Shown: positions 1 to 64,000 of the stretch, piece by piece
Numbering within the stretch: position 1 is the first letter of the stretch
How the letters are laid out: every line of letters begins with the position of its first letter
NCBI GenBank assembly: GCA_963811575.1
Contig: CAWERY010000015.1
Coordinates: 8,325 to 72,324 of the forward strand
DNA from: an uncultured Solibacteraceae bacterium
GTDB taxonomy: Bacteria > Acidobacteriota > Terriglobia > Bryobacterales > Bryobacteraceae
Direction of reading: 5' to 3'
DNA length: 64,000 nucleotides
The notes under the pieces: generated by a model
Databases searched by the model: none
What the model saw: only the letters and a program-made list of their open reading frames with translations
What the model was told of the DNA's origin: nothing
Position numbers and translations under genes: made by a program

Positions 1-164
1 AACAGCCCGTCGCGATTCAGTTACGCTACCTCCAGACCCTGGTGGAAATCGGCACGGAAAAAAATACTACAATCGTTTTTCCACTGCCGCTCGATATAAT
101 TGCATCATTGGGCCGTGCGCTCGACCGGACTGGAAATGGCGGGGCTGCAGCGGGAACTCCTTAA
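1..164 (+). CDS. SPFH/band-7 (stomatin/slipin-like) protein, C-terminal fragment; 5' end lies outside the window
   Basis: Frame 3 reads ...[33 protein letters not shown]... to TAA at 162-164. The LRYLQTL..I..EKN.TI.FP.P pattern is typical of SPFH C-termini. It is absent from the ORF track because it has no start codon in the window. Confidence 0.5.
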
Positions 165-167
165 ACC

Positions 168-779
168 ATGAGAAACAACGACACCGGCGAATTCGAACTG
201 GTAGTGGGTAACAAACAACTCCTCAGCGGCTTCTTCATCGTCGTCCTGCTCTTCGCGGTCGCCTTCGCGATGGGGTATGTGGTCGGCCAGAACTCGCCGC
301 GCTCTGCCAAGATGGCGTCCGAAACCGGCGCCGGTTCGCCCGTCACCAGCGCCGCCGATGCGCGTCCGCAGCCCTCTTCCCGACCGCCCGTGGCCGCCCC
401 GTCACCGGAACCCGCCGCCGAGCAGCCGCCGCAGGATTCCCAACCGCAGCCCACCACCCAGGCCGCGCAGGGTTCGCAGCCGCCGGCCCCCGAAAAGCCC
501 GCCGCCAAAGCCGCGGAACCCCCCAGCGCTCCTCCCGGCATCGTGTCTCCTTCCGAACTGCCGCCTGGAAATTTCTGGCAGGTCATCGCCGTCAAACCCG
601 AAGTCTCCGATGCCATGCGTCAGACCCTCAGGGATAAAGGTTTTCAGGTCGCGCTCACCCCCGGCATCAACAATCTCACCCGCGTCCTCGTCGGACCCTT
701 CTCCGATACCCAGGCCATGGGCCGCGCCAAGACCGAGTTGGAAAATGCCGGCTTCCGGCCCGTGCGGTACCATCCGTGA
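168..779 (+). CDS. SPOR-domain membrane protein (TM helix, Pro/Ala-rich linker, C-terminal SPOR-like domain)
   Basis: ATG at 168. TM helix LLSGFFIVVLLFAVAFAMGYVVG, then a PAPE/PQ-rich low-complexity linker. C-terminus FWQVIAV...GFQVAL...RVLVGPF...ENAGF resembles the SPOR fold. The stop overlaps the lipA start (GTGA). Confidence 0.7.
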   Translation: MRNNDTGEFELVVGNKQLLSGFFIVVLLFAVAFAMGYVVGQNSPRSAKMASETGAGSPVTSAADARPQPSSRPPVAAPSPEPAAEQPPQDSQPQPTTQAAQGSQPPAPEKPAAKAAEPPSAPPGIVSPSELPPGNFWQVIAVKPEVSDAMRQTLRDKGFQVALTPGINNLTRVLVGPFSDTQAMGRAKTELENAGFRPVRYHP

Positions 780-1702
780 TTGAGCCGCTAGTCCAAATCG
801 GCAACGGCGCTCCGCCGCCCAAACGCCCCCGTTTGCCCGAATGGGCGCGCAAAAGCAAAACCCATTTCCAATCTCTCAATCACCTGAAACGCGGCCTCCG
901 CGAACTCAATCTCCATACCGTCTGCGAGGAAGCGCGCTGCCCCAATATCCACGAGTGCTTCCACCGCGGCGCCGCCACTTTCATGATCCTCGGCGAGCTT
1001 TGCACCCGCGGCTGCGGCTTCTGCAGCGTCCGCAAACTCAATCCCCGGAAGCATGACGTCCGCCTCGATTCCGCCGAGCCCGCCAACGTCGCCCGCATGG
1101 CGCGTGACATGAACCTCCGCTACGTCGTCATCACCAGCGTGAATCGCGACGATCTTCCCGACGGCGGCTCGCACCATTTCGCCGAAACCGTGCGCCAGGT
1201 CCGCCGTGCCCTGCCCGCTGCCCGCGTCGAAGTCCTCACGCCGGATTTCTGCGGCGATCTCGATGCCGTGGCCCGCGTGCTCGATGCCGAACCCCACGTC
1301 TTCAATCACAATATGGAAACCGTGCCGCGCCTCTATGCCCGCGTGCGCCCGCAGGCGGAATATCGCCAGTCCCTCGACGTCCTCGCTTTCGCGCGGCGTC
1401 ATGCCCCCTCCGTGCTCGTGAAGTCCGGCTTCATGGTCGGCCTCGGCGAAACCGCCGCCGAAGTCGAGTCCCTGCTCCGCGATCTCCACGCCGCCGGTAC
1501 CCAAATCGCCACCATCGGACAGTACCTCCAGCCCACCCGCCGCAACCTGCCCGTCGAAGCCTTCGTCGATCCCGCGCAGTTCGACGCCTGGCGCGATTAC
1601 GGTCTCGGCCTCGGCTTCCAGGCCGTCTTCAGCGGACCTCTCGTGCGTAGCTCCTACATGGCCGATCTGGTCAGCGAGGAAGCCCAGCGGGGTCTGTGCT
1701 GA
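776..1702 (+). CDS. lipA: lipoyl synthase
   Basis: Auxiliary cluster motif CEEARCPNIHEC and radical-SAM motif CTRGCGFCSV. Full-length 308 aa with the conserved SGFMVGLGET and SSY motifs. Confidence 0.95.
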   Translation: MIEPLVQIGNGAPPPKRPRLPEWARKSKTHFQSLNHLKRGLRELNLHTVCEEARCPNIHECFHRGAATFMILGELCTRGCGFCSVRKLNPRKHDVRLDSAEPANVARMARDMNLRYVVITSVNRDDLPDGGSHHFAETVRQVRRALPAARVEVLTPDFCGDLDAVARVLDAEPHVFNHNMETVPRLYARVRPQAEYRQSLDVLAFARRHAPSVLVKSGFMVGLGETAAEVESLLRDLHAAGTQIATIGQYLQPTRRNLPVEAFVDPAQFDAWRDYGLGLGFQAVFSGPLVRSSYMADLVSEEAQRGLC

Positions 1703-3150
1703 ACTGGATTCTGGCCCTGGCTTCGGCCGCGCTCCTGATCCTCGTTTTCCCGAAATTCTCCTTCGTCTGGCTGGCGCCCGTCGCCCTTGCCCCGCTACTC
1801 GTCGCCCTCGCTCGCGAATCGCGATGGCCGCGCCGCTTCCTGCTGGGCTGGGCCGCCGGCGTAGTTTACTGGTTCGGCGTCTGTTACTGGATCCAGTTCG
1901 TGCTCGCCTTTCACGGCGGGCTCGGTAACATAGCCGGTTGGGCCGTCTTCCTCTTGTTCTGCGTCGCCAAAGCCGTCCATCTCGGAGTCTTCGCGGCCCT
2001 CGCCGGCCTCCTCATGCGCCGCTGGTGGGCCACTCCCACCGTTGCCGCTCTCTGGGTCGCCATCGAAGCCACCCACGGTTCGCTTGGCTTCGCCTGGCTC
2101 GCCCTCGGCAACGCGGGCATCGATATGTCCAGCCCGCTTCGTCTCGCGCCCTTCACCGGTGTTTACGGACTTTCTTTCGTCTTCGCCTTGTTCGGTGCCG
2201 CACTTGCTGGCGTCGCGCTGCGCCGTCCCCGCCCTGAGCTCCTGTGGCTGGCCCCCGTGCTCCTGCTGCCGCTCCTGCCCCCGCTGCCCCCCGCCGAACG
2301 CGGGCGCGAGGCTGCCCTGCTCGTCCAGCCCAACATCTCGGAAACCGAGCAGTGGACCGCCGAGAGCCTCGATCGCCTCAAACAACGCCAGGTCATGCTC
2401 TCCCTGCGCGGCGCCCTCGCCGAGTCGCAGCCGCCCTCCATCATCGTGTGGCCCGAAGTGCCCGCGCCGTTCTACTACACCGAAGACCCCGTCTTCCGCG
2501 GCTACATCAATAATTTGGCGCGTACTGCCCGCGCCTACGTCCTCGCCGGCATCGTCGCTCACACGCCCGGCGGCGCGCCTTTGAATTCCGCGGCTCTCGT
2601 CTCGCCCGAAGGAACTTTGGTAAGCCGATACGACAAGGTGAACCTCGTCCCCTTCGGTGAGTTCGTCCCCTGGCCGTTCGGCTTCGCGAACAAGATCTCT
2701 ACCGAGGTCGGCGATTTCGCCCCGGGCTCGCACGTGGTCGTCTCCCCCGCCGGCAGTCATCGCCTCGGCACCTTCATCTGTTACGAAAGCGTCTTCCCCA
2801 GCTTCGTGCGCAAGTTCGCAGCCGGCGGCGCTCAGGTGCTCTTCAATATTTCCAACGATGGCTGGTTCGGCAAGACCGCCGCCCGCTGGCAGCACGTAAA
2901 TATCGTCCGCATGCGCGCTGCCGAAAATCGCCGTTGGATTCTGCGCGCCACCAACGATGGCGTCACCGCCGCCATAGACCCGGCGGGCCGCCTCCGCGGT
3001 ACCCTTCCACCCTACGAAGAGGCCGCATCCTACACCGGCTTCAATTACGAGAGCGCCCTCACCTTTTACACCCGCTTCGGCGATTGGTTCGCCCTGCTCT
3101 GCGCTACTCTCGCCATCCTCGGACTCGTCGCCGAACGCACCCTGGGCTAG
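1696..3150 (+). CDS. lnt: apolipoprotein N-acyltransferase
   Basis: GTG start overlaps the lipA end by 7 nt. Multi-TM N-terminal half, then a CN-hydrolase domain (VWPE..., KVNLVPFGE, FICYES catalytic Cys, ISNDGWF). Confidence 0.9.
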   Translation: MLNWILALASAALLILVFPKFSFVWLAPVALAPLLVALARESRWPRRFLLGWAAGVVYWFGVCYWIQFVLAFHGGLGNIAGWAVFLLFCVAKAVHLGVFAALAGLLMRRWWATPTVAALWVAIEATHGSLGFAWLALGNAGIDMSSPLRLAPFTGVYGLSFVFALFGAALAGVALRRPRPELLWLAPVLLLPLLPPLPPAERGREAALLVQPNISETEQWTAESLDRLKQRQVMLSLRGALAESQPPSIIVWPEVPAPFYYTEDPVFRGYINNLARTARAYVLAGIVAHTPGGAPLNSAALVSPEGTLVSRYDKVNLVPFGEFVPWPFGFANKISTEVGDFAPGSHVVVSPAGSHRLGTFICYESVFPSFVRKFAAGGAQVLFNISNDGWFGKTAARWQHVNIVRMRAAENRRWILRATNDGVTAAIDPAGRLRGTLPPYEEAASYTGFNYESALTFYTRFGDWFALLCATLAILGLVAERTLG

Positions 3151-3155
3151 CCGCC

Positions 3156-4229
3156 CTACGAGTGCCGGATCACCAGAACGTCGCCGTCCTTTACGATGTA
3201 TTCCTTGCCTTCCAGCCTGAGCTGCCCCTTGTCCCGCGCGCCCGAATAGCCGCCCAGGTCGATCAGCGTCTGCCAGTTCACCACTTCCGCGCGAATAAAC
3301 TTCTTCTCGAAGTCCGAATGAATCGCCCCCGCCGCTTTCACCGCGCTGCTGTTCATCGGAATCGTCCACGCCCGGCACTCGTCCTCGCCCGCCGTCAGAA
3401 AGCTCATCAGCCCCAACAGGGAATACGTCGCCGAAATCAGCCGCTCCAGGCCCGATGCGCTCAGCCCGTAGCTCGCCAGGTATTCTACTTGCTCCTCGCG
3501 CGGCAGTTCCGCCAGCTCCGCCTCGATCTTGCCGCACACGCCCGCTACCGCCGTCCGCGCCCGCCCCGCCAGAGGACCCTTGCGATACTCCTCCTCGCGC
3601 TCGTGCAGCCGCGCCGCGTCTTCCTCGCCCAGGTTCAGCACATACAGCATCGGCTTCTGCGAGAGAAACTGGAATCCGCGAATCCGCTTTTCGTCTTCCG
3701 CGTCGAGCTCCAGTTGCCGTAGCGGCTGGTTGGCCTCGATCAGCGTCTTGCATTTCACCAGCAACTCGTATTCGCGATCCAGCTCCGGGTTCTTGATCTT
3801 CTTGCGATCTTTCTCCAGCCGCTCCAGCCGCTTTTCCACCACCGCGAAGTCGCTGAGAATCAGCTCCGTCTCCAGGTCTTCCATGTCGCGGATCGGGTCC
3901 ACCGATCCCTTCTCGTGCGGAATCGTGTCCGATGCAAACAGCCGCAGCACGTGCGCGAACGCGTCCACGTTGCGCATGCTGGCCATCGCCCCCGCGTCGC
4001 GCAGCGTCTCCTTGGAAATCGAGGGCATGTCCACGTATTCCACCGTCGCGTGCGTCACCTTCGGCGGCTCGAAAAGCTTGCCGAGCGCCTCCAGGCGCGC
4101 GTCCGGAACCTTCGCGACACCCTGCCGCACAGAGGTCGAACCGATCCGCGTCTCCTGGTGCACGCCGGTCAGAATCGTGAAAAGTGAGGTCTTGCCCGTC
4201 ATGGGCAGGCCGATAATTGCTGTTCTCAT
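3156..4229 (-). CDS. ychF: redox-regulated ATPase YchF (Obg-like)
   Basis: N-terminal P-loop GLPMTGKTSLF, helical insert, C-terminal TGS-like end ...GKEYIVKDGDVLVIRHS. 357 aa, a typical length. Confidence 0.9.
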   Translation of the reverse strand: MRTAIIGLPMTGKTSLFTILTGVHQETRIGSTSVRQGVAKVPDARLEALGKLFEPPKVTHATVEYVDMPSISKETLRDAGAMASMRNVDAFAHVLRLFASDTIPHEKGSVDPIRDMEDLETELILSDFAVVEKRLERLEKDRKKIKNPELDREYELLVKCKTLIEANQPLRQLELDAEDEKRIRGFQFLSQKPMLYVLNLGEEDAARLHEREEEYRKGPLAGRARTAVAGVCGKIEAELAELPREEQVEYLASYGLSASGLERLISATYSLLGLMSFLTAGEDECRAWTIPMNSSAVKAAGAIHSDFEKKFIRAEVVNWQTLIDLGGYSGARDKGQLRLEGKEYIVKDGDVLVIRHS

Positions 4230-4248
4230 AATGAATAAGGAGCGATTT

Positions 4249-5235
4249 CTACAGGGGTACTTCCACCTGGCTGAGGATTTCTTCGATGATGCGCTCGCCG
4301 GCCTCGCCGCGCCGCTGCACCAGCGTCGTGCGCGTGTTCACCACCACCCGGTGGCCAAATAGCGGCGCCGCCAGCCGTTTCACGTCGTCCGGAATTGCGT
4401 AATCCCGGCCTTCGATCAACGCCAATGCCTGCACCGCGCGGAACAATGCCTGGCTGCCTCGCGGACTTACTCCCAGCGTGAGCGATTCGTGCGTCCGCGT
4501 CCGCTCCACAATGGCAAGCATGTAGTCCACCAGCGTCTCTTCCACCGTGATGCGATGTACCGCGTCCTGCAATTGGATTACGTCCTCGGCACCCAGGCCG
4601 GATTGCGCCGGCGGCGCGTTCTCCCGCTCGCGATTGCGCAGAATCATCCGCTCGCTGGCAGCATCCGGATAGCCGATCCGCAGCCGCATCAGAAAACGGT
4701 CCAGTTGCGATTCCGGCAGCGGATACGTCCCGTGATGCTCCACCGGGTTCTGCGTGGCAATCACCATGAACGGCCGCGGCAGGGAATGCGAGTGCCCGTC
4801 GATCGTCACCTGGCTTTCATTCATCGCTTCGAGCAGCGCCGATTGGGTCTTCGGCGTCGTCCGGTTGATTTCGTCCGCCAGCAGGAAGTTGCTGAAGATC
4901 GGGCCTGGCTTGAATTCGAATGTCTCCGCGTGGCCATTGTAAATGGTCACTCCCAGCACATCGCTGGGCAGCATGTCGCTTGTGAACTGCAGCCGGTGGA
5001 AGCGGCACGACACCGATCGCGCCAGCGCCTGCGCAAGCGTCGTCTTGCCTACTCCAGGCACATCTTCGATCAACAGATGACCGCGCGCAAGAAGGCTGAC
5101 CAGGGAGAGCCGTACCACCTCGGGCTTGCCGCGAATCGCCGCACCGACGGCCGTCTCCAGTTCTGCAATCTTGCGGAGAATATCGGGCGAAAACCCAACT
5201 GGCGGGGCCACTGCTGTTTCCCGCGGGGACATCAC
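4249..5235 (-). CDS. MoxR-family AAA+ ATPase
   Basis: Walker A GVPGVGKTT, Walker B LLADEINRTTPKTQSALLEAM, and the C-terminal MoxR lid region. No DUF58 or VWA partner gene is adjacent. Confidence 0.9.
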   Translation of the reverse strand: MMSPRETAVAPPVGFSPDILRKIAELETAVGAAIRGKPEVVRLSLVSLLARGHLLIEDVPGVGKTTLAQALARSVSCRFHRLQFTSDMLPSDVLGVTIYNGHAETFEFKPGPIFSNFLLADEINRTTPKTQSALLEAMNESQVTIDGHSHSLPRPFMVIATQNPVEHHGTYPLPESQLDRFLMRLRIGYPDAASERMILRNRERENAPPAQSGLGAEDVIQLQDAVHRITVEETLVDYMLAIVERTRTHESLTLGVSPRGSQALFRAVQALALIEGRDYAIPDDVKRLAAPLFGHRVVVNTRTTLVQRRGEAGERIIEEILSQVEVPL

Positions 5236-5297
5236 AACTCAATGATACTAAACATCAGCCCACTTCCCTTAATTCCCTTGAAAATGCCCTGTCACGC

Positions 5298-8201
5298 CTA
5301 GAAATCCACCTTCATCCCGATCTTAAACAGCCGCGGCGGCAAAACCGTCTGCGGATTCAAAAACAGGGCGCCTGCATTCACGCTCGTGTTCTCCCCCATG
5401 AATGTCGCGCGATTCAGCAGGTTGTAAATGTCCAGCTCCGGTAGGAACTTCCACCGCTCCCCAATCCGGAATACCCGCCCCAGCCGCACGTCCAAAAGGT
5501 TCACGTCCGGCAAACGCACCGCGCCCTGCGGCGCCACGTAGAGCGTCTGGCTGCTCTGTGTCAGCGTCGTTCCCGGCGGCAGCAGCGCCGAAGTCACCGT
5601 CAGCGTCTCCCCCAGCGGCGTGCCGCTCGAATGCTGGAAGTTGCCGCTCAGAGAGATATTCCACGGCAGCGCATACTCGCCCGATACCTTGAGCTGCACC
5701 GGCGTGTCGTCCACAATCAGGCCCAGCCGGTTGATATCGTTATTCGGATTATTCAAATCGTCCAGCCCCGCCTGGATATCTCCGCGCGTGGCGCCGCGGT
5801 CGCGGCCCACTGTGAGTCCGCCCAGTAACATCCAGCGTTTGGTCATCTGGCGCCGCGCCAGTATGTCCACGCCGCGGTAATCGGTGTTCAGTTGTCGCGA
5901 GTTGGTTAATTCGTAATTGATCTGCCCTCGCGTCGCGTTCGATTGGTTATAAACCACCACCGTCTGCCCGGCCAGCGGCATCCCCCCCGGAATCTGGATC
6001 GCTAGCGGAACATATTCAGATTCCGGTACCGCCGTGTTGATCCGTCCGATTGCGTCCCCCGTGGAGCGGTGCCAGGCGGTCACCGAAGCCACAATCCCCA
6101 GCGGTAGCTGTTGGTGGATTCCCAAACTCGCCTCCAGGCTGGAGGGCCGCTTGATGCCCGGCGCCAGCAGAGTCGTATTCGCGCCGAATCCATGAAACCC
6201 GCTCAAGTCGAGCTGGCTCACTTGCGGACCCTTCGTGATACAACTGGGCCCCGCGCAATTCCACGGCACCGTCACCCCGCTGGCGAAAAATTGCAGGGGG
6301 TTTACTGCCTGCAACAGGTTCGTTGCGATCCCCTGCATGTACTTGTTGAAGCTCGCGCGGATCACCGTCCGTCCATGCCCCTCCACGTCGTAGGAAACTC
6401 CCAGCCGCGGCGTCCAGTTCCGGAAGTTCGGAATATTGTCGATCTCCGCATAGCTGCGCGCTGCCGTGAACGTCCCGGCCGGCGCAACCTGCGCTGGAAT
6501 CGTACCCAGCATCCACTCCCATCGCATTCCCAGGCTCAACGTCACGCGCCGGCTGATCCTCCACGTGTCCATCGCATATACCGCGGTCGTGTCCTCCACG
6601 TTTCGCTGCAAGAGAATCGGCGTGTTGTAAAGCGTCGCCGTGCTCGCGGTCCCATTGATCAGATTGCCCTGCAGATCCCCGTTGGCCGTGTAGCGGTAAT
6701 TGAAAAAATCGTGCGTGTACTGCACTCCGAAGCGTATCGTGTGCCGTCCCGCAATGTGGCTGGCCGATGAGTCCACCGCCACTCGTCCCGTGAAGTTCAC
6801 GGACGCGCTGGCCGGCGCGTTGTACAGCACTGAGGCCGCGGTGTCCTGCACCGAAATCGCATCGCTGCCTACTTCCGGCTCGTAGCGTAGCGGGAACCGC
6901 AGTTTGGTGAGCGCAACCCCCGTCTCCATCACCCATTTTCCCGAAGGCACATAGGTGTGCTTCACATGGGCGTTGTACCCCAACTGGTTCTGCAGCACCG
7001 CCGTGTCGTCCGGCTGAAATGCCGGAGACGTGCCGCGGCGATGGTAGCGGTTCTTCTGGTTCCGGCTGTACATCAGGCTGAAATGGTGGCTCGCGCTGGC
7101 CTGGTAGCTGAACTTCGCCATCTCGTTGCCGATCAGGTTATCGTTCAACGCCTGCGCGCCCTTCTGGTTGAACCCTCCCGTTACCAGGTTGTTGGTCGTC
7201 CACAAACGCCATGCGGTGAACCACCAGAGCTTGTTCTTGAGAATCGGTCCGCCTGCCTGCCCGCTGTAATCGTAAGTCTCCGTCACCGGGTTGCCCAGTT
7301 TCTCAGGCATGTTTTGCAAGGCCGCCGGAATGTTCGCCGTCAGTTGTCTCGCCAGCGCCGGGTCGATGTTGTTGGATTGCATTCCTTGCGATGCCCCGTT
7401 GGCGAAGAGCGTGCCGTGAAATCCGTTGCCTCCGTCTTTCGTAACCAGGTTCATATACACGCCGCCGGTCGCAATGTCCGCCGGGTGAGCCCCGGTCACA
7501 TAATCGATCTCCTGGAACATTCCCGTGTCGTAGTAGATTGCGGTAAATCCACCGCCGCCGCCCGGCCACGTCACATTCATTCCATCGATCAGGAACTTCT
7601 GATCGGCGATGTTTGACCCGTGCACCGTCAGCGTCGCCGCCTGCGTATTGGTAGATCCGCCTACGTCGTAGACCGCGGGAACCACGCCCGGCACCGTGTT
7701 ACTGATCGACCATGGCGCCCGGCCCGTCGGAATCCCCTCCATCACCGCCTGCCCCGCTACCGTCTGCGCCGTGACGTGTTCGGTGTCGATCGCCGTTGCC
7801 TCTGCCTGCACCGTCACCCTCTGCGTCATTTCCCCGACTTCCAGTTGCCCGTCCGCGGTAGCCCGCACCCCGCCGTTGAGCGTAATGCCGTCCGCCAGGT
7901 AGGTCTTGAAGCCCGCCTTCTCAAACGTCACCTGGTAAGTGCCGGGCGGTAGCTCCAGAAACTGGTAATAGCCGTCGGCATCTGAGACCGCTTTCCTCGG
8001 TCCCCCGATCAGGCCCGCTCCGCTCACCGTGATCACCACACCACTGATCGCCGCGTCGCTCTTGTCCTTCGCCACGCCGCCGATGGAGGCGGCCACCGCC
8101 TGTCCCGAAAGCCGCATGGGCAGCAGCCCAACCAGTAACAGGAAGTAAGGCGCCCGGTTCTTCGCGAGAATTCTCATAATCCTTTTGGTGGCACGCTTCA
8201 T
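5298..8201 (-). CDS. TonB-dependent-receptor-like outer-membrane protein with N-terminal carboxypeptidase-regulatory-like domain
   Basis: Signal peptide, Ig-like N-domain (GYYQFLELPPGTYQVTFEKAGFK), a ~800-aa beta-barrel-type sequence, and terminal ...FKIGMKVDF. The ATG overlaps the stop of the upstream kinase (ATGA at 8198-8201). Confidence 0.8.
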   Translation of the reverse strand: MKRATKRIMRILAKNRAPYFLLLVGLLPMRLSGQAVAASIGGVAKDKSDAAISGVVITVSGAGLIGGPRKAVSDADGYYQFLELPPGTYQVTFEKAGFKTYLADGITLNGGVRATADGQLEVGEMTQRVTVQAEATAIDTEHVTAQTVAGQAVMEGIPTGRAPWSISNTVPGVVPAVYDVGGSTNTQAATLTVHGSNIADQKFLIDGMNVTWPGGGGGFTAIYYDTGMFQEIDYVTGAHPADIATGGVYMNLVTKDGGNGFHGTLFANGASQGMQSNNIDPALARQLTANIPAALQNMPEKLGNPVTETYDYSGQAGGPILKNKLWWFTAWRLWTTNNLVTGGFNQKGAQALNDNLIGNEMAKFSYQASASHHFSLMYSRNQKNRYHRRGTSPAFQPDDTAVLQNQLGYNAHVKHTYVPSGKWVMETGVALTKLRFPLRYEPEVGSDAISVQDTAASVLYNAPASASVNFTGRVAVDSSASHIAGRHTIRFGVQYTHDFFNYRYTANGDLQGNLINGTASTATLYNTPILLQRNVEDTTAVYAMDTWRISRRVTLSLGMRWEWMLGTIPAQVAPAGTFTAARSYAEIDNIPNFRNWTPRLGVSYDVEGHGRTVIRASFNKYMQGIATNLLQAVNPLQFFASGVTVPWNCAGPSCITKGPQVSQLDLSGFHGFGANTTLLAPGIKRPSSLEASLGIHQQLPLGIVASVTAWHRSTGDAIGRINTAVPESEYVPLAIQIPGGMPLAGQTVVVYNQSNATRGQINYELTNSRQLNTDYRGVDILARRQMTKRWMLLGGLTVGRDRGATRGDIQAGLDDLNNPNNDINRLGLIVDDTPVQLKVSGEYALPWNISLSGNFQHSSGTPLGETLTVTSALLPPGTTLTQSSQTLYVAPQGAVRLPDVNLLDVRLGRVFRIGERWKFLPELDIYNLLNRATFMGENTSVNAGALFLNPQTVLPPRLFKIGMKVDF

Positions 8202-11200
8202 CCGCTGCTCCCCGCCGACGATCCTGCCTCCAGGCAGCCCAGGTCGTGCAGAATAGACGTGTAGGATAGCCGCGCCGCCCGCCGCGTCAACCGCTCCCCA
8301 AGCGTCGCATCGAACTCGGCAATCCGGCCGATCGTGTGCGTAATACGCTCCCCGTTCAGCGAAATCAGCGCCTCGGTCAAGTCCACCCGCAAATTCTCCG
8401 GCAGCGCCTCCAGCAACTTCGCCTCGTCAGCCGCCGCGGCTTCGTCGTGATAGACGTACCGAACTCCCAGATGGCGCGCCAGGCAACCGAGAATCTCTCG
8501 CCGGCGGTAGGGCTTCAGTAGAAAATCGTCCATGCCCGCAATCATTACTATGTCGCGCTCCGAAGCGTAGGCGGAGGCGGTAATCGCCGCGATTTTTACC
8601 GCGCCGCCTCCTTCCAGCTTTCGGATCCGCCGCGTCGCTTCGATCCCGTCCATTACCGGCATCCGCACATCCATCCAGATGAAATCAGGCCGCCATTCTT
8701 CAAATGCCTCCACACCCTGCGCTCCGTCCTCCGCTACGCGCACCTGGAATCCGGCCTCCTGCAGAATGCGCTCCAGCATCAGCCGGTTTTCTATCTCATC
8801 GTCCACCACCAGGATCCGGTACACAGGCTGGCCCGCTTCCACTCCCGCGATTCGGCCCGCGTCGTCCGCGATCGTCTTTACCTCCGGTTCCTTCGCCGCT
8901 AATGCCGGCAGCTTCACCCGGAATATCGAGCCCTGGCCTTCCGTGCTCTCCACCTCGATGCTGCCGCCCATCAACTCCACGAATTTGCGCGTAATCGTCA
9001 GCCCCAGCCCGCTCCCCTTCTGTCCGTTCCGGTTGTGTACCTGCACGAACGCGTCGAAAATCCGGGCGTGGTCCTCCTTCGCGATGCCTATTCCGCTGTC
9101 CTCCACTTCGAACGTGAGCCGCAACTGTCCGGGTTCGTCTGCCTCCGTGCCCTGCAAACGCAGGATCACCCTGCCCTCATGGGTGTACTTCAAGGCGTTG
9201 CTGAGTAGATTGATGAATACCTGGCGCAGTTTGGGCGCGTCCGCCCACACGTACCTGGGAAAATCGTGCGGAGCGACGCACAGCAGCGCCAGCTTCTTCT
9301 CCCCGGCGCGCGGTCCCATCATCTCGGTGACGTCGTTCACCAGGTCCAGCAGGTCGCACGGCGTCAGGTCCAACTCCTGGCGCCCGGCTTCGATCTTGGC
9401 TACGTCCAGAACGTCGTTGATCAGGTTCAGCAGATGCTCTCCGCTGCGATTGATGATCTCCAGATCCTGGCGCTGCTTCTCGGATGTGGCGTCTTCGCGC
9501 AGCAAGGTCGAAAATCCAAGGATCGCGTTCAGCGGCGTCCGCAGCTCGTGGCTCATGTTCGCCAGGAAAGAACTCTTGGCATGGCTCGCCGCTTCCGCCT
9601 GGTCTCTAGCCTGCTCCAGTTCGCTGGTACGTTCCTCCACGATCTTGCGCAGCCGGCGCTCCCTCAATTCGAACCTCTTCACGCGCAATTTGTGCGAGCC
9701 AAAGATCAGTGTCAGTATCGTTAGCAGCGCCACCGACCGGCTCCAACCCGAGTTCCACCACGGCGGCGGCAGCGTCAACCGTATCGCGCTTTGCTCCCCG
9801 CTCCACGTCCTTCCATCCAGCGATGCCTGCACCCGGAATGCGTAGTTCCCCGGCGCAATACCGGTGTAACGCGCGAAGCGATGGCCGCTGTCGGCTTCCG
9901 TCCAGTCCTTTTCCAGGCCGTCCAGCCGAAAACGGTACCGTGTCTTTCGCGGGTGGAAATAGCAGAGCGATGCGAACTCGAATGCGAAGACCTTCTGCTC
10001 CGCCGATAAGTCCAGCGCATCGGTCTCCCAAATCGCCTGTCCCGAATCTCCTACCTTGCGGCCATTCACCTGAAAATCCGTGATCACCGCCGGCCGCGCC
10101 GTCATTCCAGCCAGCACTTCCCTTGGTACAAACGCGTTGAAGCCGGCTCGACCCCCAAAATACAGCCTGCCGTCACGCGCGCGGTAACAGGATCCCGACG
10201 TATACATATTCCCCTGCAGCCCGTCGCTGGCATCGTAGTTGTAAAAACGGCCTTCCTTGAGGTTCAGCCGCGACATGCCGCGCTGGAACGTGCTCATCCA
10301 GATATTCCCCAAATCATCCGCCAGGGCGCACATGATCGCGTTCTCCGGCAGCCCGTCGCGTACCGTGAACTGCCTGGATTTTTCTGTCTTCGGGTCAAAG
10401 CGAAATAGTCCGGCTTGGGTCCCCAGCCAGAGCATTCCCTCCGCGTCTTCCCGGATGGAATAGACGGCGATCGGGCCCTGGCTCACGATCCCCGCGCTTT
10501 GCGCCAGCGAGATCCGGTGTACCTCGCCTGTCGTATCCAGCTTGCGCAGTCCATCCGGCAGTGAGCCGAACCAGAGATTTCCCCCATGGTCCTCCGCCAT
10601 CGCGAAGCCGCCGCTCCGGTCCGCCAGGGTGGCGGTTCGCGTCTTTTTGTCGAGCACATAGCTCGAGCCGTTGCCGTTCCCCACCCACCACGCTCCCTGA
10701 CGATCCTGCTGGAGGGAAGTGAACTCGCGTCCGTCGATCGATCTGCGGAATTGGGCATACCTCCCCTTCTCCCGGTCGAACGTGCCCATGCCCATGTATG
10801 TGCCCACCCAGAAAGCTCCGGAATGGTCCTCGTATATTGAATAGACCTCGTCGCTGTCCAGGCTGTTCGGGTCCTCGGAGTCGTGCTGGAAGTGCGTGAA
10901 GTCGCCGCTCGCCGGGTCGAACCGGTTGAGGCCCCGCCCTGTGGAAACCCATATCTTGCCCGCGCGATCCTCGGAAAACCCCCTGACCGGCGCGCCGCTT
11001 AAAGCGCTGGAGTCATCCGGGTCCGGCACGAATTTGCCGAACCGGGAATAGGACGGCGAGTAGCGGTCCAGTCCCCCGGAGCGTCGCAGGTTCAGCCATA
11101 CGCCCCCGTCGCGGTCGGGAAGCAGCGCACCCAGTCCATCGTCCCGCTCCGCGCTGGCCTTCGTGATCTTGTACTGGCGCTGCACCGTCAGCTTGCCGCT

Positions 11201-12148
11201 CGCCGCATCGAAGATCTGTAAGCCGGGCCACCCGCCGTAGAGCCAGAATCTGCCATTCGAATCTGGAGCCATGTACCAGAAGCTTGTTTCAACCTGTGGT
11301 TCGAAGCTTCCCGTATCCGGGTCGAAGCTCGCCAGGCCCCGCGGTACGTGCACCCATAGCTTCCCGCGATGGTCCCACGCCAGGGCGTTGTATACGTACT
11401 CTTTGTCGTTGGCGGTCTCGTTGGCACCACGGCCTCGAGCCTCCGGATACGCTTGGAAATGTTCCGTCGCCGGGTCGAAGCGGACCAGCCCGAAAGCCGT
11501 CCCCAGCCACACCTTCCCAGCCTGGTCTTCCTCGATCGCCCGTATTCCGCCGGGCGCTCCGTGCGTGATCCGCTCGCCCAGTTCGTACCCCTTGAAGCTT
11601 CCGCTCTTCGGATCGAAGTGATAGAGCACCGGTCCGTCCATGCCCAGCCAGAGCGACCCGCCCCGCTCGTCGTGCAGCGTTCGAATCGTCTGGCTTGCGC
11701 CCGCATCCCCGCTGCGGCCCGGTATTGGATAGCGCGTGATCTTGCCGCTGGCCGGCTCAAATCGCCCCAAGACACCGGCGGCGCCGATCCAAAGACCGCC
11801 GCGCCGGTCCTCGTACAATTGTCCGGGTGTCGTAACCGTGTGGAAGCGTCTCACCGGCACGTCACGGTAAGAGACCACCTGGTAGCCGTCGTACCGGTTC
11901 AAGCCGTCGGTTGTGCTGAACCAGATAAACCCCCGCCGGTCTTGCAGAATCTGAAATACGTATTCGTCCGGAATCCCGTCTGCCCCCGTGAGGTGTTCGA
12001 AGTGCAGTTGCGGGAACTCCACGGCGCGCGCCGTCAGCGCCGTCAACAACACACCGAACAGCCCCGCGAGTACCGCCAGACCCTTCAACCCAACCCTCTT
12101 TCCCGTCCAAATTTTGGCGTTAGCAAGGGCCGATGCGGCCGCGGTCAA
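8198..12148 (-). CDS. hybrid sensor histidine kinase/response regulator with periplasmic beta-propeller repeats and Y_Y_Y domain (HTCS-like, no DNA-binding domain)
   Basis: N-terminal TM helix. About 650 aa of two-component-regulator propeller repeats (GLWIGT/LWVGT...GL.RFDP). Y_Y_Y segment (YRFRLDGLEKDWTEA...YAFRVQA). Second TM helix. HisKA SHELRTPLNAILGF, HATPase GSGLGLTI, REC LVVDDE...MDVRMPVMDG...K. Ends with a ~100-aa unassigned C-terminal tail. Confidence 0.9.
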   Translation of the reverse strand: MTAAASALANAKIWTGKRVGLKGLAVLAGLFGVLLTALTARAVEFPQLHFEHLTGADGIPDEYVFQILQDRRGFIWFSTTDGLNRYDGYQVVSYRDVPVRRFHTVTTPGQLYEDRRGGLWIGAAGVLGRFEPASGKITRYPIPGRSGDAGASQTIRTLHDERGGSLWLGMDGPVLYHFDPKSGSFKGYELGERITHGAPGGIRAIEEDQAGKVWLGTAFGLVRFDPATEHFQAYPEARGRGANETANDKEYVYNALAWDHRGKLWVHVPRGLASFDPDTGSFEPQVETSFWYMAPDSNGRFWLYGGWPGLQIFDAASGKLTVQRQYKITKASAERDDGLGALLPDRDGGVWLNLRRSGGLDRYSPSYSRFGKFVPDPDDSSALSGAPVRGFSEDRAGKIWVSTGRGLNRFDPASGDFTHFQHDSEDPNSLDSDEVYSIYEDHSGAFWVGTYMGMGTFDREKGRYAQFRRSIDGREFTSLQQDRQGAWWVGNGNGSSYVLDKKTRTATLADRSGGFAMAEDHGGNLWFGSLPDGLRKLDTTGEVHRISLAQSAGIVSQGPIAVYSIREDAEGMLWLGTQAGLFRFDPKTEKSRQFTVRDGLPENAIMCALADDLGNIWMSTFQRGMSRLNLKEGRFYNYDASDGLQGNMYTSGSCYRARDGRLYFGGRAGFNAFVPREVLAGMTARPAVITDFQVNGRKVGDSGQAIWETDALDLSAEQKVFAFEFASLCYFHPRKTRYRFRLDGLEKDWTEADSGHRFARYTGIAPGNYAFRVQASLDGRTWSGEQSAIRLTLPPPWWNSGWSRSVALLTILTLIFGSHKLRVKRFELRERRLRKIVEERTSELEQARDQAEAASHAKSSFLANMSHELRTPLNAILGFSTLLREDATSEKQRQDLEIINRSGEHLLNLINDVLDVAKIEAGRQELDLTPCDLLDLVNDVTEMMGPRAGEKKLALLCVAPHDFPRYVWADAPKLRQVFINLLSNALKYTHEGRVILRLQGTEADEPGQLRLTFEVEDSGIGIAKEDHARIFDAFVQVHNRNGQKGSGLGLTITRKFVELMGGSIEVESTEGQGSIFRVKLPALAAKEPEVKTIADDAGRIAGVEAGQPVYRILVVDDEIENRLMLERILQEAGFQVRVAEDGAQGVEAFEEWRPDFIWMDVRMPVMDGIEATRRIRKLEGGGAVKIAAITASAYASERDIVMIAGMDDFLLKPYRRREILGCLARHLGVRYVYHDEAAAADEAKLLEALPENLRVDLTEALISLNGERITHTIGRIAEFDATLGERLTRRAARLSYTSILHDLGCLEAGSSAGSSG

Positions 12149-12675
12149 TCGGATCTATTATTTATCGCGGTATTTGTTCCCGCCCTGCTCGGGCCTGTGA
12201 CCAAAACTTGAAATTTATATTTGCCGTGTTATCAGCCATATAAAATTTCTTCTACCCCGGTACTCCGGTACGAGCGTGCTAACTTCTCCATCAGGTAGAG
12301 AGTTGCGCAAACCACAGCGCGGCTCCAACAGTTTTCATGCTGGCCAGCATAAGTTGACCTGAGGTGGTGCTGACTTCCTGTAAGCCCGTTAACGGCTAAA
12401 CGGTGGTTCCCCTACGTGGAGGAGACCGGCGGGAAGATCTTCGGTTCGAACCGATAATTTTCGGGGGACTGTCGCGGATAGCGTTTGATTGCCGCACCCC
12501 TGGATACAGAGACTGATTCCGCGAAACGAGTGGACGATCGAGAGGCCATCCAGCCGAGTTCTTACGTCTTCGTAGCGGGCAGTTAAATCACTGGCGGCCG
12601 GGCACGCACGGCGATAAGACCGAAAGCCCCCGGCCGCCGCAACTTCCTTACCCAACCCTAACGGGATACGTGTGC
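12149..12675. other. long intergenic region with dense palindromes and stems; candidate leader or ncRNA, class unknown
   Basis: No credible ORF. 10-bp GC stem GGCGGCCGGG (12592-12601) / CCCGGCCGCC (12630-12639). Palindromes ATGCTGGCCAGCAT, CCGTTAACGG, GAAGATCTTC, CGGTTCGAACCG. AT-rich stretch at 12205-12260. Confidence 0.3.
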
Positions 12676-13548
12676 CTATTTCATATCCATCGTCTTCTTC
12701 AACCAAGCGATCATTTCCGGCTTCCAGTGCTGCATCTCCGGCGCCTTCCAGCCGCTCATCCCGTGGCCGCCGCCCTCAATCGGAATCAGTTCGCAGGTGG
12801 CGCCTACCTTATGCATCGCATCGCACATTGCGGGCGATTGGTCGTACGAAACCTGGTCGTCTTTTGTGCCGTGAATGCACAAAAATGGTGCCATTCCTTT
12901 ATGAACGGCGAAAATGGGCGAGATGCTGTGCAATTTCGTCAGCCCCGCGGCGTCCAGTTGCTGCGCTTCAAAGAAGTGAATTCCACCGCCGTTCGCAGCG
13001 TGCCGGTTGATGCTCGTCATGTTGAATCGTTCCGGATGGTCGCGGCGCTCTTCGGCCAGCTTCCCGTAATCCACAGGGCCGTATAAATCCACCACCGCCC
13101 GCACACGCGTTGCCTTTTTCTCGTGAGTACCCGCGTAATTCACCAGAAAGCCCCCCGCCGATTCGCCGATTAACGCGATTCTCGAAGCGTCCACATGGTA
13201 CTTAGCGGCATTCGCCTTCAACCACAGAATCGCGCTCACCACGTCTTCGTTGGCCTGCGTGAACCGGAACTCCGGCGCCATCCGGTAGTCGATGCTGAAC
13301 CACGCGATTCCCGCGTTACTAAGAACATCGAACAGCGGGCGCACATTGGTGCTCTTGCTGCCTTCGTCGAAGCCGCCCCCGTGAATCAGGATGGCCGCGG
13401 GAAATGGTCCCGCACCGTCCGGTACGTGAAGGTCGAGTTTGACCGGCTTGCCGTCCGGACGCGCATACTCCACGTCCTTTTGATCGATTGCCGCTCCGAA
13501 CAAAGCTACCGTGCCCATGAGGGCCGTCAACAACAAGGAACACCGCAT
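12676..13548 (-). CDS. secreted alpha/beta-hydrolase (carboxylesterase/lipase, HSL-like)
   Basis: HGGGF oxyanion motif, GESAGG nucleophile elbow, HG..D and GGGH near the C-terminus. Signal peptide MRCSLLLTALMGTVALFGA starts from the internal Met at 13548. The ORF-track extension to 13665 is Arg-rich and unlikely to be translated. Confidence 0.8.
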   Translation of the reverse strand: MRCSLLLTALMGTVALFGAAIDQKDVEYARPDGKPVKLDLHVPDGAGPFPAAILIHGGGFDEGSKSTNVRPLFDVLSNAGIAWFSIDYRMAPEFRFTQANEDVVSAILWLKANAAKYHVDASRIALIGESAGGFLVNYAGTHEKKATRVRAVVDLYGPVDYGKLAEERRDHPERFNMTSINRHAANGGGIHFFEAQQLDAAGLTKLHSISPIFAVHKGMAPFLCIHGTKDDQVSYDQSPAMCDAMHKVGATCELIPIEGGGHGMSGWKAPEMQHWKPEMIAWLKKTMDMK

Positions 13549-13564
13549 GGACACCGATTGTATA

Positions 13565-13735
13565 TCAGCGGCCCATCGCCTGCGCGAATACCATGTGCAG
13601 CCTGCCCTCGCCCGATTCCTCTTCATGCAGCATCGCGATTCCACCAAGGGGCTGCGCGCCGCCACGAATCAATTCCCTCACGCGATCCTGAAGGTCACTA
13701 ATGTTCGTTGCCGTAACTACCTCGTAATCAGTCAT
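13565..13735 (-). CDS. small DUF1737-like protein
   Basis: MTDYEVVTATNISDLQDRVRELIRGGAQPLGGIAM... resembles the DUF1737 pattern (Y.VV.A.....L...VN.LI..GW.P.GG). Start taken at the internal Met. Confidence 0.45.
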   Translation of the reverse strand: MTDYEVVTATNISDLQDRVRELIRGGAQPLGGIAMLHEEESGEGRLHMVFAQAMGR

Positions 13736-13840
13736 GACCCCTTGCTCCACTCTCGCCAATGAACTGGATTTCACGGTTCACCTCCATCCGCAATTCAAGT
13801 GCAGGCCACTGGCCATTAGGAGTCATGTCACACTGAAAAC

Positions 13841-14287
13841 GTGCCCGATTCGGACTTTATACGCTGTCCCGCCTGCGGCGCCAATAATCGCGTCCCGGCC
13901 GAAAAAATTGCGCAGGGCCTTAAGCCCGTCTGCGGGCAATGCAAGGCACCCCTGCCGTTGGGCAATAGCCCCATCGTAGTCACCGATGCCACCTTTGCGG
14001 CACAAGTCGAGCGCTCGCCTTTGCCCGTGCTGATCGATCTCTGGGCGCCCTGGTGCGGACCTTGCCGCGCCGTCGCGCCCGCGGTGGAAGCCCTCGCCCT
14101 GGAAATGGCCGGACGCCTGCGCGTTGCCAAAATGAATGTGGATGACAACCCCGCCACCTCTGCCCGCTTCAACGTGCAGAGCATTCCGACTCTTCTACTG
14201 ATCAAGGCCGGACGCGAAGTCGATCGCCTCGTCGGCGCCCACCCCAAACAGGAAATCGCCCGCTGGCTGGCCCGCTCCGTTGGCTAG
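13841..14287 (+). CDS. trxC: thioredoxin 2 with N-terminal zinc-finger
   Basis: CPACGANN...CGQC zinc-ribbon followed by the WAPWCGPC active site and a thioredoxin fold. Its stop shares the palindrome CTAG (14284-14287) with the convergent gene. Confidence 0.9.
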   Translation: MPDSDFIRCPACGANNRVPAEKIAQGLKPVCGQCKAPLPLGNSPIVVTDATFAAQVERSPLPVLIDLWAPWCGPCRAVAPAVEALALEMAGRLRVAKMNVDDNPATSARFNVQSIPTLLLIKAGREVDRLVGAHPKQEIARWLARSVG

Positions 14288-15450
14288 TTGCCGTGGTATG
14301 AAATTCGCCAGATCTTCTTGGCGCCATCATCCGAGAGCAACAGGCTGCCGTCCGGCATCTGTGCCAGGGCCACCGGCCGTCCCCAGACCTCGGGCTTGTC
14401 CGGCGCCAGCATCCAACCCGTCGCGAAGTCGCGCGCCGGACCTGCCGGCTTGCCGTTCTTGAACGGCACGAAGGTGATCGAGTAGCCGACTCGCTGCGCC
14501 CTGCCAGACGAGCCGTGATTGGCCAGAAACGCGCCGTTGCGATACTCCGCCGGAAACTGCTTGCCGGTGTAGAACAGGAAGTCGAGTACGGCGACGTGGG
14601 TTTGCAAAACCACGTCCGGCACAATCGCCCGCCCCACCAGATCCTTGTGCTCTTCGGTGATTCGCGGGTCCAGGTTCGAGCCGATATACGAGTACGGCCA
14701 ACCATAAAAGCCGCCCTCGCGGATGTGCGTAAAATAGTCCGGCACCAGGTCGTCGCCCAGCCCGTCCCGCTCTTCCACGGTAGCCCAGACGTCGTCCGTT
14801 CCCGGATACATGCGCAGCCCCACCGGATTACGCAGGCCGCTCGCGTAGACTTCCCGGCCGCTCCCGTCCGGATTCATGCGATTGATCGCCGCCCGAATCT
14901 CCGGGTCGCCCGTCACCACGTTCGCCGAGGACCCGACCGCGAGATACAGTTTGTCGCCCTTGCGATTGAACAACACCGTGCGTGTCACGTGCCCCGCACC
15001 CATGCCCTTCATGGAGACGATCTCTTCCCCGGCGCCCGCCGTCATGGCCTTCGCATCGTAGGGATAGCGCTTCAATGAAGTCGTCTCCGCGACGTAAACG
15101 AAGTTCTTCCAGAAGGCGATGCCGTAAGGACGATCGAGATTTTCCAAAAGCTTTTTCTGCTGCTTGCCCGCCACTACCCACACGCTGCCCTTGGGCAGGA
15201 AATCGCTGACCAGGACCTCTCCGCCCGGCCCCACCGCCATGAAACGCGGGCGTTCGAAGCCCGAGGCGAACTCCTCGATCACGAATCCCTTGGGCATGTG
15301 GATCTCCGCGCCTTCCGGCCGCGCGATGATCTTCGGCGGATTGGCCGGCGCGGTAGCCGGCTTCGGGGCCGGAAGTTGCGGCGCGCTTTGCTGCCACGCC
15401 AGGCCGCTTACGGCCGCGCAAAGTGTGAGTAGATACAGGCGATGAATCAT
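14284..15450 (-). CDS. PQQ-dependent sugar (sorbosone/glucose) dehydrogenase-like beta-propeller, secreted
   Basis: Signal peptide MIHRLYLLTLCAAVSGLA. Motifs GLRNPVGL, ERDGLGDDLVPDYF, GGFYGWPY. Only the C-terminal 389 aa of the 641-aa ORF look coding. Confidence 0.8.
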   Translation of the reverse strand: MIHRLYLLTLCAAVSGLAWQQSAPQLPAPKPATAPANPPKIIARPEGAEIHMPKGFVIEEFASGFERPRFMAVGPGGEVLVSDFLPKGSVWVVAGKQQKKLLENLDRPYGIAFWKNFVYVAETTSLKRYPYDAKAMTAGAGEEIVSMKGMGAGHVTRTVLFNRKGDKLYLAVGSSANVVTGDPEIRAAINRMNPDGSGREVYASGLRNPVGLRMYPGTDDVWATVEERDGLGDDLVPDYFTHIREGGFYGWPYSYIGSNLDPRITEEHKDLVGRAIVPDVVLQTHVAVLDFLFYTGKQFPAEYRNGAFLANHGSSGRAQRVGYSITFVPFKNGKPAGPARDFATGWMLAPDKPEVWGRPVALAQMPDGSLLLSDDGAKKIWRISYHGN

Positions 15451-15571
15451 GGGAATGGCCGATCTTACCACGCCCCCACACCGGACCTGCCGGCTGTTAT
15501 ATACTTCCGGAAGCTGGGCATTAGCGGTATAGCAAGGGGATTTCCCGGCAAATCTGGGTCCATCGGGATGC

Positions 15572-18500
15572 GTGATGAAGCTGATTTGGGCGGGACTGCT
15601 GTTTGTTTGTGTGAACGCTAAGGCTAGCGACGGAGTGGACTTCTTCGAAAAGAACGTCCGTCCCGTGCTGGTGCGGCAGTGCCTGGCTTGCCATTCCTCA
15701 CCCACTTCGCCGATGGGCGGATTGCGCCTCGATACCCGCGAAGGCATGCTCAAAGGCGGAGCGCGCGGTCCCGCGGTGGTCCCCGGCAAGCCGGCCGATA
15801 GCCTGCTGCTGCGCGCGGTGCGCCAGTCCGATTCGCTAAAGATGCCGCCTTCGGGGAAGCTCAAAGACGCCGACATCGCCGCGCTGGCGGAATGGATCGA
15901 AATGGGGGCGCCCTGGGGCGCGCCGGCCGCTACCAGCAACTCGGCCGCGCCCGCGAAAAAGTATTGGGCCTTCGTGCCGCCTGCCGAGCCCAAACTTCCC
16001 GACGTGCACAACGGGGCGTGGGCGAAATCGCCGATCGATCGCTTCGTGCTCGCCGCGCTCGAAGCCAAGGGATTGCAGCCCGCCGCCGCCGCCGACAAGC
16101 GCACGCTGATCCGGCGCGCCACCTTCGATCTCACCGGCCTGCCGCCCACCCCCGATGAAATTCGCGCGTTCCTGGAAGACTCGCGCGCCGATGCCTTTGC
16201 CCGCGTCATCGACCGCCTGCTGGCATCTCCGCACTATGGCGAACGCTGGGGACGGCACTGGCTGGACGTCGCGCGCTATGCCGATTCCAACGGTCTCGAT
16301 GAGAACCTGGTCTACCGCCACGCCTACCGCTATCGCGATTACGTGATTCAGGCCTTCAACAAAGACAAGCCTTACGATCTGTTCCTGAAGGAGCAACTGG
16401 CCGGCGATCTGTTGCCGGGTCCGGCGACCGATGCCGTGCAGTTTGAACGTTGGACCGCGACCGGCTTCCTTTCCCTGGGCGCGAAGATGCTGGCCGAAGA
16501 CGACCCGGTGAAGATGGAAATGGACATTGTCGATGAGCAGCTCGATACCACCGCGCGCACCTTCATGGGTCTGACCGTGGGCTGCGCCCGCTGCCACGAT
16601 CACAAGTTCGACCCGATTCCGCAGGCCGACTATTATTCGCTCGCGGGCATCTTCAAGAGCTCCAAGACCATGGAGAACTTCAACGTGGTGGCGCAATGGA
16701 ACGAATACGTTCTGGCGCCCGAAGCGGAACGCGAAAAGCTCAAGGAGCACAAGGCAAAGATCGAGGCCAAGAGCAAGGAAATGGGCCGCATCAGCGGCGC
16801 CGAAAACAAGAAGCTGATCACCGAGGCGCGCGAGCATGCGGGCGCTTACCTGCTGGCTGCCGAAGACGTGCTGCGCTACGAAGGCATTCACCTGCGCCCC
16901 GCAGCGGCGGGCGGCAAGGTTCCGGCCGGCGCGGTGCGGCGCGCGGCGGGCAGCTTCGATCGCGGGAATGCGCCGCGCACGCTCGAGAAGGAAAAGTCCA
17001 ACGCACCCAAAGGCGCCAAGGGACCTTTCTTCGCGGAGTACGATATTTCGGTCCCCGCGGCGGGCGATTATCAGGTCGATTTTCTCGAAGAAGAAGTGGG
17101 CGCGGGCACGGCGGATGTTCGGATCAACGGCGTTTTGGAACACGGCGGCAAGCGGCCCGTGGAAAATCGCGAAGCCTCGCCGGATGCCGGAGGGTGGAGC
17201 GTCACCGGCGTCTTCGCACTAAAAGCCGGCAGCAACACCATCCGGCTGGAACACAAATCGCGATTCCCTTATTTTGAAGCCCTGATGGTCAGCGCCTTCC
17301 CCCGGGGAACGACGGCGCCTCGCTCTGAGGTGCAGGTCAGCCGGCAATACGGCGTGAATCCGGGCTTCCTCAACGCATGGGTGGAAGAGCTGCGGCGATC
17401 CAAGGGTGCGCCGAATTCGGTGCTGTTCGCGTTGTTCGCTTATTCGGACAAAGGGACTCTGGCGGGCGACGCGCTGGCCGGCTGGACCTCGCCGGCGGCG
17501 GAGCGGTTCCGCGGGTTCCTGCCGCAGACTCGCGAACAACTCGCGGCGCGCTACCAGGAGCTCTTTTCGGAAGCCGATGCGGAGTGGCAGAAGGTGTTGA
17601 AAGAACGCGGCAACGCTCCCAAGGAAAAGGCGGAGCGCAACGCGGTGAAGCAGGAGGAAGGCCTGTCCGAATGCGGCGCTGGAGGCTTTCCGCGAGCTCT
17701 CGTACGCCAAGGCGGGGCCGTTCGCGGCGCCCGGCGATGCGCGGCAATACTATCCGCAGACGGCGCAGGATCAACTCGCCGCCATCGAAAAAGAGCGCAA
17801 GGAACTGGAAGCGGCGACGCCCGATCTTCCGCGCGCCATGGGAGTGCAGGAGAGCGCGAAGATCGCGAACCTGCCGATTCATCTGCGCGGCAGCCACTGG
17901 ACGCTGGGCGAAGAAGTGCCGCGGCGCTTCCCGCGAGCGATCGCGGGAGACAACCAGACGCCGGTTCCGGACGGGCAGAGCGGCCGCCTGCAACTGGCGG
18001 AGTGGCTGACCAGACCGGATCATCCGCTTACCAGCCGCGTGATGGCGAACCGCATCTGGCGCGGACACTTCGGCCGCGGCATCGTGCCCTCGATGGACAA
18101 TTTCGGACGCCTGGGCGAAGCGCCCACCAACCAGCCGCTGCTCGACTGGCTGGCGCTGCGCTTCGTGGAGCAGGGCTGGAGCATCAAGCAGATGCACCGC
18201 ACGATCATGCTCTCGAGCACCTACCAGATGAGCTCCAACTACGATGCGCACGCCGCGGAAGCGGACCCGGAGAACACCTTGCTGTGGCGCAACAGCCGCC
18301 GGCGGCTGGAGGCGGAAGCGATTCGCGACGCGGTGACCGCAGTCACCGGCGTGATCGATATGACCCCGGGCGGGACGATGTTGTCGCAGAAAGATCGCGA
18401 GTATGTGAGCAATACGTCACGGCGCGGCGGCGCGGATTACGATCTGCCGCGGCGCGCGGTCTATCTTCCGGTGGTGCGCAGTTCGATGTATGAAATGTTC

Positions 18501-18860
18501 CAGGCATTCGACCTGCCGGACCCTTCGACGCCGAACGGCGATCGCAATTCCACGGTGGTGGCGCCGCAGGCGTTGTTCCTGATGAACGCGACGCTGGTCT
18601 TGAAATCGACGCACGCCATGGCGGCCAAGCTGCTGGAAGAGAGCGGCGTGGACGATGCCGCGCGGGTGCGGGAGGTCTACGAGCGCGCGCTCGGAAGGCC
18701 GCCGGCGGCGAGCGATGTGGACCGCGCGCTCACCTTTGTGGCGCAGGTGGAGAAGGCGATGGAAGGCCGCGAAACCGATGCCGGCAAGCGCCATCTGTTT
18801 GCGTGGCAGAGCTTCTGCAAAGCGATGTTGTCATCCAACGAATTTATTTACGTGAATTGA
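15572..18860 (+). pseudogene. PSCyt1/PSCyt2(DUF1549)/PSD1(DUF1553) family protein, reading frame broken once (~17672)
   Basis: Signal peptide. Planctomycete cytochrome-c motif CLACHS. DUF1549 motifs (SPIDRFVLAALE, YGERWGRHWLDVARYADSNG). CARCHDHKFDP. After ...AVKQEEGLSE the conserved sequence continues in the +1 frame (AALEAFRELSYAKAGPF...IHLRGSHWTLGEEVPRRFP...SSNEFIYVN). Confidence 0.85.
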
Positions 18861-18869
18861 GGCGTTACT

Positions 18870-20307
18870 ATGAATCCGCACTGGAACTCGTACTTGAATC
18901 GCACGCTATCGCGGCGAGACTTGCTGCGCGCGAGCAGCACCGGCTTCGGCGCACTGGCGCTGGCGGGCCTGCTCGGCGAAAACCTAAATGCCGCGGAGAA
19001 CACGGTGGGCGGCGCCGCCGGGCCGCTGGCGGTGAAGGCGCCGCACTATCCCGCGCGCGCCAAGCGGGTGATCTTCCTCTTCATGCACGGCGGCCCTTCG
19101 CAGGTGGACACGTTCGATTACAAGCCGCTGCTCAAGCGCGATCACGGCAAGCCGCTGCCGTTCCAGCGGCCGAAGGTAGTCTCCAGCGAGACTTACAACC
19201 TGCTGAAATCGCCGTGGGAGTTCAAGCAGTACGGGCAGAGCGGGATGTGGGTCAGCGACCTGTTTCCGGAATTCGCCAAACGCGTGGACGATGTCTGTTT
19301 CATCAAGTCGATGTGGGGATCGAATTCGCGGCACGGCGGCGCGCTGCTGGAGTTGCACACGGGCAGTGACACGTTCGTGCGCCCCTCGATGGGTTCGTGG
19401 ATCACTTACGGGCTGGGCAGCGAGAACCAGAGCATGCCGGGTTTCATCACGATCTGCCCGACGCAGAGCCATGGCGGAGCCAACAATTACTCGTCGGGCT
19501 TCCTGCCCGCGCCGTATGCGGGCACGCCGATCGGCGCGGTGGGAATCAAGGCAAAGGACGCGCGCATTCCGTATATCGCGAACGCCGAAACGCCGAAGGA
19601 TATCCAGCGCATGGAGCTCGATTTCGCGCAGCACATGAATCGCGAACAATTGGAATCCACCGGCCCGGACGCGGCGCTGGACGGGCGCATCGAAGCCTTC
19701 GAACTCGCCTTCCGCATGCAGGCGGAGGCGCCGGGACTGCAGGATATTTCGGGCGAATCGGAAGCGACGCGCAAGCTGTACGGGCTGGACGACCGGGTTA
19801 CGGAGGACTTCGGCCGACAGTGCCTGATGGCGCGGCGGCTCAGCGAGAAGGGCGTCCGTTTCGTGCAGGTGAGCCACACCTATAAATGGGATCAACACGC
19901 CGACCTGCTGCGCGATCACGCGCAGAACGCGCGCGAAGTAGACAAGCCGATGGCGGGACTGTTGCAGGATCTAAAGGCACGCGGACTGCTGAAGGATACG
20001 CTGGTGGTATGGGGCGGGGAGTTCGGCCGCACGCCGACCGCGCAGGGTTCCGACGGGCGCGATCACAACCCCGAAGCGTTCACGTACTGGCTGGCCGGCG
20101 GCGGCGTGAAGGCCGGGACTGCAATACGGTTCGACCGATGATTACGGCTATTACTCGGTGGAGAACAAGGTTCATTTCCACGACCTGCACGCCACGATTC
20201 TGCACCTGCTCGGCCTGGATCACAAGCGGCTGACTTACCGCTACGCGGGACGCGATTTCCGTTTGACCGACGTACACGGCGAACTGGTGCAAGGCATCAT
20301 CGCGTGA
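18870..20307 (+). pseudogene. DUF1501 (sulfatase-like) protein with Tat signal, frame broken once (~20118)
   Basis: RRDLLRASSTGFGALALAG twin-arginine leader. The DUF1501 body ends ...[11 protein letters not shown], then continues in the +1 frame as [54 protein letters not shown]. The restored stop at 20305-20307 overlaps the next gene's GTG (GTGA). Confidence 0.85.
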
Positions 20308-21959
20308 AGCCGCGGTATGCGCTGCCCGCGGTGTTTGCAGGGTGCGGGCTGCTGCTGGCCAACTGGCCGCAGGCAGCGGGGCCGGACGGCAACTGGCGGG
20401 TGCGAGGCAAGGCTCCGATTGACTGGAGCGTATCGCTCGATCAGAATATCGCCTGGCGCACGCGCGCTTGCCGAACGGAGGGCAGAGCGGCATCGCGGTA
20501 TGGGGCGACCGGCTCTTCCTGACTACGTTCGACGAATTTCATGCGGGGGACTCCAAGTTCAGCGGATCGATCCTGGGACATTGCCTGGACGCTACGACTG
20601 GCAAAGTACTTTGGACCGTAAAGTTGCAGGGCCGGTCAAGAGCCCGATGATGTACGCGTACAGCGACTCGACCTCTCCCAGCCCGGCGACGGATGGCCGG
20701 TACGTTTACTTCTTCAACTCGAGCGGGGAGATGGGCGCGTGGGATTTCGAGGGCAAGGAAATCTGGCGGCGGCAGTACACGCCGTGGGGCGAACCGTATC
20801 CGTTCAACAAACAGCACGAGCCGATTCTGTACGGCGACACGATTCTGAACGTGGAGCCGCTGGATGGAAACCCCGCGGAGAAGCGCGGCTGGAACTACCT
20901 GCGCGGGATCGACAAGCACACCGGCAAGACGCTCTGGATTGCGGAAGACGGGACCACGGCGTACACGACCTCGGTGTTCGGCATGTTGAGCGGGAAGCCG
21001 GCGGTGCTGACGGCGCGGGGCGGATGGCACGATGTTCCGGAGCGTCCGGTGGGCCTCTCGCTGCTCAGCCTGGCGCCGGGCGAAGCGGGCAAATCGCTGT
21101 GGCGATGGGCGGCGCCGACGGATCAGGACGGCAAGCTTCTGGCGGAGCCCGGGTCGCTGGCGGCGCCGACGTGGCAGGCGCTCTACACGATGCATTGGGA
21201 CGACCACTACGCATACTGGTTCAAGTTGAATCCGGAGGAATCGCACCTGGTGTTCGATTCGCATACCGGGAAGCTGCTGCGCGAGCAATCGCTGATTCGC
21301 GATGTGGATTACCGGCAGTGGGACCCGGCGAAGGCGGCGTACCTGGTGCATCGCGGGGTGAATCTGCGCGAGATGACGGAGCTTTCGCCGCGCAACCGGT
21401 TAGCGCCGGGAGAAGTATGCGCGTGATGCCGGCGTGGCACGCCAACATCGCAATCGACGGCTACCATTATTTCCTGACGACCACCGCGCACCGCCGGAAT
21501 ACCGTGCCTCCGAAGGGGAAGGCCGGACCTTCGCACTGCATTGCGCGGGTGAATGTGGAGACGGGAAAGGTGGAGTACCTGGAAGTTCCCGTGACGGTAA
21601 TACGGAAGCCAGGGGTGGCGGAGAAGCGGATTTACGGCGTGCCGGTGGCGACGAGCACGGTGAATTCGCGAGGGCAGGACGTAGGGGCGGAGGAGCGTTC
21701 GCGCACCGACGGCTGGGAGATTCCGGCGTTCTGGGGCAGCCCGATTGCGGTCAACGACGCCATCTACTTCACGACCATGCCGGGCATCACGTACGTGGTG
21801 AACGCCAAGGCGAAGGTGCTGGACGAAAGCGCGGTGGTTGCGATCAACGACCTTGGCCCCTCGGGAGAGACATGGACGCTGAATACGCCGAGCGTTTCCG
21901 GCGGCCGCCTGTATCATCGAACTTTGAAGGAAGTAATTTGTATCGGGAAGCCTCTATGA
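20304..21959 (+). pseudogene. secreted PQQ-like/BamB-like beta-propeller repeat protein, three frame breaks
   Basis: Signal peptide MKPRYALPAVFAGCGLLLA. Propeller repeats (GIAVWGDRLFLTT, LDATTGKVLWTV, GIDKHTGKTLWIAEDG). The sequence is followed through frames 0>2>1>0, with breaks at ~20466, ~20631 and ~21395-21425. Confidence 0.75.
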
Positions 21960-22787
21960 TGATCGACGCGCATCACCATTTATGGAAGTACAGTGCGGCC
22001 GAGTACGGCTGGATCAGTCCGGAGATGCGAGTCATCAAGCGCGACTTCCTGCCGGAGAATCTGGAAGAGCTGATGCACTATTTCGGCATCGAGGGCACGG
22101 TGGCGGTGCAGGCCCGGCAGTCTTTGGAGGAGACCGACTGGCTGCTGGGGCTGGCGGGCAAACACCCGTTGATCCGCGGCGTGGTGGGTTGGGTTCCGCT
22201 GACGGAAGGGGCCGGAGTGAAGAAGCACCTGGAGAGATTGGCGGCCAATAAGCGGCTGCGCGGCGTGCGGCACGTGATTCAGGACGAGGCCGACCCGCGC
22301 TACATCCTGCGCAAGGACTTCAACGAGGGGGTGCGGGAACTGCGCGGGTTCGGGCTGCGGTACGACGTGCTGGTTTTCGAGCGTCAACTTCCGGCGGCGA
22401 TCGAGTTCGTGGACCGGCATCCCAACCAGACGTTCATTTTGGATCACGTTGCGAAGCCGCGGATTAAAGACAAAGTCATGGCGCCGTGGGACCGCAATAT
22501 TCGCGAGCTGGCGAAGCGGCAGAACGTGTACTGCAAGCTTTCGGGCATGGTGACGGAAGCCGACCCGCAGCGCTGGACGCCGGAAGGGCTGCAGCCGTAC
22601 ATCGATGTGGTGCTGGGGGCGTTCGGCCCGCAAGCGGCTGATGTACGGATCCGACTGGCCGGTGATGCTGCTGGCGGGCGATTACGCGCGCTGGTTCGGG
22701 ACGGTGCAGAACGCGATCGGCAAACTATCGAAGGCGGAGCAGGAGCGGATCATGGGCGGCACGGCGGCGGAAGCGTACGGGATCTAA
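21956..22787 (+). pseudogene. amidohydrolase-2 family metal-dependent hydrolase (lactonase-like), frame broken once (~22629)
   Basis: MMIDAHHHLW N-terminus. The ATG overlaps the previous stop (ATGA). ...VVLGAFGP continues in the +1 frame as KRLMYGSDWPVMLL...GGTAAEAYGI. Confidence 0.8.
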
Positions 22788-22814
22788 CGGCGCGCGAGTT
22801 GGTTCGTCCGGCGG

Positions 22815-23858
22815 GTGAAGCACTACAATCGAATGCAGAGGTTTTCCATGAGAATCCGCTTCCTCCCGTTCCTGATTCTTTGCTGTGTGCTGCCGGCGCA
22901 GACCAAGAAGGTCATCGCGAACCTGCCGCCCGACATGCTGAAGGAACTGGCTGCCACGGCTCCCAACGTACGCATCGTGGCGGCGCGCGGAGCGGATCTC
23001 GCCAAGGAAATCGAGGATGCGGATGCGATGGTCGGCGTGTCGCTGACGCCGGAATTATTTCAGCACGCGCGCCAGTTGAAGTGGCTTCATATCGCGAGCG
23101 CGGGGGTGGAGACTCACGGGCGTTCCATCGGCCTGTTTCCGGCGCTGGTGAACAGCAGTGTGGTGGTGACCAATGCGAAGAACGTGTACGGTCCGCAGAT
23201 CGCGGATCACGCGTTCGCGTTCCTGCTGGCGTTGACGCGCAAGCTGAACGTGACGATTCCCCGGCAGCAGACGGAGGAATGGCCGGCGGGCCGAGACGGC
23301 ATGTTCGAGCTCAACGGGAAGACGGCGGTGATCATCGGAGTGGGAGGCATAGGCAGCCAGATCGCGCAGCGCGCGCATGGTTTCGGGATGAAGGTAATCG
23401 GCGTAGACATTCGCGATATCCCGACGAACAACATGATTCAGCGCGTGGTGCCGCCGGATCAGTTGGATGCGGTGCTGCCGGAAGCCGATGTGGTGTTTGT
23501 ATCGGTACCGCATACCGCGAAGAGCGAAGGGATGATGGGGGCGCGCGAGTTTGAACTGATGAAGAAGGGATCTTACTTCATTGCGATGTCGCGCGGCAAA
23601 ATTTACGATCACCAGGCGCTGGTGAAAGCGCTCGACACGCGGCGGCTGGCGGGCGTGGGGCTGGATGCAACGGACCCGGAACCGCTGCCAAAGGGGCACC
23701 CGCTGTGGAAGTTTCCGAATGTGATCATCACCCCGCACGTCTCCGGCGGTTCGGACAATCTGGAATCGCGGCTGAATAATCTGGTGAAGGAGAATATCCG
23801 CCGTTTCGGAGCGGGATTGCCGCTGCTCAATGTGGTGGACAAGAAGGAAGGCTTCTAG
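22815..23858 (+). CDS. D-isomer-specific 2-hydroxyacid dehydrogenase (NAD-binding)
   Basis: Rossmann motif GVGGIGSQIAQRA, catalytic R/E/H region (MSRG...DATDPEP...PHVSG). The start is uncertain: ATG 22815, ATG 22848 or GTG 22887. Confidence 0.85.
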   Translation: MKHYNRMQRFSMRIRFLPFLILCCVLPAQTKKVIANLPPDMLKELAATAPNVRIVAARGADLAKEIEDADAMVGVSLTPELFQHARQLKWLHIASAGVETHGRSIGLFPALVNSSVVVTNAKNVYGPQIADHAFAFLLALTRKLNVTIPRQQTEEWPAGRDGMFELNGKTAVIIGVGGIGSQIAQRAHGFGMKVIGVDIRDIPTNNMIQRVVPPDQLDAVLPEADVVFVSVPHTAKSEGMMGAREFELMKKGSYFIAMSRGKIYDHQALVKALDTRRLAGVGLDATDPEPLPKGHPLWKFPNVIITPHVSGGSDNLESRLNNLVKENIRRFGAGLPLLNVVDKKEGF

Positions 23859-23895
23859 CCGAGGATCGGCCACCACATCCCGGCGACGGCAACTA

Positions 23896-24853
23896 TCAAT
23901 CGAATTTCACGCTGAGGCCAACCATCAGGGTATTGCCTTGGAGCAGATTGGTAACGGCAAACTCCGGCACCCAGCGGATTTGAACGGTCACGCCGGGATT
24001 CTTAGGGCGGGCAACATAGAGCGCCATTGGGCCCCGCGCCCCAGGCCCGACCCTCAAAGCCATGGAGCAGGTCAGCCACGGGGCCTGTGTCATTCGTGAT
24101 CTGGGTGACGTTGGAGACGATGGCTCCGAAGCCGAATCTGTCGGAGGAGAGATACTTCACCAGCATTCCATCCCAATGGAAGACGGTGCCGCTGGTGTAG
24201 CGGGTCTGCCGGTTTTGGGAATAGATATCGAAGCCGACGAAATTGTCGAGTTCTAGCCGGTGCTTCTGCCAGATCAGAGTGTGGGCGATGTTCGGCATGA
24301 CGGTCCACTCTCCCATCCCGGTGTTGGAGAGATTTCCGGGAGTGAAGGCACCGGTGGGGGCAAAGATCATGGTGCTGATCGCAAGATGGTTGGTTTCAGT
24401 AAAGTGAATGCCGACCGTGAGAGGCGAGAAGAATATGTCGCCCAGACCGGAGTTTGCGTTCTGCCGCTGAAGAATCGAATTACTGGTCTGAAGGTTCGCG
24501 GAGGCACCCAGCCAGTTTACTGGCGCGGCAAAAGAGGAAGAGAGACTTACCTTGGTGGTTTCGGTTTTGTAAACGTATTGCGGTAACAAATAATTCACGC
24601 TGGTATCGCCGGAGAGATCGGTAAAGATCGTGCCGGCAACCGGCACCTGGTGCGTCCCGGAAAGGGTGCCCATGTAACCGATGGGCATCATGGTGAAACT
24701 GGCGCCGGGAGCTGGCCCGATGACGCCGGCGCGGGGCATAACCCAGATGCCCGGCACAGTTCTACCCAACGCACCCTCTACAGCCAATGCCGGCCACACA
24801 CTCAGGGTGAGTGAAGCGCCGAGGAGGATTGTGAATCTCAGTTGCATTCTCAT
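23896..24853 (-). pseudogene. outer-membrane beta-barrel of the MetA-pathway/phenol-degradation-like transporter family, frame broken once (~24028)
   Basis: Signal peptide MRMQLRFTILLGASLTLSVWPALA and alternating beta-strand pattern. ...FEGRAWGAGP continues in another frame as MALYVARPKNPGVTVQIRWVPEFAVTNLLQGNTLMVGLSVKFD. Confidence 0.65.
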
Positions 24854-25012
24854 AAGGGGTCCGAAGGTTCGAGTCAGATATCTGGGAAAACGTGATTCCA
24901 GGAGCGGGCGGCGGGGTGTATTCTTTTTGGGCAATACGGCACGATGCCGATGCGCGCAGAGGGGGAGTGGCTACCGTCTATAATGACTTGGTGAACTTCG
25001 GGCCATGGGTGA

Positions 25013-26600
25013 TTGGCGGTACGGTCGGCCACGCAGAGGCGTAGGGAGCACAATTCGCTAACGGCATTGCTGGTGGCGGCGCTCATTCTTTCCACGGCCT
25101 GCTCCAGGGAAAAACCCAAAGCGGCCGAAATGAAGTCGACCGAAGAGCTGCTGGAAGACCTTTCGAACGAGAACAACGATCAACTCCGGCTGGCGGCGGT
25201 GCGCCGTTTTGGCGTGATCCAGGGTCCCGTGGCGATACAAGCCTTGACGGTTGCCTTAAAGGACTCTTCGGCACGAGTGCAGCTTGCCGCGGCGGAGGCT
25301 TTGGGGGAATTGAAAGATCCCCACGCAGCGGACGTTTTGTGGAAGTGTACGAACGAACCAACTTACTCCCTGACGCTGCGCTTTGCCTGTGCGCGCACGA
25401 TGGCGAAGTTGGGCGATGCGCGCGCCGTAGAGCCCTTAGTCGGGGCGCTGCCGCGCTCTCGCACCGACGCGGCAGCGGCGCTGGTGAAGCTTGGACCCAA
25501 GGCCGTGCCTCCGTTAATTGAGGCCTTGCATGCCGCGCCGACACGGCCTTACGCTTCGGCGGTGCTGGTGTCGATTAAGGGTGCGGCGATCGATCCACTG
25601 ATTGAAGTGGTCCGCAACGATTCCAGCAAGTATGCCCGGCTGTCCGCCGCGGCAACGCTCGCCGAGATGGAAGACGAACGGACAGAAGGAACGCTGGACG
25701 GACTATTGAAAACTGGCGGGCCAGAGGAAACGGCCGCAGTCTACCGGTTTGTGATCCGCAAGGGCAGAGCGGGATCCGAACCCCGATTGCTGCAGGCGCT
25801 GGAAACATACGGCACGCGAGAGATGGCGGAAGACTTCAATTCCTCGGGGAATCCGGTGCTGCAAACGGCGGGCGCCGAGTGGGGCCGTAAGCGGAACGAT
25901 CTGATGGCGACGCGTTCCTCGGAGTTATCGCCGGTGTACTGGGCGGGAGTGGATCCCCGCGTCAAGCGGCTCGCTCTTTTTCATTTCGACGATTCGTTGG
26001 TGAGCACGACAGGTAGCTCTCCGTTGCAAGCCTCGGGCGCAACTTTCGTGCCCGGGAAGTGGGGATCTGCGTTGTCGGTGGGCAAGGGCGGCATCCTTAA
26101 ATATGCGGTGAACGGCAATCTCGACATGCGCGACGGCACGATTGAGATGTGGGTACGGCCGGAGGTGGATGGCGTCGGACCCGGTCTATACAAAGTACAA
26201 CCATGCGCTGGTGTGGTATCAGTCCGCGTCCAGTGAGCAGTTCCTGGTTTCCGAAGCGACGTTTGCGGGCTTCTATGGCGGTACGGTGGTGCAAAAGAAG
26301 TTCGCGGGCGCGGGCGGCGGCAATATCAAGGATTGGAAAGCTGGGACGTGGCACCACGTGGCGTTCACCTATTCCTCGAAGGCAGGGCGGCAGAGATTTT
26401 ATATCGACGGAGCGCAGATAGCGGAAACGAATGCGGCCATGCCCTTGCCGGGCCGGGACGCGGCCGCCTTTTGCGTAGCGTGCGACTCCTATGGCGATAC
26501 GACCGCGTTCCAGATCGACGAGTTGATGATTTTCAATTCGGAGCTCGACGCCGGCGCAATCCGGCGCGAGGCGTCGCGGACACAGCCGACCGGCAAGTGA
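25013..26600 (+). pseudogene. lipoprotein with HEAT-like repeats and C-terminal LamG/concanavalin-like domain, frame broken once (~26173)
   Basis: Lipobox LILSTAC. Repeated AA.ALGELKD..AV..L HEAT-type units. C-terminal ...GTIEMWVRPEVDG continues in the +1 frame as SDPVYTKYNHALVWYQ...WHHVAFTY...FYIDG...IDELMIFN (LamG-like). Confidence 0.65.
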
Positions 26601-26739
26601 GTTAGTGGGACTCCCCGGCGGGCGTCACTACGTCCGGGGCATCTAAATCCGGTCGAGCCCCTGAGGACGGGCCTGGGTCAAATGAGCGAGCTCGTTCGAA
26701 CACGGGGCGGGAAGAAGCCGTGTGATATAAGAGTTGCAG

Positions 26740-28673
26740 ATGTGGAAGGCGATTATTGGTTTGTGGGCCGCGTCCGCAGCCGCGGCGATCGCACAGGATT
26801 TACTGCCGGCGCAACTCTTCCGGGATATCCGCATGGTGGTGTACGAGTTGCCGGAGTTCACGGGCCGCGGCGGATTGCTTACGCGGGTTGGAAGAGTCGC
26901 TGAAGCGAAATTTTCCGCGGGCGGAAGTGATCAACGCGGGCGGGTTGCCTGACGACGCATTGCGCGAGAAGCTGCAAGGTCCATTCCTTTTGATCAGCTC
27001 GCTCGACGGGCGTGCACGCATTTTGCGGCTGGCGGCGAAACCGCTGCCGCTGCGCATCGACGATGCATCTCTGGCGTGGCGCGACATTGCTGTGCCGGTG
27101 AAAGAAGCGATGATCTTCTTCATCGGAAAGAACCCTTACGGCAGCGGTTATTGCATGGTGATGGCGGCGGGCAACCCGGAGCTGCTGAGTGCGATGGACG
27201 CGGGGCGCTCCACGTACTTGCTGGCGCAGGGGAAGGCGGTGGTGGAGCGCGGCAATTACGGAGCGGACTTCGTGGTGCGGGATCCGAACCGGATACCGAT
27301 AGCCGATGCAAAGGCGGATGCCGCGCAGTTTTTCAGCACGCTGGAACGGATGCATCCCAACCTGAATGCGAGTGTGAGCGCGGCGGAATACGAACTGCTC
27401 AAACGCCAAACCACGAGCGATGTGCAGGCAATGGCCAAGGACGGACTGGTGCGGATTCGCGATCTGGCGTGGGTGCTACGGTACGCGGCGGGGCGATTCC
27501 ACGAGGGGCACCTCATGGTGCAGTGGCGGGTGGAGCCGGACGCCTACGCGGCGCGCGAAACGCGGTTTCCGCCGTTCTGGCTGGATGCGGAGAATGGACG
27601 CTACCGGATCACGGCGTCCACGCTGGCGGGACTGGCGGGGATGGAACTGACGGGTGTGAATGGCAAGAGCATGGATGAGTTTGCCGAGCCCGATACTGGA
27701 CCGCTGCGCGGGCGAGACGATGGCGTTTCGGGCCACCGGATTTACGGCGAGCCAGGCGTTCTGGTTCTGGTTTAGCGACGTTCTGGGCCAAGCGGCGTCG
27801 TGCAGAATCAAAGTGCGCAGCCGGGACGGAGTGGAGACGGAGCATACGCTGGAGACGTTGCGTTTCGCGGAGTATCAGAAGCTCAAGCCAGCCGTAGGCG
27901 CGCGGCAGACCGGGCCGCAGACGGCGGGCGGGACGCGCGTGGAGTTTTTTGACGGCGGGAAGATCGCACGGTTAATCTATCCGAGTTTTCGTTTTGGCGA
28001 TGGCGAGAAGAAGCAGATCGACGAGGTCTTCCGGCGCATACGGGAGGCGCGCAGCGAGAGCCTGCTGATCGACCTGCGGGGCAACGGGGGCGGCGACAGC
28101 CGGATGGGCGACTACCTTTTCCATTACTTTCACGAGGGAGCGCTGGAGCAGGAGCGAGGGGCGCGCGTCCGGGTGAGCCGCGAGCTTTTCGATGCGATGA
28201 AGCAGGGCGGTATCGAGATGCCGGCGGAGGCTGGGCGGCTGCTGGAAGCTTACGAGGGCAAGACGGTGGCGGCCGGCGAATTAGAGAAGATGGCGGGCTA
28301 TGCGGAGGCGGTGCTGCCCAAGCCGGAGAATTTTTTCACGGGCCGGGTGGTGCTGCTGACGAGCAACTACACGTTCTCCTCCGCGGCGATGTTTGCCGCC
28401 GCGTTTCGCGATTACGGGCTGGGAACGATTGTGGGGCTTGAGACCGGCGGAGTGCCGGCGCATTTCGGGCAAGCGCCCACGATGCGGCTGGCGCACAGCG
28501 GGATTGGTTTCCAGGCGCCGACGGCGCAGTATTTTCCGGTGAAGTCGCGGGACGGGGACAACCGGCGCGGCGTGCTGCCGGATATCGCGATCACGGAGAA
28601 GATGTGGGCGGCGTACGGGGGAGAATTGGATCCGGTGCTGGCGGCGGCACTGGCGGAGGTGAGGGGGAAGTGA
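26740..28673 (+). pseudogene. secreted S41-family (tail-specific/CTP-like) peptidase, two frame breaks
   Basis: Signal peptide MWKAIIGLWAASAAAAIA. S41 core LIDLRGNGGGDS and VVLLTSNYTFSSAAMFAAAFRDYGLGTIVGLETGG. Frames 1>2>0, with breaks at ~26865-26890 and ~27694. Confidence 0.75.
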
Positions 28674-28731
28674 CAGGCGTCTCCGTCGTCAGCGCGCCGA
28701 AGGCACGATTCGCCGGAACCTGACAGGTCGA

Positions 28732-30036
28732 TTAAGTAGCCTCACGCGACAGGGGTAGCAGTGTGGGCTTGACCGGTTGGCCGTCCGGTAGAGTACGCAA
28801 CGAAATTCCAGCAACTTCGAGAGATGGTGACGCGCCTCCCACGTCCAAGTGGACACGTGCGTTGGCGTCGTCGCTGGTGGGTGTGAATTCCAACTCGAAA
28901 TCCCTCCATTCCGTGATCAGTGCGATGGATTGGTACAGGCCTAGTCCGGTCCAGGGCGCATGGGCCGCGGCGAAGCCGACGTCAATTGTCCGAGGCTCGT
29001 CGGCGCGGGCGCGAAAGCTCACAGCGTATCGCTGTCCGGCTGTCACCGGGTGATACGGCAGGTTGATTTGTATCTGGGACTCGGCCCCGGCGCCTAGCTC
29101 GTCGATTGCGAGGCGAATCGAATTGGGAAGGCCGGACGCAAGCAGTCGCGCGTGGTTTCCTTCGTCCAACCGGAGTTGAATCCTCGCGTCCTCAACGGCA
29201 CGGCATAGCAAGTTCCAAACCGCGGGATCGGTGATGTTTCGAAGGCGCAAATAGGTCGCAAACCAGTTGAGAAAGTATCCGCGAACGGCGTTGTAGTCCC
29301 CCCTCTCCGCGCTGGCCGCATCACAGGAATCAGCGTGAATCCGGTACTTGTCCCATTGTTCGCCGCACACGAAAACGGCCGTGTGAAGATAGATCTTCAC
29401 CAGGAAAGCCTGGTCGTCGTAGAGCTGGAGAATACCCCGAAAATGTTCCTCGAAGCCGCCGACCATGTCGACGACATGACGGCGCACCAGGAAATCGGAA
29501 GGCGGCGGTGTGGTCGCGGGACCGAGCGGATATAGTTTCGAAAGAAGGGACGGCGGATCGAATAAGGTATCCGCCGGGATGCCTGGATCCGGCACGTGGT
29601 CTCGGGTGGCATCCTCCGGGTCTCCCGTCCAGCTATACCAGTAAAGGCTGGCTCCGTAGATCATCCCCGCTTCCGGGTAGCTCTTCATCAAGGCGACCTG
29701 CCGTTCCAATTTGTACGGCAGCCAAACGTCGTCCGAATCTAGGAAAGCCACCAATTGCCCCCGCCCATGCCTAATGCCAAGATTGCGTGACGCGGACATG
29801 CCCCGGTTGCAGTGGGACTCGTGCTCCAGGTAAGCGATGCGCCCAGAAAAGCGGGAAGCATAGGACTGTGCGATTTGGGTACTGGAATCGGAGGAGCCGT
29901 CGTCTACCAGCATCAATTCCCAAGAATCGAAGGTCTGGTTGATGATGCTCTCAATTGCTTCCCGAATGTATTTTTCCCCATTCAGAAAAATCATCACGAC
30001 GGAAACAAGCGGTTCCGCCACGGGCTGGGGCGGCAT
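28732..30036 (-). CDS. family-2 glycosyltransferase with C-terminal CenC/CBM4_9-like beta-sandwich module
   Basis: GT2 motifs VSVVMIFLNGEKY, LVDDGSSD, FLDSDD. The C-terminal 115 aa (28792-29139) are paralogous to modules in three neighbouring genes. Confidence 0.85.
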   Translation of the reverse strand: MPPQPVAEPLVSVVMIFLNGEKYIREAIESIINQTFDSWELMLVDDGSSDSSTQIAQSYASRFSGRIAYLEHESHCNRGMSASRNLGIRHGRGQLVAFLDSDDVWLPYKLERQVALMKSYPEAGMIYGASLYWYSWTGDPEDATRDHVPDPGIPADTLFDPPSLLSKLYPLGPATTPPPSDFLVRRHVVDMVGGFEEHFRGILQLYDDQAFLVKIYLHTAVFVCGEQWDKYRIHADSCDAASAERGDYNAVRGYFLNWFATYLRLRNITDPAVWNLLCRAVEDARIQLRLDEGNHARLLASGLPNSIRLAIDELGAGAESQIQINLPYHPVTAGQRYAVSFRARADEPRTIDVGFAAAHAPWTGLGLYQSIALITEWRDFELEFTPTSDDANARVHLDVGGASPSLEVAGISLRTLPDGQPVKPTLLPLSREAT

Positions 30037-30038
30037 TG

Positions 30039-31514
30039 CTATATCTCCCGTTCACGGGCATCCGGATGGAGGACGACTGCGGACACCTCTACGGAAGTGG
30101 AATCGCCTCCGGCATCGAAATGGATGCGTGCGTCACCATCACTCGCAGTGGGCACCAGCGGAATGCGAAAGGTGCGCCATTCGGAGTCGATGTCGACTAC
30201 AGAATACAAGCCGAGTCCGCACCACGGTTCATGAGCTTGGGCAAACCCGACCGCGAACTTTCGGGGAGCATCCGCGCGGGCCCGAAAAGAAATGTCGTGA
30301 GCGCATCCCGATATGACGGCGAATCCGGGAAGGTTCAGTTGAATATCATAGGCGGTTGAAGTCTGCAGAGCATCGATCTGGATCCGCACGTGATCCGGAC
30401 TTCCGTCTGGAAATCGCAGGTAGGCCACATTACCTCCGGCGACTCGCAGGTCCCACTTGCCGCGGATCAAAACCGGCCTGCCCCCGCCATGGTTTGACGG
30501 CGCCCACGCGGCGGATTCTCGCGAGCCCTCAAGCCACCCCTGCAAGTGCGCGTAGAATTCATCCCTACCCCAGTTACACACCTGTGCCCGGGGAAGCTGA
30601 AAGCGGTCTGCGTCGCGATCGACCGGGCCAGCGACAGTGGCGCAGGCGCACTGAAAACCGCAGCGGCGAACCAACTCCACAGAATCAGCGTTGTTCGCGC
30701 CGTATGGGTAGGCGAAGCTCAACACCGGGCGGTGCAACTCCGCCTCGAGCCGCTCCTTGCAAACCGCGATTTCTGACAGTTGCTGTTCCACACTCAGCTC
30801 GGGCAGCGCGGGATGCGTGACCGTGTGCGCTCCGATTTCGATGAGTTCTCCTGCCGCCAGTTCGGTCAGCTCCGCGGTCGAGAGTCCGCGGTAATCCTCG
30901 CGAGAACGGGCGGAGAGGTTCGCCCATGCATAGAGGGAATCGAGAATCTGAAGGCGTTCCGCGTCGGGCAGCAACTGTAGCAGGCGCCAGAGAGAGGCGT
31001 AAAGAAAATGCCTGGCCGTAGGCGGCTCTTCGTCCGCCTTCCAGGATTGGTAACTTTGCGAGTCGGCAACGGTGTATTCCTGCGCTTCCGTTAGCTCCCA
31101 ACGATGGCTATTACCCTTGATGGAAAGAGAGAGCTCGGGGGGAAGTGGGCCCGGCTCAAGAAAGATCCGGCCCAACGCGTCCCACCAGAGTTCACGCTTC
31201 GAGCCCAGAAATCCGGTGGTTACGAACACCGTGGCAGGAATGCCGTGGCGTTGGAGCAAGGGCTTCGCGGCAAGCAGGTTGCTGGCATAACCGTCATCGA
31301 ACGTGATCGCGACCGAACGCGGCTGCAGTTCGCGAGCGATGACGGCGCGATTGAGCTGCTGCAAGGACAAAGGGTGCGCGTGCTCTTTCAGTACCTCGAG
31401 ATGCGCAGCGAAGTTCGCGGGAGAGACGCTCGACGAAAATGGGTCAGGGCGCCCTTCGCAGACGTGGTGATACATGAGGATCAGGCCTGCCGGAGCCGCG
31501 GCGTTCGCGCTCAC
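30039..31514 (-). CDS. polysaccharide deacetylase (NodB/CE4-like) with C-terminal CenC/CBM4_9-like module
   Basis: NodB-type motifs ITFDDGY and GAHTVTHP...L. C-terminal YDIQLN...FRARADAPR...GFAQAHEPWCGLGLY...EWRTF...DARIHFDAGG (30066-30455). Confidence 0.8.
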   Translation of the reverse strand: MSANAAAPAGLILMYHHVCEGRPDPFSSSVSPANFAAHLEVLKEHAHPLSLQQLNRAVIARELQPRSVAITFDDGYASNLLAAKPLLQRHGIPATVFVTTGFLGSKRELWWDALGRIFLEPGPLPPELSLSIKGNSHRWELTEAQEYTVADSQSYQSWKADEEPPTARHFLYASLWRLLQLLPDAERLQILDSLYAWANLSARSREDYRGLSTAELTELAAGELIEIGAHTVTHPALPELSVEQQLSEIAVCKERLEAELHRPVLSFAYPYGANNADSVELVRRCGFQCACATVAGPVDRDADRFQLPRAQVCNWGRDEFYAHLQGWLEGSRESAAWAPSNHGGGRPVLIRGKWDLRVAGGNVAYLRFPDGSPDHVRIQIDALQTSTAYDIQLNLPGFAVISGCAHDISFRARADAPRKFAVGFAQAHEPWCGLGLYSVVDIDSEWRTFRIPLVPTASDGDARIHFDAGGDSTSVEVSAVVLHPDAREREI

Positions 31515-33466
31515 AAAGCAGCTTTCTGTGCGCGCAGGCCGATGGTTACCTCGTACCCGCGCTCAGCGAAGTCCAGCTCTTCACGCGTCAACTCGCCGGC
31601 GGAGATTCCGTACAGAAACGAGGCCGCGGAGAGCACGTTTCCGTAGGCATCGATACGGATATTCTCCGGTGCGAACGCTTCCTCGAACAGGCGCCTGCCG
31701 GATAACGGTGTGAAGCTCCAGTACCAGTTGTCGCACCAATCTCGATCGTTGTTCTGGCTGATCCCTGGAAAAGTAGTGAGCACCACGCCGCCGGGCTTGA
31801 GGATTCGGTACAGGGTTCGGATCACGGCGCGAAGATCATAGATGAGCTGTAAGGTCTGAGTGAGTACGATGCAATCGAAGGTGCCGTCCGGAATATGGGG
31901 AGCGTCGGTGAGGTCGCCCACGATCGTCGCCAGCGGATTGCCTTCGACAACGTGCAGGACGTCGCTCCGCGTAACGCGGCTGCCGCCGAATCTTCGCGAG
32001 TAGGTGCTGTCTTCGATTTCCATGACGCGTCCGCGTATGTCCGCCGCCTGGCGAGCCAGATAATTCTCGATGTAATAGCGGTCAATCGGCAGGCCCCGAT
32101 CATATCCCCACATCCGGCTTATCGGAGTAACGCGCCGCAGAGTTCCGAACTGCAAACTGCCGGGCGCGGGGGTGCCGTCGGCGGCCCGTAAGGTGACGTC
32201 CGCCAGTTCGACCGCGGCAGCGTCGCCTGCCAGATCGAAGTGAATGCGGGCGTTCTCGTCGTCGGCAGTTGCGGTAAATTCTTCGTCAAAGGTCTGCCAG
32301 TCCGGCCCAAGCGAGATGCTTCGATAGAGGCCAAGTCCATCCCAGGGTTCGTGGGCCATTGCGACACCAAGATACGCCAGCCTGGAGCTGTCGGCGCGCG
32401 CCTCGAAGGTCACCCGGTAGGGATGGTTGGCAAGCACGCGGAGCCGCGGTTGATTGAGTTGTATGTCGTAACTGGAGCGACTCTCGTTGTTCTGAATGGC
32501 TACCCGGATCGCTCCCGGTTTTCCGGAGAGACTGGTCAAGCGCGCCATGTTCGGGGGCGCGACACGGAACAGCCAGCCGTCGAAATGCGTGACCTCCTGC
32601 GGTGCACTGCGTGTTTCGAACGCCTTGTGCAGGGCAGCGCGGACCGCGGGGTCGTGATTTCCCCGATCATTCAGATGTCGCTCGAGCCACTTCAGGAAGC
32701 GGGAGCGGACGGCATCGTACTGCCCTGTCTCAGTCCCTACCGAAAGACACGACTCGGGATGAATGCGGTATTTGTCCCAGCACTCGCTGGAGACAAAAAT
32801 GTGCCCTTGCAGATAGACCTTGGCCAGAAAAGCCTGATCTTCGTACAAACCGCGGAACTCCTCCTCAAACCACATCGACTCTTTCAGCGATTCCCTCCGA
32901 ACGAGGAGATTTGACATGGAGGGAGCGGTCGCCTGGCCAAGCGGATACAGCTTGAGAAGTAACTCAGGCGGGGCGTAGAGGGTTTCCGTTTTGACTCCGG
33001 GATCGGGAATGAAGTCACGCTGGAGATCTTCGGGTTTGCCGGTCCAACTGTACCAATACCGGCTCAAACCAAAGATCATAGCGGCCTGGGGCTGGGCCTC
33101 CATGATTTCGATCTGGCTGCGAAGGCGATGGGGCATCCATACATCATCGGCGTCAGAAAGGCCAATATGCGAGGGCACGCGCGACTCCAGCACTCCGGGA
33201 TGCCGGAATTCCGCGGTTGCTGTGCCCCTCATGTTCCAGGTATCGCGCTCGGGCGGGATTCTGGCTGACCGACTTTTGTGCGATCGCGGTACTCGAATCG
33301 GAGGAGCCGTCGTCTACAAAGAGTAGCTCCCAGTTCGAGTAGGACTGCGCCAGCACACTCGCCACAGCCTCTTCCATGTAAGTCTCGGCATTAAAGAAGG
33401 GCATTACGATCGAGACTAATGGTGTTCCGGATGAGATCGGATTCAGAGGCTTTCCGCTGCCGGCAT
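31511..33466 (-). pseudogene. tri-domain GT2 / CBM-like module / class I SAM-methyltransferase, one clear frame break (~33172) and one tentative (33445-33463)
   Basis: N-terminus PLVSIVMPFFNAETY...LFVDDGSSD...NRGIPASRSAGVARA shifts to HIGLSDADDVW. CBM-like module at 32183-32575. C-terminal methyltransferase (VMEIED...FDCIVLTQTLQLIYD...LKPGGVVL) at 31514-32152. The ATG overlaps the wzt stop (TAATG). Confidence 0.7.
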
Positions 33467-34231
33467 TAAACGGTCGCGTGGCTCCATGTCTGGACGTCCG
33501 CGTCCGCCAGGTATTGGGGGATGACGATTCGGGTAGGGCCGTAGGCGGCAACACGCCCGCCGCGCAGCCACAAGGCGTCTTCACATAAAGATTCCACCAT
33601 GCCCGCATCGTGGGTAACGAGGACAATCGTGCAGCCTCCCGCCTTGAGCTGCCGGATGCGATCCAGGCACTTGTGTTGAAAGGCCACGTCGCCGACCGCC
33701 AGGACCTCGTCAATCAGCAGGATATCCGGCGCGGAATGAATGGCGATGGAGAAGGCCAGGCGCATCTGCATGCCCGATGAGTAACATCGCAAGGGGCTAT
33801 CGATGAAATCATGAAGCTCCGAAAATTCGACGATGGCATCGAAGCGTTCCCGGACTTCCTTCTTCGTGAGTCCGCCCACTACGCCGTTTACGAGGACGTT
33901 CTCGCGGCCTGACAATTCGGGGTGAAAGCCGGCTCCGAGATTGAGCAGCGCGCCGATCCGGCCTTCGATTTCGATCACGACCTTCATCGGGCCGGCCGAC
34001 ACCGCCGATCAGGCGCAGCAGAGTGGATTTGCCCGCTCCATTTCGCCCGATGACGCCGACGGTCCTGCCGGCGGGAATTCGCAGGTTCACTTCGCGCAAG
34101 CCCCAGAACTGTTCCGCCGGCAGCAGTTTTCGAAAACCGCGAAGCAGCGCTTCGTGAATCGTGCCGGGCGTGTCGGTATGATAGCGGCGGTACTTCTTGC
34201 CTACGTCTTTAATGAAAATTGGAATTCCCAC
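33466..34231 (-). pseudogene. wzt: polysaccharide/O-antigen-type ABC exporter ATP-binding protein (short form, no C-terminal binding domain), frame broken once (~33980)
   Basis: GTG start overlaps the wzm stop (TAGTG). Walker A GRNGAGKSTLL, then a shift, then GRIGALLNLGAGFHPELSGRENV, signature SSGMQMRLAFS, Walker B ILLIDE. About 254 aa once restored. Confidence 0.85.
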
Positions 34232-35022
34232 TACAGTTCCTCCACAAAGCGATGCCGTGCCAGATTGAATGCGGTGCAACCCAGCGTCAGTACAACCACC
34301 GAGAGGCCGGCGACACCCAAGAGCGGAATAGGGTCGGGCCACGTCCCGCGCATCAGAACGGCGCGGTATCCATCGAGGATCATGGCCACCGGGTTCATGA
34401 GCATGATCGAGTGATAGGGCTCCGGGATCGTGCTGACATCCCAGAAGACGGGGGTCAGATAGAAGAATAGAAAGAGACCGATGCCGAGAAGATACTGAGT
34501 ATCGCGAAATCTTACTTGCAGCGTGGCGACGATATAGGCCAGGCTCGTAACAAATAGAAACTGGACGAGGATGATCAGGGGTAGTGCAGCCAGAGACGGA
34601 TTCAGCCGGTAGCCATCCCTGACCAGAAACACGGCCAGAATGGGAAGGGCCAGCAGGAAGTGCACCAGGTGGGAAAGCACCGTGATCACCGGCAGAAGCG
34701 GAAGCGGGAAGCCGACTTGTTTCACCAGGTCCCGGTTATCGACGACGGTCATGGCGGAAACCAGCAGCGATGCCTGGAGCCAGGTCCACGGCAGGATTCC
34801 GGTAAACAGGAAGGTCGTGTAGTGGGGAATGTTCAAGGGTACGATGCCGTTGAATACCACGTACAGCACCAGCAGCTGCGCCAACGGTACCAGGAGGGAC
34901 CATGCGATTCCGAGAAGCGAGCGTTTGTAGCGCAGTTTGAAATCGCGAGCGACTAGTATACGCACCAGATCATACTTATGCCGCCAGCTATTCGACTGAT
35001 TCCGAACTTGATATCGATTCAC
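34231..35022 (-). CDS. wzm: ABC-2 type polysaccharide export permease
   Basis: 263 aa with six predicted TM segments. N-terminal RDFKLRYKRSLLGIAWSLL motif typical of Wzm/TagG permeases. Confidence 0.85.
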   Translation of the reverse strand: MNRYQVRNQSNSWRHKYDLVRILVARDFKLRYKRSLLGIAWSLLVPLAQLLVLYVVFNGIVPLNIPHYTTFLFTGILPWTWLQASLLVSAMTVVDNRDLVKQVGFPLPLLPVITVLSHLVHFLLALPILAVFLVRDGYRLNPSLAALPLIILVQFLFVTSLAYIVATLQVRFRDTQYLLGIGLFLFFYLTPVFWDVSTIPEPYHSIMLMNPVAMILDGYRAVLMRGTWPDPIPLLGVAGLSVVVLTLGCTAFNLARHRFVEEL

Positions 35023-35032
35023 CTTAATCCCC

Positions 35033-36463
35033 TCATCCTGCCATTTGCCAAACCCCTATTTTTCGCCGGGTCAATAACCGGATTCGTTCATGAAAGCGTT
35101 TTTCGCAGACAGAAACATCGAAGGACCGGCGAATTTTTTCAGCGGCGGCCCGGCCCATGCGTTGCCGTAAACCAGCGTCGTTCCGTAAACTCGAGATCGC
35201 TGCCGCCAGCGATTTTGCATCGCGCTGCGGAACGATTAGACCGTCCTGCCCGTGATCCACGACTTCGACGATGGAGCCGGCATCGGTAGCGACCGCCGGC
35301 AGGCCGGTTGCCATGGCCTCCAGGAGCGCGGTGGGAATTCCATCCTTGTCGCCGCTTTCGGTTTCGACGAAGGGCGCAATGAACAGGTGCGCCTGCTGCA
35401 GGAACTGCTGAATCTCCGCACTCGAACGCCGGCCTTCCAGATGGAACGCGTTTCCGATTCCGAGTTCGAGAATTTTCTGGTCGAGCGCACGGGCGTACTC
35501 GCGGCTGGGTTCGTTGTCGTCCACGCCGCCGAGTATGTGCGCCGAAACCGGGACGCCCGAATCGATCAGGTGGCGGACGGCTTCGGCCAGGTAGAGCAAG
35601 CCCTTTTTGGGCTCGATGCGGCTGACGCAGACCAGGCGAAACGGAGTGCCTTCGGCCGGCGCGCTACGGAGGGTTGCGGGAAAGCGCCTGGAATCGATCG
35701 CGTTCGGTTTGACGAGAATGCGGTCGGGGTCCACCGCCGGGGCGATTGCCATGAGCTCCCGTTTAATCCGGTTCGAAGTCGCGATTACCAGGCCGCACTG
35801 CCGGATGTGGAGTGCTACGACTTTCAGGGCGTAATCGTCCAGCATGTGGTCGGCATAGCAGCTCACGCCGCGCGGGATATCGAGGAGATACGACGCGAAC
35901 AGCGTGAACAGCGCGCCTTCGTAGAAGAAGTAGGAGTGCAGGTAGTCCGGCCGGCAGGCTTCCACGGTTCGTGTGAAGGCAAATGCCTGTTTGAAGTGAT
36001 AGTGGTTTTGAAGTTCCTCGGGCGTTATGCCGGATGCTTCACAGACCATTGCGACCAGGCTGCGAACCTTTTCCGGCATGCGTTCGCAATAGTAGGCATA
36101 GTCGCGCTCGGACACGCTGTAGTGTAAGAACAGTTTGCGCTTGGAATGCCAGACCCGTGAGAATTGCCGGGGCAGAAAGCTTCGCGGATTCAATTTGGAA
36201 TAGAGGAAGCGCAAGCGGAAGCCGCCGCGTACGAGCTCCGAAAGTTCCTGGTAGACAAAGGTCTGGGAGTAGATGGGAAACTCCCAGCAGGCGGTGGAAG
36301 CTACGCGAACGCCGCTGCCGAAGGCTGGAATCCAGCGTTCCACCGAAGGCGGAAGCGCTGAAACCGGTGAAGGCGGTGCGCCGCGGTTTCCTCGTCGGCG
36401 CCCAGCGGAAAACCTGCCGGCGGGCCATCTGGCCTGGAGTTGTTGAAGCATCTCTTCAATCAC
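35033..36463 (-). CDS. family-4 (GT-B) glycosyltransferase
   Basis: C-terminal EPKKG...GDKDGIPTALLEAMATGLPAVATDAGS motif (E-x7-E region). GTG start overlaps the upstream stop (GTGA). A later start (GTG, ~aa 41) is possible. Confidence 0.8.
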   Translation of the reverse strand: MIEEMLQQLQARWPAGRFSAGRRRGNRGAPPSPVSALPPSVERWIPAFGSGVRVASTACWEFPIYSQTFVYQELSELVRGGFRLRFLYSKLNPRSFLPRQFSRVWHSKRKLFLHYSVSERDYAYYCERMPEKVRSLVAMVCEASGITPEELQNHYHFKQAFAFTRTVEACRPDYLHSYFFYEGALFTLFASYLLDIPRGVSCYADHMLDDYALKVVALHIRQCGLVIATSNRIKRELMAIAPAVDPDRILVKPNAIDSRRFPATLRSAPAEGTPFRLVCVSRIEPKKGLLYLAEAVRHLIDSGVPVSAHILGGVDDNEPSREYARALDQKILELGIGNAFHLEGRRSSAEIQQFLQQAHLFIAPFVETESGDKDGIPTALLEAMATGLPAVATDAGSIVEVVDHGQDGLIVPQRDAKSLAAAISSLRNDAGLRQRMGRAAAEKIRRSFDVSVCEKRFHERIRLLTRRKIGVWQMAG

Positions 36464-38854
36464 CCAGGCCGCCCGTCATTGGCCGCGCCGTCGGTCGCGG
36501 CGCCCGCCTGGATCACTTCCGGGGCCTGCTCGACCGCTCGAAGCACGACCGAGGTCAGATCGACTCCAAGCGCCCGGCCTCCCAGATCGAAGTGAATGCG
36601 GGCGTCTTCGTCATCTTCCAAAGCGACGAACTCCTCCTCAAAAGTCTGCCATTCCGCGGTCAGACGGACCGTGGTATACATGCCCAGGGTTGTCCAGGGA
36701 TCGTGGGCCTTGGCGAAGCCCACGCCAATCTCGCGGGGCCGTTTGGCCCGCGCCCGAAAGGCCACCGTATATCGAACTCCGCCGGCCACCTTGAGGCCGA
36801 GGCGGTTCAGTTGAATGTCCCAATTGGTTTTGGTTTCCGCTTTGGTGATGCCGATTTTGACCATCTCGTGGTCTTCACGCGGATAGATCAGGCTTGCCTG
36901 GTTGCGGTCACCGACGCGGAGGTGCCAGCGGCCTTCGAGCGCGGGATCGGCGAGAGTGTCCGCGCCGAGTGCGGGCTCCGGTGCGGCCGACAGTTCCGTG
37001 GTGGCGGGTTCGGGTTCGCGGCGCTTCGTGACGCGCAGCCACGAACCGAGCCGCATCCAGGTATCGTGTTGCAGGTCTTCGATCAGCAGCGCGCGTACGG
37101 TTGCAGCTTCGCGCCACTTGGACAGTTCGCCCGAAACGTATTCGACCTGCTGCTCCAATTCCTGAGCCCGTCCTCGCACGGCGTTCAGTTCCAGGCCGAA
37201 TGAGTTGCCATAGCTGTTCGAGTTCGCGAATGCGGGTGCGAGCGCCGGTGAGTGCCACTCCAACGCCTGTTCCGTGCTGCTCGAGCTGGTGAATGCGGGC
37301 GCGCGCGCCGGTGAGTTCCAGGGCTAACGCCTGTTCGTGCTGCTCAAGTTCTTGGATGCGTGCCTGCCCGCCGGCCAAATTGAGATCCATTAAAATTACG
37401 CGCTGCTCCAAACCTAAAATTGTGCGGCCGGCGCCGGCCAATTCCTCGATGGCCGTTGCGCGGCTGCGCTCGAGATGTTCGCTGTGCTGCATGGCAGTCT
37501 GCAGTTGCGCCGTTAGGGCGGCTGTCCGTGTTTCGAATTCATGTAGTTCCCGCTGCGATTGTTCTTTCGCCAAGGCCAGCTCTGCTACCTGCCCGCTCGA
37601 GGCTTGCAGTTCAGCGCGAAGTTTGGCGGTCTCGGCCGCCAGTTCCGCGTTACGCCGTTCCCACTCCTGGGTGGAGGCACGCCACGAATCCCGGTCTGCC
37701 GTCAGCGAGGCAGAGCCTTCGGTGATTCGCGCGATGGTTTCCTGCAAGGCGGCGGCGGACGCCTCCTCATGATCCATCACATCGGCCCAAACCGGCGAGT
37801 TCCTAAGGATCAGCTTTTTCAACTCTCTCAGGGAGTTCTCAGCCAAGTGGGCAGTTTGCGTGTGCAATTCAAGCGCCTTCAGAAAGTCGGCCGCCGGCTC
37901 ACTGATGCGTCGCCAAAGGTCTTCCCAATCCTGCCGCGCAAGACACTCAGGGAGCGGGGCCGCGTCGAAAATGCATTGTGCGATGGCATTCGGATAGAGG
38001 CCGGTATACTGCTCACCGCCAACCAATTGCAGTAGCCGCGCGAGCATCCTTTCCGGCGCCAAGTAATAGACCTGCGCACCAGGAAAGTAAGTAGTACTGC
38101 TGGCTCTCTACGGTCGAGCCGGTAAGGCCATTCGCATACTGCGGCAAGGGATTACGGACTCTCGGGTCTGGTCCGTGGCCCCGACGCAGTACGGTAAGTC
38201 CGTCGCGAAGCATTTGTTCCGCGTCCAGCGAGGCGGAATGCGGCATCATTCGATAGTACGCAAGTACCTCCGGAACGGCGCCAAAGGTGGCGCCGCAGCG
38301 AGCAATTCTCTGCCAGAGGTCCCAATCGGGAGACTTTCTGAGACTGATATCGAATGATCCGGCTGCCTCTACCATCGACCGCCGGACCAGGCAGGCGTGT
38401 ACCGGGAAGGCGGCGCGGCGGGCCAGGACCGGGAACAGATCGCCGGTTGGCGGCCTATATTCTTCAATGAGTTCCGCTCCATTTTGCGCTACCCGGGCCC
38501 AACCGCAGTGCACGGCGTCCAGCGATGGATCCGCGTCAATCGCGGATGTGAGCCGTTCCAAATAGCATGGCGAAACCCAGTCATCGGCATCCAGAAAGAG
38601 AAGCCACTCAAAGCGAGCGTGGGAAATGCCGGTATTCCGTGCGGCGCTTTCTCCTCCGTTTGGCTGGGAGACGACGCGTATCCGGACATCGCGCTCCGCC
38701 AAAGCCTCCGCGATAGCGCGGGTAGCATCGTGCGACCCGTCATCCACGATCACGATTTCCCAGTCCGTTGCGCGATTGATTCTCAATCGACGAGACTGCG
38801 GTCCATCAACGTGGTAGCGGCGTTGTAGGCGGGGATGATAACACTTACTTTCAC
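36460..38854 (-). pseudogene. GT2 glycosyltransferase / long coiled coil with 21-aa repeats / C-terminal CBM-like module, three frame breaks
   Basis: GTG 38854 with GAGG 9 nt upstream. KVSVIIPAYNAATTL, break at ~38786, then DWEIVIVDDGS...LDADD. Break at ~38038 into a helical region. Break at ~37196 inside the repeat array. CBM-like module at 36538-36927 (WDIQLN...FRARAKRPR...GFAKAHDPW...DARIHFDLGG). Confidence 0.7.
37149..37464. repeat. five tandem 63-bp units (21 aa, 3 heptads) inside the coiled-coil coding region
   Basis: GCTGCTC(C/G/A)A... recurs at 37149, 37213, 37276, 37339 and 37402. The spacing is 63 bp, except 64 bp for the first unit, which holds the frame break. Protein units follow L.L(T/A/N)G(A/G)(R/Q).RI..LEQ(H/L/Q). 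Confidence 0.8.
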
Positions 38855-39361
38855 GGAAAATTGCCTCGTACAACTCTGATGGCTATCAAAATGGGACGAT
38901 TCGGAAGGGGCACTCCAATGATCGGACTGCCATGCCGGTTAGCCATTAAAGGTTCCGAAATCTCCCATCGCATTCTTGTCGAAAAGTTCGCATTGCTGCC
39001 CATTTTTATTCCAACCCTCACAGATATCCGAGGTGCCCCATCGTAAATCGCTTGAGCCGGTGAACGTGCAGCTCTCATGTTCCCAACGTGCTTCAGTCAG
39101 GGAACGCTCCCAAGCGATGATGTGGTACCCGATTAAAGGCACTTGCCTTGCCAATCATTTCCCGAGGAGAAGAATCGGGCTTGGCGCGATGCCGTAACCT
39201 TTCTTGACGGCGTGGCGCCGAGTTAGTCGCGAGCCTCGCCGCTGCCGGACTGGCATTGTTCGATGCCTTTATTCCTGGCAGTGAAACTGCTAACCCGCTA
39301 CTTAAGGCAAATCCGCCGCAACTGGTGTTACCCGGCAGCGCGGCACAAACACGCAACCTCA
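38855..39361. promoter_or_regulatory. divergent intergenic control region between the two arms of the glycan locus
   Basis: About 500 bp between a minus-strand GT2 start (38854) and a plus-strand GT4 start (39362). Visibly more AT-rich than the flanks. No specific promoter boxes could be assigned with confidence. Confidence 0.4.
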
Positions 39362-41392
39362 ATGACGCACCTATTCATCTGTCGGGAGTATCCGCCAGCT
39401 CCTTATCCACCGGGGGGCATTGGCACCTACGTCAGGCACATCTGCCGTTTGCTTGCCGAATCCGGCGACAGAGTTCATGTCATCGCACAACGTTGGGAAG
39501 GCGCTTCGGCTCCGTTAACGGTATCGGATGATGGCAAGTTAGTTGTGCATCGCGTCTCACCCAATGATTCGGCGGCCGAGATGGCTCAGGATGCCGGTCA
39601 CAACTCGTTGATTATCGACAGCTTGACGAAAGGAGACTGCCCCTCTCAGGCTTTCAGCTGGCAGGTAGCGGGCCTGGTAGAGCAACTGGTTATATCCGAA
39701 GGCATTGATGTAATCGAGGCGCCCGAATGGGAGGCACCCCTTTACTTTTACCAACTTCGACGATCTTTAGGGATGGGGCCGGCCAAGCAGCCGCCTTGCC
39801 TAATCCACTTACATTCGCCCTCTGAGCTCATCTTTCGACATAACCAGTGGGATGTGACCCTCTCCGACTATGCGCCTCTCCGGCAGTGCGAACGGTATTG
39901 CATCCAGAACGCCGATGCACTGCTCAGCCCGAGCCGCTATTTGGCCCGCGAAGCTGAGGAGCTTTTCGGACTGGCGGCCGGTCAGGTCCTGGTAATCCCA
40001 TATCCTTTGGGAGATAGTTGCGGGATCGAGCGTCCGGCGGCCGTGTGGCGGCGCGATTCGGTTTGTTTCACAGGGCGTCTCGAGCTGCGAAAAGGCGTCG
40101 TGGAATGGGTGGACGCGGCGGTAAAGGTCGCGCAGACACATCCCACGGTTAGTTTTGACTTTATCGGGAGCGACACCTCCCTGGATGGCGGCCCTGGCGC
40201 TTCGGTCCGCCGTTTTCTTTGGGACCGAATCCCTGCCGGGTTGCGGCCGCGATTTCATTTCCACGGCAGCATGAGCCGGGAGAAGTTGAGGAAGGCTTTG
40301 GCGGGCACTCCGATCGCCGTGGTGCCTTCGCGTTGGGAGAATCTTCCGTATAGTTGCATTGAAGCGATGAGCTCCGGGCTGCCGGTGCTGGTTTCGCCCC
40401 ACGGCGGCATGCGCGAACTGATCGGGCATGGCGAAAGCGGTTGGATCGCGGCCGATGCAACTGCCGCAGCCTTGGCCGCGGCATTACGTACCGCGCTTGA
40501 GACACCCCCTGCACGACGAGCGAAGATGGGCCAAAACGCAGCCGCGGCCGTCAGCCGGCACTGCTCGAACCAGACTGTGGTGAAGCGCCATCTGGAATTG
40601 CGGCGCCGGTTAACCGAACCGATGACGGACAGGCCGGCGGCGATGGCGGGAATTCCCACGGAGGCCCGGCGCGGCATGGCCGTGGTGGTGACTTGCGGGG
40701 ACCGAATCGGTCTGCTGCCACAGTGTTTGGAGCATCTTGCGCGGCAAACGGAGTCTGCGGCCCGCGTAGTGGTGATCGGAAGCTCCAAGGCCTTGGAATG
40801 GTGCCGCGCGTCAGGAGCCGGCTTCGTGGATGAGCAAACGCCATCGTCACGCGAAGCCGCGCTGCAGCAGGTCTTCGACGCCGCACCGCACGTCGCCGGC
40901 GTGGTGTTGGTGGATGCGGGTGTTCAGTTGGAACCGCACTGTCTGGCCGCATTCGCAGCGGTTCTGCAACGCCGGCCGGACGCCGGAATGGTCGCGGGTT
41001 TCAGCCGCTACGCAGGGCAGACTGCTGATTTGAATGTGACGCCGAACTTCGATTTGCAATCGCTCGAAGCCACCGGCGAGTGCTTCTGCCTGGCGGTGCG
41101 GACCGAAGCGCTGCAAGACCGTCATACCGCCGGTACGGGGTGGGCCACCGTAACGTATCCCGAAGTTCTGGTCTTGGCGCCAGCCCGCAAACCATCCGGC
41201 GGTGCCGCCAAAAAACGCTATTCGGCCATGGCACTGGCGCAGCGCACGTCTTCGAAACTGATGTGGACCTGGTTCCTTGGCGCCCCCGTCGCGGAAAAAG
41301 TGAGATGGGTGGGACGGGCTCTGTTCCAGCCTCGCCGTGCCGCTCAGTGGGTGAGCTGGCAAGTTCGTACCGCATCGACGAGGACCCGTTGA
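39362..41392 (+). CDS. bifunctional glycosyltransferase: N-terminal GT4 (GT-B) plus C-terminal GT2-like domain
   Basis: MTHLFICREYPPAPYPPGGIGTYV N-terminus, with ...VVPSRWENLPYSCIEAMSSGLPVLVSPHGG. The C-terminal ~270 aa (MAVVVTCGDR...VVLVDAGV) resemble a degenerate GT-A fold. Confidence 0.75.
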   Translation: MTHLFICREYPPAPYPPGGIGTYVRHICRLLAESGDRVHVIAQRWEGASAPLTVSDDGKLVVHRVSPNDSAAEMAQDAGHNSLIIDSLTKGDCPSQAFSWQVAGLVEQLVISEGIDVIEAPEWEAPLYFYQLRRSLGMGPAKQPPCLIHLHSPSELIFRHNQWDVTLSDYAPLRQCERYCIQNADALLSPSRYLAREAEELFGLAAGQVLVIPYPLGDSCGIERPAAVWRRDSVCFTGRLELRKGVVEWVDAAVKVAQTHPTVSFDFIGSDTSLDGGPGASVRRFLWDRIPAGLRPRFHFHGSMSREKLRKALAGTPIAVVPSRWENLPYSCIEAMSSGLPVLVSPHGGMRELIGHGESGWIAADATAAALAAALRTALETPPARRAKMGQNAAAAVSRHCSNQTVVKRHLELRRRLTEPMTDRPAAMAGIPTEARRGMAVVVTCGDRIGLLPQCLEHLARQTESAARVVVIGSSKALEWCRASGAGFVDEQTPSSREAALQQVFDAAPHVAGVVLVDAGVQLEPHCLAAFAAVLQRRPDAGMVAGFSRYAGQTADLNVTPNFDLQSLEATGECFCLAVRTEALQDRHTAGTGWATVTYPEVLVLAPARKPSGGAAKKRYSAMALAQRTSSKLMWTWFLGAPVAEKVRWVGRALFQPRRAAQWVSWQVRTASTRTR

Positions 41393-44070
41393 GTTCACGC
41401 GTAACGGCAGGGGACGAGAGGCCGCTGGTTTCGGTTGTCCTCCCTGTCTATAACGGCGAGCGCTTCGTCGCCCAGACGATTGAATCCGCGCTCCGCCAGA
41501 CCTATCGGAACCTCGAAATCATCGTAGTGGACGATGGATCGACCGATCAGACCGCATCGCTGATCCAGAGTATTGCGGCGCGCGACCCGCGGGTTCGAAT
41601 CTTTCACCAACCCAACAGCGGCGTAGCGCGGGCCAGAAATCGCGGGCTGGAAGAATCACGCGGCGAGTTTGTGGCGCCGTTGGACTCCGACGATCTCTGG
41701 GATCCCGCCAAGATCGAAGAGCAGGTCCGGATCATGCAGCAAGGCGGCGACGCGATTGGCCTGGTCTACTGCTGGTGGGTTTGGATCGATGAGAAGGGCG
41801 TGATTCTGGACCGGTCGCCTTCGTGGGAAATCGAAGGGGATGCCGGTGACCTGCTGCTGCAGGTGAACTATACGGGTAACGCGAGCGTACCGTTGTACCG
41901 GCGCAAGTATCTGCAGGAGGTCGGCGGATACGACGAGAGCATGGAGCAGCGAGACGGCCGGGGATGCGAGGATTGGGACGTCGCGTTAAGAATCGCCGCG
42001 CGGTACCCGGTCGCGGTCGCACGCCAACTGCTGGTGGGCTACCGGCGCTTGCCGGATAGCATGTCCACGCACTGCGATGAGATGTGGCGGTCGCGGCAGT
42101 TGTTGATCAGCGGGGCAGTGGAGCGAGATCCGGATTTAGATCCGCAATTACTTCGGCGTTCCACCGATCAGTTCGCGCTATACGTGGCCGGAGTACTGTT
42201 CCGATCGGGCGCGTATGTACGATCGTTCGGCTGGGCGGCGCGGGCCTGGCGGACGGGCCTCATCTTCCGCGTTTTGCCTTACGGGTTTCGCGCACTGGCC
42301 AACGGCGCATTGTCTCGCCGTTCGCTTTCCAAGCAAGTGATGACGGCGGGAGCCGGACTGGACAGCAGCGCCATTCCCGCAGCTCTGATTCCCTACGACC
42401 GCTTGTATCCGGCGCAAGCCGAAGCCGGCCCGGTTCGGAGTTCCGGCGTGCTGCAGTCCAAGATCGTGCAGTTCTTATTCGTAATTCTGACCTTTCTTTT
42501 CGTGGCGGGACTGCACCGGGATGACGATGGTTTGGCGTTTCAGGGGGACGCGCCCCGGCATGCGATCAATGGCCTGTTCTGGTATGACATGGCTACCAGC
42601 GGCACCACGGACTTCATCGGTTTTGCGACGCGTTATTACGCGCGTTATCCGGTGATCAATCCCATCACCTACCCGCCGCTTTTCTACCTGCTGGAAGGCT
42701 GCGCGTTTCGGATTTTCGGGCCTACGCCCTACGCGGCCAAAGCGCTGATTTTGCTGTTCGGGATTTTGGCGGGTTGCTACAGCATGGCGTGGGCGAGGCG
42801 CTGGGTAGGACCGGTTTACGGCTGGACGGGGGTCTTTCTCGCCCTCTTGCCCGGCGTTGTTGTGTGGTCGACCACGGTGATGTTGAACGTGCCGGCCCTG
42901 GCCCTGGGGATGGCGAGCCTCTACCACGCGCGGCGCTGGGTGGAATCCGGCGGCGGCAGGCGAGCGGTAGTGTGCGGCGCCCTCTGTGCGGCCACTCTGT
43001 TCACCTACTATCAAGGCGGCATCGCGATTGCGATTGGCCTTGTGTGGACGCTGTTTTTACGATCAAGCCGCAACCGCTCCCGGCAGGCCCTGGCAATTGC
43101 CGGGGTAGCATTACTTGCCGCGATACCGGTGCTGCTGGCGGCCGCATTTGCCCCGATGTTCCTGCAGCGCAATGTGCCGAGCCTGGCGAAGTTGATGGGA
43201 GCAGAAACCTTCACCTTTTACCTATCCAGTTTGCCGGCGTTGGTGGGTGCGGCGCCCTTAGCGCTCGGTACGCTCGGGATTGTGCTCGGGATACGCAGTG
43301 CTGTGTGGAGGAAGGAAGCCCAACTGGTCGCGCTGTGGATCCTCATACCACTGACGGCATTCTCCCTTTTGCCTGCGAAAGACTCGCGCTACGTGCTGAT
43401 TGTTGCCCCGGCCTTCTTAGTGGGAGCGGCGATCGGGATCGCCTCCCTGGCCGCGCAATACCGGGCTGTCTGGCAATCCGCAGTCTGGCAATCCACTGTC
43501 TGGCAATCCACGGTCTTAATCGCGATGCTCGCGTTGGGCGCCTGGAGTGCATCGCGAGTTCCCACACTGCACAAATCCGGCTTCCGCGCGGTGGCGTTGT
43601 ACCTGCAGCAGCACGCTCCGGACGAAGCCGTTCTCTACGACGGATACCATGACGGGCTTTTCGGATTCTATCTGCGCGCATCGGATCCGGGTTTCAAGCG
43701 CAGGCTTGTGTTGGGGCAGCAGGTGCTTTATCGTTTCGGACCAGCCACGACCTTCGACTGGGTGGAGACTGTGAACGCCGATTCACGAGCGGCGGTGGTC
43801 CGGTCGCTGCAGATGGAATCGGGCTGCCGGTGGCTGGCAATTGAAGTGGGAGCCAATTCGGAATGGGCGCGAGGGCAGCGTCTGTTGCGAGATGCAGTGA
43901 GAGGGCCGGAGTTCGAACTGGTGCGGACTTTTCCCGTGATCGCGCCGAATGCGACCCGCGTGGATCTGTACCGCCAGGTGGGAGCGGTGGCGCCGAAATC
44001 CACAATCGATCTGAAAATGACTTCGCTCGGCGAACACATTTTTCGCGGTGTTCAACCGATAACCAGATAG
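41389..44070 (+). CDS. fusion of GT2 glycosyltransferase with ArnT/PMT-like (GT-C) polytopic membrane glycosyltransferase domain
   Basis: TTG start overlaps the previous stop (TTGA); an upstream ATG is less likely. GT2 motifs VSVVLPVYNGERF, VVDDGSTD, LDSDD. Then at least 9 hydrophobic segments with a YPPLFY-type loop, as in GT-C enzymes. Confidence 0.75.
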   Translation: MSSRVTAGDERPLVSVVLPVYNGERFVAQTIESALRQTYRNLEIIVVDDGSTDQTASLIQSIAARDPRVRIFHQPNSGVARARNRGLEESRGEFVAPLDSDDLWDPAKIEEQVRIMQQGGDAIGLVYCWWVWIDEKGVILDRSPSWEIEGDAGDLLLQVNYTGNASVPLYRRKYLQEVGGYDESMEQRDGRGCEDWDVALRIAARYPVAVARQLLVGYRRLPDSMSTHCDEMWRSRQLLISGAVERDPDLDPQLLRRSTDQFALYVAGVLFRSGAYVRSFGWAARAWRTGLIFRVLPYGFRALANGALSRRSLSKQVMTAGAGLDSSAIPAALIPYDRLYPAQAEAGPVRSSGVLQSKIVQFLFVILTFLFVAGLHRDDDGLAFQGDAPRHAINGLFWYDMATSGTTDFIGFATRYYARYPVINPITYPPLFYLLEGCAFRIFGPTPYAAKALILLFGILAGCYSMAWARRWVGPVYGWTGVFLALLPGVVVWSTTVMLNVPALALGMASLYHARRWVESGGGRRAVVCGALCAATLFTYYQGGIAIAIGLVWTLFLRSSRNRSRQALAIAGVALLAAIPVLLAAAFAPMFLQRNVPSLAKLMGAETFTFYLSSLPALVGAAPLALGTLGIVLGIRSAVWRKEAQLVALWILIPLTAFSLLPAKDSRYVLIVAPAFLVGAAIGIASLAAQYRAVWQSAVWQSTVWQSTVLIAMLALGAWSASRVPTLHKSGFRAVALYLQQHAPDEAVLYDGYHDGLFGFYLRASDPGFKRRLVLGQQVLYRFGPATTFDWVETVNADSRAAVVRSLQMESGCRWLAIEVGANSEWARGQRLLRDAVRGPEFELVRTFPVIAPNATRVDLYRQVGAVAPKSTIDLKMTSLGEHIFRGVQPITR
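43468..43515. repeat. in-frame 15-bp tandem repeat x3.2 (GTCTGGCAATCCNCN) encoding VWQS(A/T)
   Basis: gtctggcaatccgca / gtctggcaatccact / gtctggcaatccacg / gtc. Lies within the membrane domain of the GT2-GT-C fusion. Confidence 0.9.
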
Positions 44071-44073
44071 CAA

Positions 44074-45306
44074 ATGAAAATAGGCCTCCTTTCCTTCGAG
44101 TTCCCACCAGAGACCGGCTTCGGCGGGATCGGTTCGTACACGTGGTATCAGGCCCGTGCCCTGGCGAGACTGGGCCACGAAGTGCACGTCCTGGCCGGAC
44201 TCAAAGAGCAGGGTCCACTGACGACGCTGGAACGCAACGACATTTTCGTTCACCGGTACCGTCCCGGCGGGCTCGCTATGCAGCTTTTCGGCGGGTTGGG
44301 GCGTTGGAAATGCTGGTGGTCCCGGCAGCGGCTCGAGAACGGTTGGGGCATGTATCTCGCGCTGAAGGCGCTGCAGGAAAGGTACCACTTCGACGTCCTG
44401 GAAATGCCGGAGTGCGGGGCGGAGGGACTGCTGATCAACTCAAAGATCGATGTTCCCACGATCGTGCGCTTCCATTCGCCTTCGCGTTTGATTATGCCGT
44501 TTTATGATGTTCCGAAGAAGGACGTAGTATTGTGCTCGTGGTTGGAGCGCAGGGCTATACGGAAGGCTACCGCGCTGAGTTCCTGCTCGAGTTTCCTGGC
44601 GGGAGAGGTTCAGACGAAGATGGGAGTGAACACGCCGATCAGCGTAATTCCGAACGGCATCGACCTGGAGCTTTTCGACCGGCAGGAGCGGCTGGACGTG
44701 GCTGCGAAATACGGCTTGCCCCGCGATAAACCGATTATCTTTTTCGCGGGACGCATGGAGCGCCGTAAGGGCATCCATCTGTGCGGAGAGGTAGTCAGCC
44801 AGGTGCTGCGCGATCACGATGCCGCATTTGTATTTGCCGGACAGGACCTGTTCGGATACATGGAGAATACACTGCTGCCATCGCTCAGCAGCCAGCAACT
44901 CAAAGGCTCCGTGCATTATCTGGGGAAACTGGGCCTGGATGAAGTGCGGTCTTTTGTCAACGCCGCCGATATTTTCCTGCTGCCCAGCCTTTGGGAAAAC
45001 CTTCCCTATTCCTGCCTGGAAGCAATGGCGGCGGGCCGCGCGATTGTAGCTTCCGCGCAGGGAGGAGTGCCGGAGTTGATCCAGCACGGGCAGAACGGAC
45101 TGCTGGCGGCTGCCGGCGACGCGGAGTCATTCGTGCAGGCAATTCGAATGTTACTGAACGACAAATCACTCCGCTGCCGGCTGGGCCGCGCCGCGCGGGA
45201 TACGGTGCGGCAGCAGTTTACGGACACGCGAGTTGCTCAGTTGTCCGTGGATTTCTATTCGAACGTGATTGATGCCCACCTCGAAGGAGGCAGACGGATC
45301 CAATGA
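44074..45306 (+). CDS. family-4 (GT-B) glycosyltransferase
   Basis: MKIGLLSFEFPPETGFGGIGSYT N-terminus. ...LPSLWENLPYSCLEAMAAGRAIVASAQGG E-x7-E region. 410 aa, intact. Confidence 0.85.
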   Translation: MKIGLLSFEFPPETGFGGIGSYTWYQARALARLGHEVHVLAGLKEQGPLTTLERNDIFVHRYRPGGLAMQLFGGLGRWKCWWSRQRLENGWGMYLALKALQERYHFDVLEMPECGAEGLLINSKIDVPTIVRFHSPSRLIMPFYDVPKKDVVLCSWLERRAIRKATALSSCSSFLAGEVQTKMGVNTPISVIPNGIDLELFDRQERLDVAAKYGLPRDKPIIFFAGRMERRKGIHLCGEVVSQVLRDHDAAFVFAGQDLFGYMENTLLPSLSSQQLKGSVHYLGKLGLDEVRSFVNAADIFLLPSLWENLPYSCLEAMAAGRAIVASAQGGVPELIQHGQNGLLAAAGDAESFVQAIRMLLNDKSLRCRLGRAARDTVRQQFTDTRVAQLSVDFYSNVIDAHLEGGRRIQ

Positions 45307-47792
45307 ATTTTCTGAATTATCTGCGTAAGCCAAGTCCGGTGCGCCGTCCCTGGCAGAGCATGTCTCTGCCCGCGCAACTGACCGGGATCAAGTCCATGCT
45401 GTCCGCCGAGGAAAAGCAGTATTTGTGCTGGCTGACCGCCGAACAGTTTGAGGGATGGGGTGCGGTGGTGGACCTGGGACCCTGGCTGGGGAGCAGTAGC
45501 TCGTCCCTGGCGGAAGGGCTGAAGCGGCGCGGGTCCGAGGCTCAAATCCACAGCATCGATTTATTTCGATGGGAACCTGGTTACATGGAGCCGGTCGCGC
45601 CTACGGGTCTGGCCGACGGAGCGGACTTTCTGCCGGTTTTCCAACAGGAGACAGCCGCGTATTCCGCGTGGATCAATCCCCGAAAAGAGGATCTCACCAA
45701 TTTTTCCTGGGACGGTGGACCGATTGAGATTCTGTTTGTAGACGCCGCCAAAAGTTGGGAGCTCACCAACGCTATTTTCCGGGGTTTCGGTCCGTTCATC
45801 GTGCCCGGGAAGACCAGAGTGGTGCTGCAGGATTTCCGGTATTACGAGACGCACTGGCTTCCGCTGATTTTCGACAGCCGCCCCGATCTCTGGGAGGAGA
45901 TCGAATCGGTAGCGGAGGGCCACACCGTGACCTTTGTGCCACTGAAGCCGCTGATGGGCCCTGCAGGAATACAGACCGACTATTCGGAAGATGCATTTCC
46001 ACTGGCGCCGGCCGAGTGCCTGCTGAGGAAGCGGATTGGCACGGAAGAAGCTTCGCAGCAGCACTGGTACCTGAGGATGCTCTATCGCAAGTACCTGTTG
46101 GACGGGTCTTCGGAGGAAGCGCAGAAGCTGCGGGCAACCCTGCTTTCGGATGGCACGATACCGGAAGCGGAGCTGTCGAAGATCGAGAATGTCGAGCACA
46201 TTCTAGTGCCTCGCGGATGGAAGTATTACGGCCAGGGCGATTACCGGACGGCCGCAGAGGTTGCCCGGCAATCCATCCGGATCTGTCCGACGGGGCAAAC
46301 CCACGCGCTCTCGTTGTTGGCTTTCTCTCTTTTGCAATTGGGCGATCGAAAAGCAGCTGGTCAGTGCCTGCAAGAAATCCTCGCAAGCGACCCCACGTCG
46401 GTTTCGACGCGGCTAGGGTGCGCGGAGATTGCAGTGGCGGAAGAGGAATTCGAAGATGCGGAACGGAGGGTACTGGATGTACTCTCCGGCTCCATTTCCG
46501 ATGGGTCCACCGTCTCCTGGGCGCTGAGACTGCTCGAAGAGATTTGGCAAGCTGCCGGCCCGAGCGGATCGCGTTTGGCGAAGCTGCAGGGGATGCCAGA
46601 CGACGTGAAGGCGACTCCCCAGTTTCTAGAGCTTTTGGCCCGCGAACAGCGTACCGCCGGCTTAAACTCGGATGCGATGAGCTCCGTGGAAGGCGCGTTG
46701 AAGACGGTCACCGAGGAGATCGCAGCCAAACGATTGCGGGCTGAATGGCACGCTTTGGCGGACCTCCAGCCAGTGGGGGCTGTGGAATCCGCCGCCGGCG
46801 GCCTGCACCGTCCGGAAGTTCCGAGCCGGCTGCCGGCGCTGGCGGGAGTCACGCTGGGCGAACTGGCGAGCGAGACGCTGGCGCGGGCCAAGGAGGGCGA
46901 TTTCGGCGCTTCGGAGGAAGCCATCCTCCTGGCGCTGGAATTGGACGGCGAGCTGGAGCGCGCCCTGGAGCTGCATAACAACCGGTTTTCGATCCGCAGG
47001 TATCACGACCTGTTCGACAGTTTCTATCGCTACGTGGGCCCTCCCGCGCCGCCCTTAGAAGGGGCTACGATTGTGGACCTGGGTTGCGGGTCGCTGAACC
47101 CGTTCGGATTTCTGTTCGTGCTGTTAATGCTTGGCGCACGCCGCGGAATCGCGGTCGACCTGGAGACGATTCACGACTGGCCTCGCGCTACGAGCGCACT
47201 GGCAGCGGTGGCGGCAAGCATGCTGGTTGCACCGGATCGAATTGTCGGCGACCATCCGGTACAGGTTGCGCAGCTGTTGAAGAATATCGCGTCGTTCGAC
47301 CTGGCTAAGCTGCGGGCCGGCGACCGCACCGGGATCGACCCGGCGAGATTGGTTTACCGGCGCGAATCGGTGCAGGCTTTATCGCTCCAGAACGCGGAGG
47401 CCGACCTCGTCGTGTCGAATGCGTTCTTCGAACACATTCCGGAAGTTGAGCCGGCGATCGTCGAATTGGCGCGTGTAACGCGGCCCGGCGGTATGGGAGT
47501 GCATGTGATCGATTGCTCCGACCACCGGCGGTATCACGACGCGCGGGTACACCCATTGCAGTTTCTGACCGAGAGCCACGAGGGAGCTCTCGCGCACGGG
47601 AGCAACCGCCTTCGTCCCGCGGAGTTTGTGAAGATTTTCGAGCGCAACGGCTTCGAGGTAGTCAAGGTGGAGTCATTTCAACAAGCGGACGTAACCTCTG
47701 AACTCCGCGACCTGCTGGTGGCACCGTATCGGATGATGCCAGGGAAGATGCTGGTGGACACGATCGTCAAGCTGGTGGTGCGGCGATGCTAG
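45303..47792 (+). CDS. multidomain protein: TylF/Methyltransf_24-like module, TPR region, C-terminal class I SAM-methyltransferase
   Basis: N-terminal EEKQYLCWLT...VVDLGPWLGSSS...ILFVDAAKSWELT...VVLQDF. TPR-like helical repeats. C-terminal IVDLGCGSLNPFG...VSNAFFEHIPE...TRPGGMGV. ATGA overlap with the preceding GT4. Confidence 0.65.
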   Translation: MNFLNYLRKPSPVRRPWQSMSLPAQLTGIKSMLSAEEKQYLCWLTAEQFEGWGAVVDLGPWLGSSSSSLAEGLKRRGSEAQIHSIDLFRWEPGYMEPVAPTGLADGADFLPVFQQETAAYSAWINPRKEDLTNFSWDGGPIEILFVDAAKSWELTNAIFRGFGPFIVPGKTRVVLQDFRYYETHWLPLIFDSRPDLWEEIESVAEGHTVTFVPLKPLMGPAGIQTDYSEDAFPLAPAECLLRKRIGTEEASQQHWYLRMLYRKYLLDGSSEEAQKLRATLLSDGTIPEAELSKIENVEHILVPRGWKYYGQGDYRTAAEVARQSIRICPTGQTHALSLLAFSLLQLGDRKAAGQCLQEILASDPTSVSTRLGCAEIAVAEEEFEDAERRVLDVLSGSISDGSTVSWALRLLEEIWQAAGPSGSRLAKLQGMPDDVKATPQFLELLAREQRTAGLNSDAMSSVEGALKTVTEEIAAKRLRAEWHALADLQPVGAVESAAGGLHRPEVPSRLPALAGVTLGELASETLARAKEGDFGASEEAILLALELDGELERALELHNNRFSIRRYHDLFDSFYRYVGPPAPPLEGATIVDLGCGSLNPFGFLFVLLMLGARRGIAVDLETIHDWPRATSALAAVAASMLVAPDRIVGDHPVQVAQLLKNIASFDLAKLRAGDRTGIDPARLVYRRESVQALSLQNAEADLVVSNAFFEHIPEVEPAIVELARVTRPGGMGVHVIDCSDHRRYHDARVHPLQFLTESHEGALAHGSNRLRPAEFVKIFERNGFEVVKVESFQQADVTSELRDLLVAPYRMMPGKMLVDTIVKLVVRRC

Positions 47793-47879
47793 GTCATCCG
47801 GCGCGGGGTTGAAGTCACCCGGGCCGACCGTTTGCAGGAGCCGCAAAATGCCGCGCTACCTGAAGACCCTCGCGCGAGA

Positions 47880-50183
47880 TTACTCCGCCTTGGCGGCGAG
47901 TGACACAACGACTGGCGGAGTGAACGCGCTCCACTGATCCCGGCAAGCGGCGGCAAAGGGATAGTCCGGCGCCAGAGCCAAGGCGCGATGCACGTTTTCC
48001 ATCGCCGCAGCTTTCTCGCCGGCATAGAACTGTTCGGTCGCCAAATGGGTGAGAAAAGCGGGGCTGTGGCTTAAGCTGGCGGCCAGTTCGGCCAACACCG
48101 GCAGATGCGTTCCCTGGAGACCCTGGGCAGTCCAGGCCCGGAAAAGCAGACATAGAGTCCAATGGACGGTCGATTCGTCGAGTTGGAGTGTGCTCAAAAC
48201 GGCGAGTGCTTGGGCAGCTGCTTCTTCGTATCGCGCTTCGGACAAGGCGATCTCAACTCCCAACAGCCTTCCCGAGGGAAAATCCGGTGAGATCAAGAGA
48301 ATCTGCTGCAAGGCAAGGTTGGCCCCTTCCATGTCTCCCAACCGCAGGCGCGCGAAACCCAGAAGTGTCGGGGGGTATACCGATACCGCGCCTTCGATCG
48401 ATATACATCGGTCTGCGAGCTCGCAAGCCATTTTGAAATCCCCTTGGCTCATTGCCTTCCAGCCTCGACCACAGAGAATATGATTCACACTCTCCATCGA
48501 CTTCAGATTGGTTTCATCGATCCCACCGGCGACGACTTCAGCTCGCAGCTTCAGGGACTCTTCTAACGGGCCATCGATCAGATACTTGCGATAGAGCGCC
48601 TGTAAGACGCGGTGCCGGTTAAAGGGTTCCTCCCTGGCCATCCGGCCCCGGAGCAGTATCTCCGCTGATTTCAGGGGAAATGACTCTTCCGCGTAGTCCG
48701 AGTCTATGCCGCAAGGTCCGAAGAGAGGCTTAAGGGGCATGAAGCTTACGGTAGTGCTGTATTGGACGTCTTCGACCTGTTTCCACAGATCAGGACGGCT
48801 GTCAAAGATTAGCGGCAGGCAGTGTGCGTAGTGAAAACGGAAATCCTGCAACACAATTCGGGACCGTCCCGGAACGAGGTGACGTGCGAATCCGTTGAGA
48901 ATCGCATTGGCCAACTCCCAGCTCTTTGCAGAATCGACGAAGAGGATCTCAATGGGCCCGCCGTCCCAGGCTGCTTCCATGAGGTCGAGTTTCCTTGGCT
49001 TGATCCAGGAGGCGTAGTCGGATGTTTGTTTCAAATAAAACGGCAGGAAATCTTCACCAATCTTCCAAACCGGACCGGCCTGCGCAGTCATGTAGTCTTC
49101 CCAACGAAAGAGGTCCAGGCTATGGATTTCGGCAGTAGAGTTCCGCCGGCGCAGTCCTTCAGCAAGGGCAGCGCTGCTGCTTCCGAGCCAGACGCCCAGC
49201 TCCACGATGGCCCCCCAGCCTTCATATTTTTCTTCTGTGAGCCAGATCAGGTATTGCTTCTCATCCTTCGACAGCATTGACGGAATCCGGTCCACTTCAG
49301 CCGGAACACAGACTTGGCTCCACGGTCTCAGCAGAGCCATCTCATCCACGGTGAGGCCGTGATGTAACACCCCAGATGTGAGGCTTTGCTCTTTCCCGGC
49401 GAGTTGGGCGGACAGATACCTCTCATGGAGAATCTTGAGGAAAAAACTTCGCTTGGATGGCTCTTCCCGGTCGATTCTGTCTCTGAGAATGCGATCCGCC
49501 GACTGGAGGGGAAACGCTTCTTCCGAGTAATCCGAGTGGATGCCGGCCGGGCCGGCCAGCGGCTTCAACGGTGTAAATGCCACCGTCCAGCCGTTGTCCA
49601 CATCCTCTACCTCTTCCCAAATATCGGGCCGGCTGTCGAACGCCAAGGGAAGCCAGGGACAATCAAAGCGAAAATCCTGAAGGACGACCCTGGAGCGCCC
49701 GGGCACAAGGAAGGGACCGAAACCGCGAAAGATGGCGTTCAGCAGTTCCCAGCTCTTTGCAGCATCGACGAACAGTATCTCAATCGGCCCTTCGTCCCAG
49801 CGGTAATCCCTCAGATCCTGCTTCCGGACGTCGATCCACGGGGCATAAGGGCCGATTTCCTGCGTGAAAAGATGAAGAAAATCATCGTCCTGATCAAGCC
49901 CGGTTGAAGCGAGTGGTTCCATATAATCGGGGTCCCACTGGAAGAGGTCAAAGCTGCGGACCCGCTGGTGCACTCCGCGGCGTTTGAGACCTTCGGCCAG
50001 TGCAGCGCTACTGCTTCCAAGCCAAGGTCCAAGATCTACGACGGCGCCCCATCCTTCAAATTTCTCCGACGTCAGCCAAGTCAGGTACTGTTTTTCTTCC
50101 GGAGTCAGCATGGAGCGCATGCCCGTGATGAAGTCGGGCAATGCGATGTTTTTCCAAGGCCGCGGGGCGCGCGTTATTTTCAT
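47880..50183 (-). CDS. paralogous protein with two tandem TylF/Methyltransf_24-like modules followed by TPR repeats
   Basis: Module 1 at 49419-50141 (EEKQYLTWLT...VVDLGPWLGSSS...ILFVDAAKSWELL). Module 2 at 48579-49301 (DEKQYLIWLT...IVELGVWLGSSS...ILFVDSAKSWELA). The C-terminal TPR region is collinear with the gene at 45303. Confidence 0.65.
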   Translation of the reverse strand: MKITRAPRPWKNIALPDFITGMRSMLTPEEKQYLTWLTSEKFEGWGAVVDLGPWLGSSSAALAEGLKRRGVHQRVRSFDLFQWDPDYMEPLASTGLDQDDDFLHLFTQEIGPYAPWIDVRKQDLRDYRWDEGPIEILFVDAAKSWELLNAIFRGFGPFLVPGRSRVVLQDFRFDCPWLPLAFDSRPDIWEEVEDVDNGWTVAFTPLKPLAGPAGIHSDYSEEAFPLQSADRILRDRIDREEPSKRSFFLKILHERYLSAQLAGKEQSLTSGVLHHGLTVDEMALLRPWSQVCVPAEVDRIPSMLSKDEKQYLIWLTEEKYEGWGAIVELGVWLGSSSAALAEGLRRRNSTAEIHSLDLFRWEDYMTAQAGPVWKIGEDFLPFYLKQTSDYASWIKPRKLDLMEAAWDGGPIEILFVDSAKSWELANAILNGFARHLVPGRSRIVLQDFRFHYAHCLPLIFDSRPDLWKQVEDVQYSTTVSFMPLKPLFGPCGIDSDYAEESFPLKSAEILLRGRMAREEPFNRHRVLQALYRKYLIDGPLEESLKLRAEVVAGGIDETNLKSMESVNHILCGRGWKAMSQGDFKMACELADRCISIEGAVSVYPPTLLGFARLRLGDMEGANLALQQILLISPDFPSGRLLGVEIALSEARYEEAAAQALAVLSTLQLDESTVHWTLCLLFRAWTAQGLQGTHLPVLAELAASLSHSPAFLTHLATEQFYAGEKAAAMENVHRALALAPDYPFAAACRDQWSAFTPPVVVSLAAKAE

Positions 50184-50350
50184 TTGACTGTCCTTTCCAC
50201 TCTTGAGTCTTCACTCGGAACATCGGTGGCTTGGCCTAGTAAAACAATATACCTGCTTATCGCGAGAGACTAATAGCCTGGAGTTCCAGGCTGGACAGCC
50301 GGCAGCGGATGCTCGGCCTGGTGGCATAATCAGTTGAGCTAAAAAACTCC

Positions 50351-53300
50351 ATGATCAAAACCGTGCTCCTTCTCTACGCGGCACTGGCTGCCTCATTCGC
50401 TCAGCCGGTAGATCCCAATCTCTATGCTGGAATCGAGTGGAGGCTGGTGGGACCGCATCGTGCCGGCAAGGCTACCTCCGCCTCGGGTATTCCGGGTAAC
50501 CCGGCGGTGTACTACTTCGGCACCGCTGGAAGCGGTGTGTGGAAGACGGTCGATGGCGGGCAGACGTGGGCTTGCGTCAGCGATGCGGTCCGCCTCACCG
50601 GCATCGGCGCGGTTGCTGTCGCTCCCTCGCGCCCCGATACGGTCTACGTAGGAGCTTCGGGCACGGGACCCACCGCCGGGCTTTACCGCTCCACGGACGC
50701 GCGGAGGTCATTGGGAACTGGTCACGCTCCAGGGACATGCGGTGGCGTCGATTGTGATCGATCCGCGCAATTCCGATCTGGTGTTGGCGGCGGCCGGGGA
50801 TACCGGCGTCATGCGGACTGCCGATGGCGGCAAGACCTGGAACTCCGTGCTGCCCGATTCGAAGGTAGGCGCGGTGTGGCTGGTCTTCGACCCCGACGAC
50901 CCGCGGAACCTGTATGCCGGGACGCGCCCCGCCGGCGCCGGTGGTCCGGGGGGAGGCGGCGGTGGCCGGGGCGCTGCACCGGTGACCACTCCCGCGACGG
51001 ATTCGCAGATCTATCGCTCCAGCGACGAAGGTCTGACCTGGATCAAGACGAGCCCGGACGGGCTTCCGGGCGGCAACTTCGGGACGATCTCGCTGGGCGT
51101 GGCCGCTGGGACCAGAGGACAGCGGGTATACGATTATGTCGCGCAGGGCCTCTTCCGCTCCGACGATGGCGGCGCACACTGGAGCCGCGCCACGGACGAT
51201 CCGCGCCTGATCGGAGGCGGTCAGTTCCATGATGTGACGGTGGACCCGCGCAATCCGAACATCCTGTTTGCGACGCAGACCTCCCTCTATCGTTCCGTTG
51301 ATGCGGGCAAGACTTGGGAATCCTACACTGGAGCGCCCAGCGGCGCCGATTTCAACTACCTTTGGATCGACCCCACCGACGACAAATACATGATTCTCGC
51401 GACGGATCAAGGCGCCGGAGTCAGCATGAACGCGGGGCGGACCTGGACCACCTGGTACAACCAGCCCACCGGCCAGATGTACAACGTCACGACGGACCAC
51501 GGCTTTCCCTTCTTCCTCTACTCTGCGCAGCAGGACAGCGGCACCATCGCCACGCCCATCTTCGGCCGGGGCGGCCAGATCACCTACCGCGACTGGTACA
51601 CCACCAATGGTTTCGAAACCGCGCGGATCGTGCCGGATGCGGCTGATTCGAATTATTTGTATGCCACCGGTTGGTACGGTTCCATTCTGCGCATCAATAA
51701 AAATACCGGACAGACGCAGCACGTTTTTGAGCGTACGGCGAAGTATCGCGAAAACGGCTCGCCCCCGATGGGCTTCGCGCCGTCCGACCCGAAGACGTTC
51801 TATCTGGCTACGCAATTTCTGTTGGCCACGCGAGACAAGGGCATGACGTGGCAGGCAGTGAGCCCCGACCTGACCGCTACCGCCGGCGATGACGCGCCGG
51901 CGGCCGCGGGCGGACGGGGCGGGCGCGGGGGCGGCGCCGCAATCAGCGCACTGGCGTTCTCACCCGGGGATGCGAAAGAAATCTGGGCGGGAACGAGCAA
52001 TGGCCGGCTCCAACTCTCACGCGATGGCGGCGCTCATTGGAGCAACGTGGCATCGGGTGAGATGGCGCAAGGCGGAGCTGTGACCACGGTGGAGGCATCG
52101 CCCAGCGACCCGGCCCGCGCGTTTGCGCTGTTGGGTCCGCCAGCGCGGCGGCGGCAGGGGCGCCACCGCCACTGCTCCGCCGCGCATCTACCGCACCGAC
52201 GACTACGGCAAGAGTTGGAAGCTGATGAACAACGGGCTGCCCAACAGCGCGGCACATGCGGTTCGCGAGGATCCCGGGGATCGCAACCTGGTCTTCGCGG
52301 CGCTCGATAGCGGGGTCTTTGTCTCCTTCAACGGAGGCGGCGACTGGCAATCGCTGGAACTGAATCTGCCCGCTGCTTCGTGCCGCGACCTGGCGATCGA
52401 GCAGAACCACCTGATTGTCGCCACCTTCGGGCGCGCCCTGTGGGCCATCGACAATCTAAATCCCCTGCGCGAACTCGCCGCGAAATCTGCGCAAGTGTCG
52501 GCGTCGAATACCTACCTGTTCGCGCCGGCGCCGGCGGTCCGCATGCAGTGGGACACGTACACGGACACGCCGTTGAGCCCGGAATTGCCCGCTGCGGCGA
52601 ATCCGCCGGACGGGGCCGTGATCGACTATTATTTGAAGTCGCCGCCGGCCGGCGAGATCACGATGGAGATCTACGATCCGGCGGGAAAACTCGTGCGCTC
52701 CTATTCCAGTGCCGGCGCAGCTTCGCTGGGATATAAGGTGAATGTGCCGGACTATCTGGCTGGCGCCCGCGTCGGTGCTGCCAAAGACAGCCGGGCTCCA
52801 TCGCTTTGTCTGGGATCTTCGCTATCCCGACCCCGAGCAACTTCTCTACACCTACTACGGGGTGCACGTCGATTACTTCGAGTACACGCTGGCGGACCAT
52901 GCCATTCCGCATAACACGCCATGGCACGAGCCGCAGGGGCCGATGGTGTTGCCCGGACAATACGAAATCCGGCTCACTGCCGGCGGACAGACACTGCGCC
53001 AGCCGATCACGGTGACGCTCGATCCGCGGCTGAGCGTCTCCGTGCAGGAACTGCGGCAACAGTTGGAGCTGGCACAAAGGATCGCCGCCGCAATGGGCGC
53101 AACTTACCACGGCTACAATCAGGCAATGCAATTGCACGCCGACCTTGGATCGCGGCTGGCGGCTCTCAAGCAACTGGGTAAATCACCAGAGGCAATCTCA
53201 GCCGCTGAGACGCTGGATGGCAAAGCGCAGGAATTAGCGAATGCCGCCGCACCGGCCGTGGGGCTGGGGCCGATGAATCGCGATCTGACACGCCTGATGA

Positions 53301-53506
53301 TTGCCGTAGGCCAGTCCGACACGCCGCCGGCCGAGATGCTGAAGGAAGCCTTCGATGGCATGTGCGGCGACACCAAGGCAGCGCTGGCGCGATGGGGAGA
53401 ATTGCTTACAGTTGACGTGCCAAGATTGAACGCGTTATTGGTTCCGCAGGGAATCCCGGCGCTACCCGCGCCCCGAGGAATTGCAGGCGGGTATTGCGGA
53501 CAGTGA
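50351..53506 (+). pseudogene. secreted BNR/Asp-box (sortilin/VPS10-like) repeat protein, three frame breaks
   Basis: Signal peptide MIKTVLLLYAALAASFA. Repeated S.D.G.TW Asp-boxes (KTVDGGQTW, RTADGGKTW, RSSDEGLTW, RSDDGGAHW, RSVDAGKTW, TRDKGMTW, SRDGGAHW, RTDDYGKSW). Frames 2>0>1>2, with breaks at ~50700, ~52145 and ~52756. Confidence 0.8.
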
Positions 53507-53524
53507 GGAATCGTGAGTCCGCTG

Positions 53525-55867
53525 CTACGCTGTGTTGCTATCGAGTACATCGCGAAGGCGGCGAAGCAGCTCTTCCCGGGTAAAGGGCTTCTGGATGAAG
53601 TTAGGCTGCGAGCGCAGCGACTCACTACCTTCACTCAGGTCCGGGTAGCCCGACATGTACAAAATTTTCGTGTCCGGCCGGGTAGTTAGCAAACGCTCCG
53701 CCAATCGATGTCCGGACATGTTCGGCATAACGACATCGGTGAGCAATAAATGGATTTGGCGAGCGTCATCGCGAGCCAGTTGAAAGGCCTCCTCGCCGTT
53801 GCTCGCGAGGAGCACCCGGTATCCGGCGCTTTCGATTACCTGGCAAATCTTCTCTCGCAGCGCTGGTTCATCTTCGACGAGTAGGATAGTCTCGGAGCCG
53901 CCCCGGGGCCGCCCCAGTTCGCGCTGGAGAATCGGTTGAGGAATTTCCAGTGCGGCGGGCAGGTAGACTCTGAACTCGGTCCCGCGATCCGGCTCACTCG
54001 ACACCGTAATGAAGCCGCCGCTCTGCCTCACAATTCCGTAAACGACCGAAAGGCCCAGCCCGGTCCCTCTTCCGATCGCCTTCGTGGTGAAGAACGGCTC
54101 AAAGATCCGCGCCTGCGTCGCCGTATCCATCCCATGACCGGTGTCCCTGACCACGAGCATGGCGTATCGACCTGGGCGCGCGTCCGGGATTAATCGAGTC
54201 TCGGATTCATCGAATTCCACATTCGCCGATTCCACTATGAAGGCGCCGCCTTGTGGCATTGCATCCCGCGCGTTCACCGCCAGATTCATGATGACCTGCA
54301 CGAGCTGCCCACGATCGGCCTTCACAAGGCACAATTCCGAACCAGGATTGAAGGTTACGGTGACGTCCTCGCCGATCAAACGCTGTACTAGTTTTTTGGC
54401 GTCGGCCGTGATGGAGTTTAGGTTCAAGACCTCGGTCTGCAGGACTTGTTTGCTGCTGAAGGCCATTAGCTGCTGGCCGAACGTGATGGCCTTCTCCGCG
54501 GCGTCCCGGATGGCGGCTACAGAATCGACGGCCGGCTCGCCGGTGCTCAGCTCTTCGAGAGCGGAATCCGCGTGGAGCAGGATAATGCTCATCAAGTTGT
54601 TGTAGTCGTGGGCGAGGCCGCCCGTCAGACGCCCGATGGATTCGAGTCTCTGTGCCTGCCGGAGCCGCTCGTCGGCCTGCTTGCTGTCGGTGATATTGAT
54701 GTTCACGCCGGTCATTCGTAGCGGCGTGCCAGCCGCGTCTTTGAAGACCTGCCAGCGCCCCTTCAACCAATGAACGCTGCCATCTGGCCACACCACTCGC
54801 CATTCACCCTCGGTGGGTGCACCGGTCTCGAATGCCTGGTTGACGAGTTCCAGGGCGCCGGGCCGATCCTCGGGATAGATGAGCTGCTCCCACGCCGACT
54901 GTGTCCGGGCAAAGCCGCCCTCCGGCAGGCCATACATCGCTTCCAGCTCGCGTGCCCACACGTTGACGCCGGTCTGGATGTTCCACTCAAAGGTGCCGAC
55001 CTGCGACACCTGCTGTGCCAGTTTCATCCGCGCGACGGAGGCGAGCAGAGCGTCCTCGGCGTTGCGTCGAAGCAGGTCGATACTCTGCACCTTTGAAGTG
55101 GCGATCCAGAGCACAGTGATCGCCGTCAGAATATTAATCGAAAGCACGGCAACTTTGCCGGCGCTGTCGTAGATCTGGAAATGAGCGAAAACTAGCCCTA
55201 AGATCGTATTCAGCACGGGAAGGGTCATCGCCGCCGGCATCAGGCTACGGGCGATAATGCCGGCGGGGCCGCGATCTTGCAGCAGCGGCACGAAATGGCC
55301 GTTCTGTCCGGAGGTCAGTAGAGTGGCTGCCGCGAGTATTCCGAGAATTCCGGCAACGGGCGAGATACTTCGCGGCGACGCCGTGCCCCATTCACTTACA
55401 ACGGAAATGAATCCGAAGTAACACATGATGAGGACCGCAATCGCACCCCATTCCCGGATCAGAACGATGGCTCTATTTCGAGAGCGGACGAGAAACATGA
55501 CTGCACCAAGGAGGCAAAAACGAAGGCCTGCGATGGGTGCGGGCCGCCCTGGTAACAAGGCGTCCGGCGGCAAGTGGGAAGGAAAGATCAGCCTGTCGAA
55601 CGCGCTGGAACCGGCGCCGGCCAAATATTCAATGCAAACGATCGCGCCTATGGCAAATACCAATGTGGCGCCGACGCGCACCACTGCTCCATTGTCCTTA
55701 GTCGCGTCCACCCAAAGGGAACAACCGAGAGCGAGGTACGCGAATGATGACCATGGCGTCATGAGGTTAGGACTGGCGACGTGACCGGCACCAAAAAGCC
55801 CCAGGAAGGCGAGCGCTGTAAGAATAACGATTGCCGCCGTCGCCTTGCTGAAGGAGTGGATATTCAT
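53525..55867 (-). CDS. membrane-bound PAS sensor hybrid histidine kinase/response regulator
   Basis: Start at the internal Met (MNIHSF...). About 8 TM segments, then a PAS domain. H-box GGLAHDYNNLMS, HATPase GTGLGLSVVYG, C-terminal REC ILLVEDE...LLLTDVVMPNMSG...KP. Confidence 0.85.
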   Translation of the reverse strand: MNIHSFSKATAAIVILTALAFLGLFGAGHVASPNLMTPWSSFAYLALGCSLWVDATKDNGAVVRVGATLVFAIGAIVCIEYLAGAGSSAFDRLIFPSHLPPDALLPGRPAPIAGLRFCLLGAVMFLVRSRNRAIVLIREWGAIAVLIMCYFGFISVVSEWGTASPRSISPVAGILGILAAATLLTSGQNGHFVPLLQDRGPAGIIARSLMPAAMTLPVLNTILGLVFAHFQIYDSAGKVAVLSINILTAITVLWIATSKVQSIDLLRRNAEDALLASVARMKLAQQVSQVGTFEWNIQTGVNVWARELEAMYGLPEGGFARTQSAWEQLIYPEDRPGALELVNQAFETGAPTEGEWRVVWPDGSVHWLKGRWQVFKDAAGTPLRMTGVNINITDSKQADERLRQAQRLESIGRLTGGLAHDYNNLMSIILLHADSALEELSTGEPAVDSVAAIRDAAEKAITFGQQLMAFSSKQVLQTEVLNLNSITADAKKLVQRLIGEDVTVTFNPGSELCLVKADRGQLVQVIMNLAVNARDAMPQGGAFIVESANVEFDESETRLIPDARPGRYAMLVVRDTGHGMDTATQARIFEPFFTTKAIGRGTGLGLSVVYGIVRQSGGFITVSSEPDRGTEFRVYLPAALEIPQPILQRELGRPRGGSETILLVEDEPALREKICQVIESAGYRVLLASNGEEAFQLARDDARQIHLLLTDVVMPNMSGHRLAERLLTTRPDTKILYMSGYPDLSEGSESLRSQPNFIQKPFTREELLRRLRDVLDSNTA

Positions 55868-56044
55868 GCCGGTTCCCGTATCGTCATCGGGCCAAAATGA
55901 TGCTCCAAATCTTACCAGGAAAGAACGCAATCCGGGTCTGGAATTACGCCGAATTAGCGGTGGGTCGAGACGCAACTTCCTCAACTGGGCGCCAGGGAGC
56001 AAATCCGCCGATATGGCGTCAGGCAGCCCTAACGAGTGTGGAGA

Positions 56045-56779
56045 TCAATTCTGCAACGGAATTCTTTGGACGCTATCGATGACCAGAATATCGATGGGTT
56101 GTTTACGCGCCTCGAGCTTCAATCCGAGGTCGTTCTGGACGGCAGTGAAGACGGACGGGCCGGTCGATTCCGCAGGTGGAGGGTTGCCTCCGAAGCCAAG
56201 CCCGGAGAGATCGATGGTGAAATCATATGTGCCTTTGAGCCCCGTCCAGTCAAGAACCGGGCGATCCAACCGGCGGGTCAGCATGAAAGTAAATCGCGAG
56301 ACTGGCTGATTATGGAATGTGACTGCCGTCGGACCGCCGTTGATGGCCGGCTCGCCTGAGGACTCCTTGAACTTAGGGGCGGCCTTGCCCGGCATCAGCA
56401 AATAACAGGAAATCTCCTTCTTCTCCGTGTGGCTCTTCATCTGGAAGCGATCTACGATAAGCGCCTGTACCATCGCCCGGATTTTGTCCGCGGACACGGG
56501 TTCCTCTGCCTTCGCCACGATGTCGTACCGTTCCTCCGCCTTGATCCATTCAGGGCCCGAGATCTCAAAATCCTTGAGGTTATACGCCCATTCGAGCACA
56601 TACCGCAAGGGGACGTTGTACATGGCGAAGTGCCCAGGGTTGCTATCCATGTTGCGTGGGATGTCGCCGGGATTGGGCCCGCTGGTGACGCGCTTTACCG
56701 ACGCCACTTCGAACACAGGATGGGACTGCCCAAAGACCGCGGACACGGAAACAGCCATCAAGGTAACGACTAACTTCAT
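56045..56779 (-). CDS. TIGR03435-family secreted protein (Solibacter-type)
   Basis: AAGGAGG Shine-Dalgarno 5 nt upstream of ATG 56779. Signal peptide. FEVASVKR...RYVLEWAYN...GP.W......YDI.AK...LDWTGL.G.YDF.L pattern characteristic of this family. Confidence 0.75.
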   Translation of the reverse strand: MKLVVTLMAVSVSAVFGQSHPVFEVASVKRVTSGPNPGDIPRNMDSNPGHFAMYNVPLRYVLEWAYNLKDFEISGPEWIKAEERYDIVAKAEEPVSADKIRAMVQALIVDRFQMKSHTEKKEISCYLLMPGKAAPKFKESSGEPAINGGPTAVTFHNQPVSRFTFMLTRRLDRPVLDWTGLKGTYDFTIDLSGLGFGGNPPPAESTGPSVFTAVQNDLGLKLEARKQPIDILVIDSVQRIPLQN

Positions 56780-56907
56780 TCGAACCTCCTTAGAACCTCG
56801 GCCTTGCGTCGCGAGATTTCTTAGGGTAGCGCTAGAAGGTGGCGATCGCAAACACAAAAGGCGGCAACGGGATGCGTTCATCGTCTATTCATCTGGTTTG
56901 AGGCAGA

Positions 56908-57984
56908 ATGATGGGCACCGGAGGCTGCATGATCAGACGCGCATTCACTTCACCTGGGCTTTTCTTTGCCACCACCCTGGCTGTAACTTGTATCGGGCAG
57001 GCGCAGCAGTTCAAGACTGAAAAGTTTGATATCAAAGGGGAAGGCGGCACAGACTATGTCGCCGTCGAAGCCGCGACGGGGCGCGTCTTCGTCTCGCGTG
57101 GTACGCACATGATGGTGGTTGATGGCCCGACCGGCAAAGTTGTCGGCGATATCCCGAACACTCCGGGCGTACACGGCGCCGGCATCGCTACAAAAGCCGG
57201 TCACGGATTTACGACGAATAGCGGCGATCAGAATGTCACGATGTTCGACCTCAAGACTTTGGCGGTTATCAAACAGATCAAAGTTGGCCCGGGTCTTGAC
57301 GGCATTATGTATGATGAGCCCGATGACAAGATCATTCTGACGAATCATAGCCGCCCGATTGGAACGCTCACCGCGATCGATCCCAATACCGGTGACATCG
57401 TGGCTACAGTCGAGCTCGAAGACACCGCACCGGAAGGCGCGGCGGCGGATGGCAAGGGTCACGTCTTTGTCAACAACGAAAGTAAGAACACGATCCAAGT
57501 AATCGATGTGAAGACGTGGAAGGCCACCGCGTCATGGCCGCTCGCACCGTGCGAAGGGCCCACAGGCATCGCGTACGATAAGGCGTCGAACCGTATTTTC
57601 GCGGGTTGCAACAAAACATCCGTGGTGGTTGATGCAAGCACGGGCAAAGTGGTCGCTTCCATCACGAACGGGACGCGTGTGGACGCTCTGGGATGGGACG
57701 CGACGAAGAAACTGATTTTCATTCCGAACGGAGGCGAGGGCAACGTCACAGTGGTGCACCAGGATTCTCCGGACAAGTACACCGTGGTGGCGACGGTTCC
57801 CACGTTCGCCGGCGCAAAGACGATCGCTGTGGACCCGAAGACGCACAACGCGTACTTGTTCCAGCCCGAGCGCGGTCCCGCTCCGCCGCCTGCCGCTGAC
57901 GCGCCGCCTCCGCCAGCCGGTGGCCGCGGCCGTGGGCCACAGGGTCCCATCGTCGCTGCGTGGTTTATCGCCATCAAGCAGTAA
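56908..57984 (+). CDS. secreted YVTN-family beta-propeller repeat protein
   Basis: Signal peptide. Repeated ...G..P.G.A.D......(F/Y)V.N blades. C-terminal Pro/Gly/Arg-rich tail PPPPAGGRGRGPQGP. Alternative start ATG 56929, preceded by GGAGG. Confidence 0.7.
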   Translation: MMGTGGCMIRRAFTSPGLFFATTLAVTCIGQAQQFKTEKFDIKGEGGTDYVAVEAATGRVFVSRGTHMMVVDGPTGKVVGDIPNTPGVHGAGIATKAGHGFTTNSGDQNVTMFDLKTLAVIKQIKVGPGLDGIMYDEPDDKIILTNHSRPIGTLTAIDPNTGDIVATVELEDTAPEGAAADGKGHVFVNNESKNTIQVIDVKTWKATASWPLAPCEGPTGIAYDKASNRIFAGCNKTSVVVDASTGKVVASITNGTRVDALGWDATKKLIFIPNGGEGNVTVVHQDSPDKYTVVATVPTFAGAKTIAVDPKTHNAYLFQPERGPAPPPAADAPPPPAGGRGRGPQGPIVAAWFIAIKQ

Positions 57985-58033
57985 GCGACACGCTGACATG
58001 ACGGTGCGATTCTTGGGCAGGAGAAGGGTTGAG

Positions 58034-59062
58034 ATGAGAATCACCGTGCTCCTGACGGCCATGATCTTTCTTGGGTTGGCGGGCCGGCCGCCACTTCTTG
58101 CGCAGGCAGGGTGGCAGGTTGTGAAGACATTCCCAATCGGCGGCCAAGGCGGATGGGATTATCTCACGGCGGACCCACAGGCGCATCGGCTCTATGTTCC
58201 ACGGACTACCCACACGATGGTGATCGACACCGAGTCGGGTAAGACGATTGCGGATATTCCAGCGCAAAAAAACGCGCACGGCGTGGCGCTGGCAAAGGCC
58301 GCGGGGCGCGGGTTTATCAGCGACGGGGGCGGTGACGGTGCGATTGTAATCTTCGACCTGAAGACGAACGCCGTGCTTGGTTCACTGGCCGCGATGCCGG
58401 ACGCCGACGGGATTATTTTCGATTCCACTAGCGGACACGTCCTGGTGGTGTCTGGTCGCGGGAAAGCGCTGATGTCGTTCAAGCCCGACATCGACCCCAC
58501 GCATGGAAAGATCGACGAACCGATCGCTCTCCGTGGGGAGCCTGAGTTCCTGGCGGCTGATACGGCCGGCAGGGTGTACATCAATCTGATGGACACGCAC
58601 GAAGTCGCGGTGGTCGATTTCAAGACGAGGAAGGTAATCGCGAACTGGCCGGTGGCTCCAGGCGGGCTGCCCGTAGGGATGGCATTAGATGCCGGGAAGG
58701 GGCGGCTTTTCATTGGATGCCGAGGGCCCCGGAAATTGATCGTCATGAGCACCGCGGACGGGAAGGTGCTGTCGGATCTACCGATCGGAGAGAATGTCGA
58801 TGCGATCAAGCTCGACAGGAACCTGGCATTTGCCAGCACCGCCGGATCGCAGCTCTTTGTGATGGGTGAGACATCCCCCGGAAAATACTCACTCGTACAG
58901 ACGGTGAAAACCGGCGAGGGTGCGAGAACCATGGAAGTGGACCCCTCCACCCACAGGATCTATCTGCCGGCTGCTGAGTACGAGGCGGACGCGAGCGGCA
59001 AGAGGACTGTAAAACCAGGCACTTTCAGGATTCTCGTGGTGGCGCACCAGGGCGTGAAATAG
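58034..59062 (+). CDS. secreted YVTN-family beta-propeller repeat protein (tandem paralog)
   Basis: Signal peptide MRITVLLTAMIFLGLAG. Collinear with the preceding gene (GGQGGWDYLTADPQAHRLYVPRTTH vs GEGGTDYVAVEAATGRVFVSRGTH). Confidence 0.7.
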   Translation: MRITVLLTAMIFLGLAGRPPLLAQAGWQVVKTFPIGGQGGWDYLTADPQAHRLYVPRTTHTMVIDTESGKTIADIPAQKNAHGVALAKAAGRGFISDGGGDGAIVIFDLKTNAVLGSLAAMPDADGIIFDSTSGHVLVVSGRGKALMSFKPDIDPTHGKIDEPIALRGEPEFLAADTAGRVYINLMDTHEVAVVDFKTRKVIANWPVAPGGLPVGMALDAGKGRLFIGCRGPRKLIVMSTADGKVLSDLPIGENVDAIKLDRNLAFASTAGSQLFVMGETSPGKYSLVQTVKTGEGARTMEVDPSTHRIYLPAAEYEADASGKRTVKPGTFRILVVAHQGVK

Positions 59063-59264
59063 CTGAAACACGTCCGGATGACCCGCGATTCGTCATTCGT
59101 CGGATAACAGTGAAAATCCGGAACCGGCCATTACTAAAGTAATAACTCTTTAGAGTCATCCAGGCTCAAATCATGAAGAGTCATTCATTTCATTTAACGC
59201 ATAACTAATGGCGCTTACCCGTGCGGTGCGTTACAGTCTGGTTATCCGCTTTGGAGGTAAGGTC

Positions 59265-62200
59265 TTGAAGTTCAGCGTTCTAGTTGCGTTGTTTTTAGCG
59301 ATTCCCCTTGCGTTGTTTTCGCAGGAGTATCGGGGCACCATCGGTGGCGCGGTTACTGATTCGACGGGGGCCACGATTGCGGCCGCAAAGGTCATAGTGA
59401 CCGAGATCGAAACCGGCGCGAAGGCAGAAACCGTTTCGGACAATGCCGGGCATTACGCCGTGCCGTTCCTGGCACCGGGCAATTATTCGATTGCAGTCAC
59501 GATAAGCGGCTTCAAGGAATTTGTGCGCAAGGGTGTGCACTTGGGCGCGGGCGACCACGTGGGTGTGGACGCGAGACTGGAAGTCGGTGAAGTGACACAG
59601 TCCGTAGAGGTCACGGCCGACGTTTCGATTGTCAATGCGGAGAGCGCCTCGGTCGGACAGGCGGTAACGACGAAAGAAGTGGACGAGTTGCCTCTCAACG
59701 GACGGACTCCGGCCGTCCTGGCGACGCTGGCATTGGGCGTTCTACCTACGGGCCAGCCTTCGCTTATCCATCCTTTCGATAGCGGCGCCGGCAATGCATG
59801 GAGCGTCGCCGGAACTCCGGCGCAGACCAGCGAAACGATGGTGGACGGCGTTCCGAACGCAACGTGGGACGGACGTCTCGCCTACAGCCTGCCGCAGGAT
59901 GCGGTGCAGGAAGTGCGGGTCAAAGCGTTCGATTCCGACGCGTCGTTCGGCCACACCGGCGGCGGCACGCTGAATCAGGTCATGAAGACCGGGACCAACA
60001 CGATTCACGGCACAGTTTGGGAATACAACCAGCCGAACACCCTGACGGCCAACGATTTCTTCAACAATGCCAAGGGCGTGCAGCGCCCAACCTCGCATTT
60101 GAATCAGTATGGATTGACCGCCGGCGGACCGATCTGGATTCCGAAAGTATTCAACGGTAAGAATAAGCTGTTCTGGTTTTTCGCTTTTGAAGGCATGAAG
60201 GATGGCCAGCCGAACCCGGTTTTCCTGACCATTCCGACGGCCGCCGAACGCACGGGCAACCTGTCTCAGATTTTGGCAGCCGACAAGACGCAGCTTTACG
60301 ATCCGTACAGCGCCGTGGTCAACGGAAGCACGATCACACGGTCGCCGATCCCCAACAACATTATTCCCACGAACGAATTGAATCCGGTGGCACTGGCCTA
60401 TCTGAAGTATTTCCCGCTGCCGAACGTGGCGGGCACGGCTGACGGCCAGCAGAACTATGGCAACAGCGCGACCACCAACGACAATTACAACAACGAAATG
60501 GGGCGGCTGGACTATAACATGTCTGAACTGAGCCGCCTGTCCTTCAACGTCCGAAAGACCGACTACAGCCAGACCAAGAATAACTACTTCGGTAACATCG
60601 CCGAGGGGTCCGTTCTGAAGCGCGCCAACTGGGGCGCCACCCTGGATGAAGTCTACACAATTAATGCCAGCAACGTGGTGGACGTGCGCGCCAATTTCAC
60701 GCGCATGGCGGAGAACCACGACATGCCCAGCGCAGGGTTCGATCCGACAACGCTCGGGCTTCCCTCGTATCTCGCCACGAACTCGCACTACCTGCAAATG
60801 CCGGTGGTCACGTTCAGCAGCAGTACCAACATGCAGGCGCTGAGCGCTACCGGCGCGGACCAGATCCCCTCGCAGTCTCTGCAGCTTTACGCCAGCTGGG
60901 TAAAGATCGTGGGGAATCATACCCTGAAATTCGGGACCGACGAACGGCAGTACCGGCTGAACACATTTACCGCGGGCAGTGGGAGCGGCCAGTTCTCGTT
61001 CTCCGGCAACAATTGGGTGAGAGCCAGCAGCAGCGCTTCCTCGACGGTTGCGGTGGGGCAGGATTATGCGTCATTCCTGTTTGGCCTACCCTATACCGCG
61101 AGCGCCTCCACTTACGACATCAACACCTACGCATCGTGGTACTCGTACTATGCTTCGGGGTTCGCTCAGGACGATTGGAGACTGAAGCGGAACCTGACGC
61201 TCAGCCTGGGACTTCGTTACGAGTGGGATGGTCCTTATCACGAAAAATACGGCCGCACGGTGAACGGTTACGATGCCACAACGCCGAGTCCGCTGGCTGC
61301 CGCGGCGACGGCTGCGTACGCCAAGGCTCCCTCCGCGCTGCTGCCGGCGAGCGCGTTCAATGTGTTGGGCGGCTTGACGTTCGCCACCCCCAACGACAAT
61401 GCGGTTTACCAGAACAGGTCGCACATGTTCAGCCCGCGCGCCAGCCTGGCGTGGTCTCCGGAACGGTTGCATGGGAAGACCGTGATCCGTGCCGGCTTTG
61501 GTGTCTTCGAATCGCCCGTAGCCATTTCCTACGTGGGCCCGGACGGCAAGTATTCCACCAGCCCGCGCACGCCGCTGGGACAGGAGGGCTTCAGCCAATC
61601 CACCGCACTTACGGCGACGGCCAACAACTATGCCCTGCCCGGCGCCGTCTCCCTCAGCAATCCGTTCCCGACCGGCTTCCTGCAACCCGCGGGATCGAGC
61701 CTGGGCTTGCTGACCTATGCCGGGCAGACGCTGCAGTTCCTGAATCCGAATACGCAGAACGGCTATTCGATACGCTGGGATTTTGACATCCAGCAAGAGC
61801 TGGCGCACAACCTGGCGCTGGAAGTCGCTTACATCGGCAACCATGCGCTGCATCTGCCGGTCAACGTAACCCAGCTCAACGGTATTCCGCGGCAGTACCT
61901 CAGCACGTTGGGAGTGCGCGATCCCGCGACCAATGCCCTGACCGCGTCCATCGCCAACCCCTTCTCGGGTCTTCAGACCAGCCAGAACACCGCGACCACC
62001 ACAGTGGCGCAGATTTTGGCGCGCTATCCGCAATTCCCCGTGGGCGATTCGGCGGGCGGCTGGAGCGGCAGCGGCGGAGTCCTGGAGTTCAACAACGACG
62101 TAGGGAGTTCGTACTTCAACAGCCTCAACGTCCACCTGACAAAGCGCACTTCCAAGGGCCTGATGCTGACGACCAACTTCATTTATTCGAAGATGATCGA

Positions 62201-62811
62201 GCGCCTCTCCTGGCTTAACGATTCGGACGCAACTCTGGAACGGCGCGTATCTCCCAACGACCGGCCGCTGCGGCTGGTGATCAGCGCGGTATATGAACTG
62301 CCGATCGGCAGGGGTAAGCTGATCAATCTGCAGTCGCGGTTCAACAATGCAATGTTCGGAGGGTGGAAGGTCACGACCATCTATTCACGGCAGGCCGGCG
62401 CCCCGATCAATTGGGTGAACGGAAGCTCGACGGCTCCCGGAGATTATGTGTACTTCGGCGGACCGGTGAATCTGAACAATCGCCAGGTCAACGGGACGGC
62501 GTTCGACAAGACGCGCCTTCGACACCGCCTCGGCCGATGCGTTCCAGTATCATATTCGGACATTCTCCACCACGTTCGGGAATCTGCGAGCCGACGGCAT
62601 CAATCAGTTGGACGCATCGATTCTGAAGCGCTTCAACTTCTCGGAGACGGCCAAGCGGTATTTCGAGCTGCGCGGCGAAATGTTCAACGTTCCGAACCAC
62701 CCGGTATTTGCAGCGCCGAACACAACGGCAAACAACGCTCAATTCGGCCAGATCACGGCCACCGTCAACCGATTCCGCACCTTGCAGGTTTCGGCGAGGA
62801 TCGTGTTCTAA
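59265..62811 (+). pseudogene. TonB-dependent-receptor-like OMP with carboxypeptidase-regulatory-like N-domain, frame broken once (~62513)
   Basis: GGAGG 7 nt upstream of TTG 59265. Signal peptide KFSVLVALFLAIPLALFSQ. Ig-like domain (GHYAVPFLAPGNYSIAVTISGFK). ...NGTAFDKT continues in the +1 frame as AFDTASADAFQYHIRTF...RFRTLQVSARIVF with a terminal Phe. Confidence 0.8.
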
Positions 62812-62941
62812 GCAACTCCCAACGGCGGGTTCAAGATATCTTGGGCCCGCGCCTTTCCTCGTATAGTTTCGGAACTGGCTCATTGATTTCGATGCCGCGC
62901 GCGCCGGCCGATTGCAGCGGCGCCGCTGTTATACTCGCCAG

Positions 62942-64000
62942 ATGTCCCGAGCCCTGACCGTCGCCGAAGCCTTCGCCCTCGCTCGTGACCTCGCCCATTC
63001 CGGCCGCGCCGATGATGCTTCGAGCCTCTGCTCGAAAATTCTCGAAGCCGATTCAACCCACGCTCCGACACTCCATCTGTTTGCCATCCTCTCCTTCCGC
63101 CAGGCCGATCCGGCGGTAGCGATAGCGCTCCTCGAACGCGCGACGGCCGCCGCGCCCGATTTCGCCCAGGCGTTCAACGATCTGGGCAACCTGCTCATGC
63201 ATCAGGGCCGCACTTCCGAGGCTATTACGCGCTACCGCCGGGCCATCGCTCTCACCCCCGGATATCCCGAGGCCCACAACAATCTCGGCAATGCCTGCCA
63301 GATCGCCGGGCTCCTGGAAGAAGCCGTCGGGTGTTACCGGCGCGCACTGGGTCTCGCGCCCGATTATGCCGAGGCCCACCGCAATCTCGGCAGCGCTCTG
63401 CGGCGCCTGGGGCGTCTTCCGGAAGCCATCGCGGCCTTTCGCTCTGCCGTTTCGCTCAATCCCAGTTACGCCGAGGCCATCACCCAGCTTCTCCAGGAAC
63501 TCCGCGCCCAAGGCGACTGGAGCCTTCTCGAGCCTCTGACAGCGCAACTTGTGGACGTGGTGGAAAAGGGGTCCGCGGCGGTCAACCCGTTCATCTTTCT
63601 CTCGCTCGAAACCACGCCGCGCCAGCAGTTCCTCTGCGCGCGCCGCTTTGCTACCGAGCACGTCGATACGGCTGCCGCGAAACTGCCGGAAGTTCCGGCG
63701 CGTTCCATCACCGATGGCCGCATCACGGTTGGATATCTATCTGCCGATTTCCAGGAGCACGCCACCGCTCACCTCACCGCAGCGCTCTTCGCACTCCACG
63801 ACCGCACCCGCTTTCGCGTGATCGCCTACTCCTACGGCGCCGATGACGGCAGTCCGATGCGCCGCCGCCTCGTGCATACCTTCGACCAGTTTGTGGATCT
63901 CATCTCCGCCTCCCACGCAGAGGCTGCCGCCCGCATTCGCGCCGACGGCGTCGATATCCTCGTGGACCTGAAGGGCTACACGCGCGATGCGCGCCCTCAG
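62942..64000 (+). CDS. TPR-repeat / SPINDLY-type O-GlcNAc-transferase-like (GT41) protein, 3' end outside window
   Basis: ATG 62942, then an open frame to the window edge (353 codons); it is not in the ORF track. TPR units (AEAHNNLGNA, AEAHRNLGSAL). Then RITVGYLSADFQEHATAHL...VIAYSYG...DILVDLKGYT, typical of the GT41 catalytic region. Confidence 0.75.
   Translation, partial: MSRALTVAEAFALARDLAHSGRADDASSLCSKILEADSTHAPTLHLFAILSFRQADPAVAIALLERATAAAPDFAQAFNDLGNLLMHQGRTSEAITRYRRAIALTPGYPEAHNNLGNACQIAGLLEEAVGCYRRALGLAPDYAEAHRNLGSALRRLGRLPEAIAAFRSAVSLNPSYAEAITQLLQELRAQGDWSLLEPLTAQLVDVVEKGSAAVNPFIFLSLETTPRQQFLCARRFATEHVDTAAAKLPEVPARSITDGRITVGYLSADFQEHATAHLTAALFALHDRTRFRVIAYSYGADDGSPMRRRLVHTFDQFVDLISASHAEAAARIRADGVDILVDLKGYTRDARPQ

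Follow-up and report, generated by a model that had tools for sequence, protein, structure and literature searches.

The 64-kb stretch of DNA analysed here (64,000 nucleotides, hereafter the window) carries a 21-kb locus, 28732-50183, in which an ABC transporter lies among glycosyltransferases, methyltransferases and a deacetylase, and the question is what glycan such a locus makes and how the product leaves the cell. We think that it directs the synthesis of a surface heteropolysaccharide, methylated and partly de-N-acetylated, by a Wzm/Wzt pathway in an acidobacterium of the Solibacter/Bryobacteraceae type, and we put the probability of this reading at roughly 0.6. The original prediction had described two divergent arms separated by an AT-richer control region of about 500 bp, with a convergent gene for two methyltransferase-like domains and TPR beyond the plus arm. 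Pfam supported almost every domain call and the order of the domains on both arms (Table 1); the GT, methyltransferase, CE4 and CBM assignments all stand, and no Wzx/Wzy set lies adjacent to the locus.

Table 1. Features of the locus, with positions in the window.
Feature	Position	Strand	Observations
GT2-CBM4 glycosyltransferase, 434 aa	28732..30036	-	Intact ORF, no signal peptide; Pfam Glycos_transf_2 E=6.5e-31
CE4 polysaccharide deacetylase + C-terminal CBM4, 491 aa	30039..31514	-	Intact, no signal peptide; Pfam Polysacc_deac_1 E=8.4e-24
GT2-CBM4-methyltransferase triple fusion, ~632-650 aa	31511..33440	-	Start uncertain, 33404-33440; Pfam
Wzt nucleotide-binding subunit, ~254 aa, NBD only	33466..34231	-	Pfam ABC_tran in both ORF pieces
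Wzm ABC-2 permease, 263 aa	34231..35022	-	Pfam ABC2_membrane E=4e-15
GT4 glycosyltransferase, 476 aa	35033..36463	-	ORF open; Pfam Glycos_transf_1 E=6.8e-30
GT2-coiled coil (~240 residues)-CBM4, ~797 aa stitched	36460..38854	-	Collinear with intact 818-aa L004 protein, in three frames
Divergent intergenic region, 507 bp	38855..39361		GC 0.538
GT4 + conserved C-terminal extension of ~245 aa, 676 aa	39362..41392	+	Pfam Glycos_transf_1 E=2e-28, Glyco_transf_4 E=4.7e-17
GT2 (cytoplasmic GT-A) + GT-C-type membrane glycosyltransferase, 893 aa	41389..44070	+	Inferred TTG start; Pfam Glycos_transf_2 E=1.6e-36
GT4 glycosyltransferase, 410 aa	44074..45306	+	Pfam Glycos_transf_1 E=1.5e-35, Glyco_transf_4 E=3.4e-21
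Methyltransf_24-like-TPR-Methyltransf_11, 829 aa	45303..47792	+	Pfam Methyltransf_11 E=7.4e-9, TPR_19/TPR_2, Methyltransf_24 E=2.9e-4
Convergent paralogue, two Methyltransf_24-like domains + TPR, 767 aa	47880..50183	-	Pfam Methyltransf_24 E=7.8e-13, two stretches

The spacer between the arms is lower in GC than the locus (0.599) and the window (0.611), and both promoters are presumably located in it; scans of the spacer for sigma-70 promoters and terminators gave nothing above chance. The claim that most genes are joined by overlaps of 1-4 nt applies to five of the nine junctions (CE4/GT2-CBM-methyltransferase, Wzm/Wzt, GT2-coiled coil-CBM/GT4, 676-aa GT4/GT2-GT-C and 410-aa GT4/methyltransferase), whereas the other four are gaps of 2-60 nt. 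At the second of the overlaps, the GTG start of wzt shares 1 nt with the wzm stop; the fourth depends on the inferred start at 41389. Wzm has five hydrophobic segments in a hydropathy scan and a weak likeness to galactan Wzm/RfbD. In the 767-aa protein, residues 8-294 (58% identity) and 286-754 (50%) each align to the N-terminal part of the 829-aa protein.

Two proteins of the plus arm combine glycosyltransferase domains. The first gene had been called GT4+GT2-like, and its GT4 part was confirmed; the C-terminal domain scored 19.5 bits with Glyco_tranf_2_3, below the cutoff of 27, so that the extension can be called GT-A-like only weakly, on sequence grounds. The second protein contains a GT-A domain and a GT-C membrane domain in one polypeptide. 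Its GT-C part alone scored 26.4 bits with Glyco_transf_22 (cutoff 23.8) and 25.0 with PMT_2, a family matched by 14 of 21 homologues, and no solved relative of this GT-C family was detectable by sequence. The AF2 model (pLDDT 87.7) places a multi-helix membrane domain at residues 358-722 and an alpha/beta domain at 732-888, and about 30 clusters contain the full-length fusion. The GT2 domain is closer to soluble glycan-extending GT-A enzymes than to polyprenyl-phosphate sugar synthases.

Throughout the 64-kb window, Pfam searches of the flanking ORFs and a hydropathy scan identified neither Wzx, Wzy, Wzz, a phosphoglycosyltransferase nor a ligase, and every multi-TM ORF was accounted for; the original prediction had noted that the first four of these functions are absent from the locus. 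The window likewise contains no sugar-nucleotide synthesis genes, initiating enzyme or outer-membrane exporter, and no flippase gene to serve the GT-C domain. The genes for the initiating enzyme, any ligase and any component for export across the outer membrane must lie outside the window, which agrees with the proposal of a Wzm/Wzt pathway primed from another site. One could envision that the glycan is delivered to an S-layer or other envelope protein instead of lipid A-core, after export by Wzm/Wzt like that of the S-layer glycan of Geobacillus; in that case the PMT_2-like GT-C domain would act on protein or carry out the final transfer. ABC-dependent S-layer glycan clusters do contain wzm/wzt, a TPR protein and a capping enzyme of the GT-methyltransferase type (PMC2943079), the GT-C domain is of the PMT_2/GT22-like group, and a WaaL-type ligase is absent from the window. 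However, the locus includes no Wzy_C-type oligosaccharyltransferase, S-layer gene or target protein, and GT-C enzymes of the PMT_2/GT22-like group move single sugars from polyprenyl-P donors. We consider a protein acceptor unlikely.

The original prediction treated the GT2-coiled coil-CBM, Wzt and GT2-CBM-methyltransferase proteins as products of single genes and passed over the fact that none of the three is a continuous ORF in the raw window, where ten frame-changing 1-nt indels interrupt them. The first has six, at 37214, 37258, 37272, 38040, 38773 and 38802. In wzt, a 1-nt insertion at 33980 divides the gene between two frames, and in tblastn with the Wzt of L002, residues 1-84 and 81-254 matched the window in different frames. 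The frame of GT2-CBM-methyltransferase shifts twice within 33153-33169; the GT2 N-terminal half lies in ORF 33153-33713, and CBM_4_9 and Methyltransf_11 in ORF 31511-33232. Every gene is intact in L168, a metagenome contig with 98.3% nucleotide identity to the window. Compared with L168, the window is short of 1, 1 and 3 nt at 33153, 33164 and 33169, and in the GT4 gene at 35033-36463 two indels that offset each other (-1/+1, at 36343/36417) scramble some 25 codons. The triple fusion is unbroken in L168 (632 aa) and in L004 (651 aa).

One possible explanation is real decay, in which the frameshifts in these four genes are true mutations and the genes recent pseudogenes. All 12 coding-region indels relative to L168 lie in one 5.6-kb part of the minus arm (33153-38802) and are not evenly spread, with none in 29483-33152 or 39038-43620, and surface-glycan loci are frequently lost or phase-varied. 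Nevertheless, 11 of the 12 are 1-nt events in sequence otherwise nearly identical to an intact relative (the spacer has several indels, one of 24 nt). L001, an 88% relative, is in frame, like L168, at the sites broken in the window but is broken at other sites of its own. The contig name of L001, contig_11465_np1212, suggests what we take, from naming conventions, to be a nanopore-polished assembly. Frame breaks also divide genes outside the locus (PSCyt2/PSD1 at 15533-18857 and a BNR/sortilin gene at 50330-53503). Finally, dN/dS relative to L001 was 0.025-0.25 in all segments, including those downstream of the frameshifts, whereas out-of-frame controls gave about 1 or more (0.95 to >15); every segment is under purifying selection. 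Because L168 is intact and dN/dS is 0.03-0.25 in every segment, the frameshifts are most likely long-read consensus or assembly errors and not biology, and decay seems to us quite unlikely.

With the reading frame restored, Wzt has no carbohydrate-binding module: the intact 254-aa protein of L168 matches ABC_tran only. Transporters without a CBM exist, for example in Klebsiella O1/O2 (PMC11231755). The CBMs of this locus are instead on four cytoplasmic enzymes, one CBM4 module on each of four proteins without signal peptides, and we regard this as its distinctive element. CBM_4_9 scored 28.3 bits (cutoff 25.9) in the 434-aa GT2-CBM4 protein, which has homologues of about 435 aa with identical architecture. 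The C-terminal 140 residues of the deacetylase, whose translation displays the CE4 motifs TFDDG and HTVTH, are 39-47% identical to the other CBMs of the locus, and the 497-aa orthologue in L004 matches CBM_4_9. A profile built from the locus copies matched CBM4 structures (1GUI, E=2.7e-15, and the Rhodothermus xylanase CBM4-2). The four CBM4 modules are genuine. This CBM subtype occurs in 4,796 protein clusters, where it is fused mostly to enzymes that build or decorate glycans; a sample of 70 included GT2, CE4, SGNH, methyltransferase, sulfotransferase, GT4 and pyruvyl transferase domains. The ligand of CBMs on GT-C enzymes is their acceptor glycan (PMC11127046), and the CBM-like domain of TarS helps polymer binding and processivity (PMC5156392). 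The modules could alternatively serve protein-protein assembly rather than glycan binding. The frameshifts, the lack of a CBM on Wzt and the CBMs as the distinctive element are absent from the original prediction.

Over its entire length, the stitched GT2-coiled coil-CBM protein shares 94% identity with P0390 (796 aa). The AF2 model of P0390 comprises a GT-A domain, a helix at 356-594 and a beta-sandwich at 642-772, so that the GT2 and CBM of the first minus-arm protein are predicted to be joined by a continuous helix of about 240 residues. A 63-bp tandem repeat (2.6 copies, 37213-37374) lies inside the gene. The GT-A domains of the locus are nearest to the polymer-acting GT2 enzymes TarS, RmlT, WrtF and K4CP, and Foldseek ranked TarS and RmlT near the top. 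An extended coiled-coil protein is a characteristic marker of chain-terminating ABC-dependent O-polysaccharide assembly (PMC11231755).

The locus is a real gene cluster, conserved among soil acidobacteria. Comparison with other Acidobacteriota showed that the entire layout recurs in Bryobacteraceae/Solibacter-like relatives, the closest named ones being Candidatus Solibacter sp. and Bryobacteraceae MAGs, in keeping with the original prediction's suggestion of Acidobacteriota. Both arms are present in L168, L001 (88-90% nucleotide identity), L004 and L086 (about 50-70% amino acid identity) and the Ca. Solibacter MAG L087. The 676-aa GT4 protein is 99.6% identical to its L168 counterpart and 57% identical, over its full length, to that of L086; the 829-aa protein has orthologues of 822 aa (L086) and 829 aa (L087), and the 767-aa protein an 82% orthologue at the identical position in L087. 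Each fusion of the locus also turned up among metagenomic proteins, in tens of clusters. The arrangement wzm-wzt...GT2~MT-CE4-GT2 at the core is kept in seven or more phyla (Planctomycetota, Cyanobacteria, Bacteroidota, Actinomycetota, Verrucomicrobia, Pseudomonadota and Acidobacteriota), and this constancy, with weak matches of the CE4 to NodB and of a GT2 to NodC, might suggest that the minus-arm core of GT2, CE4, methyltransferase and ABC-2 exporter is responsible for the synthesis and export of a short modified oligosaccharide of the Nod-factor type (NodC, NodB, NodS, NodIJ), but this is very unlikely given that the scores are 19 bits against a cutoff of 550 (NodC) and 20 against 240 (NodB), that the GT2s, as soluble GT-A enzymes, lack the membrane domain that a processive synthase has, that a NodA-type acyltransferase is absent, and that the eight or nine GT modules, the coiled coil of 240 residues and the four CBMs favour a polymer.

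If a heteropolysaccharide is the product, an enzyme encoded outside the window would begin its chain on a polyprenyl phosphate carrier, and the GT4 and GT2 modules would extend it at the cytoplasmic face. Still in the cytoplasm, the CE4 and methyltransferase domains may modify the polymer during or after its synthesis, with the CBM4 modules holding these enzymes on it, a role that the CBM-like domains of TarS have been proposed to play. Because Wzt lacks a CBM, the transporter would not need to recognise a terminal cap for export, and the GT-C domain might add a substituent after export, at the outer face of the membrane. The GT2-coiled coil-CBM protein might act as a spacer or ruler-type chain regulator like WbdD and WbbB. 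This role is suggested by analogy only, because the Wzt CBM and the membrane-binding or polymerase C-terminus of the characterised ruler systems are both missing here.

How does the locus compare with known systems? Its heavy domain fusion had been thought atypical of O-antigen loci; this view did not hold, since multi-module proteins (WbbB, WbdA, WbdD, Klebsiella O7 ORF6, WsaE) and a coiled coil are normal in ABC-dependent systems (PMC11231755; PMC2943079). With the ruler systems (WbdA-WbdD-Wzm-Wzt of E. coli O9a/Klebsiella O3, WbbB of Klebsiella O12, and Klebsiella O4/O7) it shares Wzm/Wzt export with no Wzx/Wzy, multi-module GT proteins, methyltransferase modules, tightly overlapping genes and one protein in which a long coiled coil follows an N-terminal catalytic domain. 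However, Wzt carries a CBM in all characterised terminated systems (PMC11231755), and the C-terminus of their coiled-coil protein is a membrane-binding or polymerase region; here that end is a CBM4, CBMs are on four enzymes, and there is no kinase or Kdo-transferase terminator. Klebsiella O1/O2 (O2a) resembles the locus in its CBM-less transporter and in export not gated by terminal-cap recognition, but is not described with a coiled-coil ruler, whereas the locus has its 240-residue coiled-coil protein and several methyltransferases.

Individual proteins have counterparts elsewhere. Geobacillus stearothermophilus WsaE (methyltransferase-GT-GT, ABC-dependent S-layer glycan) is likewise a GT-SAM methyltransferase fusion in a wzm/wzt cluster; it caps the chain, methylation being the proposed cap (PMC2943079), but its methyltransferase is N-terminal, the opposite of the order here, and of another family, and it has no CBM. 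Three-component extracytoplasmic glycosylation (GtrA/GtrB/Gtr*, ArnC/ArnT, Citrobacter ORF12-15, streptococcal GacI/GacL) also places a GT-C membrane enzyme beside a GT2 in a glycan locus, with a conserved acidic loop after the first TM helix, whereas here both are in one polypeptide, no flippase gene is present and the GT2 is nearer to soluble glycan GTs than to GtrB/ArnC/DPMS. Caulobacter HfsH and rhizobial NodB resemble the CE4 protein in lacking a signal peptide, in their intact DD and HxxxH motifs and in their place inside a glycan assembly operon; the locus enzyme scores far below the cutoffs of their models, carries a CBM4 and belongs to a Wzm/Wzt rather than a Wzx/Wzy context. S. aureus TarS (and TarP, and L. 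monocytogenes RmlT) are GT-A enzymes that act on wall teichoic acid in the cytoplasm, decorating it before TarGH exports it, and this type shares with the locus an ABC-transporter-dependent pathway and a GT2 GT-A domain to which a helical bundle, a linker and, at the C-terminus, a CBM-like beta domain are joined; the last is proposed to bind polymer and aid processivity. The TarS domains are CBM48/CBM68-like and form a trimer, whereas the module here is CBM4 and is also found on the CE4, on the GT2-methyltransferase fusion and at the end of the coiled coil. Multi-domain enzymes are normal for the ABC-dependent pathway, and what differs here is the placement of CBMs on enzymes, the CBM-less Wzt and a coiled coil that ends in a CBM.

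The original prediction placed the glycan assembly genes in two divergent arms flanking a spacer, and its domain map matched the ORF listing and the Pfam scans. In the first plus-arm gene, the proposed "GT2-like" tail gave a weak match (19.5 bits). The spacer, of 507 bp, has a GC content of 0.538 as compared with 0.599 in the locus. Neighboring genes overlap by 1-4 nt at five of the nine junctions and are separated by short gaps at the remainder. The CE4 catalytic and metal-binding motifs (DD and HxxxH) are present in the deacetylase, where they were read in translation as TFDDG and HTVTH. Neither the divergent spacer nor the convergent gap gave a promoter or terminator signal above chance when scanned, the Rfam scan of the window gave no match, and no protein reached an NCBIfam equivalog cutoff. 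Searched against the PDB, the two MT24-TPR proteins matched only TPR entries and, weakly, an arsenite methyltransferase, and an exact-sequence look-up of the window's 434-aa protein retrieved no record.

Features of the glycan assembly locus and its surroundings; the last column gives the protein length in the intact L002/L004/L086 relative
Feature	Coordinates	Strand	Evidence	Length in relative (aa)
GT2 / coiled coil / CBM_4_9 (first minus-arm gene from spacer)	36460-38854	-	ORF listing + Pfam	818
GT4	35033-36463	-	Pfam	
Wzm	34231-35022	-	ABC2_membrane E=4e-15	
Wzt	33466-34231	-	ABC_tran in both ORF pieces	
GT2 / CBM_4_9 / Methyltransf_11	31511 to ~33440	-	Pfam	651
Polysacc_deac_1 + CBM (CE4)	30039-31514	-	Pfam E=8.4e-24	497
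GT2 + CBM_4_9	28732-30036	-	Pfam	435
Spacer	38855-39361			
GT4 with conserved C-terminal extension	39362-41392	+	Pfam	687
GT2 + GT-C membrane domain	41389-44070	+	Pfam	895
GT4	44074-45306	+	Pfam	
Methyltransf_24-like / TPR / Methyltransf_11	45303-47792	+	Pfam	822
Two Methyltransf_24-like domains + TPR	47880-50183	convergent gene	Pfam	
Coding indels	33153, 33164, 33169; 33980; 36343, 36417		alignment to L168	
Coding indels	37214, 37258, 37272; 38040, 38773, 38802		alignment to L168	
63-bp tandem repeat	37213-37374	-		
PSCyt1/PSCyt2 (DUF1549) and PSD1 (DUF1553) ORFs	15533-18857	+		
DUF1501 gene	18861-20138			
BNR/Sortilin-Vps10-like gene	50330-53503	+		
BNR/sortilin frame pieces	50330-51229, 50652-52307, 52084-52911, 52742-53503	+		
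Glyco_transf_41 protein	62867-64000	+		

Three genes that had been described as single proteins, GT2-coiled coil-CBM, Wzt and GT2-CBM-methyltransferase, proved not to be open reading frames in the raw window. The first spans three frames, the Wzt gene lies in two pieces, and the GT2 head of the third is out of frame with its body. Through a search with the frame-repaired (stitched) coiled-coil protein we reached L168, a 14.1-kb metagenome contig (JGI 3300047319) that is 98.26% identical to window positions 29483-43620 and in which every gene is intact. The window and L168 are separated by 12 coding indels, 11 of which are of 1 nt, and these coincide exactly with the frame breaks of the window. 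The collinear relative L001 (88-90% identical) is intact at the window's break points and broken at other sites; its name, contig_11465_np1212, presumably marks a nanopore-polished assembly. When the window was compared with L001, dN/dS was 0.025-0.25 for every segment read in the frame proper to it, also beyond the breaks, as opposed to approximately 1 or more (0.95 to >15) in out-of-frame controls. Because L168 is intact, L001 is broken elsewhere, and dN/dS is low, we read the breaks as most likely being assembly or consensus errors, and not inactivation. The alternative, that the locus underwent a very recent genuine inactivation, has to be set against the same three observations, and we consider it improbable. 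Under the preferred reading of consensus errors, the three "fusion proteins" are frame-broken genes, and homology-guided frame repair is therefore needed before architectures are interpreted in long-read assemblies like that of the window.

An ATG overlapping the Wzt stop was considered as the start of the GT2-CBM-methyltransferase gene and was rejected, being out of frame in L168 too. The spacer differs from that of L168, which holds a called 60-aa ORF, by one indel of 24 nt and several of 1 nt (38891-38914; 38860-39037). Outside the locus, the PSCyt1/PSCyt2 and PSD1 ORFs overlap in different frames ahead of the DUF1501 gene; such domains normally form one protein, and another indel error has probably split it here. 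The BNR/Sortilin-Vps10-like gene, which adjoins the locus on the right, occupies at least three overlapping frames, and its pieces suggest further consensus indels.

An ABC-2 permease (Wzm) and its cognate NBD (Wzt) are encoded alongside the glycosyltransferases. Pfam searches of all large ORFs in the 64 kb found no Wzx, Wzy, Wzz or initiating phosphoglycosyltransferase, in agreement with what had been predicted, and no ORF in the window resembles WaaL or an outer-membrane polysaccharide exporter. A hydropathy scan of the window identified Wzm, GT2-GT-C, Lnt and a histidine kinase as the only multi-TM ORFs. The ABC-transporter-dependent assignment was borne out: the domain searches supported it and, because the 64 kb holds no Wzx/Wzy-type genes, no such set lies adjacent. 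Polymers of this class would reach full length in the cytoplasm on a polyprenyl-PP carrier, after priming by a WecA/WbaP-type enzyme that the window does not encode. In the window pieces, L168, L002 and L004, Wzt is approximately 254 aa (254 aa in the intact L168 copy) and consists of ABC_tran only, with no C-terminal CBM. On both flanks the neighbors are unrelated to glycan assembly, with PSCyt/PSD1/DUF1501, an amidohydrolase, a MetA-like outer-membrane protein, a HEAT protein and an S41 peptidase on the left, and the BNR/sortilin protein, a hybrid histidine kinase, DUF3738, beta-propeller proteins and an outer-membrane barrel on the right. The right end of the window cuts off the gene of a TPR-rich protein that has a Glyco_transf_41 (O-GlcNAc-transferase-like) domain; by position it is unrelated to the locus.

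The locus is real and conserved. Its full two-arm layout was found again in L168 (at the strain or species level), in L001, in the intact L002/L004/L086 relative (about 50-70% amino acid identity), and in the Candidatus Solibacter MAG L087, where the layout includes an extra NAD-dependent epimerase/dehydratase gene. Every fusion architecture recurs in tens of metagenomic clusters. The metagenome contig scan gave no match closer than 61%, and the matches listed from the genome contig scan, which used generic GT2 motifs, are cross-phylum relatives and not the nearest acidobacterial genomes. Among these listed matches, loci L006, L008-L010, L013, L014, L017, L018, L020, L024, L027, L028 and L031 show the order wzm-wzt...GT2~MT-CE4-GT2; they come from Thermoanaerobaculia and, outside Acidobacteriota, from Planctomycetota, Cyanobacteria, Bacteroidota, Actinomycetota, Verrucomicrobia and Pseudomonadota. 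No CBM was detected by tblastn in the cross-phylum cassette loci, and we identified no characterized system with this cassette.

The convergent position in L086 is without the 2xMT24-TPR gene and is occupied (16456-20175, minus strand) by genes for two proteins, of 609 aa and 615 aa, that weakly match CBM_4_9 and PMT_2, respectively; because these convergent genes differ, the plus arm varies at its distal end. The window lacks two further genes of its relatives, an LtaS_N/sulfatase gene that L086 has within the locus (1792-3768) and a sulfatase+GDPD gene at the locus edge of L001 (10958-12817). They hint that the glycan of some lineages is substituted with glycerol phosphate or a similar group.

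After frame repair, the coiled-coil protein of the window has 797 aa and matches the metagenomic protein P0390 (796 aa) from end to end at 94% identity. The AF2 model of P0390 comprises an N-terminal GT-A domain, which is the GT2 and extends to approximately residue 230, a helical bundle, an uninterrupted helix of 239 residues (356-594) that would measure approximately 35 nm if extended, a disordered linker, and the CBM. In the window protein itself, the coiled coil gave weak Pfam coiled-coil matches. The C-terminus is formed by the linker and the CBM4 beta-sandwich, and no hydrophobic or amphipathic tail was seen on the protein. The 63-bp tandem repeat is present in 2.6 copies with 79-83% matches; it encodes 21-aa units of three heptads inside the helix and is a plausible source of variation in coiled-coil length. 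Homologues of the protein measure between 674 and 960 aa, and a spacer would be expected to vary in length in this way. Larger indels also separate the window and L001 at the repeat.

In the AF2 model of the GT2-GT-C protein (pLDDT 87.7), a GT-A domain is followed by four helices, then by a membrane domain with 11 or more helices, and finally by a C-terminal alpha/beta domain. When isolated, the GT-C domain matched Glyco_transf_22 at 26.4 bits (cutoff 23.8); PMT_2 was matched in 14 of 21 GT-C homologues, and D32 and D39 in the loop after TM1 are invariant. A PDB profile search with the GT-C family gave no match. The best 50 Foldseek matches listed for the two AF2 models concern the GT-A domain only, so that neither the GT-C fold nor the likeness of the CBM to Wzt CBMs can be judged from them. 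Of the parts of three-component periplasmic glycosylation (Pren-P-sugar synthase, flippase and GT-C), the locus has the GT-C transferase. The fused GT2 domain is closer to K4CP (1e-27), WrtF, TarS and RmlT than to the polyprenyl-phosphate glycosyltransferases DPMS (4e-7), ArnC (2e-6) and GtrB (1e-4), and no ORF for a flippase of the GtrA, MATE or SMR type was found in the 64-kb window. Because its GT2 domain is less like ArnC, GtrB and DPMS and there is no flippase gene, the fusion is at most a putative two-in-one donor synthase and transferase.

The four CBMs of the window and their L004 counterparts share 39-47% identity with one another. A profile of these eight copies matched the laminarinase CBM4-2 (1GUI) at E=2.7e-15 and the Rhodothermus marinus xylanase CBM4-2 at about 1e-6. 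Pfam CBM_4_9 scored two copies at 28.3 and 31.1 bits and a third at 25.5, just under the cutoff of 25.9. In the P0390 model, the module is a beta-sandwich with ten strands at 642-772 (pLDDT approximately 81-92). Because the four carrier proteins have no signal peptide and the GT2 and methyltransferase enzymes need cytoplasmic donors, we infer that the modules are cytoplasmic. Searching 1.84 billion representative proteins with the profile yielded 4,796 clusters, of which 396 lie at E<=1e-30; some of the clusters hold as many as 19 copies in tandem. The partner domains in a sample of 70 belong mostly to enzymes that build or decorate glycans, not to hydrolases (GT2, 14; CE4, 8; GDSL/SGNH, 6-7; sulfotransferases, 6; methyltransferases, 5; GT4, 2; UbiA, 2; pyruvyl transferase, 1). 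Giant proteins of 1,857-2,994 aa (P0241-P0245) carry 11-19 tandem copies of the same subtype. A literature search found no paper on CBM4 modules on cytoplasmic GT, methyltransferase or CE4 enzymes, and the wide distribution of this subtype on cytoplasmic glycan-tailoring enzymes is apparently undescribed.

One possible hypothesis, to which we give a probability of roughly 0.2, is that the CBM4 modules represent an undescribed general organizing principle of cytoplasmic polymer assembly. The extending and tailoring enzymes (GT2, CE4, methyl-, sulfo- and pyruvyl-transferases, and SGNH esterases) would each be tethered by their own CBM to the lipid-linked polymer as it forms. The role of the GT2-coiled coil-CBM protein would be that of a ruler anchored to the glycan and not to the membrane, and the arrangement would take the place of the checkpoint that the enterobacterial prototypes have in the CBM of their transporter. 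If the CBMs do bind the nascent polymer, this would account for the way in which tailoring enzymes locate a polymer substrate in the cytoplasm, and the modules would be portable targeting devices for glycoengineering.

Mechanistic models of ABC-dependent glycan assembly all go back to a small set of prototypes, enterobacterial or Gram-positive, that couple chain length and export via the CBM on Wzt; soil Acidobacteriota are abundant and poorly studied. The domain fusion in the locus had been called unusually heavy, a description that does not hold for an ABC-dependent pathway, since multi-module enzymes are usual in the assembly of ABC-dependent O-polysaccharides; in every terminated system Wzt carries a CBM, and CBM-less transporters are known from O1/O2 (Kelly et al. 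2024, PMC11231755). Acceptor-binding CBMs occur on periplasmic GT-C enzymes (PMC11127046), the CBM-like domains of TarS, a cytoplasmic GT-A enzyme, aid polymer binding and processivity (PMC5156392), and WsaE illustrates that GT-methyltransferase fusions can cap chains (PMC2943079). The locus lacks two components of the Nod-factor pathway (NodC/NodB/NodS/NodIJ), a processive membrane chitooligosaccharide synthase of the NodC type and the NodA acyltransferase: scores were 19-41 bits for the NodC model (cutoff 550) and 20 for NodB (cutoff 240), and no NodA-like ORF is present. It shares with the WbdD/WbbB-type ruler systems a long coiled coil (AF2 helix 356-594). In those systems, however, Wzt bears a C-terminal CBM, which the Wzt of the locus lacks, and the coiled-coil protein has a membrane-binding or polymerase-recruiting C-terminus, whereas the protein described here ends in CBM4. 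Judged by sequence, the locus thus appears to be a member of the ABC-transporter-dependent (Wzm/Wzt) class without two of the defining ruler/terminator features. It joins, in soil Acidobacteriota, a ruler-like coiled-coil protein, a CBM-less transporter and enzymes bearing a CBM4 subtype that thousands of protein clusters share, joined there to domains that build or decorate glycans. What distinguishes it from the known systems is that the carbohydrate-binding modules have been relocated from the transporter to four enzymes, the coiled-coil protein among them.

Follow-up and report, generated by a model that had tools for sequence, protein, structure and literature searches.

The window, that is, the whole 64-kb stretch of DNA that was analysed, contains a glycan locus in which an ABC transporter of the Wzm/Wzt type is encoded among glycan enzymes. 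On the minus strand lie an intact ORF for a 434 aa GT2 (28732..30036; Pfam Glycos_transf_2, 1e-31), an intact ORF for a 491 aa CE4 (NodB-type) polysaccharide deacetylase (30039..31514; Polysacc_deac_1, 8e-24), a GT2-methyltransferase gene (31511..33460, start approximate; Pfam GT2, CBM_4_9 and Methyltransf_11), the gene for the ATPase Wzt (33466..34240, start approximate; ABC_tran, matched in two frames), the gene for the ABC-2 permease Wzm (34231..35022), a GT4 glycosyltransferase gene (35033..36463; Glycos_transf_1, 7e-30) and a gene for a GT2 followed by a coiled coil (36460..38880, start approximate). Wzm has five hydrophobic segments, matches the NCBIfam Wzm/RfbD-type permease and is 91% identical to its ortholog in locus L005. 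According to a Pfam scan, the remaining glycan locus (39263..50183) encodes a GT4, a GT2 fused to a PMT_2/GT-C-like membrane domain, a further GT4, a methyltransferase-TPR-methyltransferase and a Methyltransf_24-TPR protein. No sugar-nucleotide genes were found within the 64-kb window.

Four enzymes of this locus carry the same module of ~130 aa. An HMM built from the four copies and run against the six-frame translation of the whole 64 kb detected exactly four copies, all on the minus strand (191-221 bits, E 1e-58 to 1e-67). A fifth copy was not found in this search (next-best match E=2.7); 39263..50183 gave no match, and the GT4 at 35033..36463 is likewise module-free. Copy 1 (28792..29184, 191 bits) and copy 2 (30066..30455) form the C-termini of the GT2 and the deacetylase, respectively, copy 3 (32183..32575) is located between the GT2 and the methyltransferase domains, and copy 4 (36538..36927, 221 bits) follows the GT2-coiled coil, whose distal end bears the module and not a catalytic domain. 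Alignment and HMM search bore out the four homologous minus-strand segments reported in the initial annotation, except that copy 1, which had been ended at 29139, is full length and reaches ~29184. Copies 2-4 share 40-46% identity with copy 1, and 28 invariant columns are common to all four. The dN/dS values of the modules (copy 1 0.20, compared with L001; copy 2 0.18; copy 3 0.09; copy 4 0.15; together 0.09-0.20) compare with 0.06-0.23 for the tested catalytic domains and neighbouring genes. Purifying selection acts on all four modules, which are ancient paralogs retained together with their respective hosts.

Hydrophobic segments were found in none of the four module hosts, and the deacetylase also has no signal peptide. 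The hosts belong to nucleotide-sugar- or SAM-type enzyme families and are encoded in a Wzm/Wzt locus, in agreement with their earlier description as cytoplasm-facing; they are soluble, signal-less, cytoplasmic-type enzymes. Membership in the polytopic GT-C enzymes with an extracytoplasmic CBM was considered and rejected, as the hosts lack hydrophobic segments and are GT2, CE4 or methyltransferase proteins.

The reading frames of three genes are broken in the window. A net -5 nt lesion is present at 33154-33170 in the GT2-module-methyltransferase gene, a +1 nt frameshift near 33984 in wzt, and the GT2-coiled coil-module gene is distributed over three or four frames with changes near 38795, 38038 and 37300. 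Intact orthologs of the broken hosts are encoded in L005 (GT2-module-methyltransferase, 655 aa) and in L014 and L006 (GT2-coiled coil-module, 818 and 772 aa); in tblastn, the L006 and L014 proteins span the entire 36460..38880 across differing frames, and the L005 Wzt ortholog lies in one frame with a 10-aa tail. Since both fused architectures occur as intact ORFs in the orthologs, they are correct, and all four host architectures proposed initially could be retained with the amendment that in the window two of these hosts are split over more than one ORF. The middle part of the GT2-coiled coil-module protein is long, helical and coiled-coil-like with weak matches to Pfam coiled-coil families; in the L006 ortholog, residues 369-564 match SMC coiled-coil models.

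By sequence, the module is related to CBM4. Pfam CBM_4_9 (PF02018, gathering cut-off 25.9 bits) scored 28.3, 25.5 and 31.1 bits for copies 1, 3 and 4, while no match at E<=0.1 was reported for copy 2; 56 of 68 close relatives of the module match this family. A profile of 18 modules matched the CBM4 of T. maritima Lam16A (1GUI) with E 1.4e-16, R. marinus CBM4-2 (1K42, 2Y64, 4BJ0) with E 1e-8 to 3e-7 and the CenC CBM4 with E 3e-3, and one protein alone, P0162, matched 1GUI at 5e-9. The AF2 model of copy 2 (pLDDT 96.4) is all-beta with 10 strands, its best Foldseek match is 1gui_A (E 5.9e-9, TM 0.83, rmsd 2.0 A), and annotated CBM4 modules make up eight of the first 11 matches. The jelly-roll carbohydrate-binding fold proposed earlier, together with the structure prediction and Foldseek search suggested as its check, thus came out as a beta-sandwich of the CBM4/CenC family.

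In the alignment to 1K42, the aromatic residue of the (Y/W)DIQLN motif falls on W69, its Gln on E72 and the Trp of HxPW on F110. Residues 69 and 110 matter for carbohydrate binding in the CBM4-2 scaffold (PMC2783032), which is of the groove type (type B) and accommodates polysaccharide chains (PMC2099432). Both stacking positions are aromatic in copies 2-4, and among family members with no more than two module copies they are aromatic in 78% (W69) and 92% (F110); copy 1 has a Ser at the W69 position, and its orthologs likewise lack this first aromatic platform residue. A cleft signature, Q72/N74/H108/P110/W111/R143/H145/D147, is near-invariant across 47 modules from 18 loci, and the same positions vary in the wider module family. 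Taking profile and model together, the module is a CBM4-family beta-sandwich, probably of the cleft type, and is predicted to bind glycan.

A relationship to the C-terminal domain of Wzt (Wzt_C, PF14524) was also considered and rejected. In hhalign comparisons with 10 Wzt C-terminal domains the probability was 0.1% (E 0.56), and no Wzt_C Pfam match was obtained on any module host. Nor is the module a Wzt-fused C-terminal domain, as it lies on GT2, CE4 and methyltransferase proteins. The initial statement that modules of this kind also occur on Wzt was accordingly dropped, Wzt_C having no profile similarity to them.

Among 68 close family representatives, the partner domains were GT2 (15), GDSL/SGNH (7), CE4 deacetylase (6), sulfotransferases (6+2), methyltransferase (3), GT4 (2), sulfatase (2) and GH57 (2). 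All partner domains found are glycan enzymes, so the module does not behave as a common linker on unrelated non-glycan enzymes, the finding that would have spoken against the initial reading. Related modules are also found on a wide range of unrelated glycan enzymes and as long arrays of tandem copies. About one third of the representative proteins of the wider family (56/156) have an N-terminal hydrophobic segment, showing that the module is not intrinsically cytoplasmic.

Homologous loci fall into two states, with either enzyme-borne modules or a C-terminal extension of Wzt. The module-less versions of the host enzymes are ~100-145 aa shorter: GT2-methyltransferase ~545-560 aa versus ~650 aa, deacetylase ~345-348 aa versus 491-497 aa and GT2 ~335-343 aa versus 434 aa. 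The GT2 of the window is 48% identical (residues 6-281) to the module-less 335-aa GT2 of L017 and the deacetylase 47% identical (residues 10-328) to the 348-aa deacetylase of the same locus, and in both enzymes the module has simply been added at the C-terminus, with no segment lost in exchange. Homologs of the GT2-methyltransferase, of which more than 1000 were found, exist with and without module; in alignment A5, copy 3 is a clean ~125-aa insertion relative to the module-less forms, which carry at its place a basic segment of ~35-50 aa (net charge +1 in one sequence and +4 to +5 in three) of amphipathic character (muH 0.56-0.68), a helix assignment that is a calculation on segments containing prolines. 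Across loci, the members of this enzyme triad acquire or go without the module together. Module-bearing forms fall into at least two clades of the phylogeny, and the multi-enzyme arrangement recurs in Acidobacteriota, Planctomycetota, Gemmatimonadota and Nitrospirota.

The Wzt of the window stops 9 aa beyond its NBD profile match, and no Wzt_C Pfam match was obtained in the window. In seven of eight module-bearing loci Wzt consists of the NBD only (the window, L003, L005, L006, L011, L014 and L099), and one, L008, combines four module-bearing enzymes with a Wzt carrying Wzt_C, so that the alternation is not absolute. In 21 of 22 module-less loci Wzt has a C-terminal extension of 153-179 aa (in four of the 21 recognised as Wzt_C by neither the HMM of this analysis nor Pfam), and in the remaining one it is short. 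Enzyme-borne modules and the Wzt C-terminal domain are almost mutually exclusive across homologous loci (Fisher p ~3e-5, a value that overstates independence because the loci share ancestry). This alternation suggests that the enzymes may have taken over recognition of the glycan chain from the pump. The initial proposal that recognition is held by the enzymes and not by the transporter fits the near-exclusive pattern, but it is one that we infer from related loci, L008 with both features among them.

The explanation we favour, and consider fairly probable, is that a CBM4 module was grafted onto soluble cytoplasmic polymer-acting enzymes of a Wzm/Wzt pathway, namely two to three GT2s, a CE4 de-N-acetylase and a methyltransferase, and docks them on the chain. 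Each module would bind the growing, undecaprenyl-diphosphate-linked chain that the locus produces; one cleft signature common to all copies suggests a single common ligand. Binding would keep each enzyme on its polymeric substrate and act through proximity or targeting, as it does in CAZymes and in EmbC, AftD and ORF12, which are periplasmic GT-C enzymes. Substrate recognition, in other systems a task of the transporter CBD, would in these lineages lie with the enzymes, and the NBD-only Wzt would export whatever they release. In the fourth host, where the module is borne on the distal tip of a ~300-residue coiled coil, it might engage only sufficiently long chains and so possibly, if speculatively, act as a ruler. 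The Wzt CBD is able to work in trans, expressed apart from the transporter (PMC9445017), a precedent for recognition off the pump. Conservation of the cleft across phyla and host enzymes is also compatible with a ligand of a generic kind or with a partner protein that is itself conserved, and the missing first platform residue of copy 1 and its orthologs is a further counterpoint.

Alternatively, the modules could read the finished, e.g. methylated, chain terminus in trans and pass the chain to the CBD-less Wzm/Wzt, which would make them functional analogues of Wzt_C relocated to terminator and tailoring enzymes. The alternation with the Wzt C-terminal domain, the separately functioning Wzt CBD (PMC9445017) and the direct adjacency of one module to a methyltransferase domain are all in line with such a role. 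We nevertheless regard it as somewhat unlikely, as the module is unrelated to Wzt_C, belongs to a groove-type family that binds chains and not ends (PMC2099432), is also present on enzymes that necessarily act before capping (GT2s, deacetylase), and is retained together with Wzt_C in L008.

For this genome alone, and irrespective of the identity of the module, the locus might be decaying, with wzt and two module-bearing genes as genuine frameshifted pseudogenes and their modules as relics. At least five frame disruptions are found within 33-39 kb, and these are not simple homopolymer slips, the net -5 nt lesion being one example. However, unrelated genes along the window likewise show pairs of ORFs that overlap on one strand, a pattern suggestive of assembly error. 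Every tested part has a dN/dS of 0.06-0.23 against the intact Solibacter ortholog, and the related loci are intact; decay is therefore unlikely.

A beta-sandwich without sugar binding that acts as protein-protein adaptor, assembling the four enzymes or docking them to Wzt/Wzm, would account for a signature that hardly varies between phyla or kinds of host, the pattern that a conserved partner would produce, and also for the joint gain or lack of the module in the triad and the deviating platform of copy 1. Yet the conserved residues line the CBM4 sugar cleft, most copies have both stacking aromatics, and tandem arrays and many unrelated glycan-enzyme hosts are usual CBM behaviour, all of which makes an adaptor quite unlikely. 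Targeting to the membrane or lipid carrier, where the module would bind the Und-PP-linked primer or a glycolipid head group in place of an amphipathic anchoring helix, accords with the segment replaced in the GT2-methyltransferase and with cleft conservation across phyla under a generic ligand, but is very improbable given that nothing is replaced on the GT2 and the deacetylase and that the helix is a calculated assignment on proline-containing segments.

In current models of ABC-transporter-dependent glycans (E. coli, Klebsiella, Aquifex), recognition resides in the transporter C-terminal domain and the enzymes are coordinated by being anchored at the membrane, by forming protein complexes and by coiled-coil rulers. 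Docking of the enzymes by their own modules would constitute a second design in this locus and its relatives, with up to four cytoplasmic enzymes bearing the same CBM4-type reader and none on the transporter. No published description of this arrangement was found, and in a recent survey CBMs are unknown on terminator enzymes, save one unexplored prediction (PMC11231755). We tentatively propose that enzyme-borne CBM4 modules and Wzt_C are evolutionary alternatives for one job, a distributed form of recognition or quality control that may have arisen more than once. In one state the pump would inspect the finished chain; in the other each polymer-acting enzyme would have its own reader and the pump would be blind, with the CBM at the coiled-coil tip perhaps serving as length sensor. 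Natural pairs of loci, with modules or with the Wzt C-terminal domain, make the recognition question directly testable, and the modules, modelled as small, well-folded domains, are glycan-binding candidates with potential as probes and in glycan-pathway engineering.

With the CBM4s of glycoside hydrolases (1GUI; R. marinus Xyn10A CBM4-2, 1K42/1K45; C. fimi CenC, 1ULO/1GU3) the module shares a homologous profile, the fold and the cleft aromatics. Those CBM4s, however, bind beta-glucans or xylan and belong to degradative enzymes that are secreted, whereas the module is found on cytoplasmic biosynthetic and tailoring enzymes and has a polar cleft signature of its own that is tightly conserved. 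The ricin-type lectin domain of ppGalNAc-T and CBM53 of starch synthase III are glycan-binding domains that steer a biosynthetic enzyme to existing glycan; such eukaryotic enzymes share this principle but use unrelated domains in other compartments and have no link to an export transporter. Wzt_C (E. coli O9a, R. terrigena, A. aeolicus) is likewise a cytoplasmic glycan reader with a beta-sandwich fold that serves ABC-transporter-dependent pathways, and it is distributed in a complementary manner to the module in homologous loci, but it is fused to the transporter ATPase, reads the chain cap and has no detectable homology to the enzyme-borne module. A CBM attached to a biosynthetic enzyme is also known from mycobacterial EmbA/B/C and AftD and from Citrobacter youngae ORF12 (GT136), and in such extracytoplasmic GT-C enzymes the CBM attaches to the acceptor polysaccharide and improves efficiency (PMC11127046). 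These are periplasmic Ig-like domains of polytopic enzymes, one per enzyme, in contrast to a CBM4 on soluble GT-A, CE4 and methyltransferase enzymes that is repeated on four of one locus. The K. pneumoniae O7 terminator ORF6 and the WbdD/WbbB coiled-coil rulers are likewise ABC-transporter-dependent and combine GT2, methyltransferase and coiled coil in multidomain proteins. The AlphaFold model of ORF6(O7) shows an Ig-like 'CBM' with unexplored function, and recognition of the cap by the Wzt CBD is stated for all terminated systems (PMC11231755). From this paradigm, the window has Wzm and Wzt, but its Wzt lacks the CBD, its module is of the CBM4 type, and the distal end of its coiled coil bears this module in place of a terminating catalytic domain.

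Four copies of a CBM4-family module of about 130 amino acids are encoded on the minus strand of the window, at 28792-29184 (copy 1), 30066-30455 (copy 2), 32183-32575 (copy 3) and 36538-36927 (copy 4). The four segments were alignable across ~130 residues with 28 invariant columns common to all of them, and the other copies were 40-46% identical to copy 1. When an HMM of the four copies was run against the six-frame translation of the whole window, exactly these four were retrieved (191-221 bits), and no further copy was found in the 64 kb, the next best match having an E of 2.7. This difference places the repeat far beyond chance, and the repeat named in the initial annotation is therefore real; its segments were present as named, except that copy 1 is full length and reaches ~29184. 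The Pfam model CBM_4_9 barely picked up the modules (28.3, 25.5 and 31.1 bits at a cut-off of 25.9) and missed copy 2.

When the four window copies and 14 database relatives were combined into an 18-module profile, it matched the CBM4 modules of T. maritima laminarinase (1GUI, E 1.4e-16), R. marinus xylanase (CBM4-2, E 1e-8 to 3e-7) and C. fimi CenC (E 3e-3). The AlphaFold2 model of copy 2 was all-beta with ten strands (mean pLDDT 96.4). In a Foldseek search its top PDB matches were CBM4 modules, with 1gui_A first (E 5.9e-9, TM 0.83, rmsd 2.0 A), and lower matches graded into other CBM families. The jelly-roll carbohydrate-binding fold proposed earlier was thus recovered, with CBM4 structures ranking best. 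CBM4 modules are known from secreted glycoside hydrolases. A relocated C-terminal carbohydrate-binding domain (CBD) of the exporter ATPase Wzt (Wzt_C) was ruled out as the source of the module, as hhalign against ten Wzt C-termini gave a probability of 0.1%, and no Wzt CBD was present in the top 50 Foldseek matches of the copy 2 model.

The modules belong to a run of polysaccharide-biosynthesis genes on the minus strand (28.7-38.9 kb), which comprises a GT2-coiled coil-module protein (about 38880-36460, three frame changes), a GT4 (36463-35033, intact), the permease Wzm (35022-34231, intact), Wzt (about 34240-33466, one frameshift), a GT2-module-Methyltransf_11 protein (about 33460-31511, one lesion), a CE4 deacetylase-module protein (31514-30039, intact) and a GT2-module protein (30036-28732, intact). 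Further GT4, GT2-GT-C and methyltransferase-TPR genes are found on the plus strand to about 50.2 kb. One of the plus-strand genes (41080-44070) joins a GT2 to a large PMT_2/GT-C-like membrane domain (996 aa) and contains the short tandem peptide repeat AVWQSAVWQSTVWQS; it shares about 310 nt with the GT4 ORF before it, possibly through a further frameshift. The glycan locus is flanked by a HEAT_2 and Laminin_G_3 (concanavalin-like lectin) protein in two overlapping ORFs (25013-26600, plus strand). The same type flanks the distantly related module-bearing locus L099 (22742-22997), and as a conserved neighbour it may be functionally linked. No sugar-nucleotide genes hinting at the polymer were found within the window, and when the host enzymes were searched against NCBIfam and the PDB, only generic GT2, CE4 and GT4 similarity emerged, with no named equivalog.

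Unlike Wzm, which has five hydrophobic segments, the module hosts have none, and their enzyme families depend on nucleotide sugars or SAM. Where export relies on an ABC transporter, synthesis of the lipid-linked polymer is finished in the cytosol (PMC9445017). Taken together, this puts the modules in the cytoplasm, on enzymes that act on the polymer.

With local HMMs, 98 loci were annotated, and L099 was added; each Wzt was classed by how far it extends past its nucleotide-binding domain (NBD). Seven module-bearing loci (the window, L003, L005, L006, L011, L014 and L099) had an NBD-only Wzt with a tail of 4-15 aa, and one, L008, had a long tail (171 aa) that matches Wzt_C; in no other locus were module-bearing enzymes found together with a Wzt_C-bearing Wzt. 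Among module-less loci, Wzt carried a long tail (153-179 aa) in 21 and was NBD-only in one (L068). A 4-sequence Wzt_C HMM matched 11 of the 21 long tails and missed the other 10, six of which gave weak Wzt_C matches in Pfam, so that four of the 21 matched neither. In the methyltransferase-anchor loci only, six short tails and one long tail accompanied the module, and none short and 17 long its absence. The module and the Wzt C-terminal domain largely alternate, with a Fisher p of about 3e-5 to 5e-5 that overstates the evidence because the loci share ancestry. In NJ trees, which are crude distance trees and in which some 'module-less' calls may be divergent modules, module-bearing forms fell into at least two clades with module-less ones between them, and Fitch parsimony gave 9 changes. 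A single gain of the module found no support in these trees, and the separation of the clades argues against a single historical accident.

We infer that through its module each enzyme would stay bound to the nascent chain carried on Und-PP, gaining proximity much as CAZymes and periplasmic GT-C enzymes do through their CBMs; those of the GT-C enzymes bind the acceptor polysaccharide (PMC11127046). Chain recognition in these lineages would then be located in the enzymes and not in the pump. The Wzt CBD is functional in trans (PMC9445017), and a recognition domain therefore need not be covalently joined to the transporter. The modules could also be readers of the chain cap that act in trans, a role for which this property of the Wzt CBD speaks but which we consider rather unlikely. 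The module of the coiled-coil protein, which comes after a helical stretch of roughly 300 residues, could speculatively serve as a length sensor. The coiled-coil region itself contains near-repeats of about 21-22 aa of the form GGQARIQELEQHEQALALELTGARARIHQLEQHGTGVGVALTGARTRIRELEQ (~37300-37560, minus strand).

The hosts of copies 1 and 2 are intact, whereas the other two are frameshifted in the window. Relative to intact orthologs, the GT2 of the GT2-module-methyltransferase has a net change of -5 nt at 33154-33170 and Wzt has +1 nt at ~33984, and the GT2-coiled coil-module protein switches frame at ~37300, ~38038 and ~38795. Further stretches with putative disruptions lie at 25013-26600, 26756-28673 and 39263-44070, and the lesions do not have a simple homopolymer-slip character. 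A syntenic locus with intact genes in a Candidatus Solibacter MAG (L005 and L001, 73-91% protein identity) confirmed the architectures that the initial annotation had read across the frameshifts. Between the window and this ortholog, dN/dS was 0.09-0.20 for the four modules and 0.06-0.23 for the tested catalytic domains and neighbouring genes. The low values show that the modules are maintained by purifying selection. Local pseudogenisation would account for the broken frames; since overlapping same-strand ORF pairs also occur in unrelated neighbouring genes elsewhere in the window and dN/dS is low, the disruptions suggest assembly error and not decay, and we regard pseudogenisation as unlikely.

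The closest relative of each window copy was its ortholog in L005/L001 (81-91%), and two copies paired next by host type with a module of the Bryobacteraceae locus L006 (67% and 53%). This pairing with orthologs, at only 40-46% identity among the four themselves, ruled out recent duplication within the locus or concerted evolution. Judged by these identities, the four copies are old paralogs retained with their hosts.

HMMER alignment to wild-type CBM4-2 (1K42) placed the aromatic residue of the (Y/W)DIQLN motif on W69, the invariant Gln of the module on E72 and the Trp of HxPW on F110. The binding site of CBM4-2 is a groove (type B) into which polysaccharide chains fit (PMC2099432), and residues 69 and 110 were reported to be important to carbohydrate binding in its scaffold (PMC2783032). 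In 47 modules from 18 loci, Q72, N74, H108, P110, W111, R143, H145 and D147 were almost invariant, and this near-invariance of positions aligned with the CBM4-2 cleft held across host enzymes and phyla. Position 69 was W, Y, F or H in most of the 47 modules, and Ser in a GT2-borne group that comprised all stand-alone GT2-module proteins examined, including window copy 1. This Ser in place of the first cleft aromatic was seen at 28792-29184 and in the orthologous modules of L001, L014 and L098 (also L002), with every other cleft residue kept; such modules are a conserved subtype whose binding is possibly weaker or altered. In the wider family, both aromatic positions were largely retained and the polar cleft positions were variable (Q 47%, N 17%, H 27%, R 54%, H 20%, D 40%). 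Such a pattern would be expected if specificity had diversified across the family but not among the modules of these homologous loci, which would share one ligand; the simplest candidate would be the related polymer made by those loci. The cleft conservation may also fit a generic ligand or a conserved partner protein; that the module is a protein-protein adaptor is quite improbable in our judgement.

Of the more than 1000 homologs of the GT2-module-methyltransferase, those with the module measure about 650 aa and those lacking it about 545-560 aa, and a third form, of about 1000 aa, is fused to the deacetylase. In an alignment of module-bearing and module-less homologs (A5), the module was a clean insertion of ~125 aa, and the module-less enzymes had a short basic segment in its place. 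The replaced segment (A5 columns ~300-400; P0220, P0244, P0262 and P0276) is about 35-50 aa long and amphipathic in character, with a hydrophobic moment of 0.56-0.68 and a net charge of +1 in one sequence and +4 to +5 in three, and may be a membrane-surface helix superseded by the module. Targeting of the enzymes to a primer or to the membrane, as such a helix might suggest, is a very improbable role for the module.

In L013, L015, L016 and L017, the GT2-methyltransferase and the adjacent deacetylase (345-348 aa) were all without the module, as was the adjacent GT2 (335-343 aa) where present; as far as the module start, the deacetylase and GT2 of L017 shared 47-48% identity with their window counterparts. 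Rosetta-stone fusions were seen in P0177, P0179, P0184, P0193 and P0195 and in L099 (10001-12997 and 18139-21273); they join the GT2-module-methyltransferase to the CE4 deacetylase (about 1000 aa), and a GT2-module-GT2-deacetylase protein of 1044 aa also occurs. On the strength of such fusions, the window neighbours at 31511-33460 and 30039-31514 probably act together.

An exhaustive profile search with the module profile, counted in representative clusters, yielded 5905 at E<=1e-3 and 593 at E<=1e-30. The partners among 68 close representatives were GT2 (15), GDSL/SGNH (7), CE4 deacetylase (6), sulfotransferases (6 and 2), methyltransferase (3), and GT4, sulfatase and GH57 (2 each), and carbamoyltransferase fragments were also among the module matches. 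A linker found on unrelated non-glycan enzymes, which had been named as a result that would speak against a glycan-binding role, is not what this survey of 68 representatives revealed. An N-terminal hydrophobic segment was present in 56 of 156 representative proteins, and the broad family is therefore not confined to the cytoplasm. High on the match list were long arrays of tandem modules, some of them preceded by a UbiA prenyltransferase domain; P0021 (2994 aa), P0027 (1317 aa) and P0041 (1019 aa) have an N-terminal UbiA followed by 5 to 19 tandem modules. In 'three-component' glycan modification systems, the lipid-linked pentofuranose donors come from UbiA-type enzymes (PMC11127046), and the UbiA-array proteins may therefore be another biosynthetic use of the module.

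A genome scan with the 4-sequence module alignment showed that the arrangement recurs across phyla, with loci from Acidobacteriota, Planctomycetota, Nitrospirota, Gemmatimonadota and a deltaproteobacterial MAG, all related loci being from uncultured MAGs or metagenomes. Most scanned loci carried the module on two to four different enzymes or twice in one protein, frequently near Wzm/Wzt. A radical SAM/SPASM-TPR protein with a C-terminal module was seen in L008 (5068-7317, minus strand) and L099 (14605-16857), and in the similar gene of L100 (8325-9944) the module was not detected. L100, itself module-bearing, also encodes a sulfatase (LtaS-like)-CBM_4_9-GDPD protein (17022-18866) preceded by an LtaS_N gene, which places the module on a phosphodiester-handling enzyme; an LtaS_N-sulfatase gene also lies inside the L014 locus.

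To our knowledge, the transporter-borne Wzt_C is the only kind of glycan reader so far known in this pathway. Full-text literature searches turned up neither an account of GT2, CE4 or methyltransferase enzymes with CBM4-type modules, in agreement with the initial annotation, which had believed the organisation to be undescribed, nor one of the alternation between module and Wzt_C. For cytoplasmic pathway enzymes, the literature found mentioned a CBM only for the K. pneumoniae O7 terminator, an unexplored Ig-like 'CBM' (PMC11231755); according to its authors, CBMs are unseen in other terminators, and a Wzt CBM is present in all terminated systems (PMC11231755). CBMs on biosynthetic enzymes are known for the GT-C enzymes EmbA/B/C, AftD and ORF12 (PMC11127046), which are periplasmic, whereas the present modules are cytoplasmic. 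In WbdD- and WbbB-type proteins the coiled-coil end is occupied by the terminating enzyme (PMC11231755), whereas in the coiled-coil protein of the window it bears a CBM4-type module. The domain family and the principle are known already; what is new is the context, in that the modules lie in the cytoplasm, are shared among several enzymes of a single locus and complement the domain on the transporter.

Follow-up and report, generated by a model that had tools for sequence, protein, structure and literature searches.

The window, the 64,000-nt stretch of DNA analyzed here, carries a gene that joins an N-terminal GT2 glycosyltransferase to a C-terminal CBM4-like module through a long stalk containing five tandem 21-aa units. 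This gene is part of a polysaccharide locus of the Wzm/Wzt (ABC-transporter-dependent) type in a Bryobacteraceae-like soil acidobacterium. With moderate confidence, we interpret the intervening region of this predicted cytoplasmic protein as a coiled-coil stalk whose length changes in heptad steps, which would make it a candidate spacer or ruler, and the frame breaks that interrupt the gene as artefactual. Coordinates are collected in Table 1.

Table 1. Features of the stalk gene and neighboring genes in the window
Feature	Position	Strand	Description
Whole stalk gene	36460..38854	minus	GT2, helical bundle, coiled-coil stalk, linker and CBM4-like module; several frames in the assembly
GT2 catalytic domain	38226..38854	minus	PF00535; GT-A fold; contains LFLDADDW
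Alpha-helical bundle	37802..38110	minus	Separates GT2 from stalk; P0001 residues ~248-350; reading frame broken once, near 38040
Predicted coiled-coil stalk	37072..37786	minus	Equivalent to P0001 residues 356-593; ~34 heptads; ~35 nm if continuous
Five tandem 21-aa (63-bp) units	37126..37441	minus	Inside the stalk; unit 4 (37189-37252) is 64 nt in the assembly
Units in protein register	37441-37379, 37378-37316, 37315-37253, 37252-37189 (64 nt), 37188-37126	minus	
Conserved post-repeat segment	37015..37125	minus	LSKWRE...DTWMRLGSWLRVTKRRE; ~35 aa; length fixed across homologues
Pro/Ala/Glu-rich linker	36931..37014	minus	Low model confidence; pLDDT <50 at residues 603-639
CBM4_9-like beta-sandwich	36532..36930	minus	PF02018
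GT4 gene	35033..36463	minus	PF00534 and PF13692; start overlaps stalk-gene stop
Wzm (ABC-2 permease) and short Wzt	33466..35022	minus	PF01061, PF00005; Wzt frame-broken in the window
GT2-CBM-methyltransferase gene	31511-33713		Methyltransferase here, not on the stalk protein

Domain order and locus context

The stalk gene begins with VKVSVIIPAYN at 38854 and is covered in the window by ORFs 38013-38873, 36908-38062 and 36460-37263. An intact ortholog of 796 aa (P0001), 92% identical to the window gene at the protein level, is carried on contig L004. The N-terminal domain matches PF00535 (E 1.2e-26 for the window ORF, 8.2e-36 for P0001), its LFLDADDW stretch supplies the DxD motif, and Foldseek and phmmer both matched it to GT2 structures (6p61, 5hea, 2z86). 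When the whole model was submitted to Foldseek, this domain dominated the matches and the stalk yielded no information. The adjoining bundle extends from H248-265 to H336-350 in the AF2 model of the ortholog and is invariant in length, W355 occupying an identical position in 8 of 12 homologues.

Beyond the stalk, the conserved segment is marked by E575, L576, R586, W598 and G602, all invariant in alignment A2; 11 of 12 homologues keep a spacing of 23 aa between E575 and W598, P0016 having 34 aa. This segment may serve for docking or act as a weakly amphipathic element. The possibility that it anchors the protein to the membrane as an amphipathic helix finds little support, the hydrophobic moment being only moderate (~0.35). 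Between W598 and the CBM lie 31-48 aa, with 7 of 12 homologues at 44 aa. The C-terminal module exceeds the PF02018 cut-off (31.1 bits vs 25.9), retrieves the T. maritima Lam16A CBM4 (1GUI) with phmmer at E 6.6e-13, and is modeled as ten strands within residues 642-772, consistent in both profile and fold with a CBM_4_9 module. The repeats lie between the GT2 (PF00535) and this module (PF02018), as the initial annotation had placed them. The ~330-aa helical segment described there holds for the bundle (~248-350) and the coil (~356-593), which are helical; residues ~604-641 instead form a Pro/Ala-rich linker of low confidence.

The separate GT4 encoded next to the stalk gene is 54% identical over 422 aa (E 7e-151) to the C-terminal part of P0049 and 44% identical to the C-terminal domain of P0041, each a GT2-coil-GT4 protein. 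Some relatives have the counterpart of the window's neighboring GT4 attached C-terminally to the same GT2 and stalk. The intact L004 genes encode Wzm and Wzt proteins of 217 and 254 aa, Wzt consisting of the nucleotide-binding domain only: PF00005 was the sole transporter domain found, and a cap-binding C-terminal domain was absent. Four CBM-bearing enzymes are encoded in the locus, which is syntenic in L029 at 45% aa identity. A family-level search of 151 genomes recovered the extended architecture in only ~2 others. Metagenome contigs searched with P0001 returned distant GT2 relatives and zero close orthologs, and a search of genome contigs with alignment A2 settled on generic GT2 motifs and returned 80 unrelated GT2 loci of many phyla, a result uninformative on architecture.

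A length-variable stalk between fixed flanks

Among 18 homologues, the stalk spans 97-354 aa between flanks of fixed length. Its length modulo 7 equals 3 in nine of them (binomial 3.5e-4; 0.0025 corrected for 7 classes), the other nine lying outside this main class. Within the family, it is thus the stalk that varies in length, preferentially by whole heptads, while the flanking domains remain fixed in size; a whole-heptad change preserves the relative phase of the stalk's two ends. Homologues contain internal repeats of 7, 14, 21, 28 and 42 aa, among them an 84-bp repeat in L029 whose 3.5 copies are 97% identical. The stalk grows and shrinks as multiples of the heptad are duplicated in tandem, in phase, or are lost; these repeats are old 21-aa units in the window's lineage and young 28-aa units in another.

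The poorly conserved stalk sequence (alignment A2), its wide range of lengths and the half of the homologues outside the main modulo-7 class also fit a different explanation, which we consider possible but rather doubtful: the coil would serve oligomerization or scaffolding only (a GT2 dimer or trimer, CBM avidity or GT4 docking), and its length would have no measuring role and would drift neutrally in a rod under low constraint. In agreement with this, Pfam and PDB searches with P0001 found only GT2 and CBM4_9 on the stalk protein, with no chain-terminating kinase, methyltransferase, GT99 or GT137 domain, and the heptad regions of Helicobacter pylori FucT have also been called dimerization domains (PMC2583950). 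A stalk of 14-53 nm, however, far exceeds the needs of oligomerization. The strict size of the flanks and the enrichment of phase-keeping whole-heptad changes likewise argue against a rod with no measuring role, as does the placement of the rod in GT2-coil-GT4 fusions, where it parts two catalytic modules as in WbbB.

Frame breaks and the repeat array

Indels between the window and L004 were located from their BLAST alignment. Relative to the intact ortholog, uncompensated indels occur at ~38806/38775/38769, 38040, 37214, 33980 and near 33160; the window has one base more than L004 at ~38040 (bundle), at ~33980 (Wzt) and at ~37214, the last being the break that had been noted inside the array and is present in the sequence. 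The array also holds two compensated +1/-1 pairs, at 37292/37289 and 37273/37258. All breaks fall within divergent patches, and dN/dS in these patches is 0.00-0.20. Because the ortholog contig is intact at 98.3% DNA identity to the window, dN/dS is low, and dnaE and uvrA are also frame-split elsewhere in the assembly, the frame breaks of the window, including that of the array, are most likely indel errors of the long-read consensus and not biology, a practical warning for reading this long-read assembly.

Were the breaks genuine, the stalk gene, wzt and the GT2-CBM-methyltransferase gene would be recent pseudogenes and the array a relic. Several uncompensated indels against an intact ortholog, the position of indels outside homopolymers and the lack of a match in the one other genome of the genus searched could be read in this way. 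The same genes, however, are under strong purifying selection, with 21 synonymous and 0 non-synonymous substitutions vs L004 in Wzt and a dN/dS of 0.20 in the stalk gene, and the essential or conserved dnaE and uvrA are likewise split across frames. Completeness of the assembly (8.6 Mb, 20 contigs) is just 89.8%, and L005 ('np1212'), a long-read contig related to this one, shows fragmentation of the same kind. Pseudogenization is therefore improbable. Programmed frameshifting was dropped, since many unrelated genes are broken and the ortholog is in frame.

Periodicity of the array is evident in the DNA, where autocorrelation over 37149-37464 peaks at lag 63 (0.486 vs ~0.37-0.40 at other lags) and a repeat search found a 45-nt core four times, at 37149, 37213, 37276 and 37339, with spacings of 64, 63 and 63 nt and identities of 60-84%. 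Because TRF finds just 2.1-2.6 copies (79-83% identity), likeness at the DNA level is clear only for the middle units. At the protein level all five are homologous, sharing 5-13 of 21 residues pairwise against a background of 2.2 +/- 1.6 (99th percentile 7) among other 21-aa segments from the helical region of the intact ortholog. Both lag-63 autocorrelation and protein homology bear out the five consecutive 63-bp units of the initial annotation, whose coordinates describe the array in a 23-nt-shifted phase. In order, the units read LAGAGRTILGLEQRVILMDLN, LAGGQARIQELEQHEQALALE, LTGARARIHQLEQH..., LTGARTRIRELEQ...GNSFGLE and LNAVRGRAQELEQQVEYVSGE. Each consists of three heptads, with L, A, I, L, (E/H) and L at the a/d positions.

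A single heptad register is the best one from P0001 residue ~358 to ~595 in nearly every 21-aa interval, the exception being that at 449, which marginally prefers another (1.4 vs 1.3). Between the flanks, 220 aa contain zero Pro and 12 Gly, one or two per unit, a frequency unusual for rigid coiled coils. The AF2 monomer model, a check proposed with the original observation, is helical throughout the array: H356-401 is followed, after a low-confidence loop (402-420), by one 173-residue helix (H421-593) spanning all five units, with moderate stalk confidence (pLDDT 55-71). The continuous a/d pattern and the helical, breaker-poor composition are those of a canonical left-handed coiled coil. On this model, the five units would belong to one uninterrupted canonical coiled-coil stalk of ~34 heptads and ~35 nm, which forms part of the joint interpretation given at the outset.

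The glycines that open each unit (L-x-G-A/G) could instead hinge a series of short helices, or the region could fold as an antiparallel bundle, and physical length would then not scale with residue number. The abundance of Gly, the 402-420 loop of the monomer model and its moderate confidence are compatible with such a structure. The modeled helix nevertheless continues through all five units, glycines included, the a/d register does not shift, and heptad-quantized length changes would be relevant only to a continuous supercoil, which makes hinged helices or an antiparallel bundle a decidedly improbable description.

The comparison of copy number among relatives gave five units in the window, P0001 and P0002, and six in P0003/L005. 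Slipped-strand mispairing at the 63-bp repeats, altering copy number or frame at high frequency within populations as in a contingency locus, is very improbable here: the in-frame tandem organization, the six units of one close relative and the precedent of H. pylori futA/futB would suit it, but the units are only 43-73% identical at the DNA level in L004 (in the window, 60-84% over the 45-nt core), and their longest exact common run is 20 nt. Moreover, the unit number remains five in three of four close relatives (69-92% aa identity), and the extra unit of L005, 86% identical to the copy most like it, has diverged as well and is hence an old event. Tuning of length through slippage, which the initial annotation had envisaged, is unlikely in this lineage for the same reason of unit divergence.

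A candidate spacer and its relation to known rulers

The protein, predicted to be cytoplasmic, runs from the GT2 through the helical bundle, the stalk, the conserved 35-aa segment and a flexible linker to the CBM4-like module. In the arrangement that we propose by analogy with WbdD, WbbB, O7 ORF6, O4 ORF7 and FutA/B, an oligomeric stalk would keep a defined spacing between the GT2 and the C-terminal end, which is associated with glycan binding and with the GT4. Since only chains of a certain length would reach the end distant from the GT2, the stalk could function as a spacer or ruler that governs how long glycan chains become or where a modification is placed; this role is put forward purely by analogy. 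A more specific and distinctly tentative version, which we regard as unlikely, is a ruler that measures by binding and not by catalysis. The stalk would set a CBM4-like glycan reader at a heptad-quantized distance from the GT2, and the four CBM-bearing enzymes of the locus would replace the Wzt binding domain in chain recognition. Length or the position of a terminal modification would then be set where the CBM grasps the nascent chain, with GT2 and stalk interchangeable between a CBM tip and a GT4 tip.

To our knowledge, proven coiled-coil rulers for ABC-transporter-dependent glycans comprise a few enterobacterial proteins only, with a different form in H. pylori. The present family offers a natural series of 97-354-aa stalks with fixed flanks, heptad-quantized steps, some recent expansions, and both CBM-tipped and GT4-tipped versions. 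It makes possible a direct test of whether stalk length determines glycan length outside enterobacteria, and opens a second question, namely whether a CBM can replace a terminator enzyme or a Wzt reader.

Published work calls an extended coiled coil 'a characteristic marker' of ABC-dependent glycan assembly under terminator control; in WbdD and WbbB its function as a ruler is proven (PMC11231755). WbbB (Raoultella terrigena / Klebsiella pneumoniae O12) and K. pneumoniae O7 ORF6 each combine a terminator, a coiled coil and polymerase GTs in a single polypeptide (PMC11231755). The window protein resembles both in its ABC-transporter-dependent locus and in a long coiled coil parting an N-terminal glycan-acting module from C-terminal modules; its relatives P0049 and P0041, as GT2-coil-GT4 fusions, recall WbbB, and O7 ORF6 also has a CBM-like fold. 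It differs from them in that its N-terminal module is an ordinary PF00535 GT2 and not a GT99 Kdo transferase or a methyltransferase-kinase, and in that its GT4 is a separate, overlapping downstream gene while the stalk protein ends in a CBM4-like module. A PDB search with P0001 detected no sequence relationship to either. The window Wzt without a cap-binding domain is a difference from WbbB and WbdD alike.

WbdD (E. coli O9a / K. pneumoniae O3) is a terminating kinase-methyltransferase on a coiled-coil ruler (PMC3482155; Hagelueken 2015 via PMC11231755). Like WbdD, the window protein has a short conserved segment on the C-terminal side of its stalk; its locus also encodes an enzyme that bears a methyltransferase (31511-33713), and stalk length would, by analogy, be a candidate determinant of chain length. 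The methyltransferase, however, resides on the GT2-CBM-MT protein and not on the stalk. WbdD-type rulers have a C-terminal membrane-binding amphipathic helix and a polymerase recruitment site; in the window protein the coil is followed by the conserved 35-aa segment, in which such a helix is not evident (moment 0.35). We know of no recognizable tandem repeats in WbdD rulers.

K. pneumoniae O4 ORF7 (GT137) consists of a terminator GT, a TPR-like helical bundle and a C-terminal coiled coil (PMC11231755), an order of GT, bundle and coil matched by residues 1-593 here. The GT fold differs (the window GT is a GT-A GT2), and ORF7 stops at the coil, whereas the window protein adds a linker and a CBM.

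The alpha1,3/4-fucosyltransferases FutA and FutB of H. pylori carry a heptad-repeat 'enzymatic ruler' (PMC2583950; Nilsson 2006), in which the number of heptads determines how large the glycosylated O-chain is (PMC2583950). They share with the window protein a glycosyltransferase bearing a tandem-repeat heptad stalk and a unit number that differs between relatives, and in H. pylori that number correlates with the size of the modified glycan. GT family and taxon differ. In H. pylori the repeating unit is one heptad (21 bp), and the copies are almost identical and vary within populations; repeats of this near-identical type were not found here (43-73% nt identity in L004), and copy number differs only between more distant relatives. 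Each window unit comprises three heptads, and the units are old and have diverged (43-84% nt identity); any change in their number therefore belongs to an evolutionary time-scale.

Stalk gene, its locus and the frame breaks

A single minus-strand gene accounts for three overlapping ORFs and encodes a GT2 enzyme in which a helical bundle and coiled-coil stalk lead to a CBM4-like module; its neighbourhood is an ABC-transporter-dependent glycan locus (Table).

Features of the stalk gene, its locus and the modelled ortholog
Feature	Position	Strand or source	Remark
Stalk gene	38854-36460	-	GTG start at 38854 (VKVSVIIPAYN); stop at 36460
Stalk-gene ORFs	38013-38873, 36908-38062, 36460-37263	-	
GT2 domain	in stalk-gene ORFs	-	PF00535, E 1.2e-26
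Helical region	in stalk-gene ORFs	-	weak coiled-coil-type Pfam matches only
CBM_4_9 module	in stalk-gene ORFs	-	PF02018, 31.1 bits (cut-off 25.9)
Repeat units 1-5	37441-37126	-	protein register; unit 4 is 64 nt long
GT4 gene	35033-36463	-	start overlaps stalk-gene stop
Wzm gene	34231-35022		neighbour of stalk gene
Short Wzt gene			neighbour of stalk gene; split in two frames
GT2-CBM-methyltransferase gene			neighbour of stalk gene; likewise frame-split
Deacetylase gene			neighbour in locus
GT2-CBM gene			neighbour in locus
GT4, GT2-GT-C, GT4, methyltransferase-TPR genes		opposite to stalk gene	same neighbourhood
GT-A domain	N-terminal to bundle	AlphaFold2	
Helical bundle	residues 248-350	AlphaFold2	
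Helix	residues 356-401	AlphaFold2	
Loop	residues 402-420	AlphaFold2	low confidence
Single uninterrupted helix	residues 421-593	AlphaFold2	spans all five units
Linker	between helix 421-593 and beta-sandwich	AlphaFold2	low confidence
Beta-sandwich	residues 642-772	AlphaFold2	

Three GT2 enzymes of the locus carry the CBM_4_9 module (28732-30036, 31511-33713 and 36460-38854), only one of them with a coiled-coil stalk. The CBM-like module is also matched in 11-19 separate stretches in each of five giant proteins (P0019, P0032, P0033, P0043 and P0048; 1,857-2,994 aa), where these stretches form long tandem arrays. At 41080-44070 (+), a GT-C membrane domain (PMT_2/Alg9-like) is fused to a GT2, and this fusion may have a connection with three-component systems that modify glycans outside the cytoplasm (PMC11127046).

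An intact ortholog, P0001 (796 aa, 92% identical to the stalk protein), is encoded on L004, a 14.1-kb JGI contig with the same gene order and all genes intact. L004 shares 98.3% DNA identity with window 29483-43620, and the 30 indel events between them are confined to two patches of higher divergence, one at about 39120-37100 and one at 35100-33100, with almost identical flanks. Synonymous divergence is about 0.07-0.11 in both patches and the remainder is nearly identical, a mosaic that points to strain recombination or a mixed-strain consensus. The intergenic stretch upstream of the stalk gene (38855-39040) is the richest in indels, with an insertion cluster totalling about 25 nt and five 1-nt deletions. 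Within the gene, indels lie near 38806, 38775 and 38769 and an extra base near 38040; the repeat array holds two compensated pairs (37292/37289 and 37273/37258) and one uncompensated extra base near 37214.

Substitutions relative to L004 look like those of working genes, both in the stalk gene (dN/dS 0.20) and in Wzt (21 synonymous, 0 non-synonymous changes). Elsewhere in the assembly (8.6 Mb, 20 contigs, 89.8% complete), dnaE is split over three frames (C8:124132-127196) and several uvrA copies are frame-split (C2:460587-463275, C17:117042-119841 and C4:233119-235846); rpoB and rpoC are intact. L005, a related contig whose name ('np1212') suggests nanopore data, is fragmented likewise. The assembly thus appears to carry patchy indel errors, which calls for caution over any frame-broken gene in the window. 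The frame breaks are probably consensus indel errors, concentrated at strain-divergent sites. The initial annotation had placed such a break inside the array: the extra base is present, in unit 4, but the intact L004 copy and the split dnaE and uvrA make the break itself a probable artefact.

Coiled-coil stalk and its repeats

Simple a/d scoring of P0001 in 21-aa windows found one heptad register best in nearly every window from about residue 358 to about 595, roughly 34 heptads without stutter; the sole exception, window 449, marginally favoured another register. No proline occurs in the 220-residue stretch that the conserved flanks enclose. AlphaFold2 (monomer, 12-sequence alignment, mean pLDDT 66) predicted a helix across all five units at moderate confidence (pLDDT 55-71), to be read with the periodically recurring glycines and the monomeric model in mind. 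Together, helix, constant register and lack of proline argue for a helical, heptad-regular region rather than a disordered one; the coiled coil proposed earlier is well supported. If continuous, the stalk would measure about 35 nm, each unit contributing about 3.1 nm.

The five tandem 63-bp (21-aa) units initially described were borne out. Autocorrelation of the DNA at 37149-37464 peaked at lag 63, and all five units are related in protein, with pairwise identities of 5-13 of 21 residues (background mean 2.2, 99th percentile 7). Repeat search of the DNA recovered a 45-nt core in four copies (spacing 64, 63 and 63 nt; 60-84% identity), and TRF 2.1-2.6 copies only. Copy number does vary among close relatives: five units are present in the window's gene, in P0001 and in P0002, and six in P0003 (on contig L005, at 88% nt identity), the additional one resembling unit 4. 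The units are nevertheless old: those of L004 are 43-73% identical to one another in nt, with a longest exact run of 20 nt. Tuning by replication slippage, as first suggested, is therefore unlikely as a rapid mechanism here.

Stalk length among homologues

Stalk length ranged from 146 to 354 aa in 12 aligned homologues and from 97 to 354 aa in 18 homologues compared by flank-anchored BLAST. The flanking parts were largely constant in the 12: the post-stalk segment E575-W598 spans 23 aa in 11 of them (34 aa in P0016), the linker measures about 44 aa (W598 to CBM 44 aa in 7, range 31-48), and eight end the N-terminal module at the W355 equivalent. Length modulo 7 equalled 3 in 9 of the 18 (binomial 3.5e-4; 0.0025 after correction for seven classes), which is indicative and no strict test because the sequences are related. 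Homologues have internal repeats of their own, with periods of 7, 14, 21, 28 or 42 aa. The orthologous stalk of a syntenic Bryobacteraceae locus (L029:10294-10583) contains an 84-bp (28-aa, four-heptad) repeat in 3.5 copies at 97% identity. This expansion is recent, and as a substrate for changes in copy number the repeat is far better suited than the array in the window.

Module partners and known ruler systems

The GT2-plus-bundle module (350 aa) occurs widely, matching 2,736 representatives (E <= 1e-30), and has many fusion partners: coil-CBM, coil only, coil-GT4, deacetylase, methyltransferase-deacetylase and a second GT2. Two proteins of the representative library, P0049 and P0041, join the module, a coiled coil and an ortholog of the adjacent GT4 in one polypeptide; their C-terminal domains are 54% (over 422 aa, E 7e-151) and 44% identical to that GT4, respectively. 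By Rosetta-stone reasoning, this suggests that the stalk protein and GT4 act together. As read from their sequences, these fusions place the stalk between two glycan-acting modules, a layout like that of WbbB.

For ABC-dependent assembly under terminator control, an extended coiled coil has been called 'a characteristic marker'; its function as a ruler is proven for WbdD and WbbB, with the terminator always at the distal end (Kelly et al. 2024, PMC11231755). Klebsiella pneumoniae O7 ORF6 is methyltransferase-kinase-CBM-coil-GT2-GT2 and O4 ORF7 is GT-helical bundle-coil (PMC11231755), while in Helicobacter pylori FutA/FutB the tandem heptad number correlates with fucosylated O-chain size (PMC2583950). 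The stalk protein resembles these systems in layout but belongs to none of their families, and its units, unlike the FutA/FutB type, are not near-identical. Searches of P0001 found no terminator domain, GT99 or GT137, a membrane-binding helix was not evident on the stalk protein, and Wzt (254 aa in the intact L004 copy) lacks a binding domain, PF00005 being the only transporter domain found. By analogy, a role of the stalk as a ruler for glycan length is plausible, and the length differences within the family form a natural series on which ruler function could be tested beyond enterobacteria. GT2-stalk-CBM4 with a short Wzt is a new architectural variant of the known principle.
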